From Salinispira sp. (lineage in GTDB: Bacteria > Spirochaetota > Spirochaetia > DSM-27196 > Salinispiraceae), in contig CBDDDG010000021.1 of assembly GCA_965226555.1 (NCBI GenBank), forward strand, positions 160,001 to 224,000: 64,000 nt of DNA. Direction: 5' to 3'. Numbering within the stretch: the stretch's first letter is position 1; each line of letters opens with the position of its first letter. Positions 1 to 64,000 of the stretch are shown piece after piece. Under the pieces are notes generated by a model that was not told the DNA's origin, did not search any database, and saw only the letters and a list, made by a program, of their open reading frames with translations. Both the position numbers and the translations under genes were made by a program.

Positions 1-483
1 GATTTTCATAAACCTCAGAATGCCCCCGCAGATGCAATTACAAACTGCCTTAAAACAACTGATAATACTTTGTCTGTTTGGGAAATTGATTCTCCCGACA
101 AACCGGATGAAGGGGTGCTTGCGATTGCTGGATCATTAGACCACATTGCGGCAATTGATATTATTATTCTGAATGAAGATGACATTAAAGACGCAGATAT
201 TTCTGTTGAATCTTCCGAGGGAGATACAACAGTCACCGATCTTAAAGAAACTCATAAGGATATAGTAAATCTTACATATTATACGCTTGGCAAAATAAAT
301 GATCTTATGGTTACAAGTCTTAAAAATAAATTGTGTAAGCGTTACACCGCAGGGGAATTGAAAAAGATTCTCAAAAAGGCACTTAACGAAAAACGAATAC
401 ATTGGGAGAATTTATCTCCAGGATTGCAGAAAATTTGTAAAAAACTGTTGGAGGGCGAAGAATATCATGCCCAGAGAACCTGA
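1..483 (+). CDS. Conserved hypothetical protein, 5'-partial, overlapping the start of the Type III mod gene
   Basis: Frame 1 is open from base 1 (DFHKPQNAPADAITNCLKTTDNTLSVWEID...) to TGA at 483. It is AT-richer than the neighbouring gene and overlaps mod by 17 nt. Confidence 0.75.
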   Translation, partial: DFHKPQNAPADAITNCLKTTDNTLSVWEIDSPDKPDEGVLAIAGSLDHIAAIDIIILNEDDIKDADISVESSEGDTTVTDLKETHKDIVNLTYYTLGKINDLMVTSLKNKLCKRYTAGELKKILKKALNEKRIHWENLSPGLQKICKKLLEGEEYHAQRT

Positions 484-3061
484 GAAGAAACAGATTACAT
501 CGTATGCTCATAAGGATGCGCTGCGGACGAACAATCCGCTGGTTGGGTTGGTGACGCCGGGCACCGATCCTGACGAGGGGAAAGCCACGAGCTATGCCTA
601 CGATCCGCACATTGACCCGCACATGGAATGGGCAGGCAAGGCGGAGCGTATGTCCTTTGCGGTTCCGCTGCAATCGTTGCATGTGCATGAGCGCATTGAC
701 CCCCGCAGCATTATTGAGGCGGTGTGCAGGCGCGGCGGTCGGCAGGGCAGGCAGATGGGCCTGTTTGAAGAAGAGCGCGAGGTTCCGCTGCGTCAGGCTA
801 TTGAATTCTATCGGCATTCCCGGAACTGGAGCAACCGGCTCATTGCCGGCGATTCGCTGCTCATTATGAATTCCCTGCTGGGTAAGGAAAATATGGCAGC
901 CAAGGTGCAGTGCGTGTACATGGATCCGCCCTACGGCATTACATACGGCTCCAATTTTCAGCCCTTTACGAACAAACGCGAGGTCATGGACGGCAAGAGT
1001 GAAGATTTAACCGCCGAGCCGGAAATGATTAAGGCATTCCGCGACACCTGGGAACTCGGCATTCATTCCTACCTCTCATACATGCGCGACCGGCTGCTGC
1101 TCATACGCGAGCTACTGACCGAAAGCGGAAGTGTGTTTGTGCAGATAGGCGCCGAGAATGTGCACAGGGTGAGTCTTATAATGGATGAGATATTCGGCGC
1201 GGAGAACAGAGTGGCAACAATTACCTTCATGACATCGGGCGCCAGCTCATCGAACACCTTGCCGTCAGTTGCCGACTATCTCCTCTGGTATGCCAAAGAC
1301 CGGAAAAACATGAAATATCGGCAATTGCACGACCCGCTGAATCGCTCCGAAACGGTGGAGTTTTTTACTTCATACGCTGCTGTTGAACTGCCGGATGGTA
1401 CCTGCCGAAAACTTACAACTGATGAACGTTCCGACCCCAATACATTGCCTCATGGCGCGCGGCTGTACCAACGCATGCCATTGACATCTCAAGGGTTATC
1501 AAGTACTGGGCGATCTGATCCTTATGAATGGAACGAGAAGATATTTCCCTGCGCTCCTCGGCACTGGAGTGTTTCAATGGATGGTCTGGATCGTCTGGCT
1601 GAAATCAACAGGTTAGATGCTGCGGAATCTGATGGCGCCACATTAGGATGGAAGCGATACGAGAATGAAACACCCGGGCGCAAAATTAACAATGTATGGG
1701 CGAGGCAAATGTCAGTTGCCGGCAGCGCGAAGCGCTATGTTGTGCAAACTGCCGACAGCGTGTTGGAACGCTGCCTGCTCATGGCCAGCGATCCGGGCGA
1801 CTTGGTATTCGACCCGACCTGCGGAAGCGGTGTTACCGCCTATACCGCCGAAAAATGGGGCAGACGCTGGATAACCTGCGATACCTCCCGTGTTGCTACC
1901 GCCATTGCCCGGCAGCGGCTCATGACTGCGCTATTCCCGTATTACAAACTAGCATATCCGCAAGATGGAGTGGGCGGCGGCTTTGAATACAAGAAAGTGC
2001 CCTATGTTTCGGCAAAAACTCTGGCATACAACGAAGTGCAAACCTTCACAACCCTGTATAACCAGCCGCTGAAAGATTCTGCGCGCAGCCGCGTAACCGG
2101 ACCCTTCACCGTTGAGGCCGTACCATCCCCGACCGTGCAGCCAATTCATGAGCTTAGCCCCCCGCCGGAACCTCTTCCCGAAAATGAGTCCATTGTTCGC
2201 GCTGGCGAGACCCTGCGTCAGAACGAATGGATCGATGAATTACTGGAAAACGGCATCCGCGGAAAAAATAATCAGCATATCTCCTTCTCGCGCATTACCC
2301 CCCTGCCCAACCGCTGGCTGCATGCCATTGCCGAGACATCTCCAGACAATTCCGCCCGCGCTAGCGCCGCCGCCAGCCGTCCCAAATCAGCGCCCGAATC
2401 CGCCGCCGAATTGCTCCGCGCTGCCTTCAGCTTCGGCCCTGAGCATGCCCCGCTCGAGCCGCGTCAGGTAGAAAATGCCCTGCAGGAAGCGGGAAAACTT
2501 GTCCCCAGCCCGAAAATAGTTATTTTCGCCGCCTTTCAGTTCGACCCCGAAGCATCAAAAGATATTGCCGAAACAAACTGGCCCGGCGTTACCCTGCTCA
2601 CCGTGGGAATGAATGCCGATCTGCAAACTGACGATCTGAAAAAGAAACAAACCGGCAGCGACAGCTTCTGGCTTATCGGGCAGCCGGATATTCAGGTCGA
2701 GCAGATACGCGCGGGGGATCATGTCGGAAGATGGTTTGTAAAAGTAGAGGGATTTGACTATTTCAACACGAGAACCAGTGAACTGACAAGCGGCAATGCG
2801 GAAAACATCGCCATCTGGATGCTCGATACCGATTATGACGGGCGAAGTGTCTACCCCCGGCAGGTATTCTTCCCCATGGCGGGAAAAAACGATGGCTGGC
2901 AGAAGCTGGCAAAGAATCTGCGGGCAGAAATAGACACCGGCCTCATGGAAGCATACCGGGGAACGACATCCCTGCCCTTTGAGTCCGGCAAGAACAAACG
3001 AATTGCGGTTAAAATTGTGGATGATCGCGGCATTGAAAGCCTGCGGGTCATGAACCTTTAA
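467..3061 (+). CDS. Type III restriction-modification adenine DNA methyltransferase (Mod subunit)
   Basis: 864 aa. Motif IV DPPY (YMDPPYGI) precedes SAM-binding motif I (VFDPTCGSGVT), the beta-class order. It ends RIAVKIVDDRGIE and lies directly upstream of a Res-like gene. Confidence 0.92.
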   Translation: MPREPEKKQITSYAHKDALRTNNPLVGLVTPGTDPDEGKATSYAYDPHIDPHMEWAGKAERMSFAVPLQSLHVHERIDPRSIIEAVCRRGGRQGRQMGLFEEEREVPLRQAIEFYRHSRNWSNRLIAGDSLLIMNSLLGKENMAAKVQCVYMDPPYGITYGSNFQPFTNKREVMDGKSEDLTAEPEMIKAFRDTWELGIHSYLSYMRDRLLLIRELLTESGSVFVQIGAENVHRVSLIMDEIFGAENRVATITFMTSGASSSNTLPSVADYLLWYAKDRKNMKYRQLHDPLNRSETVEFFTSYAAVELPDGTCRKLTTDERSDPNTLPHGARLYQRMPLTSQGLSSTGRSDPYEWNEKIFPCAPRHWSVSMDGLDRLAEINRLDAAESDGATLGWKRYENETPGRKINNVWARQMSVAGSAKRYVVQTADSVLERCLLMASDPGDLVFDPTCGSGVTAYTAEKWGRRWITCDTSRVATAIARQRLMTALFPYYKLAYPQDGVGGGFEYKKVPYVSAKTLAYNEVQTFTTLYNQPLKDSARSRVTGPFTVEAVPSPTVQPIHELSPPPEPLPENESIVRAGETLRQNEWIDELLENGIRGKNNQHISFSRITPLPNRWLHAIAETSPDNSARASAAASRPKSAPESAAELLRAAFSFGPEHAPLEPRQVENALQEAGKLVPSPKIVIFAAFQFDPEASKDIAETNWPGVTLLTVGMNADLQTDDLKKKQTGSDSFWLIGQPDIQVEQIRAGDHVGRWFVKVEGFDYFNTRTSELTSGNAENIAIWMLDTDYDGRSVYPRQVFFPMAGKNDGWQKLAKNLRAEIDTGLMEAYRGTTSLPFESGKNKRIAVKIVDDRGIESLRVMNL

Positions 3062-3119
3062 TGCGTGAGATTATTGTGAGGTAATGCAAAATGATTCGGA
3101 AACTTAAGCTGTCAAATTA

Positions 3120-5873
3120 ATGAATCAACGCTCTTTAATTATCAATTCACCGTACAAAATGCCTTCCCGCCATTGGAAATTTGCCGGACAGGGCACTTCT
3201 CCCGATCTTGTGGAGGGGCGGCATGAGGCCGGGTACATGGTTTCAGATACGGGAGCAAAGCCTCATCAGGATAGTGGAACCTTCATTCCTTTGCCGCTGG
3301 TGAATCAGATTCGCATGGCTGTGAATGCTTGGCGGAATGCGGGGTATCCGGGGATTACCGGAATTACGCAGGTCCTTCTGGAACATTGGAACGACAGCGA
3401 ACAGAGGGAATATCCATTGTTCTTCTGTCAGCTTGAAGCCATTGAGACACTAATATGGCTTATTGAGCTGTCCAATTCGAAGAAGCGGGGAATTACTATT
3501 CCTTCAGATGGCGGGGAGTTCAGTCGCTTTTGTTCCAAACTCGCTACGGGCACCGGTAAGACCGTTGTCATGGCAATGGTCATTGCATGGCAGGCAATTA
3601 ACCGTGTGACCTATCCGCGCGATGAACGATTCTCGCAGAACATTTTTATTGTTGCGCCGAACCTGACGGTCAGAGAGCGGCTTTCTGTTTTAGAACCCTC
3701 ATGCAATGGGAATTATTACGATGAATTTAATGTTGCGCCGATCTCGTTGCGAGAGAAACTTTTACAGGCCCGGGTGCTCATAAAAAACTGGCATGTATTG
3801 AATTGGGAAACTGAGGAGAAAATTCGGAGCAAGAAGGGTGTGGATAAGCGCGGAGCCCTGAGCGACACGGCATACACGCGGGCAGTTCTGGGAGATATGG
3901 CGCATGCCCGCAACATCCTTGTCATTAACGATGAAGCGCACCATGCTTGGCGCGTCCATCCTGAGTCAAACATACGCGGCGTGAAGAAAGACGAAATAGA
4001 CGAGGCAACCAAATGGTTGGGCGGGCTTGATAGAATTAACAACACGCGGGGAATTCTCTGCTGTTTCGATTTTTCCGCAACGCCCTTTGCGCCGAGCGGG
4101 AAAACGGCGCCCGAATTATTCCCGTGGATAGTCAGCGATTTCGGCCTGAACGATGCCATTGAGGCAGGGCTGGTGAAAACGCCCCGCATTGTGGTGCGTG
4201 AAGACGCCATTCCCGCCGGAAATTATAAACCTCGTTTGTATCATATTTTCAGCGATCCGGAAGTGAAGGACAATTTGAATAGGAGCGCTGGAGAAGATGA
4301 CCCCCTGCCCGATTTTGTCCATAACGCCTACCGTCTTCTGGCATGCGACTGGGAGAAAACAAAGGAAGCATGGAGCGGGCGCGGAACGCCGCCGGTTATG
4401 ATTACGGTGGCAAACCGCACCGAAACGGCGGCGCGCATTACACGCGCATTTGAGAAAAAATTCATTGATCCACCATCCCTCTGCGATCCCAAAGGACTCT
4501 TGCATATTGACTCAAAGGTTCTGAAGGAGGCGGAGGAGCAGGAGCCCGAAGAAGGGACGCGGAAGAGCGCTCACAATGGAGAGGGCAGGAAACAAACACG
4601 GAAGGAAAGGGCAGACTTTCTCCGGGAGCAGGTCAATACGGTCGGGCAGGAAGGAACCCCGGGGGAACAGATACAAAATGTCATATCTGTGGGAATGCTG
4701 TCCGAGGGTTGGGACGCCCGAACGGTAACGCACATTATGGGGCTGCGGGCCTTTACCAGTCAGTTGCTCTGCGAGCAGGTTGTCGGGCGGGGTCTGCGGC
4801 GCGCTTCGTATGAAATTAATGAAGAGACCGGGTTATTTGATCCGGAATATGTCAATGTATTCGGCGTGCCCTTCAGTTTTTTGTCTATGGATAATGACGA
4901 TAGCGCGCCGCCGCGCCCTCCTGCGCAGAAAATTGAGGTTAAACCGGTGGATGAGAAGAAACGGTTTGAGATCCAATTTCCGAACATTGTCCGCGTGGAA
5001 CGAAAATGTCAACAAAAACTCTCAGTGAATTGGGCAGCGCTGAGTCCTCTGAAAATTGATGCATCCACAATTGTAGAAATTGCCGAAATTGCTCCCACGG
5101 TGAATAATTTGCCGGATCTGAACAATATTGAGACTCTGAATCTGGAAAAATTACTTGGCGCAAAGCGCAGGCAGACCCTTATTTTTCAGGCGGCGGAGAG
5201 CGCATGGAACCGCATGAAGTCCACATGGAAGGGGTCTGAGGATCGCTTAGTCGCGGAGTTAATAGGGCTGGCGGAGGAGTTTATGAGTTCAGGGAACATT
5301 CACATTACTCCCAATTCCTGCAACACCGGGAAAAGAAGGCATATTGTGCTCATGCTGAGTATGTCAAAAATCTTTTACCATTTTATCGATTCCATAACAT
5401 TCAGCAATTCCGAAGAACTCATTCCGGTGTTCAATAAGGACAGACCAATTCAATGGACGGGCGATATGCTTCCGTGGAGAACAGGCAGACCCTGTGAATA
5501 CACGAAGAAGAGCCATAGTAATTATTGTGTCTACGATAGCACTTGGGAGTCATCGGACGCGTTTGAACTGGATCGGAATGATCATGTCGATGCATGGGCG
5601 AAAAATGATCATGTGGGCTTTGAGGTTCTCTATGTTCACAATGGGGTAGTGCGGAAATATCGCCCCGATTTTCTCATTCGTCTGCGGTCGGGCGCTATGC
5701 TTGTGCTGGAGACGAAGGGAAGGCAGACGGATATGGATGATTCAAAGCATTCTTCCATGAGGGAATGGATTGCTGCCGTGAATGGCGATGGAAGGTTTGG
5801 ACAGTGGCAGTTTGATGTTTCGGCTCATCCGAAGGAAATAAAAAATATTCTCGCGCGGAGCGGTCAGGAATGA
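3120..5873 (+). CDS. Type III restriction endonuclease Res subunit (SF2 helicase-like ATPase + PD-(D/E)XK nuclease)
   Basis: 917 aa. Walker A ATGTGKT, DEAH box (INDEAHH), SAT motif, motif VI QVVGRGLR, and a C-terminal YRPDF...LETKG nuclease motif. Confidence 0.92.
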   Translation: MNQRSLIINSPYKMPSRHWKFAGQGTSPDLVEGRHEAGYMVSDTGAKPHQDSGTFIPLPLVNQIRMAVNAWRNAGYPGITGITQVLLEHWNDSEQREYPLFFCQLEAIETLIWLIELSNSKKRGITIPSDGGEFSRFCSKLATGTGKTVVMAMVIAWQAINRVTYPRDERFSQNIFIVAPNLTVRERLSVLEPSCNGNYYDEFNVAPISLREKLLQARVLIKNWHVLNWETEEKIRSKKGVDKRGALSDTAYTRAVLGDMAHARNILVINDEAHHAWRVHPESNIRGVKKDEIDEATKWLGGLDRINNTRGILCCFDFSATPFAPSGKTAPELFPWIVSDFGLNDAIEAGLVKTPRIVVREDAIPAGNYKPRLYHIFSDPEVKDNLNRSAGEDDPLPDFVHNAYRLLACDWEKTKEAWSGRGTPPVMITVANRTETAARITRAFEKKFIDPPSLCDPKGLLHIDSKVLKEAEEQEPEEGTRKSAHNGEGRKQTRKERADFLREQVNTVGQEGTPGEQIQNVISVGMLSEGWDARTVTHIMGLRAFTSQLLCEQVVGRGLRRASYEINEETGLFDPEYVNVFGVPFSFLSMDNDDSAPPRPPAQKIEVKPVDEKKRFEIQFPNIVRVERKCQQKLSVNWAALSPLKIDASTIVEIAEIAPTVNNLPDLNNIETLNLEKLLGAKRRQTLIFQAAESAWNRMKSTWKGSEDRLVAELIGLAEEFMSSGNIHITPNSCNTGKRRHIVLMLSMSKIFYHFIDSITFSNSEELIPVFNKDRPIQWTGDMLPWRTGRPCEYTKKSHSNYCVYDSTWESSDAFELDRNDHVDAWAKNDHVGFEVLYVHNGVVRKYRPDFLIRLRSGAMLVLETKGRQTDMDDSKHSSMREWIAAVNGDGRFGQWQFDVSAHPKEIKNILARSGQE

Positions 5874-5906
5874 TCTTGTGTAGTACAATGGATATAGGGA
5901 CATATT

Positions 5907-7628
5907 ATGATCAGACAAGATAATAAGCAGGAGATGCGGAAGAAGATCGGGCGCCTTTTTGTGTGCGGTTTCGATGGTACGGAAATTAATGAACATACCG
6001 ATTTTCTGCTGCGGGAATTGACTATTGCTAACTGGGTACTGTTTGCCCGCAATGTTTCAGAGTATGGGCAGGCGGCCGAGCTTTGCCGGAATCTTACCCG
6101 TGAAACACAGCGCATCAACGGTATGCTCCCCTTTGTGAGCATAGATCAGGAGGGCGGCATAGTAAGCAGGCTGCATGGAGATATGAATATGTATCCTGGT
6201 GCCATGGCGCTTGCTGCTCTTGATGATGTGGATATTGCTGCCACGGTCGCCCGCATTACCGGAGAGCACCTCCGCGCACTCGGCTTCAATATGAACCTTG
6301 CGCCGGTCTGCGACATAAACAGTAATCCGAAGAATCCCATTATCGGCACCCGCAGCTTCGGCGACAGTCCCGGGAAGGTCGCTGCCCTTGCCGCTGCCGT
6401 TATGAAGGGCTACATGAGCGCCGGAGTAATTCCCGTGCTCAAGCATTTTCCGGGACATGGCGATACTGATCTGGATTCACACCTCGAACTGCCGCTCCTG
6501 CCTCATGAGCGCAGTATTCTTGAAAAACGCGAACTGCATCCTTTCCGCCATTGCATTCAGGAAGGCGCTCCCGCGGTCATGACGGCGCACATTCGTGTGC
6601 CGGCACTTGACGATTCAAAGCTTCCCGCTTCATTGTCGAAGCAGATTGTTCAGGGGCTTCTCCGTTCATCGTTGAATTTTGATGGGCTTGTGCTCACAGA
6701 CTGCCTAGAAATGAAGGGGGTAAGTGCTCGTTTCAGCATTGGAGATGCGGTCATCCATGCCTTCGAGGCCGGCAGCGATCTGTTGCTTATCAGCCATCGT
6801 GCGGAGGAGCAGGAACGGGGGTTCAAAGCCCTGTACGATGCTGCCGTATCCGGAAAAATTTCCGAGAGCCGTATAGATCACTCCCTTAATCGAATGGAAG
6901 AGTGCCGGCGCGCAATGTCCCTGAACACGCATCCCGCGCCGATCAGCCTGCCGGTCAGCCGAGAGGGCGCGGGCAGCCGGGAGGTCGCTGGCACCGACGG
7001 CGCATCGGTCAGCCGGGAAGGTGCGGTCGGCCTGCCGGTCAGCCGGATTTTCGAAGAAGATGCCCCCTTTCTCCGTGAAGTGAGCCGGAAAAGCCTCACC
7101 CTCGTTCGCGATAGGGGCTTTCTGTCATCGGGCAGTCTGCCCAATAGCCCCGAAACCCTCATTCTCGCCATTGAAAGGCCTGAGCAATTTATTGGGGAGA
7201 ACACTGTTTCCGGCGGAAGACCTATAAGACGCTTGCGGGAAGCATTTCCGCGCGCCGATTTTCATAGTATTCATGCCGATTGTTCTGCGCAGGAAATTCT
7301 CCATGTAGACGGCGTGGATATTCTCACGGCAGCAACTTCCCAGCGCTATACCCGCATTCTTATTACCACCTCCGATGCTGCCTTCTATCCCGAGGCAATT
7401 GAGGCAGTCCGCGCTATCTGCGGAGAGAGCTGCCCCGTTGGAGTTGCGGTAATGCGCAGTCCCTATGAAGCCGCTCACTTCAATACCGCAGACCTTATCC
7501 TGCTTACCTGGGAAGATACTGTTCCCGCGGTGGAAGCCCTCATTGCCGTTCTCAGGGGGGAGATGCGGGCCGAAGGCAGATGCCCTGTGCGCATTCCGGG
7601 ACTTCAGCTTCCTGGCACTCAGCCATGA
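5907..7628 (+). CDS. nagZ: Beta-N-acetylhexosaminidase (GH3)
   Basis: Motifs IDQEGG, APVCD, KHFPGHGDTDLDSH (NagZ signature) and LTDCLEM. Confidence 0.9.
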   Translation: MIRQDNKQEMRKKIGRLFVCGFDGTEINEHTDFLLRELTIANWVLFARNVSEYGQAAELCRNLTRETQRINGMLPFVSIDQEGGIVSRLHGDMNMYPGAMALAALDDVDIAATVARITGEHLRALGFNMNLAPVCDINSNPKNPIIGTRSFGDSPGKVAALAAAVMKGYMSAGVIPVLKHFPGHGDTDLDSHLELPLLPHERSILEKRELHPFRHCIQEGAPAVMTAHIRVPALDDSKLPASLSKQIVQGLLRSSLNFDGLVLTDCLEMKGVSARFSIGDAVIHAFEAGSDLLLISHRAEEQERGFKALYDAAVSGKISESRIDHSLNRMEECRRAMSLNTHPAPISLPVSREGAGSREVAGTDGASVSREGAVGLPVSRIFEEDAPFLREVSRKSLTLVRDRGFLSSGSLPNSPETLILAIERPEQFIGENTVSGGRPIRRLREAFPRADFHSIHADCSAQEILHVDGVDILTAATSQRYTRILITTSDAAFYPEAIEAVRAICGESCPVGVAVMRSPYEAAHFNTADLILLTWEDTVPAVEALIAVLRGEMRAEGRCPVRIPGLQLPGTQP

Positions 7629-8404
7629 ATATGCTCCTGTTCTCCGAAGGGGAGTGGCGGCAGCCGCTTAGTGCCGATGATTACCGCAGCGTCCACATTC
7701 GTGAACAGCTCGGCCTCCGCAGGGGCGATACCGTGCGTGTCGGGCTCATGGGTCAGGGAAGGGGCAGGGCGATACTGCTGACTGAGCCCGATCCATCGCA
7801 GGCGCTTGTCCTTCGTTTTCCGTACCACCTCACCAGTGTTCATTTTCATCCGGTGCATCTTGTTATTGGGCATCCCCGGCCGCCGGTCTTCGCTCGGCTC
7901 GTGAGAGATCTCAGTTCCCTCGGGGTTGCCCGCATGAGCTGGATTCATACTACCCTTGGTGAGAAAAGTTATCTTTCAAGCAAAATGTGGCAGGCAGATC
8001 TTCTGGAGAAACAAATCCGCATCGGCCTTGAGCAGGGCGCTCACACATTGCCCCCCATCATCCGCAAATTTTACTCACTCCGCCATTTCATGGAAGAAGA
8101 AAAGGAAACAGCGCAGTCCTCCAAAATTGTTCTTCAGCCGCCAAACGATTCCGAAAAACGTGTACAATCTCTGAACAGCGTTCTGTTTCGGGGCGGAGGA
8201 ACAGAACAGCGGAACATTATTATGGCGATTGGAGCGGAGCGCGGATGGACAGTGGATGAAATGAGAATTATGGAAGATGCAGATTTTACAAAGGCGCATC
8301 TCGGCGCATCGATATTACGCACCGAGAACAGCGCCCTCATTGCGGCAGGCATGGCAATGCTCAGCACCTGCGGCAGGGCAGATGTACTGACAGCATCATC
8401 CTGA
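7625..8404 (+). CDS. rsmE: 16S rRNA m3U1498 methyltransferase (RsmE family)
   Basis: SPOUT motifs AIGAERGW and LGASILRTENS. The ATG at 7625 overlaps the nagZ stop (ATGA). Confidence 0.8.
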   Translation: MNMLLFSEGEWRQPLSADDYRSVHIREQLGLRRGDTVRVGLMGQGRGRAILLTEPDPSQALVLRFPYHLTSVHFHPVHLVIGHPRPPVFARLVRDLSSLGVARMSWIHTTLGEKSYLSSKMWQADLLEKQIRIGLEQGAHTLPPIIRKFYSLRHFMEEEKETAQSSKIVLQPPNDSEKRVQSLNSVLFRGGGTEQRNIIMAIGAERGWTVDEMRIMEDADFTKAHLGASILRTENSALIAAGMAMLSTCGRADVLTASS

Positions 8405-8528
8405 GTCCGCCGGAGGCAGGGAAAAACCGTGAGTATCGTAAAAAGACTTGATACTGATAGTGGTACTATTCCATAATGGTAAACATCCGAAAAAACGGAT
8501 GAAATTGCAAAATTTTCTGTGAGGTATT

Positions 8529-9527
8529 ATGAAGGCATATATTCGTTCTGTGGGAGTGTATCTTCCCGCAAGAATTGTAACCAATGATGAACTTTCACAG
8601 ACACTCAATACTAATGATGATTGGATATTTTCTCATACAGGAATTCATGAGAGGCGGATTGCAGCAGAGAATGAAGCTGCCAGTGATCTGGCCTATAAGG
8701 CCGCAGTAGCGGCATTGGAATCTCTTCATACGCAGGACGATAGTATATCCGCAGCGGATATTGACCTCATACTTCTTGCAACATCTACTCCCGACTATCC
8801 CGGACTTCCTTCCACAGCCTGCATTGTGCAGGAACGTCTTGCCGCAAAAAATGCGGGGGCCATGGATATTGTAGCGGCCTGTACCGGATTTATTTACGCA
8901 TTGGAAACTGCCAGAGCCTTTGTTGCGAGCGGAGGCGCGAGTAATGTTCTTGTTATTGGCGCCGAAGTATATTCAAAAATTGTGAACTGGCAGGACCGTT
9001 CAACCTGTGTTCTCTTTGGAGACGGAGCAGGCGCGGTTCTTGTGAGCGCCGCCGAAGAAAACAGCGAAAGCGCCGTCATCGGTTCCTTTCTCAGAAGCGA
9101 CGGCAGCGGTGTTGAACATTTGTTTTGCCCGGGAGGGGGCAGCAGACAGCCCCGTCATCAGGAAAAAAATGAGGCCGATCAATATCTGTACATGAACGGT
9201 CGTCAGGTATATATATTTGCCGTGAAAGCAATTATTGAGACGGTGAAACAGCTCGAAAAACAGTATGATCTGAGTATTGATGATGTCGACCATGTTATAC
9301 CGCATCAGGCAAACAGAAGAATTATTGAGGCTGCCTGCAAGCGTGAGGGCTGGCCTGAAGAAAAGTTTTTTATGAATATGGATCGCTACGCCAACACATC
9401 GGCAGCGAGCATACCCATTGCTCTGGAAGAGATGGAGAAAAAAAACATTCTCACGCGCGGAGACCGCATTTTGATGGTTGGCTTTGGAGCAGGGCTGACA
9501 TTTGGCGGGAATTACCTTATGTGGTAA
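8529..9527 (+). CDS. fabH: 3-oxoacyl-ACP synthase III
   Basis: Motifs AACTGF (catalytic Cys), FGDGAGA, PHQAN, YANTSAASIP and GFGAGLTFG. RBS GAGG upstream. Confidence 0.95.
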   Translation: MKAYIRSVGVYLPARIVTNDELSQTLNTNDDWIFSHTGIHERRIAAENEAASDLAYKAAVAALESLHTQDDSISAADIDLILLATSTPDYPGLPSTACIVQERLAAKNAGAMDIVAACTGFIYALETARAFVASGGASNVLVIGAEVYSKIVNWQDRSTCVLFGDGAGAVLVSAAEENSESAVIGSFLRSDGSGVEHLFCPGGGSRQPRHQEKNEADQYLYMNGRQVYIFAVKAIIETVKQLEKQYDLSIDDVDHVIPHQANRRIIEAACKREGWPEEKFFMNMDRYANTSAASIPIALEEMEKKNILTRGDRILMVGFGAGLTFGGNYLMW

Positions 9528-12500
9528 GCAGCTCCTTGCTGAGTTCACGCGCAATGTCGGTAATTTCTCTTTTTGTAAATCTCCGTTGAAGCCTGTGCGG
9601 TTCATTCTGCCTGAGATCATAGATGATCGCCTCCGGCTCCGGCCAGCCCATCATTTCAAGCGCAAGACGATATATGTCCAGCTGCATACGATAATCCTCA
9701 GGTTTCACGCTCCTGCCGCTTTTATAATCGATGAGCATAGTGCGTTCGCCTGTGACCAGAAACAGATCAATTTTTCCATGAATGGAAAATTCTTCGAGGC
9801 AGAGCGTGAAGGGCAGCTCAAAATAGGCCTCATCGGCATCCTCAATATTACGGAAAAGTTCGGTGCGGGTAAGCGAATGCACAATATCACAGGCCTGTTC
9901 ATACAGGGCATGGTCATTACGTATGCGAGAAGGCAGGGAAGTATGAGAAAGCAGGGAAGCCGGCGGAATATACATTTCTCCGGTTTTACGGACATGCGCG
10001 AATGCTTTTTCAAGAAGATAATGCAGCAACGTGCCGAATTCCGCTGCCTCCTCGGAATCGCCGTCCTGCCTATCGCCGTCCCGCAGGGAATCGCCGCCCT
10101 GCCTATCGCCGTCCGTCCCACCGATGGTATTCTGCGCTTCAGTGTGATGATCTTCCCCGTTTGCTGTGTGATCCTTACTAAGTTGAAATTTCTGCATTTC
10201 ATTCACTGAAAAATGTGTGCGGGGCATGGGGGGAAGAGGGAGCTGTCGGGCCGGCCCTGAGAAATCACCCGCCTCGGGCGCCGAATGTATGGGCTGAAGA
10301 TCATTTCTGCCCACGGGCTCGGGAAGGGTAAGAAAAATACTTCCCGCTTCCGTACGCTGTTCGCTGCGGTATAATGGCCCCTGTTGTACTATTTCTTCCG
10401 GGTTGAGGTTCATGCCGGCCTGTATGAGGTCAAAAAAATTCTCATTCCATTCGCGTGCGGGTTCCGTCTGTGAACGTTCTTTCCGTGAATTTTTGATGCC
10501 CGAAGCGCTGATGAACAGATGCTGTTCGGCCCGCGTCATTGCAACATAGAGTATCCGGCGGGTTTCGGCATTTTCCCGTTCGCATTCATCGTTTTCATAC
10601 TGTTTTACGAGCGGGTTCCGATAGCTCCTGATCATGCCCGGATCATCTTTCAGATACTTCGCGGAAGTCGCCCTGCCCAGACCCCCGTAAAGTATGAGCT
10701 CACCGTTTTTCCCGCTCACCCAACTTGCGGATGCCTCAGTGGAATTCCGCTCTTTCCCATTCGTATTAACGAGGAAGACAACGGGAAATTCCAGCCCCTT
10801 GGCCTTATGCACCGACATAATACTGACGCCGCGTTTTTTTTCCTGAACAATACTAATGTCTTCAATTTTCCCGAATTTTCCTAAATTCGCTTCCATAATT
10901 TCCAGAAGTTCCACGAGTGGAACATCAGCATGAAGATCGAAAAATTCAAGGAGATAATCGTAGTGCTCCAGCCATGTTCGACGGCGCGGGCTGAGGTCGA
11001 CATAATTGAGATAGGCAGAACGCTTCCACATTTCCGCGAGAAGTTCGCTGTGGGAACAATGCCCTATGAGGGAACGGATATCATCAAGAAAATCGAGAAG
11101 GGCATTGTATGCGGAAACATCCTCAGAAGACATAATACCGCGCATCGCATTCTCACTGCCCGACTGCGCCGACTGATCCGCATGCGCCGATTGATCATGC
11201 AACGGAATTTTTTCCCCGCTGCTGAGCCTTCCATCAGCAAGCTGAAAAAGAAGGGCTGCAATCGTATCATCGCCGAGTCGGCAGAATGGTGAGCGCAGAA
11301 CGGCTGCCAGGGAGAAACTGTCTTCAGGAAATATACAGAGTTTGAGCAGGGCATGGGCATCGAAGGCCGGAGCATCGAGAAAGAGTGATCGGATGCTGTC
11401 GCTTGAGAAGGGAATGTCGAAGCGCCGAAGCATTTTTTCTATGAGGTACTGTATCGTTCCGCTGCGAAATAAAATGGCGATATCATCATAGCTCACCGGC
11501 GTCACCGCATCTCCCTCCTGTTTCAGGAGTGTATCGTCATTGCAAATTTCATAAATACGCTTCGCTATGCTGTAGGCCTCCATTTCCTGCCGGGAGAGAA
11601 GGGGGGTGTCATGCTCCGTTAGGTCTGTTTTTTTGCGCTCGCGATGAAGAATGAGTTCGATATGGCTTGCAATGCTTGTGCTGCGCCCTGTTTCGAGGGG
11701 GCTATAATCTGCTTCAAAATCTTCCCTGCCGCCCATAATGCGGGGGAAGAAATGATTAAAAAAATCTATGAGGTCCCGGCTGCTGCGATAGTTTGTGTTG
11801 AGTGAAAGGATGTTGCTCTCTGTGTGGAATTCTCTGCCAAGTTTGCGGAATACCGACACATCCGCGCCTCGAAAACGGTATATCGACTGCTTCTGATCTC
11901 CCACGAGAAAAAGCCCCTTCGACCGCAGCTGACTGAAATTGGGGATTTCGGGCGCGCTGTATCCCTGCGGGGCGGAGAGCAGAAAGAGAAGGTTTTTCTG
12001 CAGAACATTGTTATCCTGAAATTCATCTATCATTATGTACTGAATTTCTTTCCGGTAGTAGTCGGCAAGCGCCGGATGATCCAGAAGAATGCGAATGCTC
12101 AGTTCAAGCAGGTCGCGGTAATAGAAGACGCCGCGTTTCCGCTTAAACTCCCTGACCCGGCAAAGATAATCATCTGCGAGCTCATAGAATTCCGTGTAGA
12201 ATTCCTGTTCGGTAAAAATAAGAAGTGCCGGAATGAGTATTGTTCTGATCTTTGTGCATAGTTCCTTCCAGTGTTTCCAGGGCTTTCGGGATGATCGTGA
12301 TCCGGCGAGAAAATAGAGGGCTGCGACGGCGGGCTGAAGAACCTCAATGAGGGCTACGGCGATGGTATTGTCGATTTTACCCTCTCTTTTCTTCCGCTCG
12401 ATACTTTCCATTTCCCACGAGATTTCTTGCAATGCCCATCTGTCGAAAAGAGTATTGCTCGGTTCTCGTCCATTTTTATTTCTGAATTTCTGCATTATTG

Positions 12501-13305
12501 TTTCTGCTTCCATGTTTTCGTCTATCGTACTCATTCCGTCAAGCTCCGTGAGGCAGCGTGAACATGTGTTCATTGCCTCGCGGTGATGTTCCTTGTTTTG
12601 CGCATTTTTCTGCTCCTGCGCGTTCACATGAAGAATTTCAGGAATTGCTCTTTGCAGCGTGATTAATTCCCTGCGCGCGAGGTCATTAAGAAGGTCGAAA
12701 AATATTTCTGCCTGCCCGATGGTGCCGTCCTTTCCGGTGCCGTCCTTTCCGGCGCTGTCGCCCCCACCGGCGCCATGGGTGCCGCCGACCTGAGTCAGGC
12801 TGAGAAATGTGCTGCCGAGTCTGATGAACAGTTCCCTAACAATTTTTTCATAGGAGAACTGTTCCAGCAGACGGGTGATGATCCGGCTGCGGCGGGAAGA
12901 TGCAAGATAGTTCAGGGTGAAGGATTCGAGCTCACGGAGAAAATTGCCCTCATCTATGTGAAAATTGACCGGATAACCATATTCGCTGACATAGGGTTTG
13001 ATAATCCGGCTGCAGAAACTATCAATCGTGGTAATCCGCGCCCTGTCAAAGCGCAGAAATTCCCGCTGCAACATCGGTGAACCTTCCTGGTTCAGACGGT
13101 GATATATCCGCCGGTACATTTCCCCCGCGGCTTTGCGGGTAAATGTGAGGCAGAGAATGTTTTCAACAGCAAGATTATCCGTTTTCAGGAGGGAGATGTA
13201 GCGTTCCACGAGCACTGCCGTTTTTCCGGCGCCGGCGCCTGCCGATACAATGCTGTGTCCGCGGGCATCAATTGCTTCCTGCTGCTCTCTGTTAAACTGC
13301 ATCAT
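9517..13305 (-). CDS. addA: AddA/UvrD-like ATP-dependent helicase with C-terminal PD-(D/E)XK nuclease
   Basis: Motifs AGAGAGKT, IDEFQD, VGDQKQSIYRFRGAD, VHKAKGLEF and YVAMTRA, then GKIDL...IDYKSG. Coupled to the upstream AddB-like gene. Confidence 0.85.
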   Translation of the reverse strand: MMQFNREQQEAIDARGHSIVSAGAGAGKTAVLVERYISLLKTDNLAVENILCLTFTRKAAGEMYRRIYHRLNQEGSPMLQREFLRFDRARITTIDSFCSRIIKPYVSEYGYPVNFHIDEGNFLRELESFTLNYLASSRRSRIITRLLEQFSYEKIVRELFIRLGSTFLSLTQVGGTHGAGGGDSAGKDGTGKDGTIGQAEIFFDLLNDLARRELITLQRAIPEILHVNAQEQKNAQNKEHHREAMNTCSRCLTELDGMSTIDENMEAETIMQKFRNKNGREPSNTLFDRWALQEISWEMESIERKKREGKIDNTIAVALIEVLQPAVAALYFLAGSRSSRKPWKHWKELCTKIRTILIPALLIFTEQEFYTEFYELADDYLCRVREFKRKRGVFYYRDLLELSIRILLDHPALADYYRKEIQYIMIDEFQDNNVLQKNLLFLLSAPQGYSAPEIPNFSQLRSKGLFLVGDQKQSIYRFRGADVSVFRKLGREFHTESNILSLNTNYRSSRDLIDFFNHFFPRIMGGREDFEADYSPLETGRSTSIASHIELILHRERKKTDLTEHDTPLLSRQEMEAYSIAKRIYEICNDDTLLKQEGDAVTPVSYDDIAILFRSGTIQYLIEKMLRRFDIPFSSDSIRSLFLDAPAFDAHALLKLCIFPEDSFSLAAVLRSPFCRLGDDTIAALLFQLADGRLSSGEKIPLHDQSAHADQSAQSGSENAMRGIMSSEDVSAYNALLDFLDDIRSLIGHCSHSELLAEMWKRSAYLNYVDLSPRRRTWLEHYDYLLEFFDLHADVPLVELLEIMEANLGKFGKIEDISIVQEKKRGVSIMSVHKAKGLEFPVVFLVNTNGKERNSTEASASWVSGKNGELILYGGLGRATSAKYLKDDPGMIRSYRNPLVKQYENDECERENAETRRILYVAMTRAEQHLFISASGIKNSRKERSQTEPAREWNENFFDLIQAGMNLNPEEIVQQGPLYRSEQRTEAGSIFLTLPEPVGRNDLQPIHSAPEAGDFSGPARQLPLPPMPRTHFSVNEMQKFQLSKDHTANGEDHHTEAQNTIGGTDGDRQGGDSLRDGDRQDGDSEEAAEFGTLLHYLLEKAFAHVRKTGEMYIPPASLLSHTSLPSRIRNDHALYEQACDIVHSLTRTELFRNIEDADEAYFELPFTLCLEEFSIHGKIDLFLVTGERTMLIDYKSGRSVKPEDYRMQLDIYRLALEMMGWPEPEAIIYDLRQNEPHRLQRRFTKREITDIARELSKELLTT

Positions 13306-16019
13306 TCCCAGCCCATCCGCAGAGAAAAAGCATGCCGACAGAGTGCCTCATGCCGGCAGGAGGGACAGCCCGCTGGAGGAATGCGAAAATCACCCCTATC
13401 GATCTGACCGCGCATATCGCGCAGATTTTCGAGAATTTCCTGTTCAAGTATGTCCGCAACTTCCGGATTGGTAACAGGCAGAGAAGACCTTCCGGCTTTC
13501 TCCCCGTTTCGGTCTATTACGCCATGGTATATTTTTGTACTTCCGCGTGAAGCTGAATAATATGCTGCCGATTTTACCCGCTGCCCTGCGTTTTTGAGGA
13601 GGAGGGCGTAGGCGGAGAGCTGCACATTTTTGGCATCGTTTTTGATCTTTCGTATTTCCTGCAGGGCATCCTCTGTTAGTTCCTTGCTGAGCAGGCTGCC
13701 GATTTTGCCGAGAATGCCGCTTGCTGTCGGCAGGGAACCGGTCTTATAGTCTATTATTGATAATTCACCGCTTTCGGGGTTTTGCATAATACGGTCTATC
13801 CGTCCGCTCAGGCGCGCGGCAGGGTCAAGTTCCTCTTCGAGACGATACTCCAATTCATGTATGCGGTAGTTATTATGATGTTTGCCGTCTTCCTCCAGTA
13901 TTCCGGCTATGCGGTCTTCAAAGAAATCCCGCAGACTTGCATGCAGAATTTTGTTAATGCCCAAAAGCAGGCTGCGGTCGGCAAAAGCCGTATCCAGAAC
14001 TTCACGGCTTATCTCCCCGTAGCGCTCAAGCAGGCTGATGCGGAAATACCCGCCCGATTCTTCCCCAATACGCCGGTATATGCGTTCCATTATTGTGTGC
14101 AGCGCAATGCCTATGCGTCTGAACGGCCAGAGCTCGGGTATGAGTGTAATCGTCTCAGGTTTGCACTGCATCCAGAAATAGGAAAAGGGGCAGTGAAGCC
14201 AGGCCTCAAGCCTGTTCACCGAGATAGAGGGGGGAATAAATTGTTCGCTGATTGTTTCTGATATGCTGCGCCAGTTCGTCTTCTGAAGGTTCAGAATATC
14301 TTCTTTTCGGTTGTTCGGGAGATGGTGATGGTGATGGTGATGGCGGCGATGATGGCGGCGATCTGCATCGTTTTCGGGGAGTTTGTCGCCACTGTTATCG
14401 GGGATGTTGCCGGCGCTGGGCCCTCGGTGATATTCCTGTATCTTGTCCGACGTGAGGAAGAGGAGGATCGGCAGATTTTCACGCCCCCGCGTGTGCCTGC
14501 TGTAACTAATCCATACATTGCGGCCCGAGGCGGTATAGGCTGTGATGAAATTGTCTGTTAGTGCGGAGGAAGAGTCGAAGAGTTGCCGAAGAATGTCTTC
14601 CCTGAGAAACTCAAGCCCCTTCCTGTTCACCGCGACCGATTCGGCATTAAAATTGATGCAGAAATGATGCTCAACTGCCAGCCCTGCTCCCACTCGGTAA
14701 TCGTAAACGGCGATACCTTCCGTATTTTGCGGAAGATAGGTAACGGATTCAAGCTGTGTGATCGTGAAATTGAGTATGTCGGGTTGAATATCAGGGAACT
14801 GCGCGAGTTCCCTCCCTATTTCCTCAATATGGATTACTGCCCGTTGCCAAGCGGCAGCATCGTTCGTATTCCAGCGGTCGGTTTGGGTATATGTTCCAAG
14901 GAATCGGTACATTGCTGCGTATAATTCATCCGCATCCCGCGCTGCCGTAATCTTTCTGAGCGCATCAAAGAGCCCAGCGCTTCCGTGCACTTCGCCTGTC
15001 CGATTCTCTGCTGACCCCGCGGACTTCCTGCCCAGCTCAACATTCTTCCATGCTGAAAATCCTCCCTCAAGAAGATTAAAATCGATAGCGCGGGCGATAA
15101 GACGGCGGTTTGTTTCCGGATACTTCCACGGCAGCCCGGGGTGAAGAAGGAAATTCCGCACATTCCTAAATGAGAAATTGTCCCGCATATCTGCGAGCAT
15201 TTTCAGCCAAGAAACAGAGGAGTACTCGCAGAGGTTCTTCCCCCTGCGCCGGTTCAGGGGAATACCGAGGTTCCGGGCAATGTATTCCAGCCGTGGGTAG
15301 AGGGATGAGTAATCGCTGAGGGTAATGGCAATGTTTTTCGGCCCTACTCCGCTCTGGAGCAGGGCGCCGGCTGCCTCAAGGCAGCGCTGGAACTCCTGAC
15401 GATAGTCGGCAAATTCATAGAGGAGCACACTTCCCTGTTCTTTAGAGCCTTCTATTAATGTTATGTCTTCGGTTTTTTCAAGCTCTGCCCGGTATTCTTC
15501 AAAATCTTCCAATAGCTGGGGATAAAAGATGCAGTAGGAATTCCCATTGGGTATGTACTCCCGTCCTGAATCCGCAGGTTCATAGCGGCCGTGGCGGTCG
15601 AGAAAATCGCGGTAGCTATCGCAGATATTCTTCACATCTTTGAAAAGTGAGGCGCTGATCATGTTCTGTAATGTATCTTGAACGGTGCGGGAGATGAGCC
15701 GAGATAGTACGGCAACAATGGCGGGGCTGTAGAGTTCAATGTCGTTGCGATAGCGGGGAGGAACAAGAACAGAGAGAAGGGGCGCCTTCCGGTTTTTCTG
15801 CAGAAGGTGGTAGGCGAAGATATTTCTGAACAATGTGTTGGCCGGTTTCCGTTCTTCCCTGCCGAAGAATGTCAGTTCCTTGAAATGGTCCCAGGAAATG
15901 AAACGGTCATGCCGGACAATTCCCGTACCTTCGGCAATTCGCTGAGCCCATGAGGCAGCGGTTATTTCCGAAGGAAAGACAAGTACCGCAGATGAATCGG
16001 TATAAAATTCAAATATCAC
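13302..16019 (-). CDS. addB: AddB-like protein (inactive helicase fold + PD-(D/E)XK nuclease with Fe-S cysteines)
   Basis: C-terminal GRIDRI...IIDYKTG. WLHCPF plus CPSCRHEALC match the 1+3 Cys pattern of the AddB Fe-S staple. Overlaps the addA start by 4 nt. Confidence 0.75.
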   Translation of the reverse strand: MIFEFYTDSSAVLVFPSEITAASWAQRIAEGTGIVRHDRFISWDHFKELTFFGREERKPANTLFRNIFAYHLLQKNRKAPLLSVLVPPRYRNDIELYSPAIVAVLSRLISRTVQDTLQNMISASLFKDVKNICDSYRDFLDRHGRYEPADSGREYIPNGNSYCIFYPQLLEDFEEYRAELEKTEDITLIEGSKEQGSVLLYEFADYRQEFQRCLEAAGALLQSGVGPKNIAITLSDYSSLYPRLEYIARNLGIPLNRRRGKNLCEYSSVSWLKMLADMRDNFSFRNVRNFLLHPGLPWKYPETNRRLIARAIDFNLLEGGFSAWKNVELGRKSAGSAENRTGEVHGSAGLFDALRKITAARDADELYAAMYRFLGTYTQTDRWNTNDAAAWQRAVIHIEEIGRELAQFPDIQPDILNFTITQLESVTYLPQNTEGIAVYDYRVGAGLAVEHHFCINFNAESVAVNRKGLEFLREDILRQLFDSSSALTDNFITAYTASGRNVWISYSRHTRGRENLPILLFLTSDKIQEYHRGPSAGNIPDNSGDKLPENDADRRHHRRHHHHHHHLPNNRKEDILNLQKTNWRSISETISEQFIPPSISVNRLEAWLHCPFSYFWMQCKPETITLIPELWPFRRIGIALHTIMERIYRRIGEESGGYFRISLLERYGEISREVLDTAFADRSLLLGINKILHASLRDFFEDRIAGILEEDGKHHNNYRIHELEYRLEEELDPAARLSGRIDRIMQNPESGELSIIDYKTGSLPTASGILGKIGSLLSKELTEDALQEIRKIKNDAKNVQLSAYALLLKNAGQRVKSAAYYSASRGSTKIYHGVIDRNGEKAGRSSLPVTNPEVADILEQEILENLRDMRGQIDRGDFRIPPAGCPSCRHEALCRHAFSLRMGWE

Positions 16020-16324
16020 GTTGAAAAATCAACGACAGCGCTATCCTTCACCATGGCAACAAGCCGTTTTGCCGCTGCCCGGTGCTCAGGATGATTCCGG
16101 TATGTTTTCAGAGCGGCCCTATCCCTGTGAACACTGCGCAGCACCAAATCCCAGGCGGCATCACCATCATTGAAATTGAGACCAAGCTCCAGCGATTCAA
16201 GTTCCGGTATTTTTTCCGTAAGGCCCTCAAGCAGGGGTTTCAGCTCCGCGAAGGCGCTTTGACCATCAACATCATCATTAAATTTCCACATTACAACATG
16301 TACAATCATAGGGCATTCTTTCAT
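16016..16324 (-). CDS. Dabb family (stress-responsive A/B barrel) protein
   Basis: About 100 aa with MIVHVVMWKF...L...IP...YRNHPEH...VVDF pattern. Confidence 0.85.
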   Translation of the reverse strand: MKECPMIVHVVMWKFNDDVDGQSAFAELKPLLEGLTEKIPELESLELGLNFNDGDAAWDLVLRSVHRDRAALKTYRNHPEHRAAAKRLVAMVKDSAVVDFST

Positions 16325-16357
16325 GAATAATCGTTATATGCAATACCGCAGCTCTTG

Positions 16358-16386
16358 TTGACAATGCCCTGTAATTTTTGTATATT
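16358..16386 (+). promoter_or_regulatory. Sigma70-like promoter (TTGACA-17 nt-TATATT)
   Basis: TTGACA at 16358-16363, TATATT at 16381-16386, ATG 6 nt downstream at 16393. Confidence 0.55.
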
Positions 16387-16392
16387 ATGACC

Positions 16393-16872
16393 ATGATTGA
16401 CACACTACTCGCATCAAAAACATTGCAGAAAAATGGTTTCTCTCTTCAGCAGTCGGATGTGCTGGCAAAGATCATTGCGCAGCAAAACGACGAACTCGTA
16501 ACGAAGCAAGATATTCAGCTCCTAAAAAAAGATATGAAGCAAGATATTCAGCTCCTAAAAAAAGATATGGAGCAAGATATTCAGCTCCTAAAAAAAGATA
16601 TTCAGCTCCTAAAAAAAGATATGAAGCAGGATATTCAGCTCCTAAAAAAAGATACGGAAAAACTGCAAACCGATGCGCAGGTACTGCGACACGATATGCA
16701 GGCGCAGCGGGAAGAAACAAAGGAAAATATTCAGGTACTGCGGGAAGAAACAAAGGAAAATATTCAGGCGCTGCGGGAAGATATAACGAAATCAATTCGG
16801 CACATATTCTGGTTGCTTGCTCTCATATTCCCGGTTATGATTACCATACTGGTACTTTTCACACAGCGATAA
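16393..16872 (+). CDS. Bdr/DUF1640-like coiled-coil repeat membrane protein
   Basis: N-terminal DTL...L...GFS..Q and LVTKQD, then tandem KQDIQLLKKDM and REETKENIQ repeats and a C-terminal hydrophobic anchor. This architecture matches spirochaete Bdr/CCDC90-like proteins. Confidence 0.7.
   Translation: MIDTLLASKTLQKNGFSLQQSDVLAKIIAQQNDELVTKQDIQLLKKDMKQDIQLLKKDMEQDIQLLKKDIQLLKKDMKQDIQLLKKDTEKLQTDAQVLRHDMQAQREETKENIQVLREETKENIQALREDITKSIRHIFWLLALIFPVMITILVLFTQR
16504..16785 (+). repeat. In-frame 33/21-bp tandem repeats within the Bdr-like gene
   Basis: Five copies of GATATTCAGCTCCTAAAAAAAGAT and two to three copies of a CGGGAAGAAACAAAGGAAAATATTCAGG unit. Confidence 0.9.
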
Positions 16873-17029
16873 TTATGCGCCGCACCGAAAAATCCGCTAG
16901 CCGCAATGAGCGCGGTACCTTCGCAGGCTTTGACCCTAACCCGCAGGCAGTTCCCTAATATCTTCCAAAATGCGAGAATGCTCAGTGCATAAAAGCATGT
17001 CAAATTTAAAACTTTGCGGAGCAAAACTT

Positions 17030-17470
17030 TCAATATGAACCGGCGTCAATATCGTGATCGTCATGATTTCCGCTGCTGCCGTGCGCGTCTTCAATCTGCT
17101 TGTTCATGCGGGCGATAATTCTGTTCGGCAGACAGGCAGCCCAGTCGCCGCCCCGTTCGAGGTAGCCGAATGAAATACAAATTTTATCTCTGCAGTCGGA
17201 ATGGACAAAACGCGCCCTCCCATCATTCGTGACCTCAAGGATTGTTTTGCCGATCGGGCCTTCAAATTCAACTGTCCGGGGACTGCCGAGTTCATAGCGG
17301 TATTCGGTACCGGATGCCTGAATGAGAACTGATCCGGCAGCGCCGATGTTCTGTACCGACAGAATGAGGAAAAGAATGAAGATCCCAATATATGTGAAAA
17401 TTACAATGAAGTCTCCGGGAGTGAGCGCGCGGAAAAAAGTGGATAATTTGGGGAATCGGCGCCGCATCAT
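17030..17470 (-). CDS. NusG domain II-containing protein (DUF1312-like)
   Basis: N-terminal TM segment after GD, then GPIG and SDCRDKICI...AACLPNRI. Confidence 0.85.
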   Translation of the reverse strand: MMRRRFPKLSTFFRALTPGDFIVIFTYIGIFILFLILSVQNIGAAGSVLIQASGTEYRYELGSPRTVEFEGPIGKTILEVTNDGRARFVHSDCRDKICISFGYLERGGDWAACLPNRIIARMNKQIEDAHGSSGNHDDHDIDAGSY

Positions 17471-18204
17471 GACCGTTTTTTGCGGTTGCAGATGTACAGA
17501 CCCGAACCCTGCTCATTCCTGCGGTGATCAACCGTGAAAAGGCCAATTGCCCGCACAAGCTCGCCCAGTTTGTTGTAGCCATAGTTGCGGGCGTCAAACT
17601 GCGGCCAGGCGTTCATAACAATTTGCCCAACTGTTCCGAGGTTTGACCAGCCATCGTCATCGTTGCTGTCATCAATGGCCTTGCGTATGGAGTTGATGAG
17701 GCGGGTGTCCTGCTTGAGTTTCATGGGGGTAATTTTTTTTGCCGCAATTTGCGGTTCGTCTCCGGCGCCGTGGAGGTTTTCGGTGTAGAAAAAGCGGTCG
17801 CAGGCTGAGGTGAAGGACTCAGGGGTCTGTTTTCTTCCGAAGCCGAATACAATTTTCCCCGATTCTCTCAGGCGCGATGAAAGCCGCGTGAAATCGCTGT
17901 CGGAGCTGACAATGCAGAATCCATCGAGGTTATCGGCGTACAGCAGGTCCATGGCATCAATAATGAGTGCCGAATCGGTGGCATTCTTGCCAATTGTGTA
18001 GGCAAACTGCTGCATGGGCTGGAGGGAGTTGGAGTGCATGTGCTCCTTCCATGTTTTCATATGCGTGCTGGTCCAGTCGCCGTATATCCGTTTAACATGG
18101 GCTATGCCATGGTTTGCGACCTCTGTGAGTATGGCTTCAATGAGTCCTGCCTGAGTGTTATCGGCATCTATAAGCACCGCAAGACGTTTCTGGTTTTCTT
18201 TCAT
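17467..18204 (-). CDS. NYN (LabA/DUF88) domain protein with C-terminal OST-HTH/LOTUS domain
   Basis: Motifs LIDADN, RIYGDW, KNATD..LIIDAMD and SSDSDF, then GW..LG.VG...FDARNYGY.KL..L. Start placed at MKENQ (18204). Confidence 0.9.
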   Translation of the reverse strand: MKENQKRLAVLIDADNTQAGLIEAILTEVANHGIAHVKRIYGDWTSTHMKTWKEHMHSNSLQPMQQFAYTIGKNATDSALIIDAMDLLYADNLDGFCIVSSDSDFTRLSSRLRESGKIVFGFGRKQTPESFTSACDRFFYTENLHGAGDEPQIAAKKITPMKLKQDTRLINSIRKAIDDSNDDDGWSNLGTVGQIVMNAWPQFDARNYGYNKLGELVRAIGLFTVDHRRNEQGSGLYICNRKKRS

Positions 18205-18328
18205 ATTAGTTCCTATTCCTGTGTAACTCTGATAAAGTATATACTGCCGATTAGAAAAGATCAACAAACAGGGTTTGCATGAATAAAGTTTGTATTTTGC
18301 AAAACTTTGTAATATACTTATTGAAATG

Positions 18329-18372
18329 TTTGCATTGGAAAATTGTGCAGAGCACAATTTCCAGTAGCGAAA
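18329..18372. repeat. Dispersed ~45-bp imperfect palindrome, copy 1
   Basis: TTTGCATTGGAAAATTGTGC-AGA-GCACAATTTCCAGTAGCGAAA. Other copies at 36749, 38291 and 53591. Confidence 0.85.
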
Positions 18373-18405
18373 CGTTATCAAATTATTACCGTAAGGAGTG
18401 AAAGT

Positions 18406-19950
18406 ATGAGGATCAAATTTATGGGGGGGGTAGCTCTCGTCGCATTCTGCTCAATGTTTATTGTATTGATTGCCGGATGTCCGATGCCGGAACCAACCCC
18501 TGAACCCGAGCCAACCGTGCCGGGCACAATGGCTGCGCCAACCCTTGAAGTGGGGAATAAGGCACTCATTGCTACATGGACTGCTCCGAACAATGGCGGA
18601 AGCCCCATTACCGGGTATGCTCTGCAATATCGCACAGGCGGTGAAGCATGGACGGAAATTACCGAAGGCATCACCGGCACAGACCACAGCATTACGGGCC
18701 TAGCAAACGCCGCCGAGTACCGCGTACAGGTGCGCGCCGTCAATGCGGTCGGCGCTGGCGACTGGTCGGAATCTGCCGCTGCAACTCCCCCTGCCACTGT
18801 TCCTGCTGCCCCGGTTGCCCCAACCCTTTATGCGGGCACTGGACGGTTCGTTGCTACATGGACTGCGCCGGAAGATAACGGCGGCAGCGCTATTACCGGG
18901 TATGCTCTGCGATATCGCACAGGCGACGGAGCATGGACACAAATTACCGAAGGCATCACCGGCACAGACCACAGCATTACGGGACTGACAAACGGCGCCA
19001 TCTACCACGTGCAGGAGCGCGCCATCAATGAAATCGGCGCTGGACCCTGGTCTGTATCCGCGCAGGGAACGCCGCTAATTTCTACGACATATATTCCTGA
19101 GAGTACGGCAGTTCCTGTAGTCCCTGTGGCTGTCTATAATGCCATTATTGCCAATGAAAACCTCAGCGTTTCTTTAACCCCGGTGGAACCGGGCACTCTC
19201 ACGGTTGAAGGAGGAGACCTGAAGGTAACCCCCGCAACTGCGCCCGACAATGTCACCCCGCCGACAGTTAATGAAAGTACCGGAATTGTTACGGTTACTA
19301 CAAGTACAACGGCAGGAATATATCTGGTATATGGCACTGAAGCCGGAGGTACAGGTATACTGTTTGCCGAATATTTCTACGTTACCGTGAATCCTCAAAC
19401 TAACGGTAGACTGAAAACAGCGGTAACTGACGGGATAACTGCTTGGGGCAATACTGCCGACCTCAACTACATTCTTACCGCGGCAGTAACGGATATGTCT
19501 GAGATTTTCCTACGTAAAAGTGCATTCGCTGGCGACATCTCGCTCTGGGATGTCAGCTCGGTAATGAATATGGCAAGTATGTTCCAGGACGCAAGCGCAT
19601 TCAATGGCGACATCTCACTCTGGGATGTTAGCTCGGTAACGAATATGCAGGGGACATTCAATGGAGCAACCTCATTCAATGGCGATATCTCCGGCTGGAA
19701 TGTCAGTTCGGTAACAAGTATGACCGGTATGTTCCAATCGGCAAGCGCATTCAATCAAAATCTTGAGGATTGGGCCTGGAATAACTCGGTTAATCCCGCT
19801 GTTACATGGAAGACTACTGATGGTGGTGGTAAATGGAATGATGGCACATATATCGGAACTAAATCTGCTATGTTTGCGAATTCCGGCTTGGATGTGGATA
19901 CGGATGGCATTACTCCTGGGAAGCAAACGATTTTTCCGTCATGGTATTAG
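18406..19950 (+). CDS. Surface lipoprotein: 2x fibronectin type III + DUF285/BspA-like repeats (4 units)
   Basis: SD AAGGAG, lipobox LIAGC, PE linker, two FN3 domains (W.AP..GGS.ITGY..QYR...Y.VQVRAVN.VG.G.WS) and 25-aa MF..ASAFNGDIS.W.VSSV repeats. Confidence 0.88.
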   Translation: MRIKFMGGVALVAFCSMFIVLIAGCPMPEPTPEPEPTVPGTMAAPTLEVGNKALIATWTAPNNGGSPITGYALQYRTGGEAWTEITEGITGTDHSITGLANAAEYRVQVRAVNAVGAGDWSESAAATPPATVPAAPVAPTLYAGTGRFVATWTAPEDNGGSAITGYALRYRTGDGAWTQITEGITGTDHSITGLTNGAIYHVQERAINEIGAGPWSVSAQGTPLISTTYIPESTAVPVVPVAVYNAIIANENLSVSLTPVEPGTLTVEGGDLKVTPATAPDNVTPPTVNESTGIVTVTTSTTAGIYLVYGTEAGGTGILFAEYFYVTVNPQTNGRLKTAVTDGITAWGNTADLNYILTAAVTDMSEIFLRKSAFAGDISLWDVSSVMNMASMFQDASAFNGDISLWDVSSVTNMQGTFNGATSFNGDISGWNVSSVTSMTGMFQSASAFNQNLEDWAWNNSVNPAVTWKTTDGGGKWNDGTYIGTKSAMFANSGLDVDTDGITPGKQTIFPSWY

Positions 19951-20085
19951 AAACTTTTGCGGAAGCGCGGTTTCCAGAAAAAGCATTCCATAAGCATTCT
20001 GAGGAGGAAATCTGCTTCGAATTATATGTTCCGGTGGAAAGCTGAATCTGAAATTACCCTAGTATAATGATTATGGGAGCATGAA

Positions 20086-20613
20086 ATGGGATCGAAAAAT
20101 CAGAGAGAGGTTGATGCGCGCGCATTAGTGCTGTCGGTGCCTGAAAAAGATTATGGCGAGAATTACCGGGATCATTTCCTGCAAATCTATTTCACATGTC
20201 TTGATATGGCAGATAAGATTAGTGATCGGCGGCAGTCGGCAAATAGCTTTTTTTTGAGCATCAATTCTGCCATTATTGCTTTTTTCGGATATACCGCATC
20301 GGGCGCTGGTAATGTTCCGGCGGAGTTGCCTCAGTGGCAGTGGATATTTGCCGCTGTTGGAGTGCTGCTCTGTTGGATATGGCGCGGGCTGATTATTTCG
20401 TATAAACGATTAAACAGCGCGAAGTTCAAAATCATACTCGAAATGGAAAAGCACCTCCCCGCAAAACCATTCGGCGCGGAATGGGAACTCCTAGAAAAAG
20501 GACAGAAGCCGAAAATCTACCGACCATTTACCACCATGGAACAGTATGTGCCGGTAATTTTCATGGCGCTGCACGTAATTATTATTATTTTTGCAGCCGG
20601 ATTTTTGCGATAA
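20086..20613 (+). CDS. Small integral membrane protein (RipA-like octameric membrane protein family)
   Basis: ADKISDRRQSANSFFLSIN, W...I.SYKRLNSAKF.II.EME..LP, three hydrophobic segments. The family name is recalled, not searched. Confidence 0.65.
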   Translation: MGSKNQREVDARALVLSVPEKDYGENYRDHFLQIYFTCLDMADKISDRRQSANSFFLSINSAIIAFFGYTASGAGNVPAELPQWQWIFAAVGVLLCWIWRGLIISYKRLNSAKFKIILEMEKHLPAKPFGAEWELLEKGQKPKIYRPFTTMEQYVPVIFMALHVIIIIFAAGFLR

Positions 20614-21006
20614 TGCCTTCCAGCATTCGTTGAGCAGATTGTTCTTCCAGCAAAAAAACAACTTCCTTCACCGGGGATCCGCTCCATTGAAAAGCCCCTC
20701 TGTCCACAACCACCTGACTGCCCCGTCCGGCAAATTGCCGAAATTCCTCGGCCAATTCCTCCAGCAGCGTGGGATACAGCTGATTCTCCGGCTCCGTACC
20801 TCGGCAAAACCCTTGCTGCCGCCCTCTTTCACGAGGGCGGTATGGACATTGGACTTGAGAGCTTCCTGTAAAAACTCAAACACATGAAAAATCGTGCTTT
20901 TGCCAGTGCCGTTGGCGCCGACAATTACGCAAAAATTGGGTATGTCTCTCATAGTGACAGAACGCAGCCCCTTGAAATTCTTAACCCGTAATTGCTCAAT
21001 TTTCAT
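20608..21006 (-). pseudogene. Collapsed relic of an AAA/ABC ATPase + DUF4276-like gene pair
   Basis: N-terminus MKIEQLRVKNFK...GANGTGKST. A frameshift then joins it to EPENQLYPTLLEELAEEF (Walker B/D-loop region), followed by (V)KEVVFLLEEQSAQRMLEGII. Confidence 0.7.
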
Positions 21007-21144
21007 TTCTGCCTCCAGAATCCGTATAGAACCATATCATGCTACATCCATATCATTCCATGTTTCTGCATCGTTTCAAGGCAGATTGACAGCATACAAA
21101 CAAATATCTTGCAAAAATATCAATATCGGATTATCTTATAAGGT

Positions 21145-22122
21145 ATGGAAGTCAGTAAAAACATTGATGAGATTCATGAACGGCTCGCATTGACAATGCC
21201 CCCCCACGAGGTTGAGGCGGCACTGGAGAAAATTCGGGAAATTCATGAGTTGAAGCGGAGCATGAATGTTGTTGTGCTTGGGCATAATTATATGACCCCC
21301 GATGTTTTTTACGGTGTTTCCGATATTGTCGGAGACAGCCTCGGGCTTGCCCGGGCGGCGGCTGATACCGATGCCGATATTATTTTGTTTAACGGCGTGC
21401 ATTTCATGGCGGAGACCGCCAAAATTATGAACCCCCGCAAGACCGTGCTCATTGCCGACCGTGAAGCCGGCTGCTCCCTTGCCGAAAGCATTAACGCTGC
21501 CGATGTGCGCGCCCTGAAGGCGGAGTATCCCGGCGCTCCGGTGGTAACCTATGTGAACTGCTCCGCCGAGGTCAAGGCTGAGACTGATATCTGCTGCACG
21601 AGCGCCAACGCCCTGAAAGTGGTGGAGTCGGTGGACAGCGATACCGTCATCTTCCTGCCCGATGCCTACCTTGCCAAAAATATCGCCAAACAGACGAGTA
21701 AGAAGATTATTTCTTGGGAGAAAGGAAAGTGTATGGTGCATGAGCAGTTTACGCGGGCAGACATTGAATCGGCCCGATTCCAGTTTGATGATCTGCTTGT
21801 TATCAGCCATCCTGAATGCGATACCGATGTGACCGGCGCCTCCGATTTTTCCGGCAGCACCAGCCAGATGGAAAGCGTGATCCGCGGCAGCGACCGGAAT
21901 AATGTCATGCTGATTACCGAATGCAGCATGGGCGACAACCTCCGCTCGGTTTTTCCGCGGCGCAATTTTGTAAGCACCTGTCAGACCTGTCCCCACATGA
22001 AACGCATTACCCTCGACAAAATTCTTCATTCCCTGAAGGAACTGGTATGTGAGGTTGATCTGGATGATGATATTATCCGCCGTGCCCGAAAGTCAGTTGA
22101 GCGGATGATCGCCATCGGCTAA
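21145..22122 (+). CDS. nadA: Quinolinate synthase
   Basis: Motifs [43 protein letters not shown] and CPHMKRITL. Confidence 0.96.
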
Positions 22123-23150
22123 TCCTCGCCGTTTGTTTTTTGCTGATATTCCTGTATCCGCCGGAGCACTTCGGTATGAGCGATGTTTTCTGCGCTGTTC
22201 TGCCTGTTCCGATTTTCCTTTAATGCGGCATACTGCGCGCCGGCATGGTAGCTTGAGCGGACGAGGGGGCCGGCCTCAACAAAGGCGAAACCCTTCTCAA
22301 GCGCATGTTCCCGAAGGTCGGTAAATTCCTCAGGACTCCAGTATTTTCTGACCGGCAGATGATTGCGGCTCGGCTGAAGATACTGCCCCATGTTCATCAT
22401 GGAAACACCGCAGCCGATGAGGTCATCCATGAGCCCGAGCACTTCCTCCTTTGTTTCACCGAGTCCGAGCATAATGCTCGATTTCAGTACCGCATGCGGA
22501 TCTTGCTCTCCGAACATTCTGAGCACCCGCAGGCTTCTGTCGTAAAATGACCGCGAACGGACAACAGGCGTCAGGCGGCGAACTGTTTCGAGGTTATGGC
22601 TCATAATATCGGGACTGCTGTTGAGAACACAGGCTATTGCATCAGCATTTGCCATAAAATCGGAGGTGAGCAGTTCAATTCCGCAGTCGGGCGCCCGCTG
22701 CCGTATGGCATGCACCGTCTCGGCAAGGAGGCGCGCGCCGCCGTCCTTCAGATCATCTCTGTTAACCATGGTAATGACCACGTGCTGAAGGCGCAGTTCA
22801 CGCACGGAGTCGGCCACGCGCTGCGGTTCTCCCCAGTCGACAGCGCCGGGCAGGCCGGTTTTAACGGCGCAAAAACGGCAGCGGCGGGTGCAGGTATCTC
22901 CGAGTACCATGAATGTTGCGGTCTTATGGCTTCCCCAGCACTCATGGATATTCGGGCAGCGGGCTTCCTCGCAGACGGTATGCAGGCCTTCCCGTTTGAC
23001 CATCTGCTTGAGGCCGCGGAATTTTTCAGTGGTATTGAGCCTGATCCGCAGCCATTCCGGCTTGCGCCGTACCGCAGGCGGCTCTTCCGGCGCAAGCCTC
23101 GTAAATTCAGCCAGATCGGTCGATGAGTTCATAACAAGATGTTCTTTCAT
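22119..23150 (-). CDS. lipA: Lipoyl synthase
   Basis: Motifs [27 protein letters not shown] and VRSSYHA. Confidence 0.97.
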
Positions 23151-23183
23151 GATGTTCCCATTATACACCGGAACACCGCTTTT

Positions 23184-24788
23184 TTAGAACCGCCTGTCAC
23201 TTAGTTCCCTGTAGGCATCGGTGCCTTGTAAGGCTTCGTTTTCCTGTATGAGATCCCATGCGGTGGTTCCGTTTTCATCCTGTGCATGAACATCAGCGCC
23301 GGCATTCAGGAGTGTGGTAATAATTTCGGGGTTTTGGTTATATCTGGCAGCCAACAATAGGGCTGTCCATCCGAGGTTATTCCGCGCATGAACATCAGCC
23401 CCGGCATTGATGAGGGTGGTAATGATATTAGGTTTTTGGGTATTACTGGCAACCATCATCAGGGGAGTCCATCCGAGGTTATTCTGCGCATGAACATCAG
23501 CGCCGGCATTGATGAGGATGGTAATGACATCGGGATTTTGGTTATTACGGGCAGCCCACATCAGGGGAGTCCATCCGTCTTTAGTCCGCGCATGAATATC
23601 AGCTCCGGCATTGATGAGGATGGTAATGACATTGGGGTTTTTATTATTTTTGGTAGCCACCATCAGGGAAGTCCATTCGTATTCAGTCCGCGCATGAATA
23701 TCAGCGCCGGCATTGATGAGGGCGGTAATGACATCGGGGTTTTCGTTATATTCGGCAGCCCGCATCAGGGGAGTCCATCTGAATTTATTCCGCGCATTAG
23801 CATCAGCTCCCGCATCTAGCAGGGCGGTAATAATTTTGGGGTTTTGGTTATATCTGGCAGCCGCCATCAGGGGAGTTCCGTATTCATTCCGCTCATTAGC
23901 ATCAGCTCCCGCATCTAGCAGGTCGGTAATAATTTTGGGGTTTTGGTTATTACGGGCAGCCACCATCAGGGCTGTCCATCCGTATTCAGTCCGCGCATGA
24001 ATATCAGCTCCAGCATTGATGAGGGTGGTAATGACATCGGGGTTTTGGTTATATCTGGCAGCCGCCATCAGGGGAGTTCCGTATTCATTCCGCGCATTAG
24101 CATCAGCTCCCGCATCTAGCAGGGCGGTAATAATTTCGGGGTTTTGGTTATATCTGGCAGCCACCATCAGGGCTGTCCATCCGTTTTCAGTCCGCGCATG
24201 AATATCAGCTCCAGCATTGATGAGGGCGGTAATGACATCGGGGTTTTGGTTATATCTGGCAGCCCGCATCAGGGAAGTCCTTCCGTCTTCGGTCTGCGCA
24301 TGAATATCAGCGTCAGCATTGATGAGGGCGGTAATGACATCGGGGTTTTGGTTATTACGGGCAGCCAGCATCAGGGATGTCCATCCGTCTTTAGTCCGCG
24401 CATGAATATCAGTTCCAGCATTGAAGAGGGCGGTAATGACATCAGGGTTTTGGTTATATCTGGCAGCCACCATCAGGGCTGTCCATCCGTTTTCAATTTG
24501 CGCATGAACATCAGCTCCTGCATTGAATAGGGCGGTAATGATATTAGGGTTTTGGTTATTACTGGCAGCCAACATCAGAGGAGTCCATCCGCGGTTATTC
24601 CGCGCATGAACATCAGCCCCGGCATTTATGAGGGCTGTAATAATTTCGGGGTTTTGGTTATATCTGGCAGCCCGCATCAGGGGAGTCCTTCTGTCTTCAT
24701 CCTTCGCATATACATCTATGCTTCCTGCGCTCAGTGCCTGCCGTACTTCTTTAGGCGATATGTTTATCCAGTCTTTGGCATCCCACAT
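23184..24788 (-). CDS. Ankyrin repeat protein A1 (~14 repeats); signal-peptide leader out of frame
   Basis: 34-aa GWTPLMxAAxxNQNPDVITALINAGAD repeats and C-cap TAWDLIQENEALQGTDAYRELSDRRF. The leader ORF 24952-24788 ends in a TGATG overlap. Confidence 0.9.
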   Translation of the reverse strand: MWDAKDWINISPKEVRQALSAGSIDVYAKDEDRRTPLMRAARYNQNPEIITALINAGADVHARNNRGWTPLMLAASNNQNPNIITALFNAGADVHAQIENGWTALMVAARYNQNPDVITALFNAGTDIHARTKDGWTSLMLAARNNQNPDVITALINADADIHAQTEDGRTSLMRAARYNQNPDVITALINAGADIHARTENGWTALMVAARYNQNPEIITALLDAGADANARNEYGTPLMAAARYNQNPDVITTLINAGADIHARTEYGWTALMVAARNNQNPKIITDLLDAGADANERNEYGTPLMAAARYNQNPKIITALLDAGADANARNKFRWTPLMRAAEYNENPDVITALINAGADIHARTEYEWTSLMVATKNNKNPNVITILINAGADIHARTKDGWTPLMWAARNNQNPDVITILINAGADVHAQNNLGWTPLMMVASNTQKPNIITTLINAGADVHARNNLGWTALLLAARYNQNPEIITTLLNAGADVHAQDENGTTAWDLIQENEALQGTDAYRELSDRRF

Positions 24789-24952
24789 CAGGGAGTACTT
24801 CCGTATTCGGTCTGTGCATGAATATCAGCGCCGGCATTCAGCGGGGCGGTAATGACATCGGGGTTTTGGTTATAAACGGCAGTGTGCATACGGGCAGTGT
24901 AGCCGATACACAGCAGTATCGTCAATATCATTGAAAAATTGTATGTTTTCAT
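24788..24952 (-). pseudogene. Detached 5' leader (signal peptide + partial ankyrin repeat) of A1
   Basis: MKTYNFSMILTILLCIG...AVYNQNPDVITAPLNAGADIHAQTEYGSTP*. ACTCCCTGATG is one C short of the consensus ACTCCCCTGATG. Confidence 0.7.
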
Positions 24953-25022
24953 AATGACCTTTGTTATATGTTGATGGTCAATTATATATGATGTCGCGGG
25001 ATGCATCTATAGTGCCGCTTTT

Positions 25023-26829
25023 TTAGAACCGCCTTTTGTTGAGTTCCCTGTAGGCATCGGTTCCTTGTAAGGATTCGTTTTCCTGTATGAGAGCCCATGC
25101 GGTGGTTCCGTTTTCATCTTGTGCATGAACATCAGCCCCGGCATTGATGAGGGCGGTGATAATTTCAGGATTTTCATTATATCTGGCAGCAAACAACAAG
25201 GGAGTCCATTTGTATTCATTCCGCGCATTAGCATCAGCTCCCGCATTCAAGAGAGTGGTGATGATTTCAAGGTTGCTGTTAAAACCAGCAGCCGCCATCA
25301 GGGGAGTCCATCCGCGGTTATTCTGCGCATGAACATCAGCGCCGGCAGTGATGAGGGTGGTAATGACATCAGGGTTTTTATTATTTTTGGCAGCCACCAT
25401 CAGGGGAGTCCATCCGCGGTTATTCTGCGCATGAACATCAGCGCCGGCATTGATGAGGATGGTAATGACATCAGGGTTTTTATTATTTTTGGCAGCCATC
25501 ATCAGGGAAGTCCATTCGTATTCAGTCTGCGCATGAATATCAGCGCATTAGCATTGATGAGGGCGGTAATGACATCGGGGTTTTGGTTATATCTGGCAGC
25601 CGCCATCAGGGGAGTTCCGTATTCATTCCGCACATTAGCATTAGCTCCCGCATTGATGAGGGCGGTAATAATTTCGGGGTTTTGGCTAGGGCAGCCACCA
25701 TCAGGGGTCCATCCGTTTTCAGTCCGACATCAGGGCATTGATGAGGGTGGTAATGACATCGTTCAGGGGGTTATCTGGTCAGGGAGCCGCCATCCGTTTT
25801 CAGTCCGCACATGAATATCAGCTCACGGGCAGCCATCATCATGGCTGTCCATCCGTTTTCAGTCCGCGCATGAATATCAGCTCCAGCATTAATGAGGGCG
25901 GTAATGACATCGGGGTTTTGGTTATATCTGGCAGCCGCCATCAGGGGAGTTCCGTATTCATTCCGCCATTAGCATCAGCTCCCGCATCTAGCAGGGCGGT
26001 AATAATTTCGGGGTTTTGGTTATATCTGGCAGCCGCCATCAGGGGAGTCCATCCGTTTTCGGTCCGCGCATGAATATCAGCTCCAGCATTGATGAGGGTG
26101 GTAATGACATCGGGGTTTTGGTTATATTTGGCAGCCCGCATCAGGGCTGTCCATCCGTCTTTAGTCCGCGCATGAATATCAGCGTCAGCATTGATGAGGG
26201 CGGTAATGACATCGGGGTTTTGGTTATTACGGGCAGCCAGCATCAGGGATGTCCATCCGTCTTTAGTCCGCTCATGAATATCAGCTCCCGCATCTAGCAG
26301 GACAGTAATAATTTCGGGGTTTTGGTTATATCTGACAGCCCACATCAGGGGAGTCCATCTGTTTTTATCCCGTCCGTTAACATCAGTGCCGGCATTGATA
26401 AGGGTGGTAATGACATCGGGGTTTTGATTATTACTGGCAGCCACCATCAGGGCTGTCCATTCCGTTATTCAGTCTGCGCATAAATATCAGCTCCGGCATT
26501 TATGAGGGCTGTAATAATTTCGGAGTTTTGGTTATATTTGGCAGCCCGCATTAGGGAAGTCCTTCCGTCTTCATCCTTCGCATATACATCTATGCTTCCT
26601 GCGCTCAGTGCCTGCCGTACTTCTTTAGGCGATATGTTTACCCAGTATTCTTTGGCATCCCACATCAGAGAGTACTTCCGTATTCGGTCTGCGCATGAAT
26701 ATCAGCGTCAGCATTGATGAGGGCGGTAATGACATCGGGGTTTTGGTTATAAACGGCAGCGTGCATACGGGCAGTGTAGCCGATACACAGCAGTATCGTC
26801 AATATCATTGAAAAATTGTATGTTTTCAT
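25023..26829 (-). pseudogene. Ankyrin repeat gene A2, a frameshifted tandem paralog of A1
   Basis: Same leader, N-cap and upstream DNA as A1. Broken at ~26665, at ~26460 and repeatedly in 25540-25990. The C-cap is intact (ELNKRRF). Confidence 0.8.
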
Positions 26830-26907
26830 AATGACCTTCGCTATATGTGTTATATTTGATGGTCAATTATATATGATGTCGCGGGATGTATCTATAGTGC
26901 CGTTTTT

Positions 26908-27699
26908 TTAGAATCGCCCTTGGCTGAGTTCCCTGTAGGCATCGGTTTCCTCTACGGCTTCGTTTTCCTGTATGAAATCCCATGCGGTGTTTCCGTATTC
27001 ATCTTGCGCATGAACATCGGCGCCGGCATTGATGAGGGTGGTGATAATTTCGGAATTTTCGTTATACCAAGCAGCCAGCATCAGGGCTGTCAATCCATCT
27101 CCAATCCGCGCATGAACATCAGCATCGGCATTCAGGAGGGCGGTGATAATTTCGGGGTTTTGGTTATATCTGGCAGCCCGCATCAGGGGAGTCCATCCGT
27201 TTTCATCCGGTATGTTAACATCAGCCCCGGCATTCAGAAGGGCTGTGATAATTTCGGGATTTTCGTTATATCTGGCAGCCACCATCAGGGAGGTCAATCC
27301 GCCTCCGGTCTGCGCATGAACATCGGCGCCCGCATTCAGCAGAGTGGTAATAATTTCAGGATTTTCGTTATTAAAGGCAGCCGTCATCAGGGCTGTCCAT
27401 TTGTATTCACCCTGCGCATTACCATCAGCGCCGGCCTTCAGCAGGGCGGTAATGGCAGCGGGGTTTTGGTTAATGGCGGCAGCCCATATCAGGGCAGTGT
27501 TTCCGTATTCATCCTCCGCATATGTATTTATGCTTCCTGCGCTCAGTGCCTGCTGTACTTCTTCAGGCGATATGTTTATCCAGTACTCTTTGGCAGCCCA
27601 TTCCTGCTCAGATGCGGAATTGCCTGCCGTTGTCATGCATGAGCTTAGTACGACCACTGTTAGCAGCAGCGCTGAAATGTACGGGTTGATGTTTGCCAT
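26908..27699 (-). CDS. Ankyrin repeat lipoprotein A3 (~5 repeats)
   Basis: SD AGGAGG, MANINPYISALLLTVVVLSSC lipobox, ankyrin repeats, C-cap ELSQGRF. Confidence 0.9.
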   Translation of the reverse strand: MANINPYISALLLTVVVLSSCMTTAGNSASEQEWAAKEYWINISPEEVQQALSAGSINTYAEDEYGNTALIWAAAINQNPAAITALLKAGADGNAQGEYKWTALMTAAFNNENPEIITTLLNAGADVHAQTGGGLTSLMVAARYNENPEIITALLNAGADVNIPDENGWTPLMRAARYNQNPEIITALLNADADVHARIGDGLTALMLAAWYNENSEIITTLINAGADVHAQDEYGNTAWDFIQENEAVEETDAYRELSQGRF

Positions 27700-27889
27700 T
27701 GTATCCTCCTGAATAGGTAATCGCGCGTACACGCATTGTACCATGTTTTGCTAAGTATTTACCGTTGGTATTCCAGATTTATCGACACTACCGCCTGTCA
27801 TTTAATTATCTGGTAGCATCAACATCACCCTCACGATTGACAAAAAACGATTGGCAGGGTGTAATGCAGGGGAGGATGTGCGTTCATAC

Positions 27890-28300
27890 ATGCTTACAAA
27901 ACTGATAATAGAGAATTTCAAACTTTTTGAGCGGGCGGAAATTCCGCTCGGCAACGGCTTTGTGTTTATTGGCCCGAACAACAGGGGGAAAACAACTGCC
28001 CTGCAGGCGCTGGCGCTCTGGCATTTTGGGCTGCGGGGCTTTCTCTTGGCAGATCGCACAGACAAGTCTCTGCAAACAACGGGGAATCTGCGGGAATATC
28101 AATGGAAAAAACGTGAAATAGAGAATTATCTCTGCAATAAGCAGGCAATTTCGGATATTCCCTCTTCGCGTTCTTTGCAGAAGAAAGATTTCTACAAACT
28201 GATCGCACACATTCCTGAAAAAGACATTGACCCCGAGGTAAGCGATGTGCTGGACATGGTGCAGCAGGTGGCGGAAGCGGGGGCAACAGTGACCGCATGA
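27890..28300 (+). pseudogene. Internally deleted AAA ATPase/OLD-like gene
   Basis: 136 aa. The N-terminal MLTKLIIENFK...GPNNRGKTT Walker A is fused in frame to a C-terminal WKKREIENYL segment, with no Walker B. Confidence 0.65.
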
Positions 28301-28373
28301 TTGAGCTTAAAACAACGTTGTTTTACGCAATGAATCATGAAAATTTCGAGTTTCCAGAGGTTCCCAGTTTCCA

Positions 28374-30494
28374 TTAGGGCTTTTCTCCAACATTCACCTC
28401 CACAGTTGTCATTGTGTCGTTGCCGAGAATGTCTACCACCTTCACAGCGATCTTACGCCGCCCGGGACTCACCTCGCGTGCCGCGCTTTTCAGTTCCAGC
28501 GAACGATCCTTCCGTGTGCGGAAGCTCTGCCACTCGTTCTCGAAAATATAATTGCCCGTCCACTCCTCGCTGGTCTCACCGATTTCCGAATTTTTCACGC
28601 GGATAATTTCCCGCTTATTTTCGAAGTCGAAGTCAACGCTCCAGTAGTCTATCCAATCTGTCCAGCTCTGGGTTAGTATTTCGCGCTGCACAATTCCCTT
28701 TTTGTCTTTACTCAGCCGTATAACCTGCCCATTTTTCACCACGATTTTGCTGCCTTCCTTCTTCGTTTTGCTCAGCGCATCTTCTGCTTTGATGATGCTG
28801 TCCTGCGAGTAGTAGACCGAGAAATCTGTCAACTCCACTGCCACCGTTGGCGGCGTGCTTTTCTTGCCCGCGCGTACATGCGGTTTTACCTCAATGTAGC
28901 TCACATCGTGAAAAACCACGTGGTTCTTTTCTACCGCCCGTTTGTCGAAGACCTCCGCGGGAATGTATTTCGGCGCAATGTTAATGCCCGTGGACAGAGC
29001 CTCGTTCAGCGAGTTGGGGAAGAGCCCCATTTCGAACTCGAAGCCGAGGATGTCTACCGCGCTCATGTGTTTTTTGCGGCATTCGCGGATGATCTCCTCC
29101 ACAAAGAGCCTCGTTACCGGTAGGTTCACCGGTCCTATCGCCACAAGCCGCCCTGCTCGCGTGCCGTGGAAGCTCTCGAACTGCGTTACCTTTTCCGCTC
29201 CGTAGGCCTTCAGAATGAGGTCGAGGAAGGCAGCCTCCTTCTGCGCCAGTTGCTGCAGCTGTTCCTCCTCGCGCAGGTTAGGATTAATGCCCACAAAATG
29301 CTGGCGCTCGTATTTGCCGAGGTTGAGAATTTCAAAGGCGCGGTAATTTTGCCCCTGCTCTTTACGCTGCCGCTGCACAGCGATCATCCGTTTGCGCGTG
29401 CTGTGAATGGCGAACTTGCCCAGATCCGCGCACATCCATTTGCGCCCCAACTGTTCCGCTACTGCCGCCGTTGTGCCCGAGCCGCAGAAGAAGTCGGCGA
29501 CAAGATCGCCTTCGTTGCTGGATGCTTTAATAATGCGTTCGAGCAGGGCTTCGGGTTTTTGGGTGGGGTAGCCGATTCGTTCATCGGCTAATGGGTTTAT
29601 TATTGGAATATCCCAAACATCATCTACCGGTGTTCCACGTGGATTAGGCTCATATTTTGTTCCTGATGCGCCAACTATTCCACCCCTAGCGTAACCACTG
29701 GTTTCTTTATAGGGAACCCGAACAGCGTCAATATTGAAGATACATTTCTCTGCTTTCCGATACCAGAAGAGGTTGTCGTGCTTCTTTGAGAAATAGTGTG
29801 TTGATCGTCCGCCGCCGGTATAGTGCCAAGCTATTTCATTGAGATGGTTTCCTTGTCCAAAAATCTCATCTAAGCACAGTCGAACTACGGAGTTTACGCG
29901 CCAATCGCAATGCACATAAATACTCCCATCCTCGGCTAACAAGTCCCGCATGAGAATGAGGCGTTCGTAGATCATGGCGATGAAGGAATCGGCGCCCTTG
30001 CCCCAGGTGTCGCGGTAGGCAATTTCCTCAATAATGCTGGGTTTTTTGGTAAAGGTGTCGCCGCCGATCTCAATATTCATGGAGAAATCCGCTCCCACAT
30101 CGAAGGGCGGGTCAATGTAAATGAGTTTCAGCCCGCCCTGTGCCTCAATATCATCGCGCAGCGGCCCGTTCTTGAGGGCTGACAGGATCAGCTTGTTGTC
30201 GCCCCAGATCAGCTTGTTTGTCCAGCCCTTGATCTGCCGTCCCCGCTCATCGGTCGAGAATAACTCCATCTGCTGTGATGTATCATACGGCTTCTCCGCC
30301 CGCGGCTCGTCCACCTGCTCAATGGTCTGGAAGGGCAGCGTAATGTTGCAGACCTCAGTGGTTTTCCCGTTCCAGACAAGTTCGACCTCGCGCGTGTCTT
30401 CGAACAGCAGAAATCGGTACTTCTCCGGCAGCGCCTTGCCCGCCTCAATGCAACGCTCAATTTCCTGTTTTTCCTGTTCAGTCAGTTTCAGCAT
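28374..30494 (-). CDS. Second Type III-like DNA methyltransferase (Mod), orphan
   Basis: Motifs [30 protein letters not shown] and terminal [19 protein letters not shown]. No res gene downstream. Confidence 0.9.
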
Positions 30495-30505
30495 GTATTG
30501 CTTTA

Positions 30506-31117
30506 TTACCTCTTTGCGATTCCTGAATTCCTGCCCTGCTCTATTTTTCTGTATAATCTCCCGCTGCCCGTATGTCCCCATTCTCCCGTTCTTGCCTGAT
30601 CATTCGAATGATCAGATGCCCCCTGCGACATTCCCTTTGATGGCTGTAACACTCCCATGGAGGGTGTTCGCATGAGTACGCTAATTAATTCTTCAACTGC
30701 CGATCTTCCTTCGAATGTTTGATAACCGGTTGGTTTTCCCGGATATCGCACAATTCCTTGAGAGTTATAGTATGAAAGTTCTTCCTTAGCATATATTTCT
30801 GCAAATTTTGAAGGGTTTGTTCGTACTGCGTTGGTTACAAGGATTACTCCTTTCTCATTATTGCTTAGGTAGTCGACATCTTTCGCGGTATTTAGTTCTT
30901 CTACAGGCCATCCATCGCGTTCCATGCGAATGACCAATTGTTCATATTGATTATCTTCAAATATGCTTTCATTGTTTGAAAGATTGTTTGAAATATTTAA
31001 GGCACTTGCTATGGAGTCAACAATTCCTTGAACTGTCTCACAGGAGGAAAATAAAAGGAGCGATAGGAGAACTATGCACATGTAATGTATTCTAACTTTC
31101 TTGGAGCATTTTTTCAA
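30506..31117 (-). pseudogene. Lipoprotein with truncated CAP/SCP domain
   Basis: Lipobox FSSC, then N..RTNP..FA, EG.SAV.E.I..L and A.DH..DQ..TG..GHTGS. The frame ends before the GENI/GHR..I half of the CAP domain. Confidence 0.6.
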
Positions 31118-31162
31118 TTCAACAAGGATTTTCCAGAAAGCTCTGGAGCCTTATTTCTCATA

Positions 31163-32737
31163 TCAAAACCGCCTGTCACTTAGTTCCCAGTAGGCATCGG
31201 TTCCCTCTAAGGCTTCGTTTTCCTGTATGAGATCCCATGCGGTATCTCCTTCGTCACTCCGCACTTGTACATCGGCTCCTGCATTTAGCAGAGTGATAAT
31301 AATATCGGGATTTTGGTTTTTACTAGCAGCGAACATCAGGGGTGTCGCTCCATATTCATTCCGCGCATGAACATCAGCTCCTGCATTGATGAGGGTAGTA
31401 ATAATATCGGGATTTTGGTTTTCAGTAGCAGCCGCCATCAGGGGAGTCGTTCCGTTTTCATTCCGCGCATTAACATCAGCACCGGCATTCAGCAGGGTGG
31501 TGATGATTTCGGAATTTTCGTTAGACCAGACAGCCGCCATCAGGGGAGTCCATCCGCTGTTATTCTGCGCATGAACATCAGCGCCAGCATTTATGAGGGT
31601 GGTAAGGACATCGAGGTTTTGGTTGTTAGCGGCAGCCACCATCAGGGGAGTCAATCCGTTTTCCTCCCGCGCATGAACATCAGCTCCGGCATTGATGAGA
31701 GCGGTAATGACATCGGGGTTTTGGTTATTATCGACAGCGAACATAAGGGGAGTCGCTCTGTTTTCATTCCGCGCATGAACATCAGCTCCTGCATTGATGA
31801 GGGTAGTAATGACATCGAGGTTTTGGTTATTAGCGGCAGCCACCATCAGGGGAGTCAATCCGTTTTCAATCTGCGCGTTAACATCAGCGCCAGCATTGAT
31901 GAGGGTAGTAATGACATTGGGGTTTTTGTTAACAAAGATAGCCATCATCAGGGGAGTAAATCCGTTTTTATCCCGCGCATGAACATCAGCGCCAGCATTG
32001 ATGAGGGCGGTAATGACATCGGGGTTTTTGTTAACAAAGACAGCCTCCATCAGGGGAGTCGCTCTGTTTTCATTCCGCGCATGAACATCAGCGCCGGCAT
32101 TCAGCAGGGCGGTAATAATTTCGGAATTTTCGTTATATCTGGCAGCAAACATCAGGGGAGTCGCTCCGTTTTCATTCCGCACATTAACATCAGCGCCCGC
32201 ATTGATGAGGGCGGTAATAATTTCGGAATTTTCGTTATTCCTGACAGCCCGCATCAGGGGAGTCCATCCATCGTTATCCTGCGCATTAACATTAGCGCCG
32301 GCGTTCAGCAGGACGGTAATGACATCGGGATTTTGGTTATATCTGGTAACCAACAACAGAGCTGTCCACCCACTATTAGTATGTGCATTAACATCAGCGC
32401 CAGCATTCAGCAGGGCGGTAATGACATCGGGGTTTTTGTTATATCTGGCAGCAAACAACAGGGGAGCCCATCCGGTTGTAATCCGCGCATATACATCTAT
32501 GCTTCCTGTACTCAGTGCCTGCCGTACTACTTCAGGAGATACGTTTCTCCAGTAATCCTCTGTAGCCCATTCCTGTTCGGATAACACATCCTGTGTTTCT
32601 CCAGAAGATACACTTGTTTGATCTTCATTTGCAGTCCATTCCTGCACAGACATGGAATTGCCCTCCGTTGTCATACATGAGCTTATTACGACCATTATCA
32701 GTAATAGTGCTGAAATGTACGGGTTAATATTTGCCAT
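31163..32737 (-). CDS. Ankyrin repeat lipoprotein A4 (~12 repeats)
   Basis: MANINPYISALLLIMVVISSC lipobox, ankyrin repeats, C-cap ELSDRRF. Confidence 0.92.
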   Translation of the reverse strand: MANINPYISALLLIMVVISSCMTTEGNSMSVQEWTANEDQTSVSSGETQDVLSEQEWATEDYWRNVSPEVVRQALSTGSIDVYARITTGWAPLLFAARYNKNPDVITALLNAGADVNAHTNSGWTALLLVTRYNQNPDVITVLLNAGANVNAQDNDGWTPLMRAVRNNENSEIITALINAGADVNVRNENGATPLMFAARYNENSEIITALLNAGADVHARNENRATPLMEAVFVNKNPDVITALINAGADVHARDKNGFTPLMMAIFVNKNPNVITTLINAGADVNAQIENGLTPLMVAAANNQNLDVITTLINAGADVHARNENRATPLMFAVDNNQNPDVITALINAGADVHAREENGLTPLMVAAANNQNLDVLTTLINAGADVHAQNNSGWTPLMAAVWSNENSEIITTLLNAGADVNARNENGTTPLMAAATENQNPDIITTLINAGADVHARNEYGATPLMFAASKNQNPDIIITLLNAGADVQVRSDEGDTAWDLIQENEALEGTDAYWELSDRRF

Positions 32738-32895
32738 TGTATTCTCCTAAAAAGGTAATCGCGCGTACATGTTCACCTCATGTGAGGTTATTTACCGCAC
32801 GATGCGCTACTATACCATATTTTAACACGCATTCACAGTGGAACATTACAGATTTTTCAACACTGCCGTCCGTAGAAAATTTCTCTGCTCTCTGC

Positions 32896-35800
32896 TCACT
32901 CCTTCACAAGTATGAATTCCACGCGTCGGTTTTTCCATGCAAATGTAGAGGGGGCGGGGGTGAAGTTTCGGCTTTTGCCGAGGCCGGGCACTATTGGCTG
33001 CGCATTGCCGCAGCCTTCTGCTGTCATGCGGTTTCTGTTTATGCCGGATTTTATCAGTTCGTTCCTCACTGCCTGAGCCCGTTCGCTGGAAAGGGGGAAG
33101 AGCCGCGGACCCGGCGGATCAATTATCTGATTTGCGTGCCCCTCAATGCGAATGGAGTAGTCTGAATAATTGTTCGCGCTCGGGTCGATCAATTTCAGGG
33201 TATGCGCCAAATCCGTAAAGGTTGCGCGGTTTTTTCTGCCTGTTGGTGAATTGTTCAGAATGATGTTTGAACTATTCGGCGCAAAATTGATATTGGCAAT
33301 TTGTGTTTCGCATACCCTCTTATCTTCAGTGCAGAAAACGAGAATGCCAATGGGAATGTCGCCGCTCAGCTCGGCGTAATTTTTGAGATTATCGCTCGCG
33401 CTGAATCGATATTGATAGACCTCGTTCGATATAACCGATTCCCCGGTAGATGTTCCCGTATTTGCGAGACCATCCCATTGTATGCTCTCACGCGCTTCCC
33501 TCCCACCGCCACTGGCGGAACGAACATCGGAGCTAATTTCGTAGAACAAATTCTCTTCGCGGTCGTAAATCTTCAAGTCCCACCTGAGAAGGCCTGAGGG
33601 ATCGCTGCTCTCAAGCCCAATGTTCAGTTCAGTACCCTCATCAATTTCACTGCCCCTCCGGGTACTCGCAAGACATGCGACCGCCGCCGGGTCGACAACG
33701 GTGCCGTCATCATTTTGCGCAATGAAAAGAGGATAGACAGGGCTAAACGGAAGAGGCTGTATATTGGCGCTGAGCTCGGGAGCGGTAACATCGACAGTGA
33801 AAGCGGCCCGCTGCGACACGGGGGTATCTCCCTTGGCATAGATTACCGCAGCCTGCGCATAAAATGCCCCCTCGCGCATTCGCCCGGAATTATCCATAAC
33901 TCCCGAAAACGGTATAGTCGTATCCATATTTTGCAGGCTCGCCGCGCTGCGTTCCCAAACGAGCGCGCCCGCATCGTCGTAAATTCCCACCGTCCAGCTC
34001 TCAATGGCATCTATCACATTCACGCTGAGGGTAATGCTGAGCGAATCCTTATAACGATCATTATTGGGGCTTATGCCCTCCTCGCTCAGGGCAATAGTAA
34101 CAGTGGTTTCGCGGTTATCCAGCTCAATGGTGGAAATGTGCTCCTCAGTTTTGTTGCCGGCGATATCTTCCGAACTGACAACATAGCGATATGCGCCATC
34201 GGGGAGAATGGCATTGTTTCGGGAGCGTCCATCCCACTGAATGGAATTCAGCTCGCCAGTCCAGGTTCTCTCCCAGACATCATCGCCATCCTCATTATAT
34301 ATAACTGCCGAATAGAGCGCCTCGCCCGAGCCCTGCTGAACAATGGGGAGGGTGTCTTTTTTTTCATCGCCATTCGGGCTGAAAAGAAGATACTCCGCCA
34401 TGGATTTAATGACCGGATACTGTGTGTCGAGCAGAAACGCTGCGCTTTCGCCCTCAGTTATGCTTCCGTTGTCGAGCCGAACCCTGAGCAGCGCCGAAAA
34501 TTCGCCGTCTGCCGCCAGTTTTCCCTCGGTATTTTTGCCGTTCCATGTCAGTTTTTCTGGAACAGCGCCGTTTTCGCTCACGCTGTATACCGACTGCCCG
34601 CGGATGTTGCGAATTTCGAAGTCATAGGAACGAACAAAATTATTTGGGGAGACCTGCATATTCAATTCCTGCGTTTCCAGAGTGGAATCGCCATTCGGCG
34701 AAAAGGCGGGCGCAGCGGCGCGCACACTCACGGAGGCGCGCGTGGTGTCGAGAATGAAACTGCCTGTTTGGTCGGTGGTGGTATTTCCCGGGTCATCGGT
34801 CGCCGAAAGTTCATAGATGTATGAGGTATTTGGAGCGATTCTTCCCGCGTCGTTGCGGCCATCCCAGAGAATTGTTTCCTGCGCGCTGCTGTTGTTGAAG
34901 GAAAAGGTTTTCACGAGCTGCCCGTTGTCGGCTCTGCGTATTTTTCCCGTTCCTGTCCATGGGGGATTGGTATTGACCGTTTGCTGAATGCGGAGTGTGT
35001 CGCAGCTGCCGTCATTGTTTGGGGAGAATGTTGGAATGCCTTCTCGTTCGCAGGTCGATGAGGCGCTCAGGGTGATGTCGGGAGACAGGCTGTCGATGAT
35101 GATATTCGATATGGTTTCCGAGCTGTAGTTGCCGGCGAGGTCGCTGCTTGAAATGTGATATTCGTAGGTCCCGTCGGGAAGCCGTTGTCCGGCATTATCG
35201 GTTCCGTCCCAGTAATACACAGTGGGCGGGGAATGGGAGATGCGCTCGGTTTTGACAACCGCGCCGGCGCTATCGGATATTTCAATGTTCCAGAGTTCCT
35301 CAGTACTGCCGCTCTGCTCAATGCGCAGGGGTTCCTTCGCTGGTGAGAATGTTGTTCGCGGCGCGCTGATATTCACCTGCGGATATTCGGTATCGACCGC
35401 CAGTATGAATTGCCGGGCGGGAGCGGCATTGCCCTGCGCATCAATGGCGGAGAGGGAAACATCATATTTCCCATCGGAAAGGCTTCGTCCATCGGTATTT
35501 CTGCCGCTGAGCGAAAGGGTTTGAGGCGGTGTAATGGTCGGTATGGGGCGAAACATTCCAAACACATTCGTTGTCCGTTCCCATGTTTGTGTGAAATCTT
35601 CCCTGTTGGGAACGCGCAATTCTACTTTCGCTATTCCCGAAGGATCATCAATCTGTAGTGCTTCGCTCCAGCTGTCCTGTATTCCATCGCCATTTGGTGA
35701 AATGTAGATTGTTTCCGGCAGCGCTATTTCAATGGCCGGCGGATCGCGGTCGACCTTCTGCAGCGGAAAGGCGGCTCCGGCAGCGAAGGCGAAGTGATCG

Positions 35801-36732
35801 GGATAGGGCGAGTAGATGGAAATGGTGGTATCAATATCAGGGTGATTTTGCCCCAACAGGCTGTAGGAAAGCGACAGCCGCGGCAGAAGGCTGGCATTCT
35901 GATACCCGTCTTCGAGCTGCTGCCGAAAATCGATGTTCCATGCAAGCGAAACGGAGAAGGCATTGAACAGACGCAGTGAGGTTTGGAGACCAAGCAGAAC
36001 ATCGGTAAATTCGGGAAATGCCACGTTCACCGCGTTGTAGAGCCCTGCATCTTCTGAAAACCTGAAGGCGGCAGTAACACCCCCGCGCGGCGTGAAGGGG
36101 CTCCGGTAATATGTTTCTCCGGGGGTCAGTATCTCCTTGCCGATTCCGGTCAGCGCGGCATGCCAGGCGAACTCGCTGAAGGGTCCGACAGCGCCAAGAT
36201 TCTGACTTACTCCCACCTTCGCGCTGAGCGCCCAGTCGGCATAATCGTCCTTAAACCCGATGCCACCTTCCACCGCTGCCCCGAGCACCAAGTTTTCAAC
36301 AACGTTGTTTGCCCAGCCGAAATGCAGGCGGATGGCGCCGCCGGTTGCGGCAACAGAGGTATTGAGATACTGAAACTCAATGCCGCCGTTGAGCTGCCCC
36401 CGTTCCAGCGGAATGTTGATCCAGCTCGAAGCCCGGTGCCCGCTGTAGGCATTCTCGGTTCGGGTGGTGTCGATGATTCCGCCGTAGCCCAGCTCAAGGA
36501 TGGGGACGTTCAGCGGATTGAAGACCGCGGGATTAAACAGCAGGGTGGACGGCAGTTTTTCGGGGAAGCGGGCGTTGCTCCCCCCGACAAACCCCGCCGC
36601 GTTGTCCGTGAATGTGGAATTAAATTCTGCCTGTTCCGCATTCTGCGCGCCGAGAACGGCCGCCGCCATGAAAAATACCATTACAAAGTTTTGCATACGG
36701 CAAAACTTTCTGACATATATTCTGTTGTACAT
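32896..36732 (-). CDS. Large envelope protein with FlgD-type Ig-like repeats and C-terminal OmpA domain
   Basis: Signal peptide, repeated FSPNGDG..D / W.G....G....DG.Y.Y...A.D.AGN units, and C-terminal IEGHA...LS.ERA.AV...L...G...NRRVEF. Confidence 0.85.
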   Translation of the reverse strand: MYNRIYVRKFCRMQNFVMVFFMAAAVLGAQNAEQAEFNSTFTDNAAGFVGGSNARFPEKLPSTLLFNPAVFNPLNVPILELGYGGIIDTTRTENAYSGHRASSWINIPLERGQLNGGIEFQYLNTSVAATGGAIRLHFGWANNVVENLVLGAAVEGGIGFKDDYADWALSAKVGVSQNLGAVGPFSEFAWHAALTGIGKEILTPGETYYRSPFTPRGGVTAAFRFSEDAGLYNAVNVAFPEFTDVLLGLQTSLRLFNAFSVSLAWNIDFRQQLEDGYQNASLLPRLSLSYSLLGQNHPDIDTTISIYSPYPDHFAFAAGAAFPLQKVDRDPPAIEIALPETIYISPNGDGIQDSWSEALQIDDPSGIAKVELRVPNREDFTQTWERTTNVFGMFRPIPTITPPQTLSLSGRNTDGRSLSDGKYDVSLSAIDAQGNAAPARQFILAVDTEYPQVNISAPRTTFSPAKEPLRIEQSGSTEELWNIEISDSAGAVVKTERISHSPPTVYYWDGTDNAGQRLPDGTYEYHISSSDLAGNYSSETISNIIIDSLSPDITLSASSTCEREGIPTFSPNNDGSCDTLRIQQTVNTNPPWTGTGKIRRADNGQLVKTFSFNNSSAQETILWDGRNDAGRIAPNTSYIYELSATDDPGNTTTDQTGSFILDTTRASVSVRAAAPAFSPNGDSTLETQELNMQVSPNNFVRSYDFEIRNIRGQSVYSVSENGAVPEKLTWNGKNTEGKLAADGEFSALLRVRLDNGSITEGESAAFLLDTQYPVIKSMAEYLLFSPNGDEKKDTLPIVQQGSGEALYSAVIYNEDGDDVWERTWTGELNSIQWDGRSRNNAILPDGAYRYVVSSEDIAGNKTEEHISTIELDNRETTVTIALSEEGISPNNDRYKDSLSITLSVNVIDAIESWTVGIYDDAGALVWERSAASLQNMDTTIPFSGVMDNSGRMREGAFYAQAAVIYAKGDTPVSQRAAFTVDVTAPELSANIQPLPFSPVYPLFIAQNDDGTVVDPAAVACLASTRRGSEIDEGTELNIGLESSDPSGLLRWDLKIYDREENLFYEISSDVRSASGGGREARESIQWDGLANTGTSTGESVISNEVYQYRFSASDNLKNYAELSGDIPIGILVFCTEDKRVCETQIANINFAPNSSNIILNNSPTGRKNRATFTDLAHTLKLIDPSANNYSDYSIRIEGHANQIIDPPGPRLFPLSSERAQAVRNELIKSGINRNRMTAEGCGNAQPIVPGLGKSRNFTPAPSTFAWKNRRVEFILVKE

Positions 36733-36748
36733 TGTATCTCCTGGAAAT

Positions 36749-36792
36749 TTTTGCATTGGAAAATTGTGCTTGCACAATTTCCAGTAGCAAAA
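36749..36792. repeat. Dispersed ~45-bp imperfect palindrome, copy 2
   Basis: TTTTGCATTGGAAAATTGTGC-TT-GCACAATTTCCAGTAGCAAAA. Confidence 0.85.
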
Positions 36793-36805
36793 GTTTATTC
36801 TCTTC

Positions 36806-37093
36806 TTATAAAATTATAAAGGCGTCAATCGTGTGCACATTTACCTCTGACATTTGAGAATTGTATTCACAGCACGATGCAACTCGCTGATACGCTATCT
36901 TACCATGTTTTGCCAAGTATTCACAGGCGGTATTTATATCGGTGGTTTCGCATAAGCGGATCAAGTTCAGCGCGACAATGTCCTGAGCATCGTAATTCTC
37001 AGCGAAATTCTCCTTACATGCGCGATACACTTCCCGAGCTCGTTTCAGGCAACGCTGCGCGCTTTGAATTTTTTGAATAAGAGTTTCATTCAT
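36806..37093 (-). pseudogene. Truncated HepT (HEPN/DUF86) toxin
   Basis: N-terminus K..S..RC..R.RE.Y...YDAQD...LNL.R.CE is HepT-like. The RxxxxH RNase motif is absent. ATGA-coupled to mntA. Confidence 0.7.
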
Positions 37094-37572
37094 AGGTTGT
37101 AGGCTCGTTTGGTTTCCAGAAAGCTCCGGAGAATGGCAGCTCGTTCCTCATTCAGCTTCTGGTGGGCGCTGAGGACCTGCATCTCAAATGCCAGAACGAC
37201 ATCCATGTCCTTGTCCTTAACATAGAGCCATCGGCCGGTGTTGATAATTTCGTTTTGGAATACCGTGCTGACGCGGCGGAGATTCACGAGGTCGACATCG
37301 CTCCGAAGCAGGTGGGAAAGCGCTGAGGCACAGGGTGAGATGGCCATGGGCAATTCCTTCTGAACCGGAGCGGTAGTCAACCCTGCATCCAGAACAACAG
37401 GTAGCAGAACGGCAATATCAACATCGCTCTGCGGCCACTGCTGCCCACAGGCGTAGCTCCCAAACAATGATATTGCTTCCACTTCGGGATAGTGCTGCTG
37501 AATAATTGGGATAATGAGTTTTTTATCAATTGTCGGCACTTCGTCTTTTTCTGTCGGAACTGTATTTTTCAT
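37090..37572 (-). CDS. mntA: MntA-type minimal nucleotidyltransferase antitoxin
   Basis: LFGSYA......SDVDIAV (GSx10DxD), VDLVNL, F..EI..TG and LNEER. Confidence 0.85.
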   Translation of the reverse strand: MKNTVPTEKDEVPTIDKKLIIPIIQQHYPEVEAISLFGSYACGQQWPQSDVDIAVLLPVVLDAGLTTAPVQKELPMAISPCASALSHLLRSDVDLVNLRRVSTVFQNEIINTGRWLYVKDKDMDVVLAFEMQVLSAHQKLNEERAAILRSFLETKRAYNL

Positions 37573-37590
37573 ATCAAAACTGCCGTGCGT

Positions 37591-38268
37591 TTAGTGCTCG
37601 GTAGGTACCAGTTCCCAGTAGACATCGGTTCCCTCTAAGGCTTCGTTTTCCTGCGCGAAATCCCATGCGGTTTTTCCGAATAGGGTTTCTACCATGTTAA
37701 CATCGGCTCCGGCATTCAGCAGGGCGGTGATAATTTCAGGGTCATCGTTATGCCAGGCAGCTTCCATGAGGGGGGTGTTTCCGTATTGATCCTGCGCGTT
37801 AACGTCAGCGCCGGCATTGATGATGGTTGCGATGATTTCAGGGTTGCCGCTATATTTGATAGCAAACATCAGGATGGGTTCTCCGTTTGCGGTCAGCATA
37901 TGAATATCAGCCTCGGCATTCAGCAGGGCGGTGATAATTTCAGGGTTGCCGCTATACCTGATGACAGCCAACATCAGGGCTGTCCAGCCGTTTTCATCCT
38001 GCGCGTTAATATCGGCATTGGCATCAGCTCCGGCATTCAGCAGGGTAGTGATGATTTCAAGGGTGTTGGTATATTCGGCAGCCAACATCAGAGGAGTCCG
38101 TCCGTCTTTATCCTGTTCAGTAACATCTATGGTTCCTGCGCGCAGATCAATTTGCAGATCTTCAGGCGACAGATTTGCCCAATATTCCGGCTCTGTCCAT
38201 TCCTGCGCTGAGAGGAGACTGCCGATGCACAGCAGTATTGTTAATATTGAAAAAGTGTGTAGTTTCAT
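37591..38268 (-). CDS. Secreted ankyrin repeat protein A5 (~4 repeats)
   Basis: Signal peptide MKLHTFSILTILLCIGSLLSAQ, C-cap ELVPTEH. Confidence 0.9.
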   Translation of the reverse strand: MKLHTFSILTILLCIGSLLSAQEWTEPEYWANLSPEDLQIDLRAGTIDVTEQDKDGRTPLMLAAEYTNTLEIITTLLNAGADANADINAQDENGWTALMLAVIRYSGNPEIITALLNAEADIHMLTANGEPILMFAIKYSGNPEIIATIINAGADVNAQDQYGNTPLMEAAWHNDDPEIITALLNAGADVNMVETLFGKTAWDFAQENEALEGTDVYWELVPTEH

Positions 38269-38290
38269 AATGTTCTTCCTTTATTATAGT

Positions 38291-38330
38291 TGATGGAAAA
38301 TTTTGCAGAGTAAAATTTTTAGTAGCAAAA
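38291..38330. repeat. Dispersed palindrome, degenerate copy 3
   Basis: TGATGGAAAATTTTGC-AGA-GTAAAATTTTTAGTAGCAAAA. Confidence 0.6.
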
Positions 38331-38425
38331 TTCTCTGATGTAATTATATATGAAAGTTTTGCATAAAGCAAAAGTTTTTCCTCTGGCAAAACTTTCATAT
38401 CCTGAGAGAATCCTCATTCGTGCGT

Positions 38426-41077
38426 TTATTGCTCGGTAGGTACCAGTTCCCGGTAGGCATCGGTCCCCTCTAAGGCTTCGTTTTCCTGTGCGAAATCCCA
38501 TGCGGTTTTTCCGTCTTCATTCTGCGCGTTAACATCGACGTCAGCGTTCAGCAGGGCGATAATGACATCGGGATTCTGGCTATTACGGGCAGCGGCCATC
38601 AGGGCTGTCTCTCCGTTTTTATTCTGCGCATTAATGTCAGCGCCGGCGTTCAGCAGGATGGTAATAATCTCGGGATTTTCGTTACGCCCGGAAGCCGCCA
38701 TCAGGGGAGTCCATCCGTCTTCATCCCGTACATTAACATTGGCGCCGGTGTTCAGGATGGTGGTAATAATTTCAGGGTTTTCGTTATTATCGGCAGCCAA
38801 CATCAGGGGAGTTGCTCCGCTTTCAGTCCGCGCATGAATATCAGCGCCGGCGTTCAGAAGGGTGGTAATGACATCGGGATTTTGGTTACTACGGGCAGCA
38901 AACATCAGGGGGGTGTTTCCCTTTACCGTCCACTCATGAATATCAGCGCCGGCGTTCAGCAGGGTGGTAATGACATCGGGATTGTGGTTATTAGCAGCAG
39001 CCAGCATCAGGGGGGTCGATCCGCTTTCAGTCCGCGCGTTAATATCGGCATTGGCATCAGCCCCGGCATTCAGAAGGGTGGTAATGATATCGGGGTTGTG
39101 GTTATTACGGGCAGCAAACATCAGGGGAATCTGTCCGTTTTCATCCTGCGCATGAATATCAGCCCCGGCATTGATGAGGGCGGTAATGACATCGGGGTTG
39201 TGGTTATTACGGGCAGCAAACATCAGAGCTGTTACTCCGTCTTCAGCCTGCGCGTTAATATCGACATTAGCATCAGCATCAGCCCCGGCATTCAGCAGGG
39301 TGGTAATGACATCGGGGTTGTGGTTATTACCGGCAGCAAACATCAGGGGAGTCTGTCCGTTTTCATTGTGCGCATGAATATCAGCCCCGGCGTTCAGCAG
39401 GGTGGTAATGACATCGGGATTTTGGTTATTACGGGCAGCAAACATCAGAGCTGTTACTCCGTCTTCGGCCTGCGCGTTAATATCGACATTGGCATCAGCA
39501 ATATCGGCATTGGCATTGGCGCGAGCATTCAGTAGGGTGGTAATGACATCGGGCTCTTGGTTGTTACGGGCAGCAAACATCAGGGGAGTCCGTCCGTCTT
39601 CGGTCTGCGCATTAATATCAGCTCCGGCATTCAGCAGAGTGGTAATGAGATCGGGGCTCTGGTTATTACCGGCAGCAAACATTAGGGCTGTTATTCCGTC
39701 TGAATTCCGCGCGTTAACATCGGCATCGGCGCCTGCGTTCAGCAGGGTGGTAATGACATCGGGGTTTTTATTGTTCCCTGCGGCAAACATCAGGGCTGTC
39801 ATTCCGTCTGAATTCTGCGCGTTAACATCAGCTCCGGCATTGATGAGGGTGATGATGATTTCACTGTTGCTGTTATATCTGGCAGCCCGCATCAGGGCTG
39901 TCGCTCCGTCTTCGGCCTGTGAGTTAATATCGGCATTGGCGCCTGCGTCCAACAGGGCGGTAATGAGATCGGGGCTTTGGTTATTACCGGCAGCCAATAT
40001 CAGGGCTGTCGCTCCGTATTCATTCTGCGCGTTAATATCGGCATTGGCATCAGCACCGGCATTGATGAGGGTTGTGATGATTTCAAGATTGCCGTTATAC
40101 CTCCTGACAGCCCACATTAGGGGAGTCCAACCGTCTTCATCCCGTACATTGGCATCGGCGCCGGCGTTCAGCAGGGCTGTGATGACTTCAAGGTTGCTGT
40201 TATTGCGGGCAGCCCACATCAGGGGAGTCCATCCGTTTTCATCCTGCGCGTTACTATCGACATTGGCATCGGCGCCGGCGTTCAGCAGGGTGATAATGAC
40301 ATCGGGGTTCTGGTTATTATGGGCAGCCCACATCAGGGGAGTCCATCCGTTTTCATCCTGCGCGTTAATATCAGCATTGGCATCGGCTCCGGCGCTCAGC
40401 AGGGCGGTAATAATTTCGGAATTCTCGTTATATCCGGCAGCTTCCATTAGGGCTGTCCTTCTGCGGTTATTCTGCGCATTAACATCAGCTCCGGCATTGA
40501 TGAGGGCGGTAATGACATCGGGATTTTGGTTATTACCGGCAGCCCACATCAGGGGAGTCAATCCGTCTTTGTTCTGCGCGTTAATATCGGCATTGGCATC
40601 AGTATCGGCATTGGCATTGATGAGGATGGTGATGATTTCACGGCTGCTGTTAAAACCGGCAGCCACCATCAGGGGAGTCGATCCGTCTTCAGTCCGCGCA
40701 TGAATATCCGCGCCGGCATTGATGAGGGTGGTGATGATTGCACGGTTACTGTTAAAACCGGCAGCCCACATCAGGGGCGTCCCGCTGTCTTTGTTCTGCG
40801 CATTAACATCGGCTCCGGCATCGATGAGGGCTGTGATGACATCGGGGTTTCCGTTATTGCCGGCAGCCAACATCAGGGGAGTCAATCCGTCTTCATTCTG
40901 CGCGTGAGGATCTATGGTTCCTGCGTTCAGAGCATTCTGCAGATCTTCATACGACAGATTGACCCAGTTTTCCTGTTCTATCCATTCCTGTGTGGAGATG
41001 AGATTGTCCTGCGCTGAGAGGAGACTGCTGATACACAGCAGTGTCGTCAATAGTATTAAAAAATTGCGTATTTTCAT
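38426..41077 (-). CDS. Secreted ankyrin repeat protein A6 (~22 repeats)
   Basis: Signal peptide MKIRNFLILLTTLLCISSLLSAQ, many repeats with ADANAD loop insertions, C-cap ELVPTEQ. Confidence 0.92.
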   Translation of the reverse strand: MKIRNFLILLTTLLCISSLLSAQDNLISTQEWIEQENWVNLSYEDLQNALNAGTIDPHAQNEDGLTPLMLAAGNNGNPDVITALIDAGADVNAQNKDSGTPLMWAAGFNSNRAIITTLINAGADIHARTEDGSTPLMVAAGFNSSREIITILINANADTDANADINAQNKDGLTPLMWAAGNNQNPDVITALINAGADVNAQNNRRRTALMEAAGYNENSEIITALLSAGADANADINAQDENGWTPLMWAAHNNQNPDVIITLLNAGADANVDSNAQDENGWTPLMWAARNNSNLEVITALLNAGADANVRDEDGWTPLMWAVRRYNGNLEIITTLINAGADANADINAQNEYGATALILAAGNNQSPDLITALLDAGANADINSQAEDGATALMRAARYNSNSEIIITLINAGADVNAQNSDGMTALMFAAGNNKNPDVITTLLNAGADADVNARNSDGITALMFAAGNNQSPDLITTLLNAGADINAQTEDGRTPLMFAARNNQEPDVITTLLNARANANADIADANVDINAQAEDGVTALMFAARNNQNPDVITTLLNAGADIHAHNENGQTPLMFAAGNNHNPDVITTLLNAGADADANVDINAQAEDGVTALMFAARNNHNPDVITALINAGADIHAQDENGQIPLMFAARNNHNPDIITTLLNAGADANADINARTESGSTPLMLAAANNHNPDVITTLLNAGADIHEWTVKGNTPLMFAARSNQNPDVITTLLNAGADIHARTESGATPLMLAADNNENPEIITTILNTGANVNVRDEDGWTPLMAASGRNENPEIITILLNAGADINAQNKNGETALMAAARNSQNPDVIIALLNADVDVNAQNEDGKTAWDFAQENEALEGTDAYRELVPTEQ

Positions 41078-41670
41078 AACCGCCTTCTGTTGAGTTCCCA
41101 GTAGGCATCGGTTCCCTGTAAGGCATCATTTTCCTGTATGAGATCCCATGCGGTTTTTCTGGGGTAGAGGGTTCCCATGGTAACATTAGCGCCTGCGTTC
41201 AGCAGGGTGGTAATAATTTCGGGATTTTCGTTGTATCCGGCAGCTTCCATCAGGGCTGTCCATCTGCGCTTATTCTGCGCATTAATATCAGCGCCGGCAT
41301 TGATGAGGGCGGTAATGACATTGGGATTTTGGTTATTACGGGCAGCAAACATCAGGGGAGTTGATCCGTTTTCATCCCGCGCATTAATATCAGCGCCGAC
41401 GTTGATGAGGACGGTAATGACATCGGGGTTTTGGTTATTGCCGGCAGCAAACATCAGGGGAGTTCTTCCGTATTTATCCCGCGTATTAATATCAATTCCT
41501 GCGCTCAGAGCATTCTGCGCATCTTCATACGACAGATTGACCCAATTTTCCGATTCCGTCCATCCCTGCGCGGAGAGAATACTGTCCTGCGCGGAGAGAA
41601 GACTGCCGATGCGCAGCAGCAACATCAATAGTATTAAAAAATTGTGGGTGAATCCACCGTGTATTTTCAT
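41074..41670 (-). CDS. Secreted ankyrin repeat protein A7 (~3 repeats)
   Basis: Signal peptide ...NFLILLMLLLRIGSLLSAQ. The 3' part is nearly identical to the 3' part of A8. Confidence 0.85.
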   Translation of the reverse strand: MKIHGGFTHNFLILLMLLLRIGSLLSAQDSILSAQGWTESENWVNLSYEDAQNALSAGIDINTRDKYGRTPLMFAAGNNQNPDVITVLINVGADINARDENGSTPLMFAARNNQNPNVITALINAGADINAQNKRRWTALMEAAGYNENPEIITTLLNAGANVTMGTLYPRKTAWDLIQENDALQGTDAYWELNRRRL

Positions 41671-41674
41671 ATGT

Positions 41675-44092
41675 TCAAAACCGCCTTTGGTTGAGTTCCC
41701 AGTAAGCATCGGTTCTCTTTAAGGCATCATTTTCCTGTATGAGATCCCATGCGGTTTTTCTGGGGTAGAGGGTTCCCATGGTAACATTAGCGCCGGCGTT
41801 CAGCAGGGTGGTAATAATTTCAGGATTTTCGTTATATCCGGCAGTAAACATCAGGGAAGTCCATCTGCGCTTATTCTGCGCATTAATATCAGCGCCTGCA
41901 TTGATGAGGGCGGTAACGACATTGGGATTTTGGTTATTACGGGCGGCAGCCATCAGGGGAGTCGATCCGCTTTCATCCCGCGCATTAATATCAGCGCCGA
42001 CATTGATGAGGGTGGTAACGACATTAGGGTTTTGGTTATTGCCGGCAGCAAACATCAGGGGAGTTTCTCCGTATTCGGTCCGCGCATAAATGTCAGCTCC
42101 GGCATTGATGAGGGTGGTAATGACATCAAGGTTTTGGTTATTACGGGCAGCAGCCATCAGAGCCGTTCTTCCATCTCCCGTCTGCGCGTGAATATCAGCT
42201 CCGGCATTCAGAAGGACTGTGATGATGTCAGGATTTTGGTTATTACGGGCAGCCACCATCAGGGGAGTCCATCCGCCTCCCGTCCGCGCATGAATGTCAG
42301 CCCCGGCATTCAGGAGGGCTGTGATGATTTCACGGTTTCTGTTATACCCGGCAGCCCACATCAGGGGGGTCAATCCGTATTCGGTGTGCGCATTAATATC
42401 AGCGCCTGCATTCAGGAGAACTGTGATGACTTCCGGGTTTTGGTTATTACCGGCAGCCCACATCAGGATGGTATCTTCGTATTCATCCTGTACGTTAACC
42501 TCAGCATTCAGCAGGGCGGTAATGACATCGGGATTTTGGTTATTGCCGGTATTGAAGGCAGCCCTCATCAGGGGAGTTTCTCTGCTTTCAGTGCGCCCAT
42601 TAACATCATCAGCGCCGGCATTGATGAGGGTGGTGATGATTTCACGGTTGCTGTTATTGAAGGCAGCCAGCATCAGGGGAGTTTCTCCGTATTCAGTCTG
42701 CGCATTAACATCGGCGCCGACATTGATGAGGGCTGTGATGATTTCACGGTTGCCGTTGTTGTAGGCAGCCAGCATCAGAGGAGTTTCTCCGTCTTCGGTC
42801 TGTGTATGAATATCAGCATCGGCATTCAGCAGGGTGGTGATAATTTCGGGATTTGCATTATATTCGGCAGCCCACATCAGGGGAGTTTTTCCGTCTTTAT
42901 TCTGCGCATTAACCTCAGCCCCCGCATTCAGCAGGGCGGTAATGACATCGGGGTTTTGGTTATTGCCAGCAGCCAGCATCAGGGGAGTTCTTCCGTTTCC
43001 CGTCCGCGCGTTAACATCGGCATTGACTCCGGCATTCAGCAGGGTGGTAATGACATCGGGGTTTTGGTTATTTTCGGCAGCCGCCATCAGGGGAGTCCAT
43101 CCGTTTACGTCCCGCGCGTTAACATCAGCATTGGCATCGGCGTTCAGCAGGGTGGTAATGACATCGGGGTTTTGGTTATTACCGGCAGCCAGCATCAGGG
43201 CTGTCCATCCGTTTACATTCTGCGCGTTAACATCGGCGCCGGCCTTCAGCAGGGTGGTGATGACATCGGGGTTTTGCTTATTACGGGCAGCAACCATCAG
43301 GGCTGTCCATCCGTTTACATTCTGCGCGTTAACATCGGCGCCGGCCTTCAGCAGGGCGGTGATGATATCGGGGTTTTGCTTATTGTCGGAGGCAATCATC
43401 AGGGCTGTCCATCCGTTTACATCCTGCGCGTTAACATCGGCGCCGGCATTCAGCAGGTCGGTGATGATTTCACGGTTGTCGTAATACTTAACAGCCCACA
43501 TCAGGATGGTTTCTCCGTATTCAGTCTGCGCGTTAATGTCGGCTCTGGCATTGATGAGGGCGGCGATGACATCGGGGTTTTGGTTATTACGGGCAGCAAG
43601 CAACAGGGGAGTCCATCCGTCTTCATCCCGCGCGTTAACATCGGCGCCGGACTTCAGGATGGCGGTGATAATTTCGGGATTTCTGTTATATCCGGCAGCA
43701 AACATCAGGGGAGTGAATCCGTCTTTAGCCTGCGCATGAATGTCAGCATCGGCATTGATGAGAGTGGTAATGACATCAGGATTCTGGTTATTAAAGGCAG
43801 CAAACATGAGGGCTGTTCCTCCGTCCTCAGTGCGCGCAGTAACATCGGCTCCGGCATTAATGAGGGTGGTAATGACATTGGGGTTTTGCTTATGCCAAGC
43901 AGCCGCCATTAGGATGGTTTCTCCGTATGCGTTCTGCTCATTAGGTTCCAAGGTTCCTGCGCTCAGGGTATTCTGCAGATCTTCATACGACAGATTGACC
44001 CAACGTTCCGGATATGCCCAGTCCTGCGCGGGGAGGAGTCTGCCGATGCACAGCAACACCATCAATATCATTAAAAAAGTGTGGGTTTTCAT
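41675..44092 (-). CDS. Secreted ankyrin repeat protein A8 (~21 repeats)
   Basis: Signal peptide MKTHTFLMILMVLLCIGRLLPAQ, C-cap ELNQRRF. Confidence 0.92.
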   Translation of the reverse strand: MKTHTFLMILMVLLCIGRLLPAQDWAYPERWVNLSYEDLQNTLSAGTLEPNEQNAYGETILMAAAWHKQNPNVITTLINAGADVTARTEDGGTALMFAAFNNQNPDVITTLINADADIHAQAKDGFTPLMFAAGYNRNPEIITAILKSGADVNARDEDGWTPLLLAARNNQNPDVIAALINARADINAQTEYGETILMWAVKYYDNREIITDLLNAGADVNAQDVNGWTALMIASDNKQNPDIITALLKAGADVNAQNVNGWTALMVAARNKQNPDVITTLLKAGADVNAQNVNGWTALMLAAGNNQNPDVITTLLNADANADVNARDVNGWTPLMAAAENNQNPDVITTLLNAGVNADVNARTGNGRTPLMLAAGNNQNPDVITALLNAGAEVNAQNKDGKTPLMWAAEYNANPEIITTLLNADADIHTQTEDGETPLMLAAYNNGNREIITALINVGADVNAQTEYGETPLMLAAFNNSNREIITTLINAGADDVNGRTESRETPLMRAAFNTGNNQNPDVITALLNAEVNVQDEYEDTILMWAAGNNQNPEVITVLLNAGADINAHTEYGLTPLMWAAGYNRNREIITALLNAGADIHARTGGGWTPLMVAARNNQNPDIITVLLNAGADIHAQTGDGRTALMAAARNNQNLDVITTLINAGADIYARTEYGETPLMFAAGNNQNPNVVTTLINVGADINARDESGSTPLMAAARNNQNPNVVTALINAGADINAQNKRRWTSLMFTAGYNENPEIITTLLNAGANVTMGTLYPRKTAWDLIQENDALKRTDAYWELNQRRF

Positions 44093-44341
44093 AATGGGCA
44101 AGTGTATATGAAAGTTTTGTAAAATGCAACTCTTTCTAAGAGGTCATCACTTTTTTCAATAAATTACTGAAATTCTCTGAATCTTCTGGCCCCGGAGATT
44201 TTAAAATCTCTGAAATAAGAAAACGATGTAAAAAATATTTAAGAATCTTATTTTTTTGCTGTTCTGAAAGGAATGAATTGATCTTGCTTCGATTTAACGG
44301 ACACTCTTCTAAGCACGATACTATAGGGAGAGGAGAGTGTT

Positions 44342-44632
44342 ATGGAAACACGGAAAGTCAGAAAATTCTATGCTGAGGATTTTAAGGAACAGGCTGTGGA
44401 GCTTGCCAAAGAAATTGGCACGAAGCAGGCGACGGAAAAGCTGGGTATAGCAAGTTATCATACCCTCGCGAAATGGGTTCGGAACGACCAGAAAGGTCCC
44501 GAGTTTCGGGAACTTCAGGAAGCCCTGGCCGAGAACAAACGATTGAGAAAGGAACTGCGCGCCGAGAAAAAGGCGGTGGCAATACTCAATGATGCAATGG
44601 TTTTTTTTTGCAGAAAGGAGAGCCTGAAATGA
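44342..44632 (+). CDS. IS3 transposase OrfA (HTH + leucine zipper)
   Basis: RKFYAEDFKEQAV...TLAKWV...ENKRLRKEL. Confidence 0.9.
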   Translation: METRKVRKFYAEDFKEQAVELAKEIGTKQATEKLGIASYHTLAKWVRNDQKGPEFRELQEALAENKRLRKELRAEKKAVAILNDAMVFFCRKESLK

Positions 44633-45513
44633 AGTATCGAGGAATTGAGCAGCTGAAGCAGACCGGACATGCTGTTGCACCATGCTGCAAACTTCTGAAG
44701 GTGTCCAGCTCGGGATTCTATGACTGGCTTAAGAGAGAACCGTCCAAAAACACCCGCAGGGATGATGAGCTTACGGGTAAAATCCTGCGTGTGTATACTG
44801 AAAATAAGGGATGCTACGGTTCGCCCCGAATTCACCGGCTGCTGCATCTTCATGGTGAAGCAATCGGGAGGAACCGAGTCGCCCGGCTTATGAGGGAATC
44901 GGGGCTCAATGCGGGGAGAACGAAGGCATATCGCCCGCGAACAACAATGAGCAATCCATCCCAGAAGAAGTCTCCGCGGGTGTTTCGCATTGAAAGCTCC
45001 ACGGTTACGAAAGCGAATGAGGTCTGGGCATCGGACCTCACGTACCTGCCCGCCGGCGCAGGATTTGCGTACCTTGTTGTGGTTCTGGACATCTATACCC
45101 GGGAAATTACGGGCTGGAATGTCAGTGATTCCATGGAGAGCACACAGACGGAAAAGGCTCTGTTACAGGCCGTACGGAGAACTCCCGGGGAGTTGAATAG
45201 CTTGGTCTTTCATTCAGATCAGGGAACGCAGTATTGCGCGCAGAGCATTCGAGACAAACTGGAAATGTTACATATTACCCAGTCGATGTCGAGAAGGGGG
45301 AATTGCTACGATAATGCCTTTGTGGAAAGTTTTTTCCACACGCTGAAGAATGAGCTTGGTAAGCCGAGGTTTCAGAACCTTCAGGAGGCGCGGAAGATAG
45401 TTTTTGAATACATCAACTGGTATAACCGAGAGAGGCTTCATTCTTCTCTTGACTATATGAGTCCGATGAATTATGCTTTGAAAACAGCAGGAGAATCCTG
45501 TTGTGTTGCTTAG
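44629..45513 (+). CDS. IS3 transposase OrfB (rve/DDE integrase core)
   Basis: Motifs YGSPRI, WASDLTY, FHSDQGTQY, GNCYDNAFVESFFHTLKNE and YNRERLHSSL. In the -1 frame relative to orfA. Confidence 0.95.
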   Translation: MKYRGIEQLKQTGHAVAPCCKLLKVSSSGFYDWLKREPSKNTRRDDELTGKILRVYTENKGCYGSPRIHRLLHLHGEAIGRNRVARLMRESGLNAGRTKAYRPRTTMSNPSQKKSPRVFRIESSTVTKANEVWASDLTYLPAGAGFAYLVVVLDIYTREITGWNVSDSMESTQTEKALLQAVRRTPGELNSLVFHSDQGTQYCAQSIRDKLEMLHITQSMSRRGNCYDNAFVESFFHTLKNELGKPRFQNLQEARKIVFEYINWYNRERLHSSLDYMSPMNYALKTAGESCCVA

Positions 45514-45869
45514 CGGATTGTCCGAATTTTCGAAGCAAGATCAGTGGTGATAATTTCGGGATTTTTGTTATTACTGGTAGCCTCCATCAGGGGAGTCCAT
45601 CCGTATTCATCCCGCGCGTTAACATCAGCTCCGGCATTGATGAGGGCGGTAATGACATCGGGGTTTTGGTTATAAACGGCAGCAAACATCAGGGGAGTTT
45701 CTCCGTATTCACCCCTCGCATGTACATCTATGGTTCCTGCAATCAGATCATTCTGCAGATATTCATACGACAGATTTTCCCAGTATTCCTCGCTAGCCCA
45801 GTCCTGCGCAGGGAGGAGACTGCCGATGCACAGTAGCATCAATATCATTGAAAAATTGTGAGTTTTCAT
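45510..45869 (-). pseudogene. Ankyrin gene A9 truncated by IS3
   Basis: Signal peptide, N-cap and ~1.7 repeats, then the frame runs into the IS end at 45543 (EIITT|DLASKIRTIR*). Confidence 0.9.
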
Positions 45870-45877
45870 AATGGTTA

Positions 45878-45906
45878 AGTGTATATGAAAGTTTTGCAAA
45901 ATGCAA
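45878..45906 (-). promoter_or_regulatory. Putative promoter shared by ankyrin genes A8/A9/A10 (TTGCAT-17-TACACT, TTTTGCAAAA palindrome in spacer)
   Basis: Near-identical blocks at 44101-44129, 45878-45906 and 47974-48002, each ending 8 nt before the ATG. Confidence 0.5.
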
Positions 45907-45970
45907 CGGTTTCTATATGATGTCGCAGGAATAAAGTATTTACCGTTGGATACAATATACCTCCGATTTT

Positions 45971-47965
45971 TTAGAACCGCCTGTCACTTAGTTCCCAGTA
46001 GGCATCGGTTCCCTCTAAGTCCTCGTTTTCCTGTATGAGGTCCCATGCGGTTTTTCCATTTTTGGCCCGTAGGTTAGCATCAGCACCGCCGTTCAGCAGG
46101 GCGATAATAATGACATCGGAATTTTCATTATATCTGGCAGCCCACACAGCCCATATCAGGGGAGTCCTACCGTATTCATCCCGCGCATTAACATCAGCCC
46201 CTGCATTAAGCAGGGTGGTAATGACATCGGGGTTTTTATTATATTCGGCAGCATTCATTAGGGCTGTCATTCCGTCTTCATCCCGTGCATGAATATCGGC
46301 GCCAGCATTGATGAGGGCTGTGATGACATCGGGATTTTGGTTACTGCCGGCAGCCCGCATCAGGGGAGTCCTTCCGAATTTATCCCGCGCGTTAACATCA
46401 GCTCCGGCATTGATGAGGGCTGTGATGACATCGGGATTTTGGTTACTGCCGGCAGCCCGCATCAGGGGAGTCCTTCCGAATTTATCCCGCGCGTTAACAT
46501 CAGCTCCGGCATTGATGAGGGCGGTGATGACATCGGGATTTTCGTTAACGGCAGCCTGCATCAGGGGAGTCCTTCCGAATTTATCCCGCGCATGAACATC
46601 AGCTCCGGCATTGATGAGGGCGGTAATGACATCGGAGTTTTCGTTCCAAAGGGCAGCCCACATCAGGGGAGTTTCTCCGTATTTATTCTGCGCATGAATA
46701 TCAGCCCCTGCATTGATGAGGCCGGTGATAATTTCGGGGTTTTCGTTCCAACGGACAGCCCGCATCAGGGGAGTCCATCCGTCTTCATCCCGTACGTTAA
46801 CATCAGCGCCAGCATTGATGAGGGCTGTGATGACATCGGGGTTTTCGTTATATTTGGCAGCCAGCAACAAGGGAGTTTCTCCGTCTTTATCCCGCGCGTT
46901 AACATCAGCTCCGGCATTGATGAGGGCGGTAATGACATCGGGGTTTTCGTTATATTTGGCAGCCAGCAACAAGGGAGTTTCTCCGTCTTTATCCCGTACG
47001 TTAACATCAGCTCCGGCATTGATGAGGTCGGTAATGACATCGGAGTTTTCGTTCCAAAGGGCAGCCCGCATCAGGGGAGTCCATCCGTATTTATTCTGCG
47101 CATGAATATCAGCCCCTGCATTGATGAGGCCGGTGATAATTTCGGGATTTTGGTTACTGCCGGCAGCCCGCATCAGGGGAGTCCATCCGTCTTCATCCTG
47201 CGCATTAACATCGGCGCCAGCATTGATGAGGGTGGTAATAATTTCAGGATTTTCGTTATACCGGGTAGCCAACAACAAGGGAGTCCGTCCGTCTTCATCC
47301 CGCGCGTTAACATCAGCTCCGGCATTGATGAGGGCGGTAATAACATTCGAGTTTTGGTTCCAAGCGGCAGCCAGCAACAAGGGAGTCCGTCCGTATTTAT
47401 TCTGCGCGTTAACATCAGCTCCGGCATTGATGAGGGTGGTAATGACATCGAGGTTTTCGTTATATTCGGCGGCCCACATCAGGAGAACCTCTCCGTATTC
47501 ATCTTGTTGATTAACATCAGCCCAGGCATTGATGAGGGCGGTAATGACATCAGGGTTTTCGTTATATCTGGCAACCAACATCAGGATGGTTTCTCCGTTT
47601 TCAGTCTGTACATGAATATCAGCCCCTGCATTCAGCAGGGTAGTAATAACATCGGGGTTTTGGTTATTTTCGGCAGCCAACATCAGGAGAGTCCATCCGT
47701 CTTCAGTCCGCGCATGAATATCCGATCCGGCATTGATGAGGGCGGTAATGACATCGGGGTTTTGGTTAAAGAAGGCAGCAAACATCAGGGGAGTGTTTCC
47801 GTATTTACCCCTCGCATGTACATCTATGGTTCCTGCAATCAGATCATTCTGCAGATCTTCATACGACAGATTTTCCCAGTATTCCTCGGTAGCCCATTCC
47901 TGCGCGGGGAGGAGACTGCCGATACACAGCAGCATCAATATCATTAAAAAATTGTGGGTTTTCAT
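45971..47965 (-). CDS. Secreted ankyrin repeat protein A10 (~17 repeats)
   Basis: Signal peptide MKTHNFLMILMLLCIGSLLPAQ, adjacent near-identical 102-bp units, C-cap ELSDRRF. Confidence 0.92.
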   Translation of the reverse strand: MKTHNFLMILMLLCIGSLLPAQEWATEEYWENLSYEDLQNDLIAGTIDVHARGKYGNTPLMFAAFFNQNPDVITALINAGSDIHARTEDGWTLLMLAAENNQNPDVITTLLNAGADIHVQTENGETILMLVARYNENPDVITALINAWADVNQQDEYGEVLLMWAAEYNENLDVITTLINAGADVNAQNKYGRTPLLLAAAWNQNSNVITALINAGADVNARDEDGRTPLLLATRYNENPEIITTLINAGADVNAQDEDGWTPLMRAAGSNQNPEIITGLINAGADIHAQNKYGWTPLMRAALWNENSDVITDLINAGADVNVRDKDGETPLLLAAKYNENPDVITALINAGADVNARDKDGETPLLLAAKYNENPDVITALINAGADVNVRDEDGWTPLMRAVRWNENPEIITGLINAGADIHAQNKYGETPLMWAALWNENSDVITALINAGADVHARDKFGRTPLMQAAVNENPDVITALINAGADVNARDKFGRTPLMRAAGSNQNPDVITALINAGADVNARDKFGRTPLMRAAGSNQNPDVITALINAGADIHARDEDGMTALMNAAEYNKNPDVITTLLNAGADVNARDEYGRTPLIWAVWAARYNENSDVIIIALLNGGADANLRAKNGKTAWDLIQENEDLEGTDAYWELSDRRF

Positions 47966-48173
47966 AATGGTTAAGTGTATATGAAAGTTTTGCAAAATGT
48001 AAAGGTTTCTATATGATTATCGGGGATGTATCCAGTGCTTATCTTGAATTTTCTGAGCGGATTGGCTATGCTGGATTTCTGAATGCTGAGCAGCCCCCAT
48101 CCCAGCAATAGTCGCATGGCGGGCAGGCGCGAAAAGCGCCGACCAGCAGGGCTGCCGCGGGCAGTGGAGGAAT

Positions 48174-48839
48174 ATGGAACATTCGGCAGCCCGCGGACGG
48201 GTGTATCACAAAGTTACCGAGATACGGAATGTGCATGCGTCAACATACATTCTCCGTTTTGAGCGGAACAATCTGCGCTTTGAGCCCGGTCAATACATCA
48301 GCGTCGGCCCGAAGGGAGATATCAACATGAGAGAGTATTCCATATACTCTTCTGTTGACAGTGAGTATCTGGAGATTCTTGTGAAGGAAGTTGAGGGCGG
48401 ATATATTTCCCGAAAACTGAAATTGCTCAGTCCCGGCGATGAGGTCTATGTTGAGGGACCCTTTGGTTTTTTTCTGATGGATGAGCGGATCAGGTCGGAA
48501 AAAATTTTTTTCATAGGCACGGGCACGGGAATTAGTCCATTTCACTGTTTTGTTACTTCTTGGTCTGAGCTTGATTATACCATTCTCCATGGTGTCCGCC
48601 ATGATGATGATGCCGTTGATATTGCAGATTATGATGTGAAGCGCCTGATCCGCTGTGTTTCCCGGGAGGATGCGGGGAATTACCATGGCAGGGTGACAGA
48701 TTATCTGCGGGAGAATCCAGCAAAGGCCGGCGCTGCCGTGTATCTCTGCGGCAACTGTGATATGATTTATGAGGCCTATGACATTCTTTCCGAGCAGGGT
48801 ATTTCCCGAGACCGGATGTTTGCCGAGGTGTATTTTTAA
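48174..48839 (+). CDS. Ferredoxin/flavodoxin-NADP+ reductase family oxidoreductase
   Basis: Motifs FEPGQY, REYSIYS, GPFGFF, GTGTGISPF and YLCGN, with a C-terminal aromatic residue (EVYF). Confidence 0.88.
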   Translation: MEHSAARGRVYHKVTEIRNVHASTYILRFERNNLRFEPGQYISVGPKGDINMREYSIYSSVDSEYLEILVKEVEGGYISRKLKLLSPGDEVYVEGPFGFFLMDERIRSEKIFFIGTGTGISPFHCFVTSWSELDYTILHGVRHDDDAVDIADYDVKRLIRCVSREDAGNYHGRVTDYLRENPAKAGAAVYLCGNCDMIYEAYDILSEQGISRDRMFAEVYF

Positions 48840-48851
48840 GGCGGGCAGAGT

Positions 48852-50285
48852 ATGAAATATCACATTGTCCATCTCGGCTGTCAGATGAATCAGTCGGATG
48901 CCGAACGCATTCAGGCGGTTATTGAGGCGATGGGCTATGAAGAAACAGCGCAGGAAGAAGATGCCGAGATTCTCGGCATAGTGGCTTGTTCTGTGCGGCA
49001 GAAGGCAATTGATAAGGTCTATTCCAAAATTCACCAATGGAATAGCTGGAAGCAGAAGCGAAACATTCTTACCTTTGTGTCGGGCTGTATTCTCCCGACC
49101 GACAAGGAGAAATTTCTTGACCGCTTTGACCTGCTGTTTGGCATTCATGAGTTGCCCCAACTTCCTGAAATGATCGCCCAGTATGGTATTACAACACCCT
49201 TCTCGGGCGGGCAGTTCGGCGGCGGTCTTGAACTCATACGCGATTCAGAAACTCCTCGGTTGGCGCGTCCGGCGCGGATCGGGCCGCAGGCGCAACATGA
49301 GCAGCAGACGCTGTCCCGACCTTCCATGCAGGAGTTCTGGAACATCAGACCGCATTACCGCTCCCCCTTTGAGGCCTTCATACCCATTCAGAACGGCTGC
49401 GACAAATTCTGTACCTTTTGCGCAGTGCCCTATACCCGCGGCAGAGAAGTATCGCGGCCAAGCAGTGAAATTATTGAAGAAGTACAGAATCTCATTGACC
49501 GCAATTACCGCAGCATTACCCTGTTGGGGCAGAATGTGAATTCCTACGGGCAGGATGGCGGAGGAAGGGAAATGAATTTTCCCGAACTCATGCGGAAAAT
49601 TGGCGAGATCGGCCGTGAAATGGGCAGGGAAGATGATTTCCGTGTCTATTTCACATCTCCCCATCCCCGGGACATGACCCGTGAATTGCTTGAAGTTATT
49701 GCCGAACATTCCTGTCTGGCAAAGCAAATACACCTTCCGCTGCAGTCGGGCGATGACAAGCTTCTTATCAAGATGAATCGTAATCACAGCATGCAGCGCT
49801 ATCGCGACATTGTCAGTAACATCCGCGCAATACTGCCCTCGGCAACCCTTTTTACGGATATTATTGTCGGCTTCACCGGTGAAACCGAGGAGCAGTTTGA
49901 AAATACCCGCTTAGCCATGGAAGAATTTCAGTACAATATGGCCTACATTGCCATGTACAGTCCGCGTCCGGGGGCTGCATCCAGCCGCTGGGCCGATGAT
50001 GTGCCTCAAAATGAGAAGAAGCGCCGTCTGAGAGTACTCAGCGATATTCTTCATAAGACAAGCGGCGCCTATAACCGCAAACTGCTGGGAAAAACCCTTC
50101 GGGTGCTTGTGGAAGGACGGGATAGAACCGGTACATACCTTGCCGGCCGTACTGAGGGAAAACTGCCGCTCCGCTTTGTATCGGCCGCCGATGCCCCCAT
50201 TGGGCACTTTGTCAATTTGCGGATATCTTCGGCACGCGGACTAAGCCTAGAAGGGGAGCTGATTGAGGAAGCAGTCAATGTCTGA
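48852..50285 (+). CDS. miaB: tRNA-2-methylthio-N6-isopentenyladenosine synthase
   Basis: Motifs GCQMNQSD, CSVRQKA, GCDKFCTFC.VPYTRGRE.SR, LLGQNVNSY and HLPLQSG, plus a TRAM-like C-terminus. Confidence 0.88.
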   Translation: MKYHIVHLGCQMNQSDAERIQAVIEAMGYEETAQEEDAEILGIVACSVRQKAIDKVYSKIHQWNSWKQKRNILTFVSGCILPTDKEKFLDRFDLLFGIHELPQLPEMIAQYGITTPFSGGQFGGGLELIRDSETPRLARPARIGPQAQHEQQTLSRPSMQEFWNIRPHYRSPFEAFIPIQNGCDKFCTFCAVPYTRGREVSRPSSEIIEEVQNLIDRNYRSITLLGQNVNSYGQDGGGREMNFPELMRKIGEIGREMGREDDFRVYFTSPHPRDMTRELLEVIAEHSCLAKQIHLPLQSGDDKLLIKMNRNHSMQRYRDIVSNIRAILPSATLFTDIIVGFTGETEEQFENTRLAMEEFQYNMAYIAMYSPRPGAASSRWADDVPQNEKKRRLRVLSDILHKTSGAYNRKLLGKTLRVLVEGRDRTGTYLAGRTEGKLPLRFVSAADAPIGHFVNLRISSARGLSLEGELIEEAVNV

Positions 50286-51723
50286 TGCGACTGGCGCGAC
50301 TGTGGCATTCAACACGCTTGGCTGCAAGCTCAATCAGTATGAGAGCGATGCCATTGCGTCACAGTTTTTTAGAGCCGGTTACCGAATTGTTCCCTTTGAT
50401 CAGCAGGCCGATGTCTATATCATAAACAGCTGCACTGTTACGAATAAGGCAGACCGAAAAACCCGGAACATTCTCAATCGCGCGCTCCGCGCCGCCCATC
50501 CCGCCGACACCCCGAACTGTTCGGCAGAACCTTCCGGGAGCAGGATGAGGGCACATTCCATGGTGGTTATTACCGGCTGTTTTGTGGATAGTCATAGAGA
50601 TGAACTTGAGCATGACGGGCGGAGTTTTGTTGTCGATAATGAACATAAAAATAGTATATTTGATCTGGTCGAGGCGCGGCGCAGGGGGGAAATTGTCCAT
50701 CCTGAATCATTCCCCCCCGACCGTTTCAACTACAGCGGAACCCGCCGTATCTTCAGAACCCGGGGAATGCTCAAAATTCAGGACGGCTGCGATAATTTCT
50801 GCAGCTTCTGCATCATCCCATTCGTAAGGGGGAAGGCTATTAGCCGAAGTAGTGAGGAAGTACTCGGTTCCGCCCGGCAGATGCTCAGCGATGGATACAA
50901 GGAGCTTGTGCTTACCGGTGTCAATATGAGCCGGTACCATGATGACTGCGCCAGTTTTTCACAGCTGCTTGAGAGACTGCTTGAGCTTGATGTTGATGGC
51001 GATTACCGCCTGAGAATTTCGAGCATTGAGCCGGACTGTCTTGATGATCACTTCATTGATCTTCTTGCCCATGAGCGCATGACACCGCACCTGCATCTCT
51101 GCCTGCAAAGCGCGAGTGAGAAGATGCTTTTGAAAATGAGACGGCAGTACACCTATGCCGAGTACCGGGAACTTATCGGAAAAATTCGCGCTGTCCGCGG
51201 CAATTTTAATGTTACCACCGACCTCATTGTCGGTTTTCCCGGGGAGGGCGATGCGGAGTTTCGGGAAAGTCTGGACGCGCTCAGGGAAATTGAATTTGGT
51301 CATGTGCATGTATTCAAGTACTCGATCCGCAGGGGAACGCGCGCCGAACGCATGGGGGGGCATCTGCCGGAACGGGTTAAAACCGAACGTTCCGAAACAA
51401 TCCGCCGGCAGGCCGGAGTAATGAAACGCGCGTACCGGCAGAAATTGATCGGCAAAACACAACGGGTGCTCGTGGAGCGGGTGGAAAATATCGGCGGCGG
51501 CAGGTTCCGGGCTGGAGGTTTTGGAGAGCACTATGTTCCCGTGCGTTTTTCTCCACCGGAATTTTCTGTTCCCGAAGCCGTCACAGGGTCTTCCCTGAAA
51601 ACGGGGGAGAGAATCCCGCTGCCGGAGCAGCCCGGCAGTTTCGAAAATTGCTACCGCACGGTAAAAATCACTGGCATTGCCGATGGCGATGATCCAGAAC
51701 TCATCGCTGAAATTATTGCATGA
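50278..51723 (+). CDS. mtaB: tRNA t6A37 methylthiotransferase
   Basis: Motifs TLGCKLNQYES, INSCTVT..AD.K, KIQDGCDNFCSFC and RISSIEP. Confidence 0.9.
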   Translation: MSDATGATVAFNTLGCKLNQYESDAIASQFFRAGYRIVPFDQQADVYIINSCTVTNKADRKTRNILNRALRAAHPADTPNCSAEPSGSRMRAHSMVVITGCFVDSHRDELEHDGRSFVVDNEHKNSIFDLVEARRRGEIVHPESFPPDRFNYSGTRRIFRTRGMLKIQDGCDNFCSFCIIPFVRGKAISRSSEEVLGSARQMLSDGYKELVLTGVNMSRYHDDCASFSQLLERLLELDVDGDYRLRISSIEPDCLDDHFIDLLAHERMTPHLHLCLQSASEKMLLKMRRQYTYAEYRELIGKIRAVRGNFNVTTDLIVGFPGEGDAEFRESLDALREIEFGHVHVFKYSIRRGTRAERMGGHLPERVKTERSETIRRQAGVMKRAYRQKLIGKTQRVLVERVENIGGGRFRAGGFGEHYVPVRFSPPEFSVPEAVTGSSLKTGERIPLPEQPGSFENCYRTVKITGIADGDDPELIAEIIA

Positions 51724-52412
51724 TCTTCTGCATTGCCCGGGCCAATCAGCAAACACATCCGCAAATACATCGGCAAACCGATGCGCAGGCAGACAGGCAG
51801 ATCGCGCTTCCCTCATGGAAAAAAATTCTTTCCTGCCGACAAAGCCGGGCCCTCCCGCAGTTCTGGCATGAAAGCCGACTGCGGGGAGAAGACGGTTATG
51901 AAACACTCATTCTCTACGAATATCGGGGTCAGAAGCCTGCTCGGGATATACCCTTTCTGCTCGGCTGTCTCTGGCAGAAAACAGGCGGATTTCAGGGAGC
52001 ATATGCCGGATCGCCGCTTATTATCCTCCATAATGCTGATGATGTTGCTGGCGATGTTGATGTTGCTGCCGTCCGCGATGTTGATGTTGCCGGCGATGTT
52101 GATGCCGCCCGCGCCGTTGTGTCAGGGCAGGATATGATCATGCATAATCCCGTCATAACCGATTCCGGCACATTGTATCCCGATATCATTCTCGGCCATA
52201 CCTTCCATGAAGAAGCTCTGCGGGTGGAACCCGCATCATTTCTCCACTATGTGTATGTACATCTCTTTGAACTTCTCTCGCCGCATCAGGTGCTCGGCTT
52301 TTCCATCAACCTGAATCGTGAACCCAGCCGAATGTATCGGCTTATTAACATGCTGAAGGACTATGCGCAGTCTCTGGATGAACTGCGCGCCGCGGCCCGG
52401 GCGCGCTCATGA
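51720..52412 (+). CDS. Hypothetical protein
   Basis: 230-aa ORF ATGA-coupled to mtaB upstream and to the SPL-like gene downstream. No motif recognised. Confidence 0.6.
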   Translation: MIFCIARANQQTHPQIHRQTDAQADRQIALPSWKKILSCRQSRALPQFWHESRLRGEDGYETLILYEYRGQKPARDIPFLLGCLWQKTGGFQGAYAGSPLIILHNADDVAGDVDVAAVRDVDVAGDVDAARAVVSGQDMIMHNPVITDSGTLYPDIILGHTFHEEALRVEPASFLHYVYVHLFELLSPHQVLGFSINLNREPSRMYRLINMLKDYAQSLDELRAAARARS

Positions 52413-53530
52413 ATTCCCACGCGTGCCTTCAGTCGACATACCGTTTTTCCTGTGTGTATGTTGAAAAGTCTGCGCGGGAACTGCCGCAGACGGCAGAAAT
52501 CATCGGGAAGCTGCAGAACAGTCCCCGCATTATCACAATTGAACATTACGGCGACATTTTTAATCGCCCCCGGCAGCGCTTTACCATGCAGAAAACGGCG
52601 CCGGCGCTCATTCTGGCGGTGGAGCGAAAAAATTTCCTCTATGAGGGGAATGAGCGCATCAATTCCTGGACGCAGAGCCGCCTCTATTATAATGCGCTGG
52701 TGAGAAACTGTGTGTATAACTGCGATTATTGTTTTCTTCAGGGAATGCATTCCTCAGCTCATATTCTGATGTTTGTGAATAACGATTGTTTTATTGATGC
52801 TGCCCGCCAGCGCCTCGCCGCCCTCCAAGCGCCCGCCAGCGATCAGCCAAAACAGCCGAAACAGCCGAAACAGCCGAAGCAGCCGAAGCAGCCGGATCAG
52901 CTGAAGCAGCCGTCCGGCGGATCGGGGATGTATCTGAGTATTTCATACCTGAGCGATATTCTTGCTTTTGAGCCGCTCTATCCCTACTGCGCAGAATGGA
53001 TACGGTTTGCGGCGGAAAATCCTCGGCTCGGGCTTGAAATACGAACCAAGAGCGATTACTACCATGCAATTTCCCACCTGAAGCCGGTAAAGAATGTTTT
53101 TCCGGTGTGGAGCCTGAGCCCTGAAGAAGTAAGTTCCCGTTCTGAGCGGGGCTGCGCCTCATTCCGCAACCGCCTGTTCGCCGCCGCACGCGCTGCCGCA
53201 GACGGTTGGCCGATAAAGCTCTGCTTCGATCCGGTGCTCGCAGTTGACGGCTGGCAGGAACTCTATCCGCGTATGATCCGGGAGACCTTTACCCGCATAC
53301 CTGCGGAACTAGTTAAGGAAGTAAGCTTTGGGGTATTCAGGATGAACCCTCAGTATTTTAAGAGAATGCAGCGCCTCCGCCCTGAAAGCCCCGTTATCAA
53401 CCACGGCCCGCGGCTGTATGACGGAATATCGACCTACCCTGACAGACTCATACACGATATACGCCGAACAATGGAAGATGAGCTGAGCGCATACCTGAAC
53501 CCCGAGAAAATTTTTTTTGTGCATGGGTGA
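52409..53530 (+). CDS. Spore photoproduct lyase-like radical SAM protein
   Basis: NCVYNCDYCFLQG (CxxxCxxC), LEIRTKS, WSLSP and FDPV. Confidence 0.8.
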   Translation: MNSHACLQSTYRFSCVYVEKSARELPQTAEIIGKLQNSPRIITIEHYGDIFNRPRQRFTMQKTAPALILAVERKNFLYEGNERINSWTQSRLYYNALVRNCVYNCDYCFLQGMHSSAHILMFVNNDCFIDAARQRLAALQAPASDQPKQPKQPKQPKQPKQPDQLKQPSGGSGMYLSISYLSDILAFEPLYPYCAEWIRFAAENPRLGLEIRTKSDYYHAISHLKPVKNVFPVWSLSPEEVSSRSERGCASFRNRLFAAARAAADGWPIKLCFDPVLAVDGWQELYPRMIRETFTRIPAELVKEVSFGVFRMNPQYFKRMQRLRPESPVINHGPRLYDGISTYPDRLIHDIRRTMEDELSAYLNPEKIFFVHG

Positions 53531-53590
53531 ATGCGCTCAGGGCTGTTATTCATGCCCGTTTTTCATCATAACTCTTTCTCCACCAGAAAC

Positions 53591-53635
53591 TTTTGCATTG
53601 GAAAATTGTGCAGAGCACAATTTCCAGTAGCAAAA
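53591..53635. repeat. Dispersed ~45-bp imperfect palindrome, copy 4
   Basis: TTTTGCATTGGAAAATTGTGC-AGA-GCACAATTTCCAGTAGCAAAA. Confidence 0.85.
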
Positions 53636-53723
53636 CTTCTATAAAATAGGAGACTGCTAAGCACAAAGAAAGCATTCCTGACGGACGCATGGGCGAGCCA
53701 GATGCTTGGCAGAGCAGCGCCAA

Positions 53724-53960
53724 TTAATGCGATCCGTTCCGCAATGTCCGCATTTCCTCATCGCTCAGCCCGGTAATTCTCTGAACAGCCTCGGTCGACA
53801 ACCCTTCCGAAAACATACTACGAGCCGTTTCTCGAATGCCTTCTTCACGGCCTGTCTGTAGTCCTGTCTGCAATCCTTCTTCACGACCTGTCCGCAGTCC
53901 TTCCTGCCGACCCATCTCCGCAATGCGCGCTCTGAATGTTTCCGCATTCATTCTGAACAT
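53724..53960 (-). CDS. Putative internal small protein RpnS (78 aa, in frame with Rpn)
   Basis: AAGGAGGT at 53975-53968, a 7-nt spacer, and an in-frame ATG at 53960 (MFRMNAETFRAR...). Confidence 0.7.
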   Translation of the reverse strand: MFRMNAETFRARIAEMGRQEGLRTGREEGLQTGLQTGREEGIRETARSMFSEGLSTEAVQRITGLSDEEMRTLRNGSH

Positions 53961-54728
53961 TTTTGCTACCTCCTTACCTCTCGGTTCTTTTGTTCTTTCT
54001 AATTGATTCATTAACGTATCTAAATCTATAACAATTCCGAACATCGAATCTACCACGCCGACAAATTCCTTTATCAGCTCCAGCGATTCCTCATTCAGCA
54101 TTCCTGCTATCGCTTTCTCTACCTTCCGAATGTCCCAATCCGTATTCAGCAGATTTTTCGAGTACAGATCAAGGTACATAACAGCCGCAAACATTCTTCC
54201 CCGCTGCTGCAACTGTTCCGCAGAATAATCGCTCTCGTTAATAAGATCGTAAGGAAAGGGAGCAAGATACTGCGGGAATTCCCGCTTCCGTTGCTCTCTG
54301 ACGTTCCCGGGCACCTTCCATTTTCGCGTTCCATTATAGAACACAATGGGAAGAAATACCACCTCGCAGTCATCGGGAATTTCGCCGGTGCGGTGAATGT
54401 TCCGGTAGAGCAGATTTGTGTACTCCGACATGCGGAGGGGCATGTCTTTGTCCACTCCAGATTGATGCTCAAGGAGCACATAGATAGCAACATCTCCCGT
54501 GTGATCCCGACTTCTGATTTTGCAGACGATGTCGGCCATTCGTGTTTTTGCATGGTCGATGAAAAAGGTACCGTTTTCGATGGTTATATCCTCGGTTCGG
54601 AGTTTTTTTGTCCATGCGCCTCCGACAAAGCGTTGCAGAAATTGGAGCATTATTGCGGGTTGGAACAGCAGGGAGCGGTATCCTTGGTCGTAGGGAACGG
54701 GGGCGGGTTTTTCTTTGAAATCGATCAT
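53724..54728 (-). CDS. Rpn/YhgA-like PD-(D/E)XK nuclease (recombination-promoting nuclease / putative transposase family)
   Basis: D..YR.L, ADIV, LLEHQS..D..MPLRM..Y, PIVFYNG...W and C-terminal GRQEG/GREEG repeats ending ITGLS.EE. SD AGGAGG before the ATG at 54728. Confidence 0.9.
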   Translation of the reverse strand: MIDFKEKPAPVPYDQGYRSLLFQPAIMLQFLQRFVGGAWTKKLRTEDITIENGTFFIDHAKTRMADIVCKIRSRDHTGDVAIYVLLEHQSGVDKDMPLRMSEYTNLLYRNIHRTGEIPDDCEVVFLPIVFYNGTRKWKVPGNVREQRKREFPQYLAPFPYDLINESDYSAEQLQQRGRMFAAVMYLDLYSKNLLNTDWDIRKVEKAIAGMLNEESLELIKEFVGVVDSMFGIVIDLDTLMNQLERTKEPRGKEVAKMFRMNAETFRARIAEMGRQEGLRTGREEGLQTGLQTGREEGIRETARSMFSEGLSTEAVQRITGLSDEEMRTLRNGSH

Positions 54729-55215
54729 ACAATCCTCCTGAACGTTTCTTTCTGAATAGGGGATATCCCATGGCGACATGGTCCCATGGTGAATTCTCTC
54801 CTCTATATCTGTGACGGGTAGACTGTCATTTTTGACTGTGTATGTGGAAAGAATTTTGCAAAATGTGTGAATTTTTTGGCGGCGGGAGCGCTCAGGAAAC
54901 TCGGGATAGCGCGTCTATGGCGATATCCGACTGGCTCATAAGATAGCCCGAAAATTGAGTGCGCGTGGGTCAGAGTGGCACCATGCCTATATATTTTTCG
55001 CTCATACCATATAGACGGGTAAAATATGAATGGTGAATATGAGAATTTTTTTTCAAAAAGTTTCTATTATTTTGGGATATTACTGTTTGATCAGCCCTGA
55101 CGCATGGCGAGCAGGTGCGGAGCACCGACCAGCCCAGGAGGCGCAAGCCTCCGACCAGCCCCGCGCCTGCCTGAGTTGAATTGCAAGGTTTCAATAGCCG
55201 CTGGGGGTTATGAAA

Positions 55216-57227
55216 CTAATACCATGACGGAATCAGACTACCTGTTACGCCGGAATCTGCGAACATATCATTTTTGCTTCCGGTATATTTGCCCCCACTG
55301 AGCGTCCAATGATCCTTCCACTCCTCAAGATCGCCATTGAATGCGCTTGCGCCATTGAACATAGAGCTCATATTCGTTACCGAACTGACAACCCAGCCGG
55401 AAATATCGCCATTGAATGCGCTTGCGCCATTGAACATAGAGCCCATATTCGTTACCGAACTGACAACCCAGCCGGAAACATCGCCATTGAATGTGCTTGC
55501 GTCAGAGAACATAGAGCTCATATTCGTTACCGCGACGGTATTCCAGAGCGAGATATCGCCATTGAATGCGCTTGCGCTAGAGAACATAGATCCCATATTC
55601 GTTACCGAACTGACGTCCCAGCCGGAAATATCGCCATTGAATGCGCTTGCGCCACTGAACATAGCGCTCATAGTCGTTACCTTACTGACATTCCAGCCGG
55701 AAATATTGCCATTGAATGCGCTTGTGCTAGAGAACATATTGTTCATATTCGTTACCGAGCTGACATCCCATCCGGAAATATCGCCATTGAATGCGCTTGC
55801 GCCAGAGAACATAGAGCTCATATTCGTTACCGAGCTGACATCCCAGCCGGAGATATTGCCATTGAATACGCTTGCTACATTGAACATATCCCTCATAGTC
55901 GTTACCGAACTGACATTCCATCCGGAAATATTGCCATTGAATGAAGTTGCAAGCCGGAACAAATTGTTCATATTCGTTACCGAACTGACATCCCAACCCG
56001 AGATATCGCCATTGAATGCAACTGCAAAATAGAACATATTGTTCATATCCGTTACCTTACTGACATCCCAACCCGCAATATCGCCATTGAATGTTTGTTC
56101 TCTACTGAAAATATCGGACATATCCGTTACTGCGGTGGTAATAATGTAGTTAAGATCGGCAGTATCACCCCAGTTTGATATCCCCGAAGTTACCGCTGTT
56201 TTCAGTTCAGCGTTAGTTGTTGGACTCACGGTAACGTAGAAATACTCTGCAAAGACTATGTCTCCGCTTTCGGTTTCACTGCCATATACCAGATATGTTC
56301 CTGCCGTTGTACTTGCGGTAACCGTAACAATTCCAGTATTCGTATCAACTGTCGGTGGGGTAACCCCATTGGGCGTAGTGCGGGGCTTTACCTTCAGGTC
56401 TCCTGAGTCATTGACCGCGTGAGTGCCCGTAGTCAAAGAAACGCTGAGGTTCTCATTGGCAATAATGGCATTCTGGGCAACCGAAAGGCTTATGGATTTT
56501 TCTGTACCCGAAGGAGTCTGTGTCGGAGAAAATAGTGGTGTTCCCGCTACGGGCTCAGACCATGGTCCAGCGCCAACTGCATTATTGACAGCGCGCACCT
56601 GTACTGCGTAGGGAGCTCCGTTTGTCAGGTTTGTTATGGCGTGGTCTGTGCCGGTGATGCCGGAGCTAATTTCCGTCCATGCTTCGCCGCCTGTGCGATA
56701 TTGCAGCTCATACCCGGTAACGGCACTGCCGCCGGTATCTTCCGGTGCAGTCCATCTCGCAACGATTCGCCCAGTTCCCGGATAAAGGGTTGGGGCAGCC
56801 GGCGCGTCAGGAACAGTGACAGGGGTTGCAGCGGCAGATTCCGACCAGTCGCCAGCGCCGACTGCATTGACGGCACGCACCTGTACTTCGTAGGCAGTGC
56901 CGTTTGTCAGTCCGATAATGCTGTGGTATTCGTCAGTGATACCTTCGGTAATTTTCATCCATTCTTCATCGCCTGAGCGATATTGCAACTCATACCCGGT
57001 AACTGTGCTGCTGCCGTTGTTCGGCGCAGTCCATGTAGCAATGAGTTCCTCATCCCCCACTTCAAGGGTTGGCGCAGCCATGGTGCCCGGCACGGTTGGC
57101 TCGGGTTCAGGCATTGGATCGGGTTCAGGGGTTGGTTCCGGCATTGGGCATCCTGCCATCAATGCAATAAACATTGCGCAGAATGCGAAAAGGGTTACCC
57201 CCCCCAACTGTATGTCGTAATTTTCAT
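55216..57227 (-). CDS. Surface lipoprotein: 2x FN3 + 11 DUF285/BspA-like repeats; frameshifted at a G8 tract in the signal peptide
   Basis: AAGGAGGT SD plus ATG at 57227 reads MKITTYSWGG* with G8. The long frame (GGVTLFAFC...LMAGC) would be reached with G9. Paralog of 18406-19950. Confidence 0.85.
55320..56130 (-). repeat. 75-bp in-frame tandem repeats (DUF285 units)
   Basis: Recurring CCATTGAATGCGCTTGC...GAACATA...CATATTCGTTACCGAACTGAC with a 75-nt period. Confidence 0.92.
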
Positions 57228-57633
57228 AGTATGTTACCTCCTTCTAAGGTACTATGATTTTTTTGCCTCAGAAAAAATCTGACGAATTCCGACATTATTT
57301 CTGAGGTTGCTACAGAATAGCAGGTTTAGAAAATATGTGCCAGAACTTCCCCAACAAGGTTTTTTTTAGACCATTGCCGGAACTCTCATACGCATTCATG
57401 ATCTACTAATCATCAACACATCACAAAATTCCTAAGTATTTTACCCAATGAGAAACTGTGCGTCAAGCAAAAGTTTCAATGAGAATTTGGGAAGCTCTGG
57501 ACAACTATTCAATATCTCCCAAAATGAGTTAATTCCCGTACATCAGGGGGTCGAATATATGAACGCGCCATCAAAATTTCATAATACCATTGATGAATCG
57601 CAATTCAGTAAACACTGAGAGCAGGAGATATGT

Positions 57634-58119
57634 ATGAGTAATAAACCGATTAGCCCCGATGTCAGTACTGTGCTTTACCCGATTTTTGAGGGCATTGTGA
57701 AATCGCATGGTTATAGTATTGGTTCCAAAACCAAAGGATATGTCCGATTCACCTCAAAAAAACTGGCTGAACGCCTTCCCAAGGGAAATTCAGAATCGGA
57801 CAATACATGGAAGTATAGGGAGTTGTTTCTTTTTGAATTTGTGATCCGAAATAGTAAGAGCATTAGTCTTAAAGCAGTAATCGGTCCCGGAAATGAGAAA
57901 ATTGCCCAGAAAATTATGGACGCGATGCGGGAATCGGAATATTATAACTGGAAGCGATGTAATGTATGGTGCACGTTTTATTGGAAGCCATTCCCCTTGC
58001 CTCCGAAAGAGCTGGCAAATAAGGATGCAGGAGAAATACGAAGTGAGCTTGAAGCGCTAATTACCGCGGTCAAACCTGATATTGATGGGGTATTTCGTTT
58101 AATTGAGGCGCAATTCTGA
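57634..58119 (+). CDS. Hypothetical protein (possibly an isolated C-terminal domain of a nuclease)
   Basis: 161-aa ORF with SD AGGAG and motifs YVRFT, W....FLFEF and L..VIGPG. Family not confidently recognised. Confidence 0.6.
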   Translation: MSNKPISPDVSTVLYPIFEGIVKSHGYSIGSKTKGYVRFTSKKLAERLPKGNSESDNTWKYRELFLFEFVIRNSKSISLKAVIGPGNEKIAQKIMDAMRESEYYNWKRCNVWCTFYWKPFPLPPKELANKDAGEIRSELEALITAVKPDIDGVFRLIEAQF

Positions 58120-58135
58120 CCGGAAAGGATAAAAA

Positions 58136-58360
58136 ATGGATTATATCGTTTCTACGATAATCGGTATTATATTAATGGCCGGTATTGGAATTTTGGTAAT
58201 AATTTACTCGAACCAAGTCTATACATCTAACAAAGTCAATCATCGTCAGCATTCTCAAATACCGCGATCGGGTTTTTGGGTTGCCCGTTCTTCACAAAGG
58301 CATACGTTGCGCTCTCATCCCCATCGGCAATATCAAGCAATTCGGGGAAGGAAAGAATAG
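58136..58360 (+). CDS. Possible small membrane protein
   Basis: ATG after AAGGA and a strongly hydrophobic first 25 aa. The tail overlaps the fic 3' end, so it may be a remnant. Confidence 0.35.
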   Translation: MDYIVSTIIGIILMAGIGILVIIYSNQVYTSNKVNHRQHSQIPRSGFWVARSSQRHTLRSHPHRQYQAIRGRKE

Positions 58361-59408
58361 CAGGCCGACGTCCGGATCCTTCCCGTAAAACTCTCAGAAT
58401 GTTCTTGTCGGTCAGTTTCGTGAGCAGTCCAAATGCTGTTACTTTATGAATTGGAAGACGGGCCGCCAAGGCGCTTGTGCTGAAAATTGGTCGGTCAAAA
58501 ATTGCATCGAGTATGTGTCCGGTATACTGTGAATGGGTAATTTCCTGAATTCGTATTTTCATGGATTCATAGAGAGCCATAATCGCCTGTACCTTGTTAT
58601 TGTTATTTTTGGATTGCGTGGTAATTGCTTTCAGAAAGAATTCAATCCAACCATTCCAGTCGCCTTCCAGGGAAATAGTCTGCAAACGGGAATAATATTC
58701 CTCCCGGTGCGCTTCCAGATAGGAGCTCAAATAAAACATGGGCTGCGATAGCTTTTTTTTCTGAAAAAGAAAGAGAGGAATCAGAATGCGGCCAATACGG
58801 CCATTCCCATCTTTAAATGGATGCAGTAATTCAAATTGGGCATGGACGACCGCGGTCTGCAACAGTGAATCAATGTCATTATAGGCCAAATATTTCTGCC
58901 AGGCCTCCAGATGATCCTGCAGTTGCAGCGGATTGGGAGGCACGAAGGTCGCCTGTTCCATGGTGCAGCCATAACTGCCAATCCAGTTCTGATCGTTTCG
59001 GAATTCGCCGGGCGTTTTATTCTGACCGCGAACACTCGTGAGCAGAATTTTGTGAAGTTCGCGAACAAGCAAAAGATTTATCGTACGTTCAGCCAGGTAA
59101 TCATGCCCCAAACGTAAAGCATTACGATAATTTATAATTTCCTGAATATCTTTGCCTTTTTCCCCATCTTTAATTAGTCCGGCTTCCTGCTCCAGAACTT
59201 CATCGACAGTTGCTCGTGTACCTTCAATTTTTGAGGACAGGACTGCCTCATCATTTGTTAATGGTGAAAGCATTACGTGAGAATTGACAATTCCCTGCAA
59301 TAAACCATCATAGCGGGCAAGTTCTGCGTTTGCTTCACCAACAGCGCTAAGTAAACGTTCGTAATGTAAATTTTGAATTGGAAGATCATGTGGTATGTAT
59401 GGCTTCAT
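58236..59408 (-). CDS. Fic family protein (class II, N-terminal inhibitory helix, C-terminal HTH-like region)
   Basis: HPFKDGNGRIGR catalytic loop, SSKIEG inhibitory motif, PGEFR..QNWIG. Start placed at MKPYIP. Confidence 0.93.
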   Translation of the reverse strand: MKPYIPHDLPIQNLHYERLLSAVGEANAELARYDGLLQGIVNSHVMLSPLTNDEAVLSSKIEGTRATVDEVLEQEAGLIKDGEKGKDIQEIINYRNALRLGHDYLAERTINLLLVRELHKILLTSVRGQNKTPGEFRNDQNWIGSYGCTMEQATFVPPNPLQLQDHLEAWQKYLAYNDIDSLLQTAVVHAQFELLHPFKDGNGRIGRILIPLFLFQKKKLSQPMFYLSSYLEAHREEYYSRLQTISLEGDWNGWIEFFLKAITTQSKNNNNKVQAIMALYESMKIRIQEITHSQYTGHILDAIFDRPIFSTSALAARLPIHKVTAFGLLTKLTDKNILRVLREGSGRRPAILSFPELLDIADGDESATYAFVKNGQPKNPIAVFENADDD

Positions 59409-59428
59409 TATTCTTCTCCTTTCCTCCA

Positions 59429-59614
59429 TTTGTGTAGCCTATTTTGCATTTTACACTATACAAACAAGTTTGTGTAGTGTCCAATATACACAAAAGTATT
59501 TGTGTAGCCTATTTTGCGTTTTACACTACACAAAAATGTTTGTGTAGTGTCCAATATACACAAAAGTATTTGTGTAGCCTATTTTGCGTTTTACACTATA
59601 CAAACGTTTGTGTA
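59429..59614. repeat. 70-bp tandem repeat (2.6 copies) made of TACACAAA/TTTGTGTA palindromes
   Basis: Units start at 59431, 59501 and 59571. TTTGTGTA occurs at 59429, 59469, 59499, 59539, 59569 and 59607. Confidence 0.92.
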
Positions 59615-59670
59615 CCGCACGGGGTTGCGCGCCGCTTGCGCAGTTCGGCAAAATATCGTATTACTATAGT

Positions 59671-61122
59671 ATGGCGACAGATATTCTGGATTATGAACCT
59701 GAACTGCTCTGGCAGGAGTTTCAGGCAATTTCAAACATACCCCGCTGTACCGGCGCTGAAGCTCGGGTTCTTGAATATATACGGGGGCAGGCTGAGAGCC
59801 GGGGGCTGGCTGTCAGGCGCGATGAGGCCGGTAATATGCTGGTCTGCCTGCCTGCATCGGAAGGATGTGAGCGCATTCAGGGGATTATCATTCAGGCTCA
59901 TGTCGATATGGTCTGTGAGCAGAATATGAGCAGTACCCATAATTTTGACAGCAATTCCATCAGATTAAAAACTGATGGGGACTGGCTCAGCGCTGAGGGC
60001 ACGACCCTCGGCGCAGATAACGGCATTGCCGTTGCGATGATGCTGGCACTCATGAGGGGCGATTATCCGCACGGGCAACTGGAGCTTCTGTTCACAATAG
60101 ATGAGGAGGGCGGACTCATTGGCGCCCTCAAACTTGATCCGGATATCCTCAGCTACAAGCGGATGATTAATCTTGACAGTGAGGAAGAGGGCATTTTCTA
60201 CATCGGCTGCGCCGGTGGAATGGAAACAGTCGGTCATCTTCCGCTTACCTGGGAGAAGGCGCCTGCGCAGATGCTGAACTGCCGGATTTTTGTTTCCGGT
60301 CTGTCCGGCGGTCATTCCGGTACCGAAATTCACCGTCAGCTCGGAAACAGCCTCGTATTGGCAGGCAGGATTCTTCATAATCTTCCCGACAGCGCCCGTG
60401 TGTGTAATATTTTTGGCGGCGATCGGCATAATGCCATTCCCCGTGAGGCCTTTATTGATATTCTTATCCCCGCATCGGAAAAGAATGCTGTTAGCGAGAT
60501 CATCAGCACATATCTTCAGACCTTCCAGAGGGAGTTTTCCGCCTCTGAACCGGCGCTCAACATCGGTTTTGAGCTGCGGAACACTAATTATCCGGCACGC
60601 GTACTCCGCCGTGAATGTCGGAAAACACTCTCGGACCTGCTTATCAGTATTCCTCATGGTGTTCTGCGAATGAGCGCAATTGCCCCGGGGCTTGTGTCTG
60701 AAAGCACAAATTTTGCAGCTGTTCGAATTCAGGATGGAAACCTTCAGGTGCTCACATCTCAGCGCTCGGATATTCAGAGCCTCATTGAGGACGCTGGGAA
60801 CAGAACCGCCGCTCCCTTTTTTCTTGCGGGGGGAAGCGCTCGTTCTGCCCGTGAATACCCGGGATGGCAGCCGAACCCCGATTCCGAACTTCTGAAAGCG
60901 GCTCTTGCCGCATGGAAGCGGGAAACAGGGAAACATGCCGAGGTGAGAACCATTCATGCGGGTCTGGAGTGCGGTGTTATCGGCGCAAAAATGGATAATC
61001 CCGATATGATCAGCTTCGGTCCGGATATTCTCGGAGCGCATACCCCCGATGAGCGGACCAGTATTTCTTCCTGCAGCCGGGTCTTTACTTTTCTCCTGAA
61101 ATTCCTCGTATCGGTGAAATGA
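59671..61122 (+). CDS. pepD: Aminoacyl-histidine (beta-Ala-His) dipeptidase, M20C
   Basis: Motifs QAHVDMV, GTTLGADNGI, DEEGGL.GA, NLDSEEEG, GGHSG.EIH, IHAGLECG and AHTPDE. Confidence 0.93.
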   Translation: MATDILDYEPELLWQEFQAISNIPRCTGAEARVLEYIRGQAESRGLAVRRDEAGNMLVCLPASEGCERIQGIIIQAHVDMVCEQNMSSTHNFDSNSIRLKTDGDWLSAEGTTLGADNGIAVAMMLALMRGDYPHGQLELLFTIDEEGGLIGALKLDPDILSYKRMINLDSEEEGIFYIGCAGGMETVGHLPLTWEKAPAQMLNCRIFVSGLSGGHSGTEIHRQLGNSLVLAGRILHNLPDSARVCNIFGGDRHNAIPREAFIDILIPASEKNAVSEIISTYLQTFQREFSASEPALNIGFELRNTNYPARVLRRECRKTLSDLLISIPHGVLRMSAIAPGLVSESTNFAAVRIQDGNLQVLTSQRSDIQSLIEDAGNRTAAPFFLAGGSARSAREYPGWQPNPDSELLKAALAAWKRETGKHAEVRTIHAGLECGVIGAKMDNPDMISFGPDILGAHTPDERTSISSCSRVFTFLLKFLVSVK

Positions 61123-61281
61123 CCGGAGCCGGCTGGCTATTTTAGGAGCAAAATTTTCTGGTATATTAACGGCATTCAGAAGGTTGAATTCGCCATCTAT
61201 GCACACAACATGGTGACAAAGTCCGGCGATAGTAATTAATATCCTATCAGATTTGAAAGGAATATCTTCTACAAAGCGAGG

Positions 61282-62154
61282 ATGAAAAAATTTATGACTG
61301 AGAAGAAGACGATTATCGAAGTAAAGAAGCAAGCTTTGAGGTTGCTTAATCGCTATAGGAAGAAATATTTAGATCCAATTTATGGGCGCATGCCAGAACG
61401 AAAAAATTACAACCGTTCTGTAAGCTCTACATTTACAGAGCTTGACAATGGTACTTTGAAAAAAAGGATCAAGGAGGAAAAATTCGGAGAAGAAAGCGTT
61501 TCTGTTTGGCCAGGAATATACTGTATTGGTGATAAGCAAGAAAAGGCGCGGTATATTGGCAAGTCATTTAATGATGTTATGAAGCGACTTCGTAAACATT
61601 ATGATAACTGGTGGGGTGATAGAATCCGTAATAATTGGGTAATTATTCTTCTCTACAGCGAACTGTGGTGCTGTGATCATGAGTTTTTGGTCAGTTGTTT
61701 AGATGAATTTGTGGAATCGGAGAAAAAGACAGCAGACAAAGTGAAAAGGTATGCCTATAGTTGGCTTAACGGTAACAGGAAAGTTATTCTCGATCCAATT
61801 TATGGGGGCAAGCCTGAAAATACAAATTACAATTGGTCTTGTTGCTTTACTTTTGAGCAATTAACTGACGGATCGTTACAGAACACGATTGAAAATAAAC
61901 AGTTTGAAGGAGATAGTCTTGCGAATAGACCAGCAATATACTGTATCTATGATGGAGAAAATATTGTAACGGACATTAAAAAAACAAAAAAGGAAGTCTG
62001 GAAATCGCTCAATACATGTAAACCTACTCATGAAATCAGCAGGAATGGGGGAATTCTCCTTATCTACAGCAAGCTGTGGTTCTGTAATCATGAATTATTG
62101 GAAGAGGAATTGTGTCGATCTATCAAACTGGAATTCAACACGTACTATCAATAA
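61282..62154 (+). CDS. Protein with two tandem GIY-YIG-like domains
   Basis: PGIYCI...YIGKS...KRLRKH in the first half. Clear internal duplication (LDPIYG.....NYN and IYCI...YS.LW.C.HE each twice). AT-rich. Confidence 0.7.
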   Translation: MKKFMTEKKTIIEVKKQALRLLNRYRKKYLDPIYGRMPERKNYNRSVSSTFTELDNGTLKKRIKEEKFGEESVSVWPGIYCIGDKQEKARYIGKSFNDVMKRLRKHYDNWWGDRIRNNWVIILLYSELWCCDHEFLVSCLDEFVESEKKTADKVKRYAYSWLNGNRKVILDPIYGGKPENTNYNWSCCFTFEQLTDGSLQNTIENKQFEGDSLANRPAIYCIYDGENIVTDIKKTKKEVWKSLNTCKPTHEISRNGGILLIYSKLWFCNHELLEEELCRSIKLEFNTYYQ

Positions 62155-62185
62155 ATAATATCCGCCTGCGATCTCCTGAACCTCA

Positions 62186-62833
62186 TCAACCATCGTCCGA
62201 TTCCCGCGAATTCCCCTGCCCTCCGAGCAGATGTATCAGTATAAAACTGGCAAGGGTGAGAACAATGAGCGATATGACCGCAAGGGGTCCGGGAAGCTGG
62301 AGCATCTGGTTATAAATGAGGTGCCCGAGTATGATCAAAAAACGCAGTATTCTCCGGGACGGCAGAGGCCGGGAAAGGATGGCTCCGAAGGCTCCGCCGA
62401 TAACCATCTGAAGCGGTATACTTCCAAGAAGAGCCGAGCCGAACTCCGACAGTACAAAACTCTGTAAATAGGTCTCAAAAAGCCCGAAGCTCAGGCCGAG
62501 AAGTATGCCTGCGAGAATCCGCTGGCGGTGCATGTAACGCTGCTCAGGGCTCACATGGACCTTCGAACACAGAAATGATAAAAGTGATATTTTCAGCAGG
62601 TCTTCAAGAACGGGAGAGCTGAATACCTTGAAGGACTCATACCAACTCCCCAGTATGGTATCGAGAAGCAGCAGCAGCAGATATACCGCAAGCGTCAGAA
62701 CGGCGCCCGCGAGAACGTACAAAATAAGCTGCGTAGGAACAATGGACAGCCCGGTGCTGCGGGTGAATCGTTGAATAAATATCAGATTAAAGACACAGAA
62801 TATTATGAGCGGAAAAAAAATGAGAGACAGCAT
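62186..62833 (-). CDS. PrsW-like integral membrane protein
   Basis: Multiple TM segments. PVLEDLLK, G..FG.FE and H..YN resemble PrsW motifs. Confidence 0.55.
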   Translation of the reverse strand: MLSLIFFPLIIFCVFNLIFIQRFTRSTGLSIVPTQLILYVLAGAVLTLAVYLLLLLLDTILGSWYESFKVFSSPVLEDLLKISLLSFLCSKVHVSPEQRYMHRQRILAGILLGLSFGLFETYLQSFVLSEFGSALLGSIPLQMVIGGAFGAILSRPLPSRRILRFLIILGHLIYNQMLQLPGPLAVISLIVLTLASFILIHLLGGQGNSRESDDG

Positions 62834-62888
62834 CGTAACGGAAACCTCTCAAAACCCTTGTCTGTCGGCATGTTTGCCGGTAGTAGAT

Positions 62889-64000
62889 CTACACACTGAG
62901 AGTTTTTTCCTCCCATGCCCCCGCGCCCCCATGCTCCCATTCCTCCAGAATAGCGATGATTTTCTGCGCTGCAGCTTCGGCCGGTATGGTTATGCGGACA
63001 AAATCCGGCAGCCCGAAACTGTCGAGCTCCCGTATAATAATTCCGTTCCGCTCCATGAGGCGGGCAATGTTTCTGCCGGAGGGGTTTTTCATGCAGATGA
63101 AGTTTCCATGCGGTTCACAAAATTCAATGCCGGACTGAGTTAATCCTGCGCAGAGCAGGGCGCGTGAGGCGCGGTTTGTTTCTCTGCTGAGGGTGAGAAA
63201 AGTATTGTCGCTGAGCGCCGCAAGGGCTGCCTGCTGGGCAGGTCCGTTTGTATTAAAGGGCAGTTTCAGCCTGTGCAGACGGCGGATAATTTCTTCTGAG
63301 GCGAGCCCGTAGCCAACCCGGAGACTCGCAAGGCCGAATATCTTGGAAAAGGTGCCGCTCACCAGCAGGTTCGGGTACTCTGAAATGAGCGCGGCGCCGT
63401 CAAAAAAAGCGGGCACATCAAAAGAAGCGGTAGTGTCCGCATATTCACCGTAGGCCTGATCTAATACCACAAGAACATCTTCGGGCGTCTGTCCCAGAAG
63501 CCAGCGCAGTTTTTCTTCAGGAATAACAGCTCCCGTTGGGTTGTTCGGGGAGCAGAGAAAAATGAGCCGGGTGTTATTATCGACAGCAGCGGCAATGCCC
63601 TCAATGTCGTGGGCAATGGCGCTGGCAGATATGCGGGGAGGAACGGCGCGGTATGTCCCGCCGAAGAGTCCGGTAGCGAAGGAATACAGGCTAAAACTGT
63701 GGCGGCTTCCTACTGCGTTTTTCCCCGGTTCAATAACAGCTGCCGCGCAGAGATGAAAAATTTCACCGCTTCCGTTGGCGCAGATAACCTGCGAGCCCCG
63801 TACCCCCCGCCAGTCGGCAATGCCCTGCCGTAATTCTTCGGGAACAACATGCGGATAAACATTCAAATTACTCAGGTTCTCCGTCAGAATTTTCCGAGCT
63901 GCGGGACTTGACCCAAGCGGATTTTCATTGGAGGAGAGTTTCATATACCCAGGTCGGCTGCGGCCGGGGCTATATTCCCTGAGGGTATCAACATTCTTAC
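62889..64000 (-). CDS. hisC: Histidinol-phosphate aminotransferase, 5'-partial
   Basis: Motifs KLSSNENPLG, CSPNNPTG, DQAY.EY and TFSKIFGLASLRVGY. The frame stays open to the window edge (KNVDTLREYSPGR...). Confidence 0.93.
   Translation of the reverse strand, partial: KNVDTLREYSPGRSRPGYMKLSSNENPLGSSPAARKILTENLSNLNVYPHVVPEELRQGIADWRGVRGSQVICANGSGEIFHLCAAAVIEPGKNAVGSRHSFSLYSFATGLFGGTYRAVPPRISASAIAHDIEGIAAAVDNNTRLIFLCSPNNPTGAVIPEEKLRWLLGQTPEDVLVVLDQAYGEYADTTASFDVPAFFDGAALISEYPNLLVSGTFSKIFGLASLRVGYGLASEEIIRRLHRLKLPFNTNGPAQQAALAALSDNTFLTLSRETNRASRALLCAGLTQSGIEFCEPHGNFICMKNPSGRNIARLMERNGIIIRELDSFGLPDFVRITIPAEAAAQKIIAILEEWEHGGAGAWEEKTLSV

What the first reader, a model, noticed from the sequence alone, without database searches (positions are those of the whole stretch)
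23184..47965. Ten-gene array of exported ankyrin proteins built like a natural DARPin library
Seen: ten co-oriented genes share one grammar. Each has a Sec or lipoprotein signal, an N-cap (W..EYW.N.S.E..Q..L.AG.ID), about 3 to 22 near-identical 102-bp repeats, and, where intact, a C-cap (TAWD..QENE.L.GTDAY.EL). Framework residues are almost constant. Variation concentrates in the hairpin (QDEN/RTEY/RNNL/RDKF) and the first helix (M[R/W/F/V/A/E]A[A/V][R/G/F/E/W][Y/N/F]). Established: these positions form the ankyrin target-binding surface, and ankyrin expansions are common in symbionts of eukaryotes. Inference: this is a recombination-diversified repertoire of secreted binders for host interaction, with high DNA identity between units allowing repeat shuffling.
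Basis: partly seen in the sequence, partly recalled or inferred. Interest (0 to 1): 0.8.

Follow-up and report, generated by a model that had tools for sequence, protein, structure and literature searches.

The report
Shuffling array of exported ankyrin binders
An uncultured spirochaete carries a cluster of ten genes for ankyrin-repeat proteins, eight with predicted export signals, whose repeat units show signs of swapping short pieces and vary most at the surface that ankyrins normally bind with, so they likely form a self-diversifying set of binders for host or neighbouring-microbe molecules.

Summary
The array is real but less tidy than described. Ten minus-strand ankyrin genes lie at 23184-47965 and fill 59% of the span; unrelated genes fill the rest. 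Seven are intact with export signals, one is cut by an IS3, and two lack an in-frame signal; one of these two has many frameshifts, some likely assembly errors. Repeats are 34 residues and about 74% identical as DNA, not near-identical. Variation peaks at the positions randomised in designed ankyrin libraries (omega 2.9 versus 0.37 on a fixed tree, but about 1 in close pairs). Linkage decays within a few codons, and the caps are mosaic, pointing to short-tract recombination between units and genes. The signal-cap-repeat-cap grammar is not special to this genome: the C-cap profile finds 2,032 protein clusters elsewhere, and related loci mostly hold one gene. The expansion is lineage-specific (0 of 7 same-family genomes match). 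Host targeting is inferred only; a periplasmic inhibitor role is the main rival. This scan earlier noted a similar recombining secreted-ankyrin array in another genome (e1-2649655). Verdict: new variant of a known kind, interest 0.5.

The parts
45971..47965 (-). A1: Sec-type signal, N-cap, 17 repeats, C-cap (664 aa), intact
45544..45869 (-). A2: Sec-type signal, N-cap, about 2 repeats, cut off by the IS3; N-cap 98% identical to that of A1
44279..45543 (+). IS3-family element with terminal inverted repeats and no visible target duplication; the rest of A2 is absent
   Evidence: (NF033516 above cut-off)
41675..44092 (-). A3: Sec-type signal, N-cap, 21 repeats, C-cap (805 aa), intact
41074..41670 (-). 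A4: signal, N-cap, 3 repeats, C-cap (198 aa); C-cap 94% identical to that of A3, N-cap closest to A5 (83%); stop overlaps the start of A5; 88% identical to P0078 of a 'Salinispira sp.' MAG
38426..41077 (-). A5: Sec-type signal, N-cap, 22 repeats, several with short in-frame linker duplications, C-cap (883 aa)
37591..38268 (-). A6: Sec-type signal, N-cap, 4 repeats, C-cap closest to that of A5 (86%) (225 aa)
36806..37572 (-). Interrupting genes: MntA-family nucleotidyltransferase antitoxin (above cut-off) and a short HepT-like ORF matching only profile positions 1-57 of 120
32896..36777 (-). Interrupting gene: large FlgD-Ig/OmpA envelope protein (weakly Lsa66-like, below cut-off)
31163..32737 (-). 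A7: lipoprotein-type signal, N-cap, 12 repeats, C-cap (524 aa), intact
28374..31117 (-). Interrupting genes: 203-aa lipoprotein-like ORF without a family match, and a 735-aa N6/N4 DNA methyltransferase
26908..27699 (-). A8: lipoprotein-type signal, N-cap, 5 repeats, C-cap (263 aa), intact
25023..26829 (-). A9: broken as assembled; rearranged leader out of frame; 12 frame-breaking indels, with 8 indel events in 25689-25824; colinear with A10 in blocks of 76-99% identity
23184..24952 (-). A10: rearranged leader (24952-24789) out of frame; open frame 23184-24788 with A8-like N-cap (93%), 14 repeats and C-cap, no signal in frame

Best explanation
This is a lineage-specific expansion of a widespread family of capped ankyrin proteins with predicted export signals, in which repeat units likely exchange short DNA tracts while the scaffold stays conserved, so that the genes likely encode a changing set of binding surfaces aimed at host or other outside molecules. 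Steps: (1) Shown: ten genes here and two elsewhere share signal, N-cap, 34-residue repeats and C-cap. (2) Predicted: they fold like designed ankyrin binders, with the variable positions on the usual hairpin and helix-1 face. (3) Inferred from statistics: tandem duplication sets repeat number, and recombination or gene conversion in tracts of a few codons mixes hairpin and helix segments within and between genes and swaps caps. (4) Inferred: selection keeps the framework and favours new residues on the face. (5) Inferred: Sec export puts the proteins in the periplasm, lipidation anchors A7 and A8, and a type II secretion-like apparatus or surface lipoprotein display would carry some outside. 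(6) Untested: the targets are host proteins, as for signal-peptide ankyrins of sponge phages.
For: Architecture and fold: pLDDT 87 for A4; 9 of the top 10 structural matches are designed ankyrin or engineered chains with target-normalised TM 0.83-0.85. Face variability: five of the six positions randomised in the ANK-N5C library (PMC4308713, passages) are among the eight most variable here. Codon model: omega 2.90 on the face versus 0.37 on the framework; twice the log-likelihood gain over omega=1 is 31.9. First/second-position diversity on the face is 0.54, against 0.28 at fourfold framework sites (p=0.001). A4 versus P0078: 7 of 18 face positions differ versus 4 of 84 others (p=0.0004). 112 distinct six-residue faces among 120 units. 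Recombination: association between sites falls from 0.054 at 1-2 codons to zero beyond 10 (permutation p=0.0005, also for third positions), whereas 20 clonal simulations are flat at 0.027. Nearest neighbour lies in another gene for 66 of 120 units. Mosaic caps: B2 signal 98% and C-cap 91% like B1 but N-cap only 62%. Lineage specificity: 65 matches in G000 versus 1-9 weak ones in each of 7 same-family genomes; the last-repeat-plus-C-cap query hits 0 of 7 of them and 32 of 98 other genomes of the order. Lifestyle hints: 108 ORFs with DUF285 repeats versus 0-2 matches in relatives; gspD/E/F/G-like cluster; MAGs classed in Salinispira are described as sponge symbionts (PMC11656744, passages). Precedent: signal-peptide ANKp reduces macrophage uptake (10.1101/608950, passages).
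Against: In close, disjoint unit pairs the face pN/pS is only 0.95-0.99 by its own synonymous sites (1.1-1.3 against all-site pS). The codon test uses six columns on a tree that recombination invalidates, and I fixed the face set after seeing the entropies. With strictly synonymous framework sites the decay is seen (0.053 versus 0.003) but is not significant (p=0.07, 13 sites). The same positions vary in unrelated homologues. The family also occurs outside obvious symbionts, and some members are fused to peptidoglycan-binding, SH3 or TonB-C domains, which points to the periplasm. Only GspG passes its equivalog cut-off, so the cluster could be pilus-like. Rickettsia RARP-1, once thought secreted, proved periplasmic (10.1101/2022.02.23.481736, passages). 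Three of ten loci are broken as assembled. No host, expression, localisation or target was observed.
Confidence: 0.5

Rival explanations
1. The proteins stay in the periplasm as a diversifying set of inhibitors or decoys that bind foreign or own envelope-attacking enzymes (host hydrolases, competitor toxins, phage lysins, own peptidoglycan hydrolases), working like Bdellovibrio Bd3460. The shuffling mechanism is the same as in the main reading; only compartment and target differ.
For: A Sec signal alone delivers to the periplasm (own knowledge). Characterised Sec-exported bacterial ankyrins are periplasmic: Bd3460 inhibits two endopeptidases (PMC4686830, abstract and passages); RARP-1 and AnkB. 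Among 43 family members scanned, one carries a peptidoglycan-binding domain, one SH3_3, one TonB-C and one a weak SLT_L match. No TolC-type channel was found in G000 (genome 93.5% complete). Ankyrin immunity proteins occur in polyimmunity loci (PMC3482391, passages).
Against: No conserved partner among 88 genes flanking homologues in the loci kept for that scan: no toxin-immunity pairing and no catalase, with one D,D-carboxypeptidase, one phospholipase C, one phospholipase D-like gene and one ParE. No hydrolase lies in the array. Proteins of 17-22 repeats are far longer than the 23-kDa Bd3460.
Confidence: 0.3
2. A largely neutral expansion: a genome prone to duplication and ectopic recombination (MutS2 missing) multiplies a folded but dispensable repeat protein, and the face varies only because it is unconstrained.
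For: Face pN/pS is about 1 in close pairs. Three of ten loci are broken. In-frame linker duplications occur in A3, A5, A6 and B1. A MutS2-like match is found in 7 of 7 same-family genomes but not in G000, while MutS and MutL are present. H. pylori MutS2 is described as a recombination inhibitor (PMC4739419, search listing only). The variability profile is generic.
Against: Framework omega 0.37 shows the proteins are maintained. Face diversity is twice that of fourfold sites, and omega is 2.9. The orthologue comparison shows the same bias. About a third of residues at positions 6, 11, 14 and 15 are Trp, Tyr or Phe.
Confidence: 0.15
3. The array, or much of it, is an assembly artefact (collapsed or stacked strain variants of fewer genes).
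For: A9 has eight indel events in 135 bases. At three of its 12 breaks, all contig depth in the runs covering them carries the other form, and a fourth is mixed (table cut at 12 of 18 rows; the contigs may come from paralogous units). A9 and A10 are colinear, and some contigs there have about half the usual depth. The best runs hold 78% and 76% of the words of 23100-33000. Read support for A1-A6 was not obtained.
Against: Only two off-diagonal matches of 88% or more over 120 bases or more exist in the array. Seven long frames are open. Contigs of 1,196, 2,866 and 891 bases and a 1,089-base piece match unique DNA and gene ends with no differences. An independent MAG encodes an A4 counterpart.
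Confidence: 0.05

Closest known systems
Designed ankyrin repeat proteins (DARPins; ANK-N5C library, PMC4308713; PMC8683736)
   Same: N-cap, stack of consensus-like repeats and C-cap; variable residues at repeat positions 2, 3, 5, 10 and 13; top structural matches
   Different: Natural genes with export signals; 34-residue repeat with TPLM and an Asn-x-Asn-Pro linker instead of the 33-residue TPLH repeat; caps of a different sequence; up to 22 repeats; no target known
High-internal-conservation repeat domains of fungal NLRs such as the HNWD WD40 sensors (PMC13449251, passages)
   Same: Conserved repeats with a few hypervariable positions; repeat gain, loss and exchange between genes; closest match for the mode of evolution
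   Different: Those repeats are 80-100% identical versus about 75% here; here there is no NACHT/NB-ARC or effector domain, the proteins are exported and the host is a bacterium
Wolbachia ANK genes (PMC3563639, passages)
   Same: Symbiont ankyrin family evolving by intragenic recombination, repeat-number change and chimeric repeats
   Different: Here one capped subfamily in a tandem cluster with Sec or lipoprotein signals and exchange between paralogues
Signal-peptide ankyrins of Chromulinavorax destructans (98 proteins, 78% with a signal; PMC6561590, passages) and sponge Ankyphage ANKp (10.1101/608950, passages)
   Same: Ankyrin-only proteins with N-terminal signals, proposed (Chromulinavorax) or shown (ANKp) to act on eukaryotic cells
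   Different: Smaller family in a spirochaete; sequence membership in those families not tested; no comparison of caps
Bdellovibrio Bd3460 (PMC4686830), Pseudomonas AnkB and Rickettsia RARP-1
   Same: Sec-exported bacterial ankyrins
   Different: Bd3460 sits beside its target enzyme; here twelve diversified paralogues with no conserved neighbour

Membership tests
Ankyrin repeat proteins (PF00023/PF12796) | Ankyrin profile match and helix-turn-helix-hairpin stack | tested here: met
   (4 of 4 members scanned above cut-off)
DARPin-type scaffold | Dedicated N- and C-caps around self-compatible internal repeats | tested here: met
   (predicted model only)
DARPin-type scaffold | Variation focused on repeat positions 2, 3, 5, 10, 13 and 33 | tested here: met
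   five of six are among the eight most variable; the counterpart of position 33 is mostly Arg or Gln
DARPin-type scaffold | 33-residue repeat with TPLH motif | tested here: not met
   34 residues, Met in 105 of 120 units at the His position
DARPin-type scaffold | Specific binding of a target through that face | not testable with these tools
   no candidate partner, so no complex prediction was run
High-internal-conservation repeat sensors (fungal HNWD type) | Repeats 80-100% identical | tested here: not met
   mean 74.8% within genes; the paper's Psim measure was not computed
High-internal-conservation repeat sensors (fungal HNWD type) | Exchange of repeat sequence between genes | tested here: met
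High-internal-conservation repeat sensors (fungal HNWD type) | Diversifying selection at a few positions | tested here: inconclusive
   omega 2.9 and twofold excess diversity but about 1 in close pairs
High-internal-conservation repeat sensors (fungal HNWD type) | NACHT or NB-ARC ATPase and effector domain | tested here: not met
   proteins consist of signal, caps and repeats only
Host-modulating secreted ankyrins of symbionts and their phages (ANKp type) | N-terminal export signal, no transmembrane anchor | tested here: met
   8 of 10 loci, judged by eye; no signal predictor available
Host-modulating secreted ankyrins of symbionts and their phages (ANKp type) | Carrier lives in a eukaryotic host | tested here: inconclusive
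   indirect only: DUF285 expansion, name of the A4 counterpart, PMC11656744
Host-modulating secreted ankyrins of symbionts and their phages (ANKp type) | Effect on eukaryotic cells | not testable with these tools
   needs experiment
Type IV or type I secreted Ank effectors (Legionella, Orientia) | Family profile above cut-off and matching secretion route | tested here: not met
   NCBIfam T4SS Ank scores 18-71 bits against cut-offs 450-1400 for A4 and A8; no TolC-type OEP match; a type IV system itself was not searched
Periplasmic partner ankyrins (Bd3460, AnkB) and Imm-ank immunity proteins | Conserved adjacent cognate enzyme or toxin gene | tested here: not met
   (88 neighbours, no conserved partner)
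Periplasmic partner ankyrins (Bd3460, AnkB) and Imm-ank immunity proteins | Periplasmic location and enzyme inhibition | not testable with these tools
   needs experiment
Diversity-generating retroelement | Reverse transcriptase in the genome | tested here: not met
   PF00078: 0 matches in G000 (93.5% complete), control rang in 3 of 14

The most novel reading that the evidence does not exclude
The capped, exported 34-residue ankyrin module is an unrecognised bacterial variable-binder platform (at least 2,032 clusters at 50% identity carry its C-cap). In this spirochaete the array is actively reshuffled within living populations, so that each host or cell lineage carries a different repertoire of natural DARPins: a bacterial counterpart of recombination-built immune receptors. 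The damaged consensus and half-depth variant contigs at A9/A10 would then be the trace of coexisting alleles.
Probability: 0.2. Interest if true: 0.8.

Novelty: new variant of a known kind. Interest (0 to 1): 0.5.

Why it matters
What symbiont ankyrin proteins bind is a long-standing open question. Here a small, closed set of twelve paralogues has a constant scaffold, a readable six-residue face and natural minimal members (3-5 repeats), so targets can be sought by pull-down and face variants compared directly. It also shows sub-repeat shuffling of a DARPin-like scaffold in a bacterium and points to a large exported ankyrin family with its own conserved caps, which my searches did not find described. 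That family could be of use to protein engineers. It is not a new kind of system: recombining ankyrin families are known from Wolbachia, signal-peptide ankyrin expansions from Dependentiae, and this mode of repeat evolution from fungal NLRs.

Tried and rejected
No RNA holder listed. No Rfam match in the window. Promoter- and terminator-like sites in 36500-48300 at chance level (15 versus 16.1 and 14 versus 11.7). Placement attempts by a plasmid search with a MiaB-like protein and by related loci of the OmpA/FlgD protein gave only distant hits; the 16S gene's best full-length hit among plasmid records was a Treponema record at 80.8%, so the lineage rests mainly on the named A4 counterpart and is not a formal classification. 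A search with the A1 signal plus N-cap among proteins of 365-1,162 aa found nothing. Phage origin: 22 viral loci, best 43% identity, not supported. Diversity-generating retroelement rejected. Loss of mismatch repair rejected: MutS and MutL present. Joints were not used as evidence of rearrangement, because paralogues outside the laid stretch can produce them. Read support for A1-A6 could not be obtained and remains open. The partitioned codon model printed no omega and warned of too many parameters; values come from the separate fits. Pairs chosen by framework identity gave face pN 0.355 against framework pS 0.063, but this is biased by the choice and was not relied on. No complex prediction was run, for lack of a candidate partner. 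Literature: 'Salinispira + sponge + ankyrin' gave 0 papers; searches listed no paper that, by title and start of abstract, describes this capped family. The library lacks most subscription journals; Nguyen et al. 2014 and Reynolds and Thomas 2016 were seen only as references, so overlap with their sponge-symbiont proteins is untested. No supplements were read. PMC6387759 (passages) concerned another gene family and was not used.


Full report
Observation. The window is G000:C21:160001-224000 of a 2.98-Mb, 26-contig genome (93.5% complete, 6.7% contaminated). Ten ankyrin loci lie on the minus strand between 23184 and 47965, named A1 to A10 in the direction of transcription. Seven are intact with an export signal: A1 (17 repeats), A3 (21), A4 (3), A5 (22) and A6 (4) with Sec-type signals, A7 (12) and A8 (5) with lipoprotein-type signals. 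Signal types are judged by eye; no predictor was run. A2 has a signal but is cut after about two repeats by an IS3 element at 44279-45543 that shows no target duplication. A9 and A10 share a rearranged leader that is out of frame with the N-cap, and A9 has 12 frame-breaking indels. The loci cover 14,609 of 24,782 bases; between them lie the IS3, a MntA antitoxin with a short HepT-like ORF, a large OmpA/FlgD-Ig protein, an unassigned lipoprotein-like ORF and a DNA methyltransferase. A3, A4 and A5 are tightly joined (5-base gap; overlapping stop and start). Two more members, B1 and B2, lie on contigs C1 and C12, and a separate signal-less ankyrin family lies on C10, C24 and C25.

Artefact check. 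The array is not a stack of near-identical copies: only two off-diagonal matches of at least 88% over at least 120 bases exist. Short-read contigs of runs X1 and X2, which may be the source sample and so are not independent, match unique DNA and gene ends in 22,000-33,500 without differences (pieces of 1,196, 2,866, 891 and 1,089 bases). A9 is doubtful. Eight indel events fall in 135 bases. At three breaks, all contig depth in the runs covering them shows the other form, and a fourth is mixed; the table showed 12 of 18 rows, and contigs may come from paralogous units. Part of A9's damage is therefore likely assembly error, possibly from mixed alleles. Read support for A1-A6 could not be obtained. 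A protein from an independent MAG named 'Salinispira sp.' (P0078) is 88% identical to A4, so at least that gene exists in another assembly. Run X4, labelled cave metagenome, holds a relative at about 96-99% identity in unique genes.

Repeat units. I analysed 120 of the 122 repeats found in open frames (107 from the array, 13 from B1 and B2), dropping the truncated second unit of A2 and the interrupted second unit of B1; the frameshifted parts of A9 are not included. Units are 34 residues. DNA identity averages 74.8% within genes and 72.9% between genes, and 23 of 7,140 pairs reach 90%, so 'near-identical' is wrong. Entropy peaks at unit positions 6, 14, 11, 4, 15, 2, 17 and 3. Positions 3, 4, 6, 11 and 14 correspond to positions 2, 3, 5, 10 and 13, which are randomised in the ANK-N5C library and form its binding surface (PMC4308713, passages). 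That position 14 of the standard repeat (our 15) is randomised in the original DARPin design is recalled, not read. The AlphaFold model of A4 (pLDDT 87) has a cap helix pair, three repeats and a two-helix C-cap, and its best structural matches are designed ankyrins. There are 112 different six-residue faces among 120 units.

Recombination. The nearest neighbour of a unit is in another gene for 66 of 120 units. The unit tree needs 58 changes of gene label, against a minimum of 11 and 84 +/- 2.7 for shuffled labels, so both local duplication (for example A1 units 7-8 and 11-12, A5 units 14-17) and exchange between genes have acted. Within a unit, association between sites is 0.054 at 1-2 codons, 0.017 at 3-5, 0.007 at 6-10 and zero beyond (permutation p=0.0005, also with third positions only); 20 simulations without recombination are flat at 0.027. 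With 13 strictly synonymous framework sites the trend is the same but not significant (p=0.07), so co-variation of neighbouring residues may contribute. Caps are mosaic: B2 has a signal 98% and a C-cap 91% identical to those of B1 but an N-cap only 62% identical; A4 has A3's C-cap (94%) and an N-cap closest to A5's (83%); A10 joins an A2-like leader to an A8-like N-cap (93%). A9 and A10 are colinear in blocks alternating between 91-99% and 76-88% identity. No reverse transcriptase was found. MutS and MutL are present, but a MutS2-like match is missing from G000 and present in 7 of 7 same-family genomes. I tested this after an earlier scan note; its link to the shuffling is only a possibility.

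Selection. The framework is under purifying selection (pN/pS 0.32-0.41; omega 0.37). For the face the evidence is mixed. A codon model on the fixed tree gives omega 2.90, with twice the log-likelihood gain over omega=1 of 31.9. First- and second-position diversity is 0.54, against 0.28 at 15 fourfold framework sites (p=0.001). A4 and P0078 differ at 7 of 18 face positions and 4 of 84 others (p=0.0004). Against this, close disjoint pairs give face pN/pS of 0.95-0.99, the model rests on six columns and a tree that recombination invalidates, and the face set was fixed after I saw the entropies. The same positions also vary in 319 near-full units from unrelated homologues (Spearman 0.63).

Family context. 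The grammar is inherited, not invented here. Homologues with a signal, an N-cap, the same 34-residue repeat and a similar C-cap turn up among 2,090 protein hits and 80 metagenome loci. Named ones include Synergistaceae, Spirochaetia, Alphaproteobacteria and Thermus sp.. A 32-position C-cap profile finds 2,032 clusters at 50% identity with E up to 0.001; some carry several capped modules in one chain. Of 91 loci with repeats, 79 hold one such ORF, 10 hold two, one holds three and one eight (loci are often short). Among 88 flanking genes, taken from the loci left after 20 were set aside as generic, signal-less or fragmentary, no partner recurs apart from three phage-type integrases. Four of 43 scanned members carry a peptidoglycan-binding, SH3, TonB-C or weak SLT_L domain. 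In G000's own family the module was not found with the C-cap query (0 of 7), while 32 of 98 other genomes of the order match, mostly with one to three matches. The expansion is thus specific to this lineage.

Mechanism. The best reading (0.5) is a recombination-diversified repertoire of exported binders acting on host or other outside molecules. The genome looks host-associated: 108 ORFs carry DUF285 repeats, many as FN3 lipoproteins, and MAGs classed in Salinispira are described as sponge symbionts (PMC11656744, passages; the word ankyrin does not occur in its main text). A gspD/E/F/G-like cluster on C16 offers a route across the outer membrane, though only GspG passes its cut-off. Signal-peptide ANKp of sponge phages lowers macrophage uptake (10.1101/608950, passages). 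The main rival (0.3) keeps the proteins in the periplasm as inhibitors, like Bd3460 (PMC4686830, abstract and passages); RARP-1 shows that a Sec signal does not mean delivery to the host. A neutral expansion (0.15) and an artefact (0.05) are less likely. Host, location, expression and target are all unobserved.

Comparison and novelty. It is built like a DARPin but fails the 33-residue TPLH test. It evolves like the high-internal-conservation repeats of fungal NLRs (PMC13449251, passages) but lacks their ATPase and their 80-100% repeat identity. Recombination and repeat shuffling of ankyrin genes are documented in Wolbachia (PMC3563639, passages), and signal-peptide ankyrin expansions in Chromulinavorax (PMC6561590, passages). 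An unchecked note of this scan describes a similar recombining array of secreted ankyrin genes in another genome (e1-2649655). What I did not find described (searches; subscription journals are largely missing) is this capped 34-residue exported family, its expansion in a spirochaete, and exchange on a scale of a few codons. Verdict: new variant of a known kind, interest 0.5; the bold reading of live repertoire shuffling has probability 0.2 and would deserve 0.8.

Noticed in passing
window 18343-19950 (+) and 55216-57207 (-); genome-wide: FN3 plus DUF285 lipoprotein-like genes; 108 ORFs with such repeats (630 repeats, about 67,000 residues of open frame) in G000, against 0-2 matches in each of 7 relatives. 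A far larger expansion than the ankyrin array.
   Followed up: partly
window 26829-26670 and 24952-24789 (-): A9 and A10 leaders: an A2-like signal whose cleavage site and N-cap are replaced by a short stretch with a near-palindrome between short direct repeats, then part of a repeat joined to an A8-like N-cap. The cause of the scar is unexplained.
   Followed up: partly
G000:C16:47000-57200 (L123): Type II secretion or pilus-like cluster: secretin, GspE-like ATPase, GspF-like protein, GspG above cut-off.
   Followed up: partly
G000 whole genome: No MutS2-like match although 7 of 7 same-family genomes have one; MutS and MutL present.
   Followed up: yes
G000:C10:338341-340079, C24:19862-21310, C25:22540-24174: Second, signal-less ankyrin family; the C10 and C25 copies are nearly the same protein, with C10 split in two frames. 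Duplication or redundant assembly.
   Followed up: no
L101:8811-10256 (B1): Paralogue B1 has an acidic eight-residue repeat inserted inside its second ankyrin unit; it lies beside an FN3-DUF285 gene, and B2 lies between ORFs that resemble YhgA/Rpn-type genes by eye.
   Followed up: no
window 36806-37572 (-): Intact MntA antitoxin with a HepT-like partner that covers only about half of the profile, probably a decayed type VII toxin-antitoxin pair.
   Followed up: no
window 28374-30581 (-) and 467-5873 (+): A DNA methyltransferase without a neighbouring restriction subunit inside the array, and a methyltransferase plus ResIII pair at the window start.
   Followed up: no
window 16378-16872, 20086-20613, 53724-54779, 58236-59429: CCDC90-like coiled-coil gene built on 33-bp repeats, an 8xMP membrane protein, a YhgA-like gene and a Fic protein.
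   Followed up: no
window 59428-59614: AT-rich 70-bp tandem repeat, 2.7 copies at 92% identity, upstream of the Fic gene.
   Followed up: no
L070:2-2170, 9158-10444, 10555-11328: An unrelated organism carries three genes of the same capped, signal-bearing family within 12.5 kb, two in tandem, with their own homogenised framework.
   Followed up: partly
L097 (also L125, L126): A 150-kb contig also held in the viral collection carries eight clustered signal-less ankyrin ORFs with a shared N-terminal motif.
   Followed up: no
P0122, P0123, P0125, P0129: Family members that string three to seven capped modules into one chain, like engineered multi-domain DARPins.
   Followed up: no
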